A DNA stretch of 26,798 nt from Acidobacteriota bacterium (GTDB lineage Bacteria > Acidobacteriota > Terriglobia > Terriglobales > Acidobacteriaceae). The notes beneath the pieces were generated by a model, which did not search any database, had not been told where the DNA came from, and saw only the letters and a program-made list of their open reading frames with translations. Positions 1 to 26,798 of the stretch are shown piece by piece (the stretch's first letter is position 1; each line of letters begins with the position of its first letter). The DNA is taken from positions 1,289 to 28,086 of the forward strand of contig QIAK01000285.1 in NCBI GenBank assembly GCA_003225515.1. Direction: 5' to 3'. Made by a program: the position numbers and the translations under genes.

Positions 1-1
1 T

Positions 2-526
2 TACGAATGTGGCTTGCCTCTGAATCAGCGGGCGCCGCACCGCACAGGGTCCGACCTGAAAGTGGGCAGCGAGCCGCGGATTTTTCCCTTGATGGTGCAA
101 GGGCCACTGGCCCTGACGGCGGGGGGAAGTCGCGGTCTGCGCATTGAGAATGGCGCGCTGGTGGCGTCGAATCCGCCAAGTTTAGATCGGTTACGGCTAT
201 GGAAGCAGGCAGCAATCTCGGTTAAGGGCCGCGAAGACTGGCTGTTCATCAAATTGCATTGCCACTCAATGGATCCGACGCAGGGAAATGCAGTTCTGGG
301 TGAGGGCATGCGTTCGTTTTTATGCGACCTAGTTTCTGGAGCGCGAGAACGGCAAGAGACTCTGCATTTTACTTCCGCGCGAGAGATGGTGAACATCGCG
401 CTGGCAGCCTGCGATGGCCGGGAAGGAAATCCTGGAGAGTATCGTGACTATCGCCTGAAGCGGGCGCGCGAAAAGCAAACGAGTGGGCAGCAGTTGAAAA
501 AGTCCGAAGCAGTTCTGAAAGGTTAG
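2..526 (+). CDS. 5'-truncated conserved hypothetical protein of polysaccharide loci (possibly divergent deacetylase/hydrolase barrel)
   Basis: Frame is open from base 2 (tac gaa tgt ggc ttg = YECGL), so the gene starts outside the window. Motifs WLFIKLHCH and LHFTSAREMVNI. Stop is 4 nt before asnB. Confidence 0.7.
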   Translation, partial: YECGLPLNQRAPHRTGSDLKVGSEPRIFPLMVQGPLALTAGGSRGLRIENGALVASNPPSLDRLRLWKQAAISVKGREDWLFIKLHCHSMDPTQGNAVLGEGMRSFLCDLVSGARERQETLHFTSAREMVNIALAACDGREGNPGEYRDYRLKRAREKQTSGQQLKKSEAVLKG

Positions 527-530
527 CGCA

Positions 531-2471
531 ATGTGCGGAATCGCGGGCATCGTCACTAACGAGACGGGCGGGGTCGACACAGCCACCATCCATCGCATGT
601 GTCAGACCATTGTTCACCGTGGCCCGGATGACGAAGGCATTTTCGTCAAGGATGGAGTCGGCCTGGGCATGCGGCGCCTCAGCATCATCGATCTGGCAGG
701 AGGGCACCAGCCCGTCTTCAACGAAGATCGGAACGTTTGGATCGTCTATAACGGAGAAATTTATAACTTTAAGCAATTGCGGCAAGAGTTGGAAGCCCGT
801 GGCCACCGCTTTGCCAGCAATACCGACACCGAGGCGATCGTTCACTTGTATGAGGATATGGGGGCCGACTGCGTGCAGAAACTGCGCGGCATGTTTGCCT
901 TCGCGATTTATGACGAACGCGAGCGCAAACTACTGCTCGCGCGCGACCGCCTGGGGAAGAAACCGCTTCATTATGCATTTTCGAAAGGTCGACTGCTGTT
1001 TGGGTCGGAAATTAAGTCGATCCTGGAAGTGGCGCCGGAACTGGCTTCACCGATCAACTCCGAGGCTCTTGCCCAATACCTTTACTTCGGTTACATCCCC
1101 GATCCGCTGACGGCGTTCACGTCTATTCAAAAGCTTCCCCCGGGGCACATTCTGGAATTTCAAAATGGCGAGATCCGCACTCGGCAGTATTGGGACTTGC
1201 CTCAATTCGCGACCCATGCTCCTGCCAGCGAAGAGGAGTGTCTCGAAGAACTCGAGCACAAGCTGGCGGAGGCGGTACGCATTCGGCTGATTTCCGATGT
1301 GCCTTTGGGAGCTTTGCTGAGCGGGGGCACGGATTCTTCGACAGTAGTTGCGTTGATGGCTCGCGCCACTTCGGCGCCGGTAAAGACGTTTGCGATCGGG
1401 TTCAAGCATGCCGACTTCAACGAAGCTCACTACGCCAAGATCGTCGCGGAACGATTTGGAACCGATCACCATGAACTGATCCTCGAACCCGACGTGGTGC
1501 AGACGGTGGAGACGTTGACGCATTCCCTCGAGGAGCCGTTTGGAGATTCTTCCATGCTGCCGACTTACTACGTGTCGTGTCTGGCGCGGCAGCATGTGAA
1601 AGTCGCTCTCTCCGGGGATGGAGGCGATGAAGTTTTTGCGGGCTACGATCGCTATGGTATCCAATCGCGTCGCCAGGCTTTCGAGCGCGTACCCGCCTGG
1701 GCGCGTCGTTGGTACCGTGAGAAAGTATATCCGCTACTTCCGCGGAATATGCGGGGGCGCAAATTCTCCTACAACGTTTCCTTGCCCTGGCGCGAGCGCT
1801 ATGTCGATGGCATCTCGTTTGTTCCTGCATTCGAACGGGAAATGCCGCTGCTGTCCGACGATTTCCGCGCATCCCTCAGCGGCAAGAACGACCCGCAACG
1901 TCTGATGTTCGATTATTTTGATCGTGCTCCGGCCCACGACCCTGTGAGCGAGATGCTTTACGTCGACACCAAGACTTATCTCACGGCGGACATTCTGGCG
2001 AAGGTGGACCGGATGAGCATGGCGACCTCTCTGGAAGTCAGGGTGCCGATCCTGGATCACGTATTCCTGGAATGGGTGACCGGACTTCCGCCGGATTGGA
2101 AACTGCGCGGTACAAAACAAAAGTACATTTTCAAAAAACTCGCCGAGCGAGTGGGCGTGCCGAAAGAGGTGCTGTACCGGCGCAAGCAAGGGTTTGCGCT
2201 GCCTCTCGCAGAATGGTTCCGGCACGAACTGAAAGACATGGCATCCACAGTCTTGCTGGAGCCGCGCTCGTTGCAGCGCGGATACTTCAATCCGCAAGGC
2301 GTCCGCCAGATTTTGGCGGAACATTTTGAAGGACGACGCGACCAGTCGGGGCGCATATGGCGGCTATTAATGCTTGAATTGTGGCATCGCAACTTTCTCG
2401 AGGCAGGCAGCCGGGAAAGTTCTCCGGCGTCCGCGGATTATGCCGTGTCTGAGCCTGGGGGCGCGGGATGA
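531..2471 (+). CDS. asnB: Asparagine synthase (glutamine-hydrolysing)-like amidotransferase, copy 1
   Basis: N-terminal nucleophile MCGI; HRGPD, RRLSIIDL, NGEIYN, RDRLGKKPL; ATP-pyrophosphatase motifs LSGGTDSS and SGDGGDE; KVDRMSMA. 646 aa. Confidence 0.95.
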   Translation: MCGIAGIVTNETGGVDTATIHRMCQTIVHRGPDDEGIFVKDGVGLGMRRLSIIDLAGGHQPVFNEDRNVWIVYNGEIYNFKQLRQELEARGHRFASNTDTEAIVHLYEDMGADCVQKLRGMFAFAIYDERERKLLLARDRLGKKPLHYAFSKGRLLFGSEIKSILEVAPELASPINSEALAQYLYFGYIPDPLTAFTSIQKLPPGHILEFQNGEIRTRQYWDLPQFATHAPASEEECLEELEHKLAEAVRIRLISDVPLGALLSGGTDSSTVVALMARATSAPVKTFAIGFKHADFNEAHYAKIVAERFGTDHHELILEPDVVQTVETLTHSLEEPFGDSSMLPTYYVSCLARQHVKVALSGDGGDEVFAGYDRYGIQSRRQAFERVPAWARRWYREKVYPLLPRNMRGRKFSYNVSLPWRERYVDGISFVPAFEREMPLLSDDFRASLSGKNDPQRLMFDYFDRAPAHDPVSEMLYVDTKTYLTADILAKVDRMSMATSLEVRVPILDHVFLEWVTGLPPDWKLRGTKQKYIFKKLAERVGVPKEVLYRRKQGFALPLAEWFRHELKDMASTVLLEPRSLQRGYFNPQGVRQILAEHFEGRRDQSGRIWRLLMLELWHRNFLEAGSRESSPASADYAVSEPGGAG

Positions 2472-4813
2472 TCTCGCCGGCAGGGGACACGAGTTCCGAC
2501 TCGCCCGCCGGCACTGAGAAAGACAGCCGTCCGCCGGTTTTCATGATGATAGAGAGTCTGGAGACGGGTGGCAGCGAACGCCAGTTCGCCGCGCTGGCCC
2601 GCGCTTTGAATCCTCGCTCCTTCCGCCTTTTGTTGGGATGCATCCGTAGAGGCGGCCCGTTCTTAGAGGGGTTGGGGGATGTGCCTCAATTTCCCCTGGG
2701 CGGCAGCCTTTATGGCTTGCAATCGCTGCGCACGCGCTTTCATCTGGCCCGCCATCTGCGCCGAAACAGTGTGCGCATCGCACACTCGTTTGATTTTTAT
2801 TCAAATCTGACCATGATTCCCGCGGCGCGGCTCGCCGGCGTGCCCGTGGTAATTGGAAGCCAGCGCCAGCTGGGCGACCTGCTCAGCCCGGCACAATATC
2901 GAACCCAACTGCAGATGTTTCGCTGGTGCAACATGGTTGTGTGTAACTCAGAAGCGGCGGCGGCGCGGCTGATCGAAGATGGTTTGCCGCAGCGAAAAGT
3001 GACGGTCATCGGAAACGGCTTGCCGCCAAGCGCCTTTTCGAAAGCGAGTGCGGCATTACCTGGTGTTCCCGGGATGCTGCGAGTGGGCATGATTGCCCGC
3101 ATGAATGCCGCCTACAAGAATCATCGCTGCTTTCTCCAAGCGGCTGCCCGGCTGGTAAAGAAAGTTCAAGGCGTGGAGTTCGTTTTGATCGGCGACGGTC
3201 CCTTGCGTCCGGAGTTTGAGCGCATGGCTGCGGAATTAGAAATCCGGGAGCGGGTTCAATTCCTCGGAGACCGGCGCGACATTCCGGCCGTACTCGGCGC
3301 GATGGACGTGACAGTTCTGCCCTCTGATTCTGAAAGCTTGTCCAATGTGGTGCTGGAATCGATGGCGGCAGGGGTTCCAGTCGTGGCATCGGCGGTCGGA
3401 GGCAACATCGAACTGCTGTCCGGCGAGCGCGGCGTGCTGGTACCCAGGAACGATGACGCGGAGTTAGCGGCTGCCCTGGAGCGGCTCCTGCTCAATCCTG
3501 AATTAAGGGCGAAACTAGCCGATGAAGCGAAGAATTTCGTGCAAGCGAACTACGGCATGAAACATGTGCAAGAGAGCTATGAAGCGCTGTACCGCGAGCA
3601 GTTGGCCAGGAAAAATGTGGGTCCGGCGTACTCGCCTGTTCCTCTGTCGCGTCCTTCTACACCGAAGCGCCTGCGCGTGGCAATAGTGGCTCCAACTTTG
3701 CGTTGGGTAGGTGGACAAGCGGTGCAGGCGGATCTACTGTTGCGGAATTGGAAAAATGACCGGGATGTGGAAGCAGTCTTTATTCCGGCTGATCCGCGCT
3801 TACCCGCCGGTCTGAGGTGGATCGAACGCATTCCTTTTCTACGCACCATCGTGCGCGAGCCATTGTATAGCTTGAAGCTATGGCATGGATTGAAGGATGT
3901 GGATATCGCTCACATCTTTTCCGCTTCATACTGGTCGTTTCTGTTGGCCCCGGCGCCCGCCTGGTTCATAGCGCGGTTACGCGGCAAAAAAATGCTCATC
4001 AACTACCGCAGCGGAGAAGCGCGCGACCATCTCCAGCGATTCCGCAGTGCAAGTTTTGTGCTGCGGAGAGCGGATCGCCTGGTGACCCCTTCCCAATACT
4101 TAGTCGACGTGTTTCGCGAATTCGGCCTGGAAGCGCAGGCTGTGCCCAATCTAGTCGATCTGTCGCAGTTTTCTTTTCGCCTTCGTAAGCCGCTGCGGCC
4201 GCATCTGGTGTGCACGCGCGGCTTTCATCCCTATTACAGCGTCGACGTCGTGGTGCGCGCCTTCGCCGAAGTTCTGAAAAGTTATCCTGAAGCTCGTCTC
4301 GACTTAGTTGGCGGAGGGCCGATGGAAGTGGAAATTCGGGCTTTGGTCGCCGACCTGAAGTTAGCCGGAGTGAGTTTTACAGGCGTGGCTTCGCGGAACG
4401 AAATCGGGCGTCACTATGACCGCGCGGACATCTTCATCAATGCGTCCTGCATCGATAATATGCCGGTGTCCCTTCTGGAGGCATTTGCATCTGGAACGCC
4501 GGTGGTCAGCACGGCGCCGGAAGGAATCCGATACCTGGTGGAGGATGGCCGCACCGGACTTCTTTCGCAGCCGGGGGATGCCCAGGCCTTAGCCGCGAAC
4601 GTGATTCGATTGCTGAATGAGCCGGAGCTCGCGAGCCAGTTGATCGCGAATGCTTTCGAGCAGTCCAAGCAATACCATTGGGATGCAGTGCGTGAGCAAT
4701 GGCTTGCGGTTTACCGTTCCATGCTGGGTAGCGCAGTCCGGCCAGCAAGGAACTCCCCGGATCCGGTGGCAGAGCCGGCGGAGCTTGCTGAGCCTGTGAA
4801 TCCCAACCGATGA
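2468..4813 (+). CDS. Tandem two-domain GT4 (GT-B) glycosyltransferase fusion
   Basis: Domain 1: GGSERQ...GDGPLR...ESLSNVVLE (EX7E) GVPVVAS. Pro-rich linker near 3615-3670. Domain 2: GGQAVQA...DNMPVSLLE (DX7E) GTPVVST. ATGA overlap with the asnB stop. Confidence 0.92.
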   Translation: MISPAGDTSSDSPAGTEKDSRPPVFMMIESLETGGSERQFAALARALNPRSFRLLLGCIRRGGPFLEGLGDVPQFPLGGSLYGLQSLRTRFHLARHLRRNSVRIAHSFDFYSNLTMIPAARLAGVPVVIGSQRQLGDLLSPAQYRTQLQMFRWCNMVVCNSEAAAARLIEDGLPQRKVTVIGNGLPPSAFSKASAALPGVPGMLRVGMIARMNAAYKNHRCFLQAAARLVKKVQGVEFVLIGDGPLRPEFERMAAELEIRERVQFLGDRRDIPAVLGAMDVTVLPSDSESLSNVVLESMAAGVPVVASAVGGNIELLSGERGVLVPRNDDAELAAALERLLLNPELRAKLADEAKNFVQANYGMKHVQESYEALYREQLARKNVGPAYSPVPLSRPSTPKRLRVAIVAPTLRWVGGQAVQADLLLRNWKNDRDVEAVFIPADPRLPAGLRWIERIPFLRTIVREPLYSLKLWHGLKDVDIAHIFSASYWSFLLAPAPAWFIARLRGKKMLINYRSGEARDHLQRFRSASFVLRRADRLVTPSQYLVDVFREFGLEAQAVPNLVDLSQFSFRLRKPLRPHLVCTRGFHPYYSVDVVVRAFAEVLKSYPEARLDLVGGGPMEVEIRALVADLKLAGVSFTGVASRNEIGRHYDRADIFINASCIDNMPVSLLEAFASGTPVVSTAPEGIRYLVEDGRTGLLSQPGDAQALAANVIRLLNEPELASQLIANAFEQSKQYHWDAVREQWLAVYRSMLGSAVRPARNSPDPVAEPAELAEPVNPNR

Positions 4814-5469
4814 GCCTATCTCTTGAAAGAATCCGTGCTCCGCGTAAATATGCGAGAGCATTGCGGTGGTGCAGCGCGCTATTGGGATGCGTTCTCCTGC
4901 TTGCGGGGCTATTAATGCACTGGGGAGGCCGCCTGCTGGAGTCGAGCGATCCGCTTTCTGCGCACGCCGATGCGGCCATTGTGCTCGAGGGATCTTGGCT
5001 GGGAGAACGAACCCGGTTGGCTGGAGCAATGCAACTGCTGCAGCAAGGGCTACCGTCACGCGTGCTGTTGCCGCTTCCGCCCGAATCCTACTGGGGCGAT
5101 CCTGTGACTCCTATGGCTCGGCATTTCCTGGACACAAACTACGGCCATGAGCTTTCGGAGCGGGTCGATTTCTGCGACATAGGTCCGGACGTAGATTCGA
5201 CAAAGCAAGAGGCTCACCGGATTGGCGAATGCATTCGGGATCACCATTGGGCAAGCATTATTGTTGTGACGTCGAACTATCACACACGCCGGGCAGGAAT
5301 TATATGGCGCAGGATGATGCGAAAGGAAAATCCGGCGCTGCAGATTTCAGTGTATGGCGTTGCGGATCAGGATTTCCGGGCGGAGGGCTGGTGGCGGAAA
5401 CGGCTTTGGGCCAAGACCTGGCTGATGGAGTTCACGAAGCTGATTTGGGCAGAGACCTTCGGGCGCTAG
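4810..5469 (+). CDS. YdcF/ElyC-like (DUF218) membrane-anchored protein
   Basis: N-terminal hydrophobic helix (ALLGCVLLLAGLLM); ADAAIVLEG, STKQEA, IIVVTSNYHTRRA motifs. ATGA overlap with the GT stop. Confidence 0.85.
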   Translation: MSLSLERIRAPRKYARALRWCSALLGCVLLLAGLLMHWGGRLLESSDPLSAHADAAIVLEGSWLGERTRLAGAMQLLQQGLPSRVLLPLPPESYWGDPVTPMARHFLDTNYGHELSERVDFCDIGPDVDSTKQEAHRIGECIRDHHWASIIVVTSNYHTRRAGIIWRRMMRKENPALQISVYGVADQDFRAEGWWRKRLWAKTWLMEFTKLIWAETFGR

Positions 5470-5504
5470 CGCACTTTGAAATCGACTCCGGACGGTGCCA
5501 GCAT

Positions 5505-7460
5505 TCACGGGGTAGAAGCCAGATCGGCTTTCCGATCTTGCATTTCGAAATCGTGGGAATCGCCTTCCAGACAGACTCGATGCCAGAGTTCCAGATTCAG
5601 CAGTCGCCAGATGCGGTCGTAATGATCGCGATGGTGGGCGCGATGTTCATGAAACAAGCGCTCGACTGCCGCGCGCCGAAAAAGACCACGAGCCATGCTG
5701 CGTGGTTCCAGAAGAAGTTGCTCAATATTATCGAGATGCGGACCAGCAAGCCAGCCACTCCACGGGGTAGGGAAGCCCAATTTCGGACGATAGATAATCG
5801 AATTCGGGAGAAGGTCCTCCATAGCTTTTTTCAAGATGTGCTTGCCTGAAAGCCCGTTGAGTTGATGGCTGCGCGGGATGTTGACGGCGAACTCGACCAG
5901 TTCGTGATCGAGGAATGGCACACGGCTCTCAATGGAGGCGGCCATGCTCATGTTGTCCTGTTTCATCAATAGCTCAACCAGATAGGTCTTGATGTCGGTG
6001 TAGAGCAAGCGCTGCAGCATCTCGCCAGAAGAGCTTTCCCAGGCCTCGAGTACATGGGTATAGGCCGATTCCGAGGAGAACTGTGAGGCAGTTTCTTCCG
6101 ACAACAACGCAGTCTGATCTTTCTCGCCGAATGCCGAGAAGAAATTATCGAAATAGAAAGAAGCCCAGGAAGAGCGGTCGAGAGCGAGGAAGGTGTGGCT
6201 GAGTTTGCGGCGGGCGGTGGCGCCGATCAAGTTTGAATCGGAAATCGATTGCCGTATTTTTCTGCGGAAGAAACCGGGCATCACTCGCCGGTAAACATCG
6301 TCCCAGGCGGTGTTTTTTAAGGTAAACGCGTACCGCGAGTATCCGCCCAAAGTTTCGTCGCTGCCTTCGCCGGTCAAAACTACTTTCACGCGGCTGCGAG
6401 CGAGTTCGGCGACAAAGTAAAGAGCCACGCTGGAGGGCCACGCGATGGGTTCGTCCTCGTGCCAGATCAGCTTGGGCAGGGAATCAAAAAAATCCTGCCG
6501 GCTGAGCAGCACTTCATGATGAATCGAATTTATGTGCTGGGCCACGACCCGCGCATAAGGGAGTTCACTATAGTTGGTCTCGGTGTAGCCGACAGAGAAA
6601 CTCTCGACCGGCGTGCCGCGAAGTTTGGTCATCAATGCAGCCACAGCGCTCGAATCCAGGCCGCCACTGAGAAAGACCCCGAGAGGAACATCACTCATCA
6701 AATGGCTGCCGACCGCCTGTTCGAGACGTTCGCGGTAGGCATCGACGTAATACGACTGTGGGTGTGCCTCAGTCTCGCCGTGAAGCGGCAGGTCCCAGTA
6801 GCGAGAGATTTTTATTTCGCCGTCTTCCTTTAGCTCGAGTGTGTGCCCCGGCATCAGCTTCTTGATTCCGGAATAAAAAGTGTCCTCTCCGGAAAGATAG
6901 CCAAAGGCCAGATACTCGGGCAGACCTTTTGAATTGAATTCGGCAGGGACGCCTGGATGAGCGAGAATCACCTTGATTTCCGAGCCGAAAAGAAATGACT
7001 TGGACGTAAGCCGGTAATAAAGGGGCTTGATGCCCAAACGATCGCGGGCCACGAAAAGCGTCCGCCGGCGGGTATCCCAGATGGCAAAGGCGAACATGCC
7101 GCTCAAGTGCCGAACACAATCGCTGCCGTACTGTTCGTAGAGATGTACGATGGTTTCGGTATCGCTGTGAGTGGTGTAACGATGGCCTTTTTGAACGAGC
7201 TGTTCACGGAGCGATGCGTGGTTGTAAATCTCTCCATTGAAAACGATCCACAGAGTGCCGTCTTCATTGCTGATGGGCTGGTGGCCCGTAGCCAGATCGA
7301 TGATGCTCAGGCGGCGCATTCCCAAGCCCACGGCACCATCGGTGTAGACGCCTTCATCATCGGGGCCGCGGTGGGCCATGGCTCGGCACATCTGGCGCAC
7401 CGTGGCAGGATCGACCTGCTCATTCCTCGAAAACCGGACGACACCGGCAATTCCACACAT
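5505..7460 (-). CDS. asnB: Asparagine synthase (glutamine-hydrolysing)-like amidotransferase, copy 2
   Basis: MCGIAG, HRGPD, RRLSIIDL, FNGEIYN, RDRLGIKPL, LSGGLDSS, TGEGSDE, KQDNMSMA. GGGAGA RBS upstream. 651 aa. Confidence 0.95.
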   Translation of the reverse strand: MCGIAGVVRFSRNEQVDPATVRQMCRAMAHRGPDDEGVYTDGAVGLGMRRLSIIDLATGHQPISNEDGTLWIVFNGEIYNHASLREQLVQKGHRYTTHSDTETIVHLYEQYGSDCVRHLSGMFAFAIWDTRRRTLFVARDRLGIKPLYYRLTSKSFLFGSEIKVILAHPGVPAEFNSKGLPEYLAFGYLSGEDTFYSGIKKLMPGHTLELKEDGEIKISRYWDLPLHGETEAHPQSYYVDAYRERLEQAVGSHLMSDVPLGVFLSGGLDSSAVAALMTKLRGTPVESFSVGYTETNYSELPYARVVAQHINSIHHEVLLSRQDFFDSLPKLIWHEDEPIAWPSSVALYFVAELARSRVKVVLTGEGSDETLGGYSRYAFTLKNTAWDDVYRRVMPGFFRRKIRQSISDSNLIGATARRKLSHTFLALDRSSWASFYFDNFFSAFGEKDQTALLSEETASQFSSESAYTHVLEAWESSSGEMLQRLLYTDIKTYLVELLMKQDNMSMAASIESRVPFLDHELVEFAVNIPRSHQLNGLSGKHILKKAMEDLLPNSIIYRPKLGFPTPWSGWLAGPHLDNIEQLLLEPRSMARGLFRRAAVERLFHEHRAHHRDHYDRIWRLLNLELWHRVCLEGDSHDFEMQDRKADLASTP

Positions 7461-7515
7461 GATCGCTCAATCTCCCGAGAAGGAAGAACTCTTTCCTCTT
7501 CCAGTCTGCCCTAAA

Positions 7516-7547
7516 TTGCGCAAAGCTGCCAATTTGTTATTCTGAAT
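7516..7547 (+). promoter_or_regulatory. Candidate sigma70 promoter for the dehydrogenase/GNAT/sulfotransferase unit
   Basis: TTGCGC (7516-7521), 16-nt spacer, then extended -10 TG-t-TATTCT (7535-7543), in the divergent intergenic region. Confidence 0.35.
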
Positions 7548-7730
7548 GACGAGTGAACGTGCCCACTACTGTTCTATCGAGGGAACCGCTGTGAGCGCCG
7601 GAAGGACCGGCAGTTGTCTCTTACTCCGCCGGGTCCTGCGCCGAAAAGCCGGCACATTGAGAGCAGTTGTCCTTCTTTCTCTACACAGCATCAACATCCG
7701 ATTTGAAGCTTTGACCGGGGAGCAAAGAAC

Positions 7731-9053
7731 GTGAGCGTGTCTATCAGTTTGTTTGGCTTGGGATACGTCGGCTCGGTGAGCGCCGCCTGCTTTGTGCACA
7801 TGGGGCATCGTGTCATCGGAGTTGATGTCAGTCCCGCCAAAGTGGAGATGTTAGGTTCGGGGCGGAGTCCGATCATTGAAGCCAGCATGAGCGATCTGGT
7901 CTCTGAAGGTCACGCCGCCGGCCGGCTTGAGGCCACGACCGATGCGGCGAAAGCAGTCATGCAGTCCGACCTCTCTTTTGTGTGTGTCGGTACTCCGAGT
8001 CTGAGGAGTGGAAAACTTGACCTGAGCCACATTGAAAAGGTGGCGGGTGAAATCGGCGAAGCTCTACGGGGCAAGAAGAGTCATCACGTGGTGGTTCTGC
8101 GCAGTACGGTGTTGCCGGGAACAACGCAATCGGTGTTGATTCCTATCCTGGAGAAAACCAGTGGCCGTCGTCACGGAACCGACTTCACAGTTTGCTACAA
8201 CCCGGAATTCATGCGCGAGGGCAGCGCGGTGGCCGATTTTCTGCACCCACCGTATACCATTCTGGGCGCGGTCGACGCCCAGCATCTGGCACCGCTGAAA
8301 AATCTCTATAAAGATGTTCCCAGTCCGGTTTTTGAAACCAGCATCCCGGTCGCCGAGATGGTGAAGTACGTTTCGAATGTCTTTCATGCCGTGAAGGTCG
8401 GGTTCGCCAATGAGATCGGGACACTCTGCAAGCATCTGGGAGTTGATAGCGAGGCTGTAACGAAAATATTCACCTCGGATCACAAGCTCAATATCTCGCC
8501 CGCCTATCTTTCGCCGGGATTTGCGTACGGAGGATCGTGCCTGCCTAAAGATCTGCGCGCGATTACTCACCGGGCGAAGGAGTTGGATTTAACTTTGCCA
8601 CTCCTGGAGGCGCTGACTCCCAGCAATGCCGAACACGTGAACCGGGCTGTGGACCTGGTTTTGCGCACGAATTGCAGGAAAATCGCCATGCTCGGCCTGA
8701 GCTTTAAAGCAGGGACGGATGACTTGCGCGAGAGTCCACAAGTGCAATTGATCAAGCGGTTGTTGGGAGAAGGCTGCCAGGTGAAAGTCTGGGACAAGGA
8801 TGTTTCACTGGGCCGACTGGCAGGATCGAACCGCCAATATATCGAGGACGTGATTCCCCATATCGGATCGTTACTGTCAGCCGATCTTCAAGAAGTTGTG
8901 CGCTACGGCGAGGTGGTGATCGTGGGCACGAAGTCGGTGGAAAAGAGCCAGTTGGAGAACTGCCTTGGCCCGAAGCAGATCATTATCGACCTCGTGAATC
9001 TCGATCGGACGCGCCGCTTTGGCGGGGGATCGAATGAAGGGATCTGCTGGTAG
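7731..9053 (+). CDS. algD: UDP-glucose/GDP-mannose 6-dehydrogenase family, AlgD-like
   Basis: GLGYVG Rossmann motif, CVGTPS, NPEFMREG, catalytic GGSCLPKD (Cys codon 8538), GLSFKAGTDDLRESP, and C-terminal EGICW as I recall for Pseudomonas AlgD. GTG start. Substrate not proven. Confidence 0.85.
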   Translation: MSVSISLFGLGYVGSVSAACFVHMGHRVIGVDVSPAKVEMLGSGRSPIIEASMSDLVSEGHAAGRLEATTDAAKAVMQSDLSFVCVGTPSLRSGKLDLSHIEKVAGEIGEALRGKKSHHVVVLRSTVLPGTTQSVLIPILEKTSGRRHGTDFTVCYNPEFMREGSAVADFLHPPYTILGAVDAQHLAPLKNLYKDVPSPVFETSIPVAEMVKYVSNVFHAVKVGFANEIGTLCKHLGVDSEAVTKIFTSDHKLNISPAYLSPGFAYGGSCLPKDLRAITHRAKELDLTLPLLEALTPSNAEHVNRAVDLVLRTNCRKIAMLGLSFKAGTDDLRESPQVQLIKRLLGEGCQVKVWDKDVSLGRLAGSNRQYIEDVIPHIGSLLSADLQEVVRYGEVVIVGTKSVEKSQLENCLGPKQIIIDLVNLDRTRRFGGGSNEGICW

Positions 9054-9059
9054 CCCGAG

Positions 9060-10079
9060 ATGATGCAATGCCGCATTCTTGATTTCGAGACGGTGGACTG
9101 GAATGCCCTCGATCAGTTTCCTGATCGCACGGTCTTCCAGACGCGCGAGTGGCTGCGCTTCATCAGTGAGACGCAAAAAGCCGTGCCCGTGATTGTGGAA
9201 TTGCAGGAGGATGGGCAACTCGCCGGATATTTCTCGGGATTGACCATAAAGAAATTTGGGGTCAAGGTGCTAGGCAGTTCGTTCCCTGGTTGGACCACTC
9301 CTTACGTCGGCTTCAATCTATTGCCGGGAGCATCCCGGTCGGCGGCCTTGGCAGCCGTGGAACAACTTGCGTGGGATGATTTGAAGTGTATTCACATGGA
9401 AGTCTCAGACCCGTATTTTGCAATGGAAGACGGCGAGAAACTCGGATTTACATGCGGCTCCTATACTTCCTATCGAACCGATTTGCGGAAGAGTGATGAC
9501 GAACTATTCAATGGCATGGATAGTGCCTGCCGCCGCTGTGTGCGCAAGGCTGAAAAAAGTGGAGTGACCATCGAAGAAGCGCATGACGCCGCGTTTGCCG
9601 ACGAATATCACGAACAGCTGAAAGATGTTTTTGCCAAGCAGCAACTGGTCCCCACCTACGATGTGGAGCGTGTGCGATCTCTGGTCAAGCATCTCGAACC
9701 TACCGGGCGGGTTCTGCTGCTTCGAGCGCGCGACCCGGAAGGGAAGTGCATTGCGACCGGAATCTTTCCCGGCTTCAATAAGATTGCCGAATTCTGGGGA
9801 AACGCGAGTCTTCGGTCGGGACAGATCTGGCGTCCCAATGAATACATTCAGTGGTACGTCATGCGCTACTGGAAGAAGCGCGGCGTGGAAGTCTACGACT
9901 GGGGTGGAGAGGGCACGTACAAGGAAAAATATGGCTGCGTGCCGCACCAGGTGCCCTGGTTTACGAAATCACGTCATCAGATCGTGGGCAAGCTGCGCGA
10001 CGAAGCCAAAAAGATGTTTCAGCGCAAGCAGCGCCTGCTGGGTTGGCTGAAGACCGAGAAGGAGCGCCCTGCCGGGTAA
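9060..10079 (+). CDS. GNAT/FemABX-like (Acetyltransf_6-type) transferase, copy 1
   Basis: VFQTREW N-terminal motif; CRRCVRKAEKSGVTIEE helix; C-terminal YDWGG...YKEKYG. 339 aa. Confidence 0.8.
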   Translation: MMQCRILDFETVDWNALDQFPDRTVFQTREWLRFISETQKAVPVIVELQEDGQLAGYFSGLTIKKFGVKVLGSSFPGWTTPYVGFNLLPGASRSAALAAVEQLAWDDLKCIHMEVSDPYFAMEDGEKLGFTCGSYTSYRTDLRKSDDELFNGMDSACRRCVRKAEKSGVTIEEAHDAAFADEYHEQLKDVFAKQQLVPTYDVERVRSLVKHLEPTGRVLLLRARDPEGKCIATGIFPGFNKIAEFWGNASLRSGQIWRPNEYIQWYVMRYWKKRGVEVYDWGGEGTYKEKYGCVPHQVPWFTKSRHQIVGKLRDEAKKMFQRKQRLLGWLKTEKERPAG

Positions 10080-10088
10080 ACTTTCAGC

Positions 10089-11069
10089 ATGAAGCCTCCC
10101 GTCTTTATCGTCGGGTGCCCTCGCTCCGGGACCAGTTTCCTCTATCATCTGCTGCTTTCGGCGGGCGGCTTCGCCGAGTTTCATACCCAGATGAATGTCT
10201 ACGATGTGCTGGAGCCGATTTACGGTGACCTGGGCACATTGAAGAACAAGAGAGCAGCCATCCGCGAATGGCTGCGCAGCAAGGCGTTCCGCGTGTCAGG
10301 ACTCGACTCGGTCGCCATTGAGGCGAAGATCATGGCGGAATGTCACGGAGCGAGTGACTTTCTCCGCATCATCATGGAAGAAATTGCGCTCCGGCAGGGA
10401 GTCGACCGCTGGATTGACTCCACCCCTACGAATATCCCTCATATGTTGCGAATTCGGGCCGACTTTCCGGACGCGCAATTCGTGCATATCATTCGCGACC
10501 CTCGTGATGTTGCCCTGTCACTCGATAAACGGGCTTGGAGCCGGCCTTTGCCATGGGACAAGACTAGGAGCCTATTGGCGGCAGGGCTTTATTGGGAGTG
10601 GATTGTACGCAGAGGTCGCCGGTTGGGCGCCTTGACAGCTCCGAATTACATGGAAGTGCGTTATGAAGATCTGGTGGAGAAACCGGGTGAAACACTCGCG
10701 CAAATAGGCAAATTTCTGCATCAGGATCTGGACTATGGCCGCATCCAGCAAGTCGGCATAGGTTCGGTCAAGAAGCCGCTCACCTCTTTCAATGAGGATC
10801 TGAAGGAAGGAAAGTTCACCCCGGTAGGAAGATGGAAGAGCAAGTTTCCTGCCGACCAGTTGATTCAGTTTGAGGCGCTGATAGGGAGCTATATGGGAGA
10901 GCTCGGATATTCCGTCTCGGCGGACGCCGAGACGCGCAACCATCCTCTGGGCAACAAGAGCATGCGCCTGATCTACGGGGCATATTACGAATGCAAGCAG
11001 TGGGCGAAAATTCACACGCCTCTGTCGCGGTTGATGGTGGATTATTCCGCGATTCTGATCGACAAGTAG
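10089..11069 (+). CDS. PAPS-dependent sulfotransferase (Sulfotransfer_3-like), copy 1
   Basis: 5'-PSB loop VFIVGCPRSGTS; 3'-PB motif HIIRDPRDVALS; VRYEDLV; GRWK. Confidence 0.92.
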   Translation: MKPPVFIVGCPRSGTSFLYHLLLSAGGFAEFHTQMNVYDVLEPIYGDLGTLKNKRAAIREWLRSKAFRVSGLDSVAIEAKIMAECHGASDFLRIIMEEIALRQGVDRWIDSTPTNIPHMLRIRADFPDAQFVHIIRDPRDVALSLDKRAWSRPLPWDKTRSLLAAGLYWEWIVRRGRRLGALTAPNYMEVRYEDLVEKPGETLAQIGKFLHQDLDYGRIQQVGIGSVKKPLTSFNEDLKEGKFTPVGRWKSKFPADQLIQFEALIGSYMGELGYSVSADAETRNHPLGNKSMRLIYGAYYECKQWAKIHTPLSRLMVDYSAILIDK

Positions 11070-11087
11070 GTGCACAGCCTGGCGGAA

Positions 11088-11762
11088 TTAACGATGACGG
11101 TAGACGTCCATGTGAGGCTTCCGGCTGAGGCGCTCGTATTGAGGACGCCAGCCAAAGGCTCTCTCCCTCATTGGAATGACGCCGGAAAACATGACGAGCA
11201 AGTCCCGAGGCGATCGCTGAAACGAATCTTCAATTCTCTGCACAATCTGATCCAAGACGCTGGGCGAGAAGGGGCTGAAGAAGTACAGCACTTGCGCCTC
11301 AGGCGCCAGGTTGTACTCCAGGGCATCTCCAGTGACGACCTCAATTTCTGTGCATACGGTGTGGGCTCGGCGATAACTCTGCAAATTGTTTCTGGCAATT
11401 TCCGCTAAGGTCGGAGCAAATTCCACGCCAATTATTCTGCGAAACGGGAATTCCGACGCGATCAGCAGTACCCGTCCTTTTCCGCAGCCGATATCAATGA
11501 ACGAATAGTCGTCGTACTGGACCGGTAGTTCCATCAGTGCGGATCGAGTGAGCGCGGGATGGTGCGATTGGTACTCCAGTCCCGCGGTTTTGTTCTTGCT
11601 GTCAAAATCCAGCCCGCTGAGGGGAATTTTGCCGCAGGTGTCCACCCCATGTATGAGATCCCACGCTTCGCAACGGGAGTGGTTAATCTCCCTGAGAACA
11701 GGCTTTGCCCAGGCTCTCGCTTTTACCCACGATTTTAAGCTTTCCCGAGCACTGATGATCAT
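11088..11762 (-). CDS. Class I SAM-dependent methyltransferase
   Basis: Motif I FIDIGCGKGR; IIGVEF; VTGDA; YFFSPF. AGGA upstream of the ATG. Confidence 0.85.
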   Translation of the reverse strand: MIISARESLKSWVKARAWAKPVLREINHSRCEAWDLIHGVDTCGKIPLSGLDFDSKNKTAGLEYQSHHPALTRSALMELPVQYDDYSFIDIGCGKGRVLLIASEFPFRRIIGVEFAPTLAEIARNNLQSYRRAHTVCTEIEVVTGDALEYNLAPEAQVLYFFSPFSPSVLDQIVQRIEDSFQRSPRDLLVMFSGVIPMRERAFGWRPQYERLSRKPHMDVYRHR

Positions 11763-11998
11763 CGGGGACCAATCCTACCACCGTAGTTCAAGCTATAAGC
11801 TTTTTTTTCAAAAAAGCGCATTTGGAGAGCAGCTTCGGGCGAAGAGTTGCATCTGAATAGGGCTTCTGGCGGCCATCTGGGTGCCCCGATGGAAACCGGT
11901 ATATGTAATTTTGCGGTCACACTGGAGTAATATCGGGGTGAAAACCTCGGGCGGGGTCTGCCGGAATGAAGTGCACTAGAGCAATGAGGAGAAGCTGC

Positions 11999-12856
11999 AT
12001 GATCCCATTTCGTAGGGTATTGCTTTCAGCATTTACGCTGCTTACAGCCATTTCGCCTTTGTTCGCGCAGCAGCTATACATTACGAATGAACCACTGATG
12101 ACCCTTGAGCGTCTCAATATTGGCACCGGGGCGCTGTCAACGTTGTACAACATCGGCGCGAAACCCGATGATCTGACGCTCAACTCCCTGGGGCAGCTTA
12201 TCTACACCGTTCCATCGACAGGAACGGTGTACCTGTACGATCCGGTCACGAGCACCAACTCCGTTCTTGCAAGCGGACTCCCGTATGCGCGCGACCTGGC
12301 CATTGAGCCTGGTGGGAACACGATGCTGATCGCGATCTACAGCCCCGGCAAGATCATGCGCTACGACTTCAAGACGAAAACCACGGTTGCGTTGGCGCAG
12401 AAGCTTGGTTCTTGTGATGGCATCACCTATGACGCGTACGGCAATCTGTATGCGGTTGCGAACCACAACACAATCGTCCAGATCGATCCTTCAACGGGAG
12501 CCGTGCTGAAGACCCTGACTCTGGAGGCGCATTACAAAACCAATGGCGCTGACGGCTTGACCTATGACAGCTTCACACGCAGTTTGTGGGCGACGCACGC
12601 TGGCACGACCGGCAAGGGTCTTATTCAAATACCGGTGACAGCTTCGGGTTTCACCACGGGTAATTTCAGTCTGTATCTTTTCACATCACAGCTCTCAGGG
12701 AGTGCACCGGACGGACTCAAGTCCGACGGCAAGGGCAACTTGTACGTCGGCGCAATCCACACGGTATTCGTCTACAACATTGCAAGTAATACGATCACCA
12801 AGAGCTTCGTAGTCGGCGGTGCGGATGGAGTTTCATTAGTGCCGGGAACCTACTGA
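11999..12856 (+). CDS. Secreted beta-propeller protein (SMP-30/NHL-like repeats), function unknown
   Basis: Start revised to ATG 11999 (GAGGAG at 11986-11991). Signal peptide MIPFRRVLLSAFTLLTAISPLFA/QQ. Blade repeats KPDDLTL, YARDLAI, SCDGITYD, GADGLTYD, APDGLKSD, GADGVSL. Confidence 0.8.
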   Translation: MIPFRRVLLSAFTLLTAISPLFAQQLYITNEPLMTLERLNIGTGALSTLYNIGAKPDDLTLNSLGQLIYTVPSTGTVYLYDPVTSTNSVLASGLPYARDLAIEPGGNTMLIAIYSPGKIMRYDFKTKTTVALAQKLGSCDGITYDAYGNLYAVANHNTIVQIDPSTGAVLKTLTLEAHYKTNGADGLTYDSFTRSLWATHAGTTGKGLIQIPVTASGFTTGNFSLYLFTSQLSGSAPDGLKSDGKGNLYVGAIHTVFVYNIASNTITKSFVVGGADGVSLVPGTY

Positions 12857-12909
12857 AACACTGAGATTTTTATCCTGCTGCCAAGTCCTGGCGTGATGCA
12901 GTCCGGCGA

Positions 12910-14439
12910 TCACGAGTTCTTCTTACGCCTGAAGCTCTTGGCCAATTGCACGAAGGCCGTAATTCGTTCACGGTGCAATACGAGTAAGGCGCCCGTATAG
13001 GCAATCACTCCCACTGCAACTTCGATTACCAGGCGCACTGCCATCGGCAAAGTTTGGGGCATCGTCCATTTCAACAACAGGACCAGCCCTGTCATGACGA
13101 GGGTTCCATCGATAGCAGGACGAAGAGCGCGGATGTACTCTCCTGTTTTCATCCCGATCGAACTAAAGGTCTTCCAGTAGAGGGGAATCGCAACGAGAGG
13201 ATAGGCCGCCACCCAGCCCATGGCCACGCCGGCCGTGCCCCAGTGGCTGCCGGCATAGAAGGCGCAGGGAAGAATGACGACGGCCAGCAGATCGCTCCAC
13301 ATTACAAAGCGTGGATTGCCGATTGCAGTCAAAACTTTAGGAAGAAGCGCCACCATCGAGCGGACCGCTGCGTAGATGGAAAGTATTTCCAAAGGCACGA
13401 CCGCGCTATCCCATTTGTGTCCCAGCGCCACCGGGATCAGTTCTCTTGCCACCAACCCCAGCCCAACTGTGGCTGGGAACGTAATCAGGGACATTGCCTC
13501 GGACAATGTCCGCACATAGCGGCGAAGTTCCGCGGGTTGTTTTTGCACCAGCGCCAGATAGCTGGGAATCACGGTGGTGACCAGCGATGTGATTTTTTCC
13601 AGCGGTACGTTCGCCAGAGTCCAGGCCATACCGTAAAAGCCAAGCGAGGTTTGGCCCAGGGTTCGGCCAACGGTGACGTTATCCAGCGTCTGGTAGGAAT
13701 TCATGGCTACGAGCGAAACCGCCACATGCCAGCCGAAGAGTAGAGGCTTGCGGATCTCCGAAATACGAGGCATGGCAAAGCGGTGCGGGCGAGTTGCGAC
13801 GATCAGAATAGCGCGCAGCGAAATGCCCACCAGATTACCCATCACGAGCGCCCAGTATCCGAAGCCAAAGTAGGCCATCGACAACGTGATGGCTGCCGCG
13901 ACGATCGCGTTCACCGCATCAAAAATAGAGAGCAGGCGGAAGCGGATCTCTTTGTTGAGCAGGCCCTCGGAAACCGCCCGGAATCCCCATGGCACCAGCG
14001 CGCTGCAGGCAACAATGATCACCATTACAAGGCGCGGAGTGCGGAAGAAGAGCGCTATGGGATGAGCCAGTGCGGAGGCAATGGCGAAGCATGTGATTCC
14101 AGCCAGCAGCGAGAACGTGTTCAGTTGGGCAACCTGATCTTCGGTAAGGTCAGGAAAATTTACGATGACGCGGAGAATGCCAAAATCTCCAACGCACCTG
14201 AGATATGGAACCAGGATCATCGCCATCGCAACCAAGCCAAAATCTGCGGGAGATAGCAGTCGGACAACGATCAGCAACGAAACCCAGGCGAATATCTGAC
14301 TGATCCAGTCGCCGATCGCTTTCCATGCCAGGCTGCCGACCAGGGAGCGGTCGCTCTTTTTGGGCGCGGAGGTCCCCGCAGGAGTGGTTTTGATGGGCGC
14401 GGGTTCCGGAGTCGTGGAGATGGTTTCGCGGGAGTCCAA
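12910..14439 (-). CDS. wzx: Wzx-type oligosaccharide flippase (MOP superfamily)
   Basis: Many hydrophobic helices; IVVRLLSPADFGLVAM and VGRTLGQTSLGFYGMA are typical Wzx segments. TTG start, exact start uncertain. Confidence 0.9.
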   Translation of the reverse strand: MDSRETISTTPEPAPIKTTPAGTSAPKKSDRSLVGSLAWKAIGDWISQIFAWVSLLIVVRLLSPADFGLVAMAMILVPYLRCVGDFGILRVIVNFPDLTEDQVAQLNTFSLLAGITCFAIASALAHPIALFFRTPRLVMVIIVACSALVPWGFRAVSEGLLNKEIRFRLLSIFDAVNAIVAAAITLSMAYFGFGYWALVMGNLVGISLRAILIVATRPHRFAMPRISEIRKPLLFGWHVAVSLVAMNSYQTLDNVTVGRTLGQTSLGFYGMAWTLANVPLEKITSLVTTVIPSYLALVQKQPAELRRYVRTLSEAMSLITFPATVGLGLVARELIPVALGHKWDSAVVPLEILSIYAAVRSMVALLPKVLTAIGNPRFVMWSDLLAVVILPCAFYAGSHWGTAGVAMGWVAAYPLVAIPLYWKTFSSIGMKTGEYIRALRPAIDGTLVMTGLVLLLKWTMPQTLPMAVRLVIEVAVGVIAYTGALLVLHRERITAFVQLAKSFRRKKNS

Positions 14440-14635
14440 GGCTCAATGTGGACAACTCAGCAAGGCCGCCCGAATCGTCAGACCTCATTGTCATGGAATA
14501 CAGCGAATCTGCCAAGACTAAGCTTGTAATTTCTGTGAGTTCAGGCCGGCGACGTTGGGGAGCGACGGTTGGAGCAGCGGGAGCGAATTCGAAGGATTTC
14601 CGTACCTTCGAGAAAGGGAGTGCTCGTGGAGCGAA

Positions 14636-14644
14636 TGCTATACT
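14636..14644 (+). promoter_or_regulatory. Candidate extended -10 promoter for the sulfotransferase-2 unit
   Basis: TG-c-TATACT, one mismatch to TGnTATAAT, about 60 nt before GTG 14707. Confidence 0.4.
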
Positions 14645-14706
14645 GCCTTCACCCTCCTGACCAGCGCAAGTAGGGCGCGCATTCCGGGAGCGACCTGCGA
14701 AAACCC

Positions 14707-15708
14707 GTGTCCACTGCACGAAGTCAAGCACCGGTATTCGTAATGGGCTGCCATCGTTCCGGCACCAATCTCCTCTACGACAACTTGATGTCCGCGGGCG
14801 GTTTCGCCATTTACCGCGGATATATGCCCGTCCACAAACTTCTGATTCCGCGCTTTGGGAACCTGGAGAGCCGCGCGAATCGCGAACAGGCTTTGAAAGT
14901 TTGGCTTCGCAGCAAAGGCTTCCGCCGGTCCGGGCTGGAATCGGCTCTGGTCAGTGAAAGAGTGCTGAACGAGTGTAAAAATGGTGGGGACTTCATCCGC
15001 ATCACCATGGACGAGATCGCACGCCAGCAAAAGGCGGCCCGCTGGGCGGTTTACGATCCTGATACCGTGCTGTACGTTCCAGCCATCAAAGCCGATATCC
15101 CGGACGCCTTATTCGTACACATTCTGCGGGATGGCAGAGACATTGCGCTTTCGCTGATGAAGATGGGCGGCTTTCGTCCATTCCCCTGGAACCGAAAGCA
15201 GCGCAGTTTGCTCGAGACCGCCATGTACTGGGACTGGACCGTGCGGCGTGGCCGAAATTATGGACGACAGCTTTCTTCCGATTACATTGAAATTCACTAT
15301 GAGGATTTAGTCTCCGATCCGCGCCGCACTCTGAGCAAACTGGGAGAGTTCATCGAGCATGAACTCGACTATGATCACATTCAGAAATCCGGGCTGGGTC
15401 GTATTCGAGAATCAAATTCATCCTTTCGTGAGGAGCCGAAGGAAGCCCAGGGAAATCCGGTGAACCGCTGGAAAGAGAAACTCACGGCGGAACAGATAGC
15501 CGGACTGGAAGCCGTGATTGGGGACGCGCTGCAGGAGTTCGGCTACGAGCTCACAACTACAGAGCGCGATCGCCATCCCAGTTTCAAAGACCGGTGGATG
15601 CGATCCTTTTATCCCATGCTGCTTGATACGAAGTTGTTCCTGAAGAACAAGACTCCATTGGGCCGCTTCTCTGATCTTTCCACGCTCGAATTGGACGCGA
15701 ACGACTAG
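14707..15708 (+). CDS. PAPS-dependent sulfotransferase (Sulfotransfer_3-like), copy 2
   Basis: VFVMGCHRSGTN; HILRDGRDIALS; IHYEDLV; NRWK. Colinear with copy 1. Confidence 0.92.
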   Translation: MSTARSQAPVFVMGCHRSGTNLLYDNLMSAGGFAIYRGYMPVHKLLIPRFGNLESRANREQALKVWLRSKGFRRSGLESALVSERVLNECKNGGDFIRITMDEIARQQKAARWAVYDPDTVLYVPAIKADIPDALFVHILRDGRDIALSLMKMGGFRPFPWNRKQRSLLETAMYWDWTVRRGRNYGRQLSSDYIEIHYEDLVSDPRRTLSKLGEFIEHELDYDHIQKSGLGRIRESNSSFREEPKEAQGNPVNRWKEKLTAEQIAGLEAVIGDALQEFGYELTTTERDRHPSFKDRWMRSFYPMLLDTKLFLKNKTPLGRFSDLSTLELDAND

Positions 15709-15760
15709 AACCTGGTCCGTGACGGTTGCGTTGCACGCCCAATCATCTCAAAGATTCATC

Positions 15761-15773
15761 TGCTATTCTGAAT
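15761..15773 (+). promoter_or_regulatory. Candidate extended -10 element, 12/13 identical to 7535-7547
   Basis: TGCTATTCTGAAT here versus TGTTATTCTGAAT at 7535-7547. Lies in the 123-nt gap before 15832. Confidence 0.3.
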
Positions 15774-15831
15774 CGAGCTCACTCATGGCTCTACCGGACA
15801 CACCGGTTTCGAGGGTTTCACGATCAACGGT

Positions 15832-16815
15832 ATGCGCGAGATCTACGTCGTAGGTGGGCAGGTACGGCAGAATGTTTTTCGCAAGCTGGAAGAGTGGCAA
15901 TCCTGCGACCTGGGCCGAATCATTCGACTGGCTTTGGAAGCTAAGAAATCGACCAGCTGTGTTGAGTACGTGTCCCCGGCTGAAGCCTGTCCGGACGGCA
16001 CCTCGGCAATTCTTTTCAAGTCCGCATACCTCGATGGAAATACTCTTTACGCGTGCACTTCGACCGAAGTATTGATTTACGAGCTCCCGGATTTTCGTCG
16101 GACCGGCTACATTTCACTACCCTGCTTTAATGACGTTCATCATGTGTGCCCGACGGGACGAGGCACGCTCGCAGTCGCCGTAACTGGACTTGATTTGGTC
16201 GTCGAAGTGACGATGGCCGGCGACCTCGTACGCGAGTGGAACGCACTGGGAGAAGATACGTGGGCGCGTTTTTCGCGAGAAATTGATTATCGCAAAGTAG
16301 CAACCACCAAACCTCATCGTTCGCATCCCAACCACGTATTCCAGCTTGAGGGGGAGCTTTGGGTAACTCGTCTTTACCAGAAGGATGCAATTTGCCTCAC
16401 CCGCGAGGCACGCATCGACATCGGCGTGGAAAAGCCGCATGATGGCTATCTGTTTCAGGACGCAGTGTATTTCACGACCGTGGATGGACGCGTGGTTGTG
16501 GTCGATCAAAAAAGCTTAAAGGTAAGAATCGCATTCGACTTGAATCAAATGCATCCTGAACCGAGACAAGTGTTGGGATGGTGTCGCGGTCTACTGCCCG
16601 TCGACGAGCGATTTATCTGGGTTGGCTTCACGCGAGTTCGTCCTACAAAATTCGTGGAAAATGTAACCTGGATTCGAAAGGGAAAATCGCAGCGCAAAGC
16701 ATCCCATCTCGGTCTCTACGATCTTAAACGCGGCGAATGTGTCGACGAAATCGCCCTGGAACCGCATGGCATCGGCGTTGTCTTTAGCCTGCTGCCGGCA
16801 TCTGGCAAATCGTGA
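15832..16815 (+). CDS. Uncharacterised cytoplasmic beta-propeller with aryl-sulfate sulfotransferase/TIGR03032-like His motifs
   Basis: 327 aa, repeated short beta-strands, no signal peptide. Motifs NDVHHV, SHPNHV...LWVTR, KPHDG, GWCRGL. Flanked by a sulfotransferase and a deacetylase on the same strand. CDS is solid; function is inference. Confidence 0.7.
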   Translation: MREIYVVGGQVRQNVFRKLEEWQSCDLGRIIRLALEAKKSTSCVEYVSPAEACPDGTSAILFKSAYLDGNTLYACTSTEVLIYELPDFRRTGYISLPCFNDVHHVCPTGRGTLAVAVTGLDLVVEVTMAGDLVREWNALGEDTWARFSREIDYRKVATTKPHRSHPNHVFQLEGELWVTRLYQKDAICLTREARIDIGVEKPHDGYLFQDAVYFTTVDGRVVVVDQKSLKVRIAFDLNQMHPEPRQVLGWCRGLLPVDERFIWVGFTRVRPTKFVENVTWIRKGKSQRKASHLGLYDLKRGECVDEIALEPHGIGVVFSLLPASGKS

Positions 16816-16868
16816 ACCCCATGAGCGAAATCTCTAAGGTTGACTTTCTGGCGGGGCGGTATTGATCC

Positions 16869-17651
16869 ATGGACACTGGTGTTGCTTTTCTGATGTATCA
16901 CGAACTGCAGTTGCCGGGACGTGAATTATGCCAGTCTGATCCGGGCTACACGCGCTACATTGTCTCCGCGTCCGCCTTCGAGAACCAGATCCGTTCTCTG
17001 AGAAGCCTTGGCTACCAGGGAATCGATGTACGCCAGGCGCTCGAAAATTCCAGCCCAAAGAAAGTCGTCATTACCTTCGATGATGGCTGTGAAACCGATC
17101 TGGAAGTGGCTGCTCCTGTGCTGAGCAGCCTTGGCTTTGGCGCGACTTTTTACGTAACTGCAGGCTTCCTGGGCCGCCGGGGATATATGACCGAGGCCCA
17201 ATTGCGCGAACTTTGTTCGCGAGGCTTTGACGTGGGGTGCCATTCGATGACGCACCCTTACTTGCCCGATCTCGATGATGCCGGCTTGCAAAGAGAAATT
17301 TTCGAAGCCAAGTCGCGTTTGGAACAAATTATGGGCAAGCGTGTAGATCATTTCTCCTGTCCCGGCGGACGTTTTAATAAGCGGGTAGTGCACGCAGTAA
17401 AGCGTGCTGGATATAGGACACTGGCAACGAGCCGCCCACACCTGAACTCCCGGTCTACAAATCCTTTTGCGCTGGGGCGGATTGCGGTTCTTTGTGACAC
17501 TACTGAAGAACAGCTGGCGACGATCTGTCAGGGTGGCGGGTTGTGGAAACTAAACGCGCAGCGAACCGTCCTGGACTCGGCCAAGAGCATTCTCGGAAAC
17601 AGCACGTACGAGCGTTTGCGATCTCTCCTGCTAGGCACACGGTCAACCTAG
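16869..17651 (+). CDS. Polysaccharide deacetylase (CE4/NodB homology)
   Basis: LMYH; motif 1 ITFDDG; ATFYV; metal-binding GCHSMTH; motif 3 variant SCPGG. No signal peptide. Confidence 0.92.
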   Translation: MDTGVAFLMYHELQLPGRELCQSDPGYTRYIVSASAFENQIRSLRSLGYQGIDVRQALENSSPKKVVITFDDGCETDLEVAAPVLSSLGFGATFYVTAGFLGRRGYMTEAQLRELCSRGFDVGCHSMTHPYLPDLDDAGLQREIFEAKSRLEQIMGKRVDHFSCPGGRFNKRVVHAVKRAGYRTLATSRPHLNSRSTNPFALGRIAVLCDTTEEQLATICQGGGLWKLNAQRTVLDSAKSILGNSTYERLRSLLLGTRST

Positions 17652-17897
17652 TTATCATCTTGATTCCTGCCTGAGTCCTGTTCCAAGCCCCACAGCGACC
17701 TAGAGTCCCCCGACGGCCTTCAGCCTCCTCCCTTTCAGCCGCACTTTGGTACACGTCACGTTCCTGCAACGATGTACTTACGTGTCCGTCAAGGACAAGT
17801 ACCTTGGTTATCTGGGAGGATCACAGATCGATCTTTAAAGTCAAGCGTAAGGACTCGAAAGTTTGAAGTCCCCCCACTTCCTTTTTCGAGGTTACGC

Positions 17898-20012
17898 ATG
17901 CCGCAAGAAAGCTTCATCTGGTCTGCGAGGAACAAAGGGAATTCAGTTGTCACTCGGATAACTCGAACTCTTGCCCTCGTGGCAGTATGTTTCGGCATCA
18001 CCTCATGCAACAATGGCCTGATTGGCTCGCAATTGAAGTCTTCTCAGAGCCAGTCCTCAAGGCAAAACACAGTTACAGTGGCAATCACGCCAAGCTCGCC
18101 CAGCGTTGCTTCCAGTGGCAAGCTGCAGTTGGACGCCAGCGTAACTAACACGAGCGATACTGGAGTGAGGTGGTCTGCGAGCGCCGGCACCATCACGCCG
18201 AGTGGTTTATTTACCGCACCTAGCGTCAAAACGACTCAGACCGTGACCGTGACCGCGAGCAGCCTGTTGGCATCGGCCGAGGCGAGTGTGCCTGTCACCG
18301 TGACGGCAGCATCGGCGAGACTGGCGATCGCTACAACTAGCTTTCCCCATGGAACGGTTGGGACCAGCTATACCGCAACTCTTGCTGGGACTGGCGGTAT
18401 TCCGCCTTATGTTTGGACTCTTGTCTCGGGAACACTGCCGCTTGGCTTGCAACTGAATTCCAGCACCGGAGTGATCGCAGGCGTTACGACGCAGAGCGGA
18501 ACTTCTTCGTTCTCGGTCCAGGTGACCGATGGAAGCGGAAATTCAGTAACGCAAACCTTGCAGATTGTGATCGGCTCGCAAACGGGAACCAACTGCGGAC
18601 CGCCGAGCTATCCCTGCTCTCGCTCCGATTCGTTGGTGCTCATTCCCAAAGCACCTCCACAGCTAGGCTCCGATCCACGGTATTTCGGAGGTCATTTGGG
18701 CGCCGGGGTGGTTGCGATTGATCCTGACTATAATAATAGAATTCTGCGCGTGACCGACGGCAACACCGATATCTCGCGCCCCGGGCAAAGCTACAAGCCA
18801 GGCGGATCTGCCGAGAAAAACGTCTCTTCCTTCGACGAGAGCTTGTTCCTGGTTCACAATGAAACCGGCGGAGTCTGCCTGTTTCACTATGATGCCACCA
18901 GCTTCACGACGGCTTTTCACGGCTGTTTCAACAATGTGGGGAGCAGTCCGGACTTTGGTTACACTGCGGCCGATCAGAATGCTTTTTACAGCTACTATGC
19001 CAAGAAGCTCTATCGTTTTGTAATCGACACAACCAACTGGACCATCGCAGCCGATGCGACTTTCAATAACGGCGTAGGCTATTTCGATCCTGATAATCCC
19101 AACTGTTTGAATGGACAGATTGCTGCGAATAACTGGTACACGGGCGACAGCGGCCTTTCCTCGGATGACAATACGATGATCGTAGCCATTGGCCCATCCC
19201 AGGATGCTTACCCCTACTACGTGGTCTGGAACCGGACCAAGGGATGTCAGTGGATGAACGTTCAGACGTGGCAGGTAAGCCATGGATGGAATACGGGCCT
19301 GAGCAATCCGCAGGGCATCTCCTGGGCGAGCGGCGGTACTCCGTCATCGGCGGGCGGAATACACAACGCGCAGATTGATCGTAGCGGGAACTTTGGCGTG
19401 CTGACCATCAATCAAGTTACCAGCCTCAATCACAAACTGTTCTGGACGATCGGAACCAATCAGGTTGACGATACCTGCGTCACGTGCCATTCGCATTGGG
19501 CGTGCGATTTCGGCGTCTGCTTCTGGCAGATGGGTCCGGGCTCGGGTTTTAGTCTCGAACACCAAACCATCGGCTCTGTTGATGCGGTCCTGGATGTCGA
19601 CACAACACCGGTGCTTGCTCAATGGGGCAGCGACGAACACATGTCGCACGCCAACGCCGTGCAGGGAGAAAAGTTGATATATCTGGCGGCCTGGCAGCCG
19701 GGCGGGGGTGCATCCTCCGTAAATCAGGTATGGGGCGACGAGATCCTGGGTGTCAACTGGGACGGCTCACAGCGCACGATCCGGTTTAACAAGAGCTGGG
19801 ACAGCGGATACGGCGGCTTCTATGGCAGCGTTCGTTGCTCAATCTCAAGGCAGGGGCATTATGCAATCTGTAACTCGGATTTGCAGATGTACAACCTCGA
19901 CAAGGGTTTCGGCAATGGCCTGAACCAGGACACGTGCGATCACACGCAGTCCACAGCCAAGAGGAACACGACCGGTTGTCGATCGGATGTCTTGCTCTTT
20001 GAATTGCGCTAG
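17898..20012 (+). CDS. Putative lipoprotein: two Ig-like domains plus a His-rich beta-propeller-like domain
   Basis: Start revised to ATG 17898 (GAGG at 17888-17891). Lipobox ITSC (Cys codon 18006). Ig-like repeat VAITPSS...VRWS...GLFTAP (about 18066-18310). He_PIG-like domain GTVGTSY...PPYVW...LPLGLQLNSSTGVIAG (about 18320-18575). C-terminal domain colinear with 22909..24736. Confidence 0.8.
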   Translation: MPQESFIWSARNKGNSVVTRITRTLALVAVCFGITSCNNGLIGSQLKSSQSQSSRQNTVTVAITPSSPSVASSGKLQLDASVTNTSDTGVRWSASAGTITPSGLFTAPSVKTTQTVTVTASSLLASAEASVPVTVTAASARLAIATTSFPHGTVGTSYTATLAGTGGIPPYVWTLVSGTLPLGLQLNSSTGVIAGVTTQSGTSSFSVQVTDGSGNSVTQTLQIVIGSQTGTNCGPPSYPCSRSDSLVLIPKAPPQLGSDPRYFGGHLGAGVVAIDPDYNNRILRVTDGNTDISRPGQSYKPGGSAEKNVSSFDESLFLVHNETGGVCLFHYDATSFTTAFHGCFNNVGSSPDFGYTAADQNAFYSYYAKKLYRFVIDTTNWTIAADATFNNGVGYFDPDNPNCLNGQIAANNWYTGDSGLSSDDNTMIVAIGPSQDAYPYYVVWNRTKGCQWMNVQTWQVSHGWNTGLSNPQGISWASGGTPSSAGGIHNAQIDRSGNFGVLTINQVTSLNHKLFWTIGTNQVDDTCVTCHSHWACDFGVCFWQMGPGSGFSLEHQTIGSVDAVLDVDTTPVLAQWGSDEHMSHANAVQGEKLIYLAAWQPGGGASSVNQVWGDEILGVNWDGSQRTIRFNKSWDSGYGGFYGSVRCSISRQGHYAICNSDLQMYNLDKGFGNGLNQDTCDHTQSTAKRNTTGCRSDVLLFELR

Positions 20013-20042
20013 TCTGTTTCTGGATCGGTGAGTAACTTAAGG

Positions 20043-20078
20043 AATCGCAGGGGACCATTCCTGCGATTTGTTTTTGTT
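20043..20078 (+). terminator. Rho-independent terminator
   Basis: Perfect 9-bp stem AATCGCAGG (20043-20051) / CCTGCGATT (20059-20067), followed by TGTTTTTTGTT, 30 nt after stop 20012. Confidence 0.8.
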
Positions 20079-20131
20079 CAGAGTCGTGCGAACTTCTCGA
20101 TTCTGCACTAGAGAACGCCGGAGGCATTTGG

Positions 20132-20170
20132 TTTTCCTTCGTGAACCTTCGTGTCCTTCGTTAGTTAAAA
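20132..20170. repeat. Solo copy of the CCTTCGTG periodic intergenic repeat
   Basis: TTTTCCTTCGTGAACCTTCGTG (22 nt) is identical to 24787-24808. Three CCTTCGT units at 9-10 nt spacing. Confidence 0.8.
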
Positions 20171-20292
20171 GCTCTCAGCTTTCAGCGCTCAGATTTCAGC
20201 GGACCACCCTGTCATTTAGCGAACTCAAACAGCGCCTCGAACCTCAGCCTCAGCTGGCTTTAGCTGAAAGCTGACAGCTGATAGCTGAAAGC
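20171..20292. repeat. Imperfect 30-bp inverted repeat made of heptamer (TCAGC-core) units
   Basis: 20171-20200 versus reverse complement of 20263-20292: 25/30 identical, 62-nt spacer. Confidence 0.75.
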
Positions 20293-20384
20293 TTGTTTGG
20301 CAAACGCCTTGAGTTATGGAAACTTGGGTTATGATTCTGCTTTAGATCGAAGCAGCACGTCGAAGACATGAGCTCTAAATCGAG

Positions 20385-22757
20385 ATGATATCGAGTGCGT
20401 ACCGGATCTTTCGAAAATTGCGCGCCATGGACCGGCATGAGGTCGCAGATCGTTGCCGCCAGGAGCTCTCCAAGCGCTGCGATGCTCTGTGGTCACGATT
20501 TCAGCACGACTTCACCAACAACGCTTTTACCAGCGGGGAGTGGCGACCGGGTCTGTTTTTCTTTGCGCCCGAACAACTCGGATCTCTGATCGAGTTGCTG
20601 CGCGAACGATTTCCGCTTCAGGTGGAGAATATCCTCGCAAAATCAGAGCGGATTCTGGAGCATCGCTTCGATCTGCTCGGGTTCGAGGACCTACGCTACG
20701 GGGAACGCATCAATTGGCACCTCGACTTAGTTCATTCGAAAGAAGCATCCGCGAAGCCTTTCCACCGCGTGAACTATCTCAACTTCGCCGAAGTTGGAGA
20801 CAGCAAAATAACCTGGGAGCTGAACCGCCATCAGCATTTAGTCACACTAGCCAAAGCGTACCGGCTGACTGGGGACGAGCGCTACGCGCGCGAGATTCAT
20901 TCGCAATGGCGAGATTGGCATGCCGCGAATCCGTATCCCATAGGAATCAACTGGGCGAGCACCCTGGAGGTGGGTTTTCGAAGCCTGTCCTGGATGTGGG
21001 TTTACTATCTGCTTGAAGGCACAGGGACACTGGATTCAGGGTTTCGCCACGAGTGGCTGCGGGCCCAGGCTTTGAATGGACGTCACCTGGAGCGTTATCT
21101 CTCCACATACTTTTCGCCCAACACTCATTTGCTCGGCGAAGGAGTGGCCTTGTTCGTCCTAGGCACGATGTGTCCAGAACTCTCAGGCGCGGCGCGTTGG
21201 AAGGCCCGAGGATGGCAAATCGTTCTCGACGAAGCCCGCCGGCAAGTGGCTCCGGATGGAATGCATTTCGAAAAATCGACCTATTATCACGTGTATGCCC
21301 TCGATTTCTTCCTGCATGCCGTCGTACTTGCTTCGAGAAACGCCCAGAGCATTCCACCTGAATTAGAAGAGACTCTCGAAAAAATGCTCGATGTGCTATG
21401 TCTGCTGGGCTCGGAAGGTGCGCCTCCGCGATGGGGCGACGATGATGGTGGCCGTTTGTTCGATCCTGCGCGAAATCGCGCAGAGCACATGCTCGATCCT
21501 TTAGCCGCCGGAGCCATTCTCTTCAATCGCGCCGATTTTAAATCTCTTGCCAGAGGTCTACGCGAGGAAACGATTTGGCTGCTGGGAAAAGCTGGCGTAG
21601 AGCGGTGGGATCGCATAGAACCGAAAGCTCTTGTGCCGGCGTCTGCCGCCTTGGAATCGTCGGCGATCTACGTTATGACAACAAAACGGGGGCAGTTGTT
21701 GATGGATTGTGGCTGCTCCTCCGGGCAAAGTCATGGGCATGATCATGCCGGCGCGCTGAGCGTCTGTCTGCAGGCAAACCAGCAAGCATTGCTGATTGAT
21801 CCCGGTACATTCGAATACGTCGGCCCCGGACCGGAGCGGAATAAGTTTCGCGGCACCGCGATGCATAACACACTGCGAGTCGACAACCAGGATCAGGCCG
21901 AGCCGGACGGACCATTCTCCTGGAAACAGCATTTCCAGGCTCGCGCGGAGCAATGGATTACAGGAGTAAGTTTCGTTTTTTTCGCCGGCAGTCACAATGG
22001 CTACGCACGCCTTCCGTCCCCGGTGGTGCACAGGCGCTGCATCGTCGCCCTGAGGTCCGGTATTTTTTTGGTGCGCGACATTGCGGAGGGCAGCGGCCAG
22101 CACCGGCTGGATATTTCATGGCACCTGGCTGCGGATTTGTTGCAGCCGAAGGGAGCCGAGGGGAAGCAAGTGTTTTGTCTCCCGAATTCCGCCAAGGGCC
22201 TGACGATTTTGCCGGCTGTGGGTCATGGCTGGACAGAACAATCTAGTAAGGGGCAGTGGTCGCCCGTGTACGGCCGCCAGTCCGAAGCCATGATCCTGAA
22301 TTTCGCTGCATCCGTTACCTTGCCTGCTGAGTTCGTCGCGCTTCTGGTGCCTGAGTGTGAATCGGCACTTACGAATGCACAAAGCATTCCGGGTAAATTC
22401 ATACGGGCGCAGCACTCGAATGCGACTGCTTTCGTTCAAGCTTACCGCTATGAGACTGGCGAAGCCGAGTATCAGTTTTTCTTCGGACGCGCTGATCAAA
22501 CGTGGCAGGCAGGATCGGTATCGAGTGACGCAGAATTCGTATGCCTGTCTTCGGGGCTGGGGCAGCACGAACCTGAGATCGTATTCTGCAATGGTACCCA
22601 CGTAGATATCGCAGGATTGCAATCCGTTCATACGAACCGCAAGGTCACGCGCTACGAGCGCCTTCTCGGGCCGTTGCGCATTTCTTGTTCCGATCCCGAC
22701 GCAATCATCTCTACCGACCGACCGAGTCAGCCTGCATATCAGAATCCTGCTCGCTAA
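20385..22757 (+). CDS. Heparinase II/III-like (alginate lyase-fold) protein
   Basis: WELNRHQHL, SPNTHLLGEG, DGMHFEKSTYYHVY, GDDDGG, GHDHAGALS, LIDPGT, HNTL, HNGY. No evident signal peptide. 790 aa. Confidence 0.9.
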   Translation: MISSAYRIFRKLRAMDRHEVADRCRQELSKRCDALWSRFQHDFTNNAFTSGEWRPGLFFFAPEQLGSLIELLRERFPLQVENILAKSERILEHRFDLLGFEDLRYGERINWHLDLVHSKEASAKPFHRVNYLNFAEVGDSKITWELNRHQHLVTLAKAYRLTGDERYAREIHSQWRDWHAANPYPIGINWASTLEVGFRSLSWMWVYYLLEGTGTLDSGFRHEWLRAQALNGRHLERYLSTYFSPNTHLLGEGVALFVLGTMCPELSGAARWKARGWQIVLDEARRQVAPDGMHFEKSTYYHVYALDFFLHAVVLASRNAQSIPPELEETLEKMLDVLCLLGSEGAPPRWGDDDGGRLFDPARNRAEHMLDPLAAGAILFNRADFKSLARGLREETIWLLGKAGVERWDRIEPKALVPASAALESSAIYVMTTKRGQLLMDCGCSSGQSHGHDHAGALSVCLQANQQALLIDPGTFEYVGPGPERNKFRGTAMHNTLRVDNQDQAEPDGPFSWKQHFQARAEQWITGVSFVFFAGSHNGYARLPSPVVHRRCIVALRSGIFLVRDIAEGSGQHRLDISWHLAADLLQPKGAEGKQVFCLPNSAKGLTILPAVGHGWTEQSSKGQWSPVYGRQSEAMILNFAASVTLPAEFVALLVPECESALTNAQSIPGKFIRAQHSNATAFVQAYRYETGEAEYQFFFGRADQTWQAGSVSSDAEFVCLSSGLGQHEPEIVFCNGTHVDIAGLQSVHTNRKVTRYERLLGPLRISCSDPDAIISTDRPSQPAYQNPAR

Positions 22758-22908
22758 GACGCCGAGGGCGTCGGTCATATTCATAGCGGGCGAACAATCA
22801 AACTGGCCGTTGCCCTGATGGGTCGACCGGTCCTGCTATGCATTAGAATCGGGAAAGATTGCCCTCCACCGAATTACTACGGCATTCGTTATCTTCCGAG
22901 GAGAGTGC

Positions 22909-24736
22909 ATGCTTCGCATTGCCATCCCATTGTTGCTGGTCTCCTGCCTTGTCGATACGGGTACTTGCTTCGGGCAAGTCGAGAAAAAGCCAAGCCAGAA
23001 TGCGTCGAAGCCCGACGAGAAAACACGGGCGGGTTGCGGACAATCCTACTGCGCCGAAACGACTCGCGAGCCTAAGCCCGGGAGTCCCGTCGTTCCGCCA
23101 AAGGCAAATCAAGTTTTTCACGATCCCGAGTTTGGCTCGCGACTCATAAGAGTTACTGACGACAGCGGAATCGACGGAAAACTCACCGGCATGAGCTTTG
23201 GCGCGAACTCGTCGGCGGAGATCAATGAATGGGGAAAATTCGATCCCTCGCTCGGATCATCCGGTGGATATTACTTCTATGTCATGACCGGCGGCGGAGG
23301 CTCGGTTTTGTTCACGATGGATGCCGCGACCATGAAGGTCACGCCGCATTGCGATTCGCTGCCCGTGTGCCGGCTTCCGTCCGGGGGCAGCTTCAGTTAT
23401 GTCGATCCGCATATCGTCTACGGCCATTTTGGATCGAACAGCACGATCGACAGTTATGACGTTGTAAAAGGAAAGCAATCAACCATCTACGATTTCAGCA
23501 AATGTCCGCACCTGCCCAACGACCTTTCCGGATACCCGGGCGCAATTTCAAACAGCGGAGATGACAGCAAATTCTCCGCCTACGCCGGCGGTAAAGGACA
23601 AGGCGGCGGCAGCCAAGTCACGTACTACGACCGAACTACTGGACGTTGCTATTGGTACGACACTGGCAGCGGCCGTGTAGGTGGTTCTGAAATGCCGGCA
23701 ACGGACGTTAAAGCTGGAATCCTCGCGCCGCCTGCTGCTCCGCGGCTGAAGAGTGCTGCGGGAAGTCTTCCGGCAGGCGATTACTACGTGCGACTGACCG
23801 CAAACACACGGCGGCCGACAGGTCCCGGTGAGACGCTTCCGTCACCAGAAGAGCACATCCGCTTGACATCGAGCGGAGGGATCGAGGTCGATGCGCCCGA
23901 GATACGTGTACATCGGGACGATTCCTGGGCAGGAGACACGCCAGGGTTCAGTTGATCAGGTTAAGAGTGGATACACGCAGGCGGTTTCATTGACCAAGGC
24001 GAGCAGTCCGCCAACCACCACCAGCGCTGGCTACAACGTTCACAATGTGCGCCTGAGCCGTGACGGCAGCACATTGAAAATCACTCCCGCCGGGGCCCGC
24101 GATATGTTCTTCTGGACGCCGAAGACTGCTATGGTTTCTGCCTGCACTACCGCCGGTGAGGGACACGGTGGAGTTGCCAGCTATTGCGGCGGCCATACGG
24201 TGCTGGGTTATTCGCACCTGATCAACCACGGCGGTCCCGGCAACATGGTGAGTCTGCTCTACCGGCCATTGTCAGACCTGACCCAGATCAAGCAACTGCT
24301 TCCCCCCGAAGAATCGGTGCCATTCTTCGGGGATACGCATTGGTCGTGGAATAACGCCGATCCTGCCGATTCAACGCCGGTATGCGGAGCTTTCTCGGGA
24401 ACGGCGATGAGGCAAGGAGATGGCACACGGAATCCCGCTACAAACCCGCTTCTCGTGGAACGGCAACCGTGGGAGAGGGAAGTGGTTTGCGTTGCAACCT
24501 CGGGTACACCCCACGTCTGGCGATTCGCCCACCATCACGCCACCGGAGCTTGTAATGCGAATGCCAGAGCAGGGTCATGCTTCAACTCGCTCGCAATCGG
24601 AAACGTTTCGCAGGACGGCAAATTCTTTTTGTTCGGGAGCGACTGGGACTGGAACCTGGGAAGCGAGACGCGCAATCCGGGATGCCCGACCGCGGGCAGG
24701 TGCCGATTCGACGCCTTCATTGTGGAGTTAAAGTAG
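22909..24736 (+). pseudogene. Frameshifted secreted beta-propeller protein (ORFs 22909..23955 and 23891..24736), paralogue of 17898..20012
   Basis: Signal peptide and GAGGAG RBS on the first ORF only. The two ORFs overlap by 65 nt in different frames. Together they span 1828 nt (3x609+1) and align end to end with the propeller domain of 17898..20012. Could be an assembly or sequencing error. Confidence 0.7.
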
Positions 24737-24741
24737 GCGGA

Positions 24742-24820
24742 AACCGCGAAGGACACGAAGTTACACGAAGGAACCCGATCAGGGATTTTTCCTTCGTGAA
24801 CCTTCGTGCCCTTCCTGGTT
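24742..24820. repeat. 32-bp imperfect inverted repeat (REP-like hairpin, probable bidirectional terminator) between convergent genes
   Basis: 24742-24773 versus reverse complement of 24789-24820: 27/32 identical, 15-nt loop. Sits between stops at 24736 (+) and 24819 (-). Confidence 0.8.
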
Positions 24821-25871
24821 AAAGTTCTTTTGTCTTTCTTTTCCCGGGTTTCTCAGCCTTCAAGAGTTTCCGAACCCTTTGCTCCATGCCTGGGGGCGCG
24901 CTTTGCAGCAGCGAGCGCGCGGTTGCGCGGAGATTTTCCTTCAAGTCATGCCGGCGGAACAGAGTACGGTCGAGGCGATAGCGGACGATGGGAGTCACGG
25001 TGCCTCCGAACCGCCGCAGGAATTCGTGAGCGCCGCCCAACGAATGCCGACGAAGCCCCTGATCACAAGCCCACTGGATTCCCCTCCACTGCAATAAATC
25101 ATTCGGCTTCAAGTGCATGAATTCGTCGAGTGAGCTATTGGCGGCAGACTCGAACAAGCCGCCGGGGAAAAAACGGAAGATGTTGATGGCAATTACTTTC
25201 CCGGAGAATGTAGCCAGAAATAGCCGGCGATTGTTCCTGAGACTGACGGTTTTCTCAAAAGACTCGAAGCTCCATTCGCCATGGACCTGCTTCCGCTCGG
25301 TGCCACGCCAGGCCGAATATACTGCGTGAGCGTCAAACATGTCCTGCTTGCTGACAGCTTCGCGGACTTCCACACCGTGCTTCTCCGCATAACGAATATT
25401 TCTACGCCGGTCTTTGGAAAAATCTTTGAACAGCGCCTCAGCGCCGCGGGTGAGATCGAGCACTACGCTTCCCTGCAATTGATGGCGCCGGAAGCCGCAC
25501 GCCGAAAAAGGGGCAAGCTCAAGAGAAGCCCAGGTATAGACGTGCACCAGGTCCGCGCGGGCTGCCTCCGCCAGCAAACCTTTCGCCAGCATATCGAGTG
25601 TGGCCGCGTTATCTGTGCCATCCACACAAATCTGCGGACGCGAGGTGAGTCCGGATAGGACCTCTTTCTCCAGGTGAAATCCCGTTAGGACTCCTCGGAC
25701 TTGATTCCCATCGAGCGCCAGAACCGCGAACGGCCGAGTGCCTCGACGAAGCGGATCGAGGAAGTACTCCGGAGAATCGTAATGGGAAGGAATTTCCACA
25801 CGAGTCAGAAACTCGCGCCAGGCTCGCTCCAGCTCAGGCCCGGGAAAGCCATCAAGAATCTCAAATTTCAA
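24819..25871 (-). CDS. GNAT/FemABX-like (Acetyltransf_6-type) transferase, copy 2
   Basis: TTG start with AGGAG RBS; FSKDRRRNIRYAEKHGVEVRE; LKPNDLLQWRGIQWA; LGG...FLRRFGG. 350 aa. Confidence 0.82.
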   Translation of the reverse strand: MKFEILDGFPGPELERAWREFLTRVEIPSHYDSPEYFLDPLRRGTRPFAVLALDGNQVRGVLTGFHLEKEVLSGLTSRPQICVDGTDNAATLDMLAKGLLAEAARADLVHVYTWASLELAPFSACGFRRHQLQGSVVLDLTRGAEALFKDFSKDRRRNIRYAEKHGVEVREAVSKQDMFDAHAVYSAWRGTERKQVHGEWSFESFEKTVSLRNNRRLFLATFSGKVIAINIFRFFPGGLFESAANSSLDEFMHLKPNDLLQWRGIQWACDQGLRRHSLGGAHEFLRRFGGTVTPIVRYRLDRTLFRRHDLKENLRATARSLLQSAPPGMEQRVRKLLKAEKPGKRKTKEL

Positions 25872-25897
25872 TTCTTTCTCCTAAACGCGAGAGCCGG

Positions 25898-26704
25898 CTA
25901 GCGGGCCTGTTGCGCCAGCCCGATGTGCGGTTCGACCAGAGCAAGCAGGCTATTTTTCAGGAAGGGGCCGCAGGCCAGCAGACCCGACAGGAGTGGATCT
26001 CGGCGATTGGCGGTTAAATCCGTCTTTTCCAGTGTACTAACAAAGCCGCCCGCGCTCTGCACCAATGCCGCTCCCGCCACCACGTCCCATTCGTTCTTGG
26101 GTGTAAGCGTAAACGTAACATCTGCAAGGCCCGCCGAAACAAGCGCGAGCTTGTAAGCCACAGAACCCATTGGCCGGATCACGACGGAAGAGTTCTCAAA
26201 TGCCTTCCACTCGCCGCGTTTCACTTCGCTGCGGCTGGCTAGAATCAACGCGCCCTCCAGGCTGGTGCGCTGGCTGGGATGCGAAGGCTTGCCGTTGTAA
26301 GTTACGCCGCAATCGATTGCTCCCAAAAATGTTTCGTCGGTTGCAGGATTGTAGATGCCGCCGGCCATCGGCCTTCCATTCTCGACGAATCCGATTGAAA
26401 CGCAGAACTCTGGAATTCCTTTCACGAATTCACGCGTGCCATCGAGCGGATCAACCACCCAAACGCGCGAGCGCTGCAGGCGAATGGGGTCATCCACGCT
26501 CTCCTCGGAGAGCCAGCCCTCGTCATCGCGCAGCAGGTTCTGGCGCAACACCGCGTCTAGAGCGCGGTCCGCCTCGGTCACGGGATCATGCCCGATCTTG
26601 TATTCGGTCTCAATCGCGCCCGGGGTGAAGCGGGAGAAGACAGTGCGTGAAGCGGCTAATGCGGCCTCGATGCGGGCCAGAATGTCCGAATAGGCAGAAG
26701 TCAT
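25898..26704 (-). CDS. cysQ: 3'(2'),5'-bisphosphate nucleotidase CysQ / inositol monophosphatase family
   Basis: DPVTEAD, WLSEE, WVVDPLDGTREF, GSVAYKLALV, EWDVVAG motifs; ASRSE segment. Confidence 0.85.
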   Translation of the reverse strand: MTSAYSDILARIEAALAASRTVFSRFTPGAIETEYKIGHDPVTEADRALDAVLRQNLLRDDEGWLSEESVDDPIRLQRSRVWVVDPLDGTREFVKGIPEFCVSIGFVENGRPMAGGIYNPATDETFLGAIDCGVTYNGKPSHPSQRTSLEGALILASRSEVKRGEWKAFENSSVVIRPMGSVAYKLALVSAGLADVTFTLTPKNEWDVVAGAALVQSAGGFVSTLEKTDLTANRRDPLLSGLLACGPFLKNSLLALVEPHIGLAQQAR

Positions 26705-26726
26705 GCAATCCCCTGGAATTAATTTA

Positions 26727-26798
26727 TTAAGCGGGCCACAACATGCGAACGCCGGTGATCAACAGCAAAACGCATAGCATACGGCGCAGCCAGAGCAT
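26727..26798 (-). CDS. C-terminal fragment of an upstream membrane protein (possibly TauE/SafE-type)
   Basis: Minus strand reads MLWLRRMLCVLLLITGVRMLWPA-stop in frame to the window edge: a hydrophobic terminal helix ending 22 nt before the cysQ start. Only 23 codons are visible. Confidence 0.4.
   Translation of the reverse strand: MLWLRRMLCVLLLITGVRMLWPA

What the first reader, a model, noticed from the sequence alone, without database searches (positions are those of the whole stretch)
531..26704. Candidate pathway for a sulfated, amidated, uronic-acid (glycosaminoglycan-like) bacterial polysaccharide
Seen: one locus holds a uronic-acid-forming dehydrogenase, a CE4 deacetylase, two PAPS sulfotransferases, a PAP phosphatase, a heparinase II/III-fold protein, two amidotransferases, two GNAT/Fem-like transferases, a methyltransferase, a tandem GT4 and a Wzx flippase. 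Established: animal heparan/dermatan sulfate maturation uses the same logic (N-deacetylation, N-/O-sulfation, uronate C5 chemistry, PAP removal), and genetically defined bacterial sulfated EPS loci are few (e.g. the cyanobacterial synechan xss cluster). Inference: this is an independently assembled analogue in a probable Acidobacterium. None of the tailoring enzymes shows a signal peptide, so modification would occur in the cytoplasm on nucleotide-sugars or lipid-linked units, and Wzx would have to flip a sulfated unit.
Basis: partly seen in the sequence, partly recalled or inferred. Interest (0 to 1): 0.82.

Follow-up and report, generated by a model that had tools for sequence, protein, structure and literature searches.

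The report
Sulfated mannuronate exopolysaccharide locus, soil Acidobacteria
An uncultured soil acidobacterium carries a conserved gene cluster that very probably builds a sulfate-decorated, mannuronic-acid-containing slime polymer; the prediction is sound, but it is a sulfated version of a known bacterial exopolysaccharide system, not a heparin-like pathway.

Summary
The genes stay together in related genomes. The window is the tailoring half of an XrtA/PEP-CTERM exosortase-type Wzx/Wzy exopolysaccharide locus. It comes from a Terriglobales MAG whose genus includes 'Ca. Sulfotelmatobacter'. The export and initiation half (Wza, Wzz, kinase, initiating transferase, Wzy) and XrtA lie on other contigs. 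The PAPS synthase sits just past the contig end, in a PAPS synthase-TauE-CysQ operon conserved in 55 of 56 genus genomes.

Sulfation is well supported. Both sulfotransferases keep their PAPS-binding motifs and are homologous to XssE of the cyanobacterial synechan cluster.

The glycosaminoglycan analogy is weak:
- The dehydrogenase is an AlgD-type GDP-mannose 6-dehydrogenase, so the uronate is mannuronate.
- The amidotransferases, FemAB-like proteins, deacetylase and GT4s are the standard XrtA kit.
- The sulfotransferases are TPST/CurM-like, not heparan-type.
- The cytoplasmic heparinase III-fold protein also occurs in genomes without these sulfotransferases.

Sulfated polysaccharide clusters with PAPS cassettes are already documented (synechan, Cobetia marina). 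Earlier follow-ups of this scan reported similar loci in other soil Acidobacteria. I rate it a new member of a known kind, interest about 0.45. No chemistry or expression data exist.

The parts
2..526 (+). C-terminal part of a conserved 427-aa protein of unknown function. It is always directly upstream of AsnB1 and is split by a frameshift at the window start.
   Evidence: Adjacent to AsnB1 in 22 of 22 loci having both. The intact 427-aa form is at G011:C1:676617-677900. The two HSPs in contig C366 lie in different frames. No Pfam hit. Atlas features give only a faint lead to polysaccharide deacetylase.
531..2471 (+). AsnB-type glutamine amidotransferase 1, of the XrtA/PEP-CTERM amidotransferase type
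   Evidence: Asn_synthase 357 bits plus GATase_7. TIGR03108 711 bits, below its cut-off of 817. Adjacent to the tandem GT4 in 38 of 41 loci.
2468..4813 (+). Tandem GT4 glycosyltransferase with two GT4 modules
   Evidence: Two stretches for each GT4 Pfam family. Best NCBIfam hits are the XrtA-system GT families TIGR03088 (residues 25-379) and TIGR04063 (residues 585-753), both below cut-off.
4810..5469 (+). DUF218 protein with an N-terminal TM segment; a variable accessory gene
   Evidence: PF02698 32.8 bits. TM-like segment at residues 17-44. Found in only 2 of 54 related loci.
5505..7460 (-). AsnB-type glutamine amidotransferase 2
   Evidence: Asn_synthase 349 bits. TIGR03108 607 bits. In relatives it is the operon partner of the heparinase-fold gene, adjacent in 23 of 29 loci.
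7731..9053 (+). GDP-mannose 6-dehydrogenase (AlgD-like), which makes GDP-mannuronic acid
   Evidence: Full-length match to P. aeruginosa AlgD (PDB 1MFZ): 465 bits, E 3e-138, residues 4-440 against 2-436. The best UDP-glucose dehydrogenase scores 248 bits. All three UDPG_MGDP_dh domains are present.
9060..10079 (+). GNAT/FemAB-like transferase 1
   Evidence: Acetyltransf_6 39 bits. TIGR03019 (XrtA-associated FemAB family) 48 bits, below cut-off. Adjacent to sulfotransferase 1 in 24 of 27 loci.
10089..11069 (+). PAPS-dependent sulfotransferase 1 (Sulfotransfer_3, XssE-like)
   Evidence: PF13469 96.5 bits. The motifs PRSGT (5'-PSB) and RDxRDxxxS (3'-PB) are invariant in 8 homologues. hhalign to pSYSM XssE gives probability 99.5%, E 1e-22. 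Orthologues occur in about 15 of 24 same-genus genomes.
11088..11762 (-). SAM-dependent methyltransferase; a variable accessory gene
   Evidence: Methyltransf_25/12/11 hits near threshold. Found in 3 of 54 related loci.
11966..12856 (+). Secreted SGL/strictosidine-synthase-like beta-propeller; a variable accessory gene
   Evidence: PF08450 35.6 bits. Signal-peptide-like N-terminus. Found in 1 of 54 loci.
12910..14439 (-). Wzx-type MOP flippase
   Evidence: Polysacc_synt_3 212 bits. MOP flippase NF007773 201 bits. Multiple TM segments.
14707..15708 (+). PAPS-dependent sulfotransferase 2, a paralogue 43-44% identical to sulfotransferase 1
   Evidence: PF13469 88.5 bits. Shares the same invariant motifs. 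Adjacent to CE4 in 9 of 22 loci.
15832..16815 (+). Cytoplasmic beta-propeller of unknown function, similar to TIGR03032/DUF4915 by language-model features
   Evidence: AlphaFold model with pLDDT 86 and pTM 0.87. Only generic propeller matches were found. 2561 homologues, mostly unnamed. His and Asp residues are invariant. It stays with CE4 and CysQ in relatives.
16869..17651 (+). CE4 polysaccharide deacetylase, no signal peptide
   Evidence: Polysacc_deac_1 91 bits, covering model positions 4-123 of 124. N-terminus is not hydrophobic.
17772..20012 (+). He_PIG (Ig-like) domain protein, probably a lipoprotein or membrane-anchored
   Evidence: PF05345 45 bits. Hydrophobic segment at residues 67-86 ending in a Cys. 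Its C-terminal part is paralogous to the product of 22909-24736.
20385..22757 (+). Cytoplasmic heparinase III-fold protein (uronate lyase/C5-epimerase superfold)
   Evidence: Hepar_II_III_N 124 bits and Hepar_II_III_C 131 bits. Model pLDDT 85. Best PDB matches are heparinase III (E 1e-25), then PL39/PL17/PL15 alginate lyases, then DS-epimerase 1 at rank 19. N246/H248, Y301 and H452/H454 are invariant in 34 orthologues. No signal peptide.
22909..24736 (+). Secreted protein of unknown family, read as two overlapping frames (22909-23955 and 23891-24736)
   Evidence: In relatives the two parts are contiguous on one strand. Independent low-coverage contigs break exactly at 23889/23904. Signal-peptide-like N-terminus.
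24819..25871 (-). GNAT/FemAB-like transferase 2
   Evidence: Acetyltransf_6 38 bits and FemAB 32 bits. Found in only 2 of 54 related loci.
25898..26704 (-). CysQ-type 3'-phosphoadenosine-5'-phosphate (PAP) phosphatase
   Evidence: Inositol_P 160 bits. Best NCBIfam hit is CysQ TIGR01331 at 125 bits, below cut-off; HisN scores 118. It lies about 0.9-1.0 kb downstream of the PAPS-synthase gene, on the same strand, in 55 of 56 genus genomes having both. A TauE permease gene lies between them.

Best explanation
The window is the repeat-unit assembly and tailoring half of an XrtA/PEP-CTERM exosortase-type, Wzx/Wzy-dependent exopolysaccharide locus. It belongs to an uncultured soil Terriglobales acidobacterium whose genus includes 'Ca. 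Sulfotelmatobacter' MAGs.

Proposed mechanism (inferred unless marked as shown):
1. [quoted passage not shown] A TauE-family permease and CysQ are encoded beside it, and CysQ removes the PAP by-product. The gene arrangement is shown; the activities are inferred.
2. An AlgD-type dehydrogenase makes GDP-mannuronic acid. The homology is shown.
3. A TIGR03013-type phosphoglycosyl transferase starts a repeat unit on undecaprenyl phosphate. GT2 and GT4 enzymes, including the tandem GT4, extend it.
4. Tailoring happens on the cytoplasmic face. The CE4 enzyme removes an N-acetyl group. Two XssE-like sulfotransferases add sulfate. AsnB-type amidotransferases and FemAB-like enzymes amidate or acylate carboxyl or amino groups. 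The heparinase III-fold enzyme abstracts the C5 proton of a mannuronate residue, giving either epimerisation or elimination.
5. Wzx flips the sulfated unit. The Wzy_C protein polymerises it. The Wzz/tyrosine kinase/Wza proteins export it.

The product would be a sulfated, mannuronate-containing heteropolysaccharide. It would not be a glycosaminoglycan.
For: - Domain content.
- AlgD-level match of the dehydrogenase.
- PAPS-binding motifs invariant in both sulfotransferases. Homology to XssE of the genetically defined synechan cluster.
- Synteny in 6 of 6 relatives. Recurrence within 10 kb of the sulfotransferase in 54 full-length loci: AsnB1 37, GT4x2 35, heparinase-fold gene 31, CE4 26, dehydrogenase 24.
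- In the window's own genome, contig C148 carries the sigma-54 activator, Wza, Wzz, ATPase, tyrosine kinase, phosphoglycosyl transferase (TIGR03013 450 bits against cut-off 393), GT2, GT4 and Wzy. Contig C318 carries XrtA (TIGR03109 219 bits against 208), an EpsI-family protein, a TPR protein and a PEP-CTERM protein. There are six PEP-CTERM domains genome-wide.
- The PAPS synthase N-terminus ends contig C523, and TauE is cut by the end of the window's contig. This matches the PAPS synthase-TauE-CysQ order seen in relatives.
- That operon is the only APS-kinase gene in five relatives checked. It lies on the same contig as the sulfotransferase genes, 4 to 46 kb away, in 9 relatives.
- The single CysH in relative G011 carries the CC...CxxC motif typical of APS reductases. 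If so, PAPS is not needed for sulfur assimilation there.
- None of the tailoring enzymes has a signal peptide.
Against: - There are no chemical data on the polymer and no expression evidence. No RNA run holds the locus.
- The sulfotransferase acceptor is unknown. The nearest solved relatives are protein-tyrosine and polyketide sulfotransferases.
- In five related loci the sulfotransferase 1 orthologue (about 71% identity) stands alone among housekeeping genes.
- The PAPS module is present in nearly every genome of the genus (57 of 60), so it is not specific to this locus.
- Most XrtA-family hits are below their curated cut-offs.
- The window's contigs are not physically joined, so adjacency is inferred from relatives.
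- Two genes are frame-split in this MAG, which has only 4-5x coverage.
- The window's heparinase-fold copy reads HDHAG where 32 of 34 orthologues read HGHAD.
Confidence: 0.72

Rival explanations
1. One reading: the locus is a convergent analogue of heparan/dermatan sulfate maturation. A HexNAc-uronate backbone would be N-deacetylated, N/O-sulfated and C5-epimerised, giving a glycosaminoglycan-like polymer.
For: CE4 deacetylase and sulfotransferase 2 are adjacent in 9 of 22 loci. The heparinase III-fold protein is cytoplasmic and keeps its catalytic residues. It shares its fold with human DS-epimerase 1, which is rank 19; PMC8006597 describes the fold kinship and suggests small active-site changes could switch lyase to epimerase. 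A PAP phosphatase is present.
Against: The uronate precursor is GDP-mannuronate, not UDP-GlcA. No heparosan-, hyaluronan- or chondroitin-type synthase is present. The only GT2 in the own-genome locus is a weak PgaC/NodC-like hit, far below cut-off. The sulfotransferases are PF13469/TPST-like, with weaker hits to the PF00685 family that includes heparan sulfotransferases. The amidotransferases, FemAB-like proteins, CE4 and GT4s are the standard XrtA kit. The heparinase-fold gene occurs in genomes without sulfotransferase 1/2 orthologues.
Confidence: 0.08
2. The sulfotransferases do not act on the polysaccharide. They would act on proteins or peptides (tyrosine sulfation, as in TPST), lipids or small metabolites, and lie in the locus for regulatory or historical reasons.
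For: The best solved relatives are protein-tyrosine sulfotransferases 1 and 2 and the CurM/olefin-synthase sulfotransferase domains. Sulfotransferase 1 orthologues stand alone among housekeeping genes in 5 of 79 loci. The locus encodes several secreted proteins.
Against: The PDB similarities are remote (E about 1e-10) and at family level only. A stronger profile match is to XssE, which sits in a polysaccharide cluster. Sulfotransferase genes are wedged between GT4, FemAB-like and CE4 genes in most loci. Cytoplasmic sulfotransferases can reach lipid-linked sugars.
Confidence: 0.12
3. The sulfated glycan is not, or not only, a free exopolysaccharide. The Wzy_C/'O-glycosylation ligase'-like protein would transfer it onto PEP-CTERM proteins sorted by XrtA, giving a proteoglycan-like surface layer.
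For: The only Wzy_C protein of the locus best matches TIGR03097, 'putative O-glycosylation ligase, exosortase A system-associated' (77 bits, below cut-off). XrtA and six PEP-CTERM proteins are encoded in the genome.
Against: The match is far below the family cut-off. No other polymerase candidate is present, so the protein is needed as Wzy. A complete Wzz/tyrosine kinase/Wza export set argues for a high-molecular-weight secreted polymer. The family name itself is only a hypothesis.
Confidence: 0.06

Closest known systems
Synechan (xss) cluster of Synechocystis sp. PCC 6803, plasmid pSYSM (Maeda et al. 2021, PMC8205485)
   Same: A Wzx/Wzy-type EPS cluster with two cytoplasmic sulfotransferases. 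The window's sulfotransferases are homologous to XssE (hhalign probability 99.5%, E 1e-22, 28% identity). In both systems sulfation is placed among the cytoplasmic modifications of the lipid-linked repeat unit, before flipping by Wzx; for synechan this rests on the general pathway description.
   Different: A different phylum. The window's locus uses the XrtA/PEP-CTERM export and regulation platform and includes an AlgD-type dehydrogenase, AsnB amidotransferases, FemAB-like proteins, CE4 and a heparinase-fold protein. A PAPS synthase-TauE-CysQ operon lies beside it. Regulation is by a sigma-54 activator instead of XssQRS. Synechan has genetic and chemical proof; this locus has none.
Sulfated capsule gene cluster of Cobetia marina KMM 1449 (PMC11766843)
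   Same: A polysaccharide cluster that carries its own sulfate-activation set (APS kinase, ATP sulfurylase, CysQ and a sulfate permease) next to the sulfotransferase genes.
   Different: The Cobetia cluster uses ABC-transporter (kps) export and separate cysNC and cysD genes. Its product is a rhamnose-mannose phosphoglycerol polymer with a solved structure. Here the pathway is Wzx/Wzy, the PAPS synthase is a single fused protein, and a TauE-family permease takes the place of the sulfate permease.
XrtA/PEP-CTERM exosortase-associated EPS loci, as defined by the NCBIfam/TIGRFAM families TIGR03109, 03013, 03007, 03015, 03018, 03027, 03097, 03108, 03019, 03006, 03088 and 04063. The original description by Haft and co-workers (2006) is cited from memory.
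   Same: XrtA and the TIGR03013 transferase pass their cut-offs. Export protein, chain-length determinant, ATPase, tyrosine kinase, ligase-like Wzy, AsnB amidotransferases, FemAB-like proteins and GT4s all have these families as best hits; the CE4 deacetylase hits its XrtA family only weakly. An EpsI-family protein, a TPR protein and PEP-CTERM proteins are present.
   Different: Most hits are below the curated cut-offs, so this is a divergent acidobacterial version. The sulfation module, the AlgD-like dehydrogenase and the heparinase-fold gene are not among the named XrtA families. No paper in the library combines sulfotransferase, PEP-CTERM and exopolysaccharide.
Alginate biosynthesis (AlgD and partners) of Pseudomonas and Azotobacter
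   Same: The precursor enzyme: the dehydrogenase aligns end to end with AlgD. The heparinase-fold protein resembles mannuronate-specific PL17, PL15 and PL39 alginate lyases in structure.
   Different: No Alg8/Alg44 synthase or AlgG/AlgE-type epimerase was seen in the locus. Assembly is repeat-unit based (Wzx/Wzy), not by a processive synthase.
Animal heparan/dermatan sulfate maturation (NDST, sulfotransferases, GLCE, DS-epimerase 1)
   Same: A general logic of deacetylation, PAPS-dependent sulfation, possible uronate C5 chemistry and PAP removal. DS-epimerase 1 shares the fold of the heparinase-like protein.
   Different: A different uronate (mannuronate), different sulfotransferase family, different compartment and assembly mode, and no HexNAc-uronate co-polymerase. 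Membership fails (see the membership test).

Membership tests
Bacterial sulfated-polysaccharide gene cluster (xss / Cobetia type) | Sulfotransferase gene(s) with intact PAPS-binding motifs inside a polysaccharide assembly cluster | tested here: met
   Two PF13469 proteins lie between GT4, FemAB-like, flippase and CE4 genes. The PRSGT and RDxRDxxxS motifs are invariant. They are homologous to XssE.
Bacterial sulfated-polysaccharide gene cluster (xss / Cobetia type) | PAPS supply and PAP removal available, ideally linked to the cluster | tested here: met
   A CysQ-like gene is in the window. TauE is cut by the contig end. The PAPS synthase N-terminus lies at the end of contig C523. The PAPS synthase-TauE-CysQ operon is found in 55 of 56 genus genomes having both, and lies beside the locus in relatives.
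Bacterial sulfated-polysaccharide gene cluster (xss / Cobetia type) | The polymer chemically contains sulfate, and this depends on the sulfotransferases | not testable with these tools
   All carriers found are uncultured MAGs.
XrtA/PEP-CTERM exosortase EPS system | Exosortase A (TIGR03109) encoded in the genome | tested here: met
   G000:C318 ORF 350-1285 scores 219.4 bits against a cut-off of 208. In relative G011 the exosortase lies 12 kb upstream of the locus.
XrtA/PEP-CTERM exosortase EPS system | PEP-CTERM sorting-signal proteins present | tested here: met
   Six PF07589 matches above cut-off in the own genome, one of them on the XrtA contig. There were none in 14 control genomes.
XrtA/PEP-CTERM exosortase EPS system | System-specific assembly and export genes (TIGR03013, 03007, 03015, 03018, 03027, 03097) clustered together | tested here: inconclusive
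   All are best hits and collinear on contig C148. Only TIGR03013 passes its cut-off (450 against 393). TIGR03015 scores 297 against 324.5, and the others are well below.
XrtA/PEP-CTERM exosortase EPS system | System amidotransferase (TIGR03108), FemAB-like protein (TIGR03019) and deacetylase (TIGR03006) | tested here: inconclusive
   TIGR03108 scores 711 and 607 bits against a cut-off of 817. TIGR03019 scores 48 and 20 bits against 260. TIGR03006 scores 21.5 bits against 276. These are the same families, but not equivalogs.
Glycosaminoglycan (heparan/heparosan-like) biosynthesis | UDP-glucose 6-dehydrogenase supplying GlcA | tested here: not met
   The dehydrogenase is AlgD-like: 465 bits to GDP-mannose 6-dehydrogenase against 248 bits to the best UDP-glucose dehydrogenase.
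Glycosaminoglycan (heparan/heparosan-like) biosynthesis | A HexNAc/GlcA co-polymerase (KfiA/KfiC, PmHS, HAS or EXT type) | tested here: not met
   Only GT4 modules are in the window. The one GT2 on C148 has only weak hits to PgaC/NodC (82 and 47 bits, far below cut-off).
Glycosaminoglycan (heparan/heparosan-like) biosynthesis | Heparan-type sulfotransferase or NDST, and a GLCE-type epimerase | tested here: not met
   The sulfotransferases score best on PF13469, and their nearest solved relatives are TPST and CurM. No GLCE-like domain was reported in any ORF. The lyase-fold protein is heparinase III-like.
PL12 heparinase III lyases | Catalytic Tyr and His plus neutralising Asn (Tyr294, His424, Asn240 of 4MMH; PMC12088678) | tested here: inconclusive
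   The Tyr equivalent (Y301) and histidines (H452, H454) are invariant in 34 orthologues. The Asn is displaced by one position (invariant N-T-H instead of N-H). The window's copy reads HDHAG where the consensus is HGHAD.
PL12 heparinase III lyases | Secreted or periplasmic degradative enzyme | tested here: not met
   There is no signal peptide. The gene is embedded in a biosynthetic operon next to AsnB2 and the dehydrogenase.
CysQ (PAP phosphatase) | Passes the CysQ equivalog model | tested here: not met
   TIGR01331 scores 125 bits against a cut-off of 229, and HisN scores nearly as high at 118. The assignment rests on the conserved operon with the PAPS synthase.

The most novel reading that the evidence does not exclude
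The signal-peptide-less heparinase III-fold enzyme is a biosynthetic C5-epimerase. It would convert mannuronate to guluronate on the lipid-linked repeat unit in the cytoplasm, before sulfation. If so, this acidobacterial lineage evolved an 'epimerise and sulfate a uronate polymer' strategy from a lyase fold, as animals did with DS-epimerase. The resulting sulfated polymer might also be handed to XrtA-sorted PEP-CTERM proteins.
Probability: 0.15. Interest if true: 0.8.

Novelty: new member of a known kind. Interest (0 to 1): 0.45.

Why it matters
Sulfated polysaccharides are well known in animals, algae and cyanobacteria. They are only beginning to be documented genetically in other bacteria.

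This locus and its PAPS operon are conserved across a large genus of uncultured soil Acidobacteria. MAGs of that genus carry the label 'Ca. Sulfotelmatobacter', and the DNA occurs in soil metagenomes from at least 14 studies. If the prediction holds, sulfated slime may be a common soil polymer. That would bear on soil aggregation, cation binding and the large pool of organic sulfate esters in soils.

The prediction would also give a genetic source for the sulfated, 'glycosaminoglycan-like' material reported by dye assays in environmental biofilms (discussed in PMC7356697). It points to two testable enzymes: an XssE-like sugar sulfotransferase and a cytoplasmic lyase-fold enzyme.

It does not reveal a new principle. 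The mechanism matches that proposed for synechan.

Tried and rejected
- APS kinase in the own genome: no hit. This is explained by the PAPS synthase being cut at the end of contig C523, so it is not absence.
- PAPS synthase as a marker of the sulfotransferase locus: rejected. It is present in 57 of 60 genus genomes, including ones without sulfotransferase 1/2 orthologues.
Not supported, not excluded.
- PEP-CTERM tails on the secreted He_PIG protein and its paralogue: none.
- Expression evidence: no RNA run holds the locus.
- Resolving the 23891-23955 frame split from independent assemblies: contigs of the two best runs break exactly there at 4-5x depth, so it remains unresolved and is probably an assembly artefact.
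- Literature on heparinase-like genes in biosynthetic clusters: two searches found nothing and one query was malformed.
- Lyase versus epimerase for the heparinase-fold protein: fold search ranks lyases first and DS-epimerase 1 at rank 19, which does not discriminate.
- No complex prediction was run, because no binding claim is made.

Full report
**Observation.** The window is G000:C366:1289-28086. That contig is 28.7 kb and belongs to a 639-contig MAG of 4.55 Mb, 56% GC, 76% complete. ORF listing and Pfam/NCBIfam scans confirm every item of the finding:
- two AsnB-type amidotransferases;
- a tandem GT4;
- a nucleotide-sugar 6-dehydrogenase;
- two GNAT/FemAB-like proteins;
- two Sulfotransfer_3 proteins;
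- a SAM methyltransferase;
- a MOP flippase;
- a CE4 deacetylase;
- a protein with both heparinase II/III domains;
- an inositol-monophosphatase-family protein whose best named hit is CysQ.

A simple hydropathy scan shows no signal-like N-terminus on any tailoring enzyme. These are a DUF218 membrane protein, a secreted SGL-type propeller, a cytoplasmic propeller (15832-16815), a He_PIG lipoprotein-like protein, and a paralogous secreted protein that is split into two frames.

**Taxon and habitat.** An alignment of the sulfotransferases found more than 500 relatives in the species-representative genome collection. Nearly all of the best 80 are Terriglobales/Acidobacteriota MAGs, several labelled 'Candidatus Sulfotelmatobacter'. 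Near-identical DNA occurs in soil metagenomes from at least 14 studies. No RNA run holds it.

**Co-occurrence.** Sulfotransferase 1 has orthologues (40-74% identity) in about 15 of 24 same-genus genomes. It has only two weak matches (E 6e-5 and 8e-4) in 16 same-order genomes of another family. In all six relatives whose loci I fetched, AsnB1, GT4x2, one or two sulfotransferases, AsnB2, the heparinase-fold gene, the dehydrogenase, CE4, the 15832 propeller and CysQ lie together.

Across 54 full-length loci (10 kb on each side) from other MAGs, the following lie within 10 kb of the sulfotransferase: AsnB1 in 37, GT4x2 in 35, the heparinase-fold gene in 31, CE4 in 26, the dehydrogenase in 24. Four stable modules emerge:
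- unknown gene-AsnB1-GT4x2, adjacent in 22 of 22 and 38 of 41 loci;
- AsnB2-heparinase-fold gene-dehydrogenase, adjacent in 23 of 29 and 17 of 28;
- FemAB-like 1-sulfotransferase 1, adjacent in 24 of 27;
- sulfotransferase 2-CE4, adjacent in 9 of 22.

One caveat remains. In five loci a 71%-identical sulfotransferase 1 orthologue stands alone among transhydrogenase, HAD hydrolase and amino-acid permease genes.

**The missing flanks.** In the nearly complete relative G011 the genes upstream of AsnB1 run in this order:
- exosortase;
- a sigma-54 activator;
- Wza (Poly_export);
- an unknown 503-aa protein;
- Wzz;
- an AAA_22 ATPase;
- a ParA-like tyrosine kinase;
- a Bac_transf initiating transferase;
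- a Wzy_C protein;
- a 427-aa unknown protein whose C-terminus is the window's first ORF.

Downstream, after the propeller and a methyltransferase, come CysQ, a TauE-family permease and a 720-aa protein with PUA_2, ATP-sulfurylase and APS_kinase domains. That last protein is a PAPS synthase.

The window's own genome has the same parts on other contigs:
- C148 carries the activator-to-Wzy block. Its initiating transferase passes the TIGR03013 'XrtA/PEP-CTERM system glycosyltransferase' cut-off.
- C318 carries XrtA (TIGR03109, 219 bits against 208), an EpsI-family protein, a TPR protein and a PEP-CTERM protein.
- C523 ends in the N-terminal two domains of the PAPS synthase.

The window's contig ends inside TauE. 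Six PEP-CTERM domains are found genome-wide, against none in 14 control genomes. So the finding is the tailoring half of an XrtA/PEP-CTERM-type EPS locus. Those families are the best hit for all but CE4, and all are mostly below cut-off.

**Sulfation module.** Both sulfotransferases keep the 5'-phosphosulfate loop (PRSGT) and the 3'-phosphate motif (RDxRDxxxS). Both motifs are invariant in eight homologues. Their nearest solved relatives are protein-tyrosine sulfotransferases and the CurM/olefin-synthase sulfotransferase domains, at E about 1e-10.

A stronger and more relevant link is to the second sulfotransferase of the synechan cluster on Synechocystis plasmid pSYSM. Its position next to the Wzy, GT4 and flippase genes identifies it as XssE (hhalign probability 99.5%, E 1e-22).

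The PAPS synthase-TauE-CysQ operon is conserved in 55 of 56 same-genus genomes that have both genes. It contains the only APS-kinase domain in five relatives checked. It lies on the same contig as the sulfotransferase genes, 4 to 46 kb away, in nine relatives. This operon context is the main basis for calling the phosphatase CysQ, because its model score is below cut-off and close to that for HisN.

The single CysH of relative G011 carries the CC...CxxC cysteines that, from established knowledge, mark APS rather than PAPS reductases. If that holds, PAPS there serves sulfotransfer and not assimilation. The operon is genus-wide, so it is not specific to this locus. Genomes without sulfotransferase 1/2 orthologues mostly carry other Sulfotransfer_3 genes.

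**The uronate.** The dehydrogenase aligns end to end with Pseudomonas aeruginosa GDP-mannose 6-dehydrogenase AlgD (PDB 1MFZ). That match scores 465 bits, nearly twice the score of any UDP-glucose dehydrogenase. The acidic sugar is therefore most likely mannuronic acid.

**The heparinase-fold protein.** An AlphaFold model (pLDDT 85, pTM 0.89) shows an alpha/alpha toroid plus a beta-sandwich. The best matches are heparinase III (E 1e-25), then PL39, PL17 and PL15 alginate lyases, with human DS-epimerase 1 at rank 19.

The residues equivalent to heparinase III Tyr294 and His424 (residue numbers from PMC12088678) are invariant in 34 orthologues. So is an N-T-H motif near the Asn240 position. The window's copy reads HDHAG where 32 of 34 orthologues read HGHAD.

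The protein has no signal peptide. In relatives it sits in an operon with AsnB2, next to the AlgD-like gene. I infer that it acts on a mannuronate residue by C5 proton abstraction. The data cannot say whether the outcome is epimerisation or elimination. PMC8006597 documents that DS-epimerase 1 shares this fold and suggests that small changes could switch the activity.

Orthologues occur in genomes without sulfotransferase 1/2 orthologues (G005, G009, G012, G014, G019 and G029). A divergent Sulfotransfer_3 gene does lie 20 kb from the heparinase-fold gene in G009. The gene therefore belongs to the EPS core rather than to the sulfation module.

**Verdict on interpretation and novelty.** The prediction of a sulfated, uronic-acid, probably amidated polysaccharide from an acidobacterium stands. 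The 'independently assembled analogue of heparan sulfate maturation' does not:
- the uronate is wrong;
- there is no HexNAc-uronate co-polymerase;
- the sulfotransferase family is different;
- most 'tailoring' genes are the ordinary XrtA kit.

Prior art exists. The synechan cluster has genetic and chemical proof (PMC8205485). The Cobetia marina capsule cluster has cysNC, cysD, cysQ, a permease and sulfotransferases, and its product structure is solved (PMC11766843). Pontiella has a putative cluster (PMC7356697).

Within the searchable library, no paper combines sulfotransferase with PEP-CTERM and exopolysaccharide, or with Sulfotelmatobacter. Earlier follow-ups of this scan reported similar sulfotransferase-plus-PAPS loci in other soil Acidobacteria. 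I did not test those loci. I class this as a new member of a known kind, with moderate interest. Everything beyond homology and synteny is inference, and no chemistry or expression data are available.

Noticed in passing
window 15832-16815: A conserved cytoplasmic beta-propeller (model pLDDT 86) with many invariant His and Asp residues (for example D101, H103, H104, H162, H165, H168, H203, D204). It has 2561 mostly unnamed homologues. Language-model features place it near TIGR03032/DUF4915. It stays next to CE4, sulfotransferase 2 and CysQ in relatives. Function unknown.
   Followed up: partly
window 17772-20012 and 22909-24736: Two paralogous secreted or lipoprotein-like proteins share a C-terminal domain with no Pfam family. 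The first also has a He_PIG Ig-like domain. Neither ends in a PEP-CTERM signal. Copies recur in relatives' loci (up to three in G024).
   Followed up: partly
window 23889-23955: The frame split between ORFs 22909-23955 and 23891-24736 coincides exactly with contig breaks (23889/23904) in independent soil assemblies at 4-5x depth. It is probably an assembly artefact rather than a pseudogene.
   Followed up: yes
contig G000:C366:1281-1290 (just before and at window position 1): The conserved 427-aa gene upstream of AsnB1 is also split into two frames in this MAG. It is intact in G011:C1:676617-677900.
   Followed up: partly
window 24745-24822: An inverted-repeat hairpin lies between the convergent genes. 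It is built on CACGAAGG/CCTTCGTG-type arms. A short core (about 24787-24823) reaches very high summed depth (up to about 625) in soil metagenome contigs, so it is a widely repeated small element or terminator motif.
   Followed up: no
G000:C356 (about 830-2260, 8090-8673, 14981-15268) and G000:C5:4247-4885: The same genome has further Sulfotransfer_3 genes. Two or three are on contig C356 together with He_PIG-like proteins, and one lies within a 907-aa open frame on C5. This suggests at least one more sulfation-related locus.
   Followed up: no
L043, L044, L046, L048, L053 (match at about 10001-10978 in the first four): In a sub-lineage of Terriglobia MAGs the sulfotransferase 1 orthologue (about 71% identity) is a solitary gene between transhydrogenase, HAD hydrolase and amino-acid permease genes, away from any EPS genes.
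   Followed up: partly
G011:C1:698522-702391 and equivalents in 55 genus genomes: A PAPS synthase (PUA_2, ATP-sulfurylase and APS kinase fused)-TauE-CysQ operon is a near-universal single-copy feature of the genus. The genus CysH looks like an APS reductase, which suggests that PAPS-dependent sulfation is a core trait of this lineage.
   Followed up: partly
window 21732-21761 (residues 449-456 of the 20385-22757 product): The window's heparinase-fold copy reads S-H-G-H-D-H-A-G where 32 of 34 orthologues read G-H-G-H-A-D. The conserved Asp is replaced by Gly and an Asp appears two positions earlier.
   Followed up: yes
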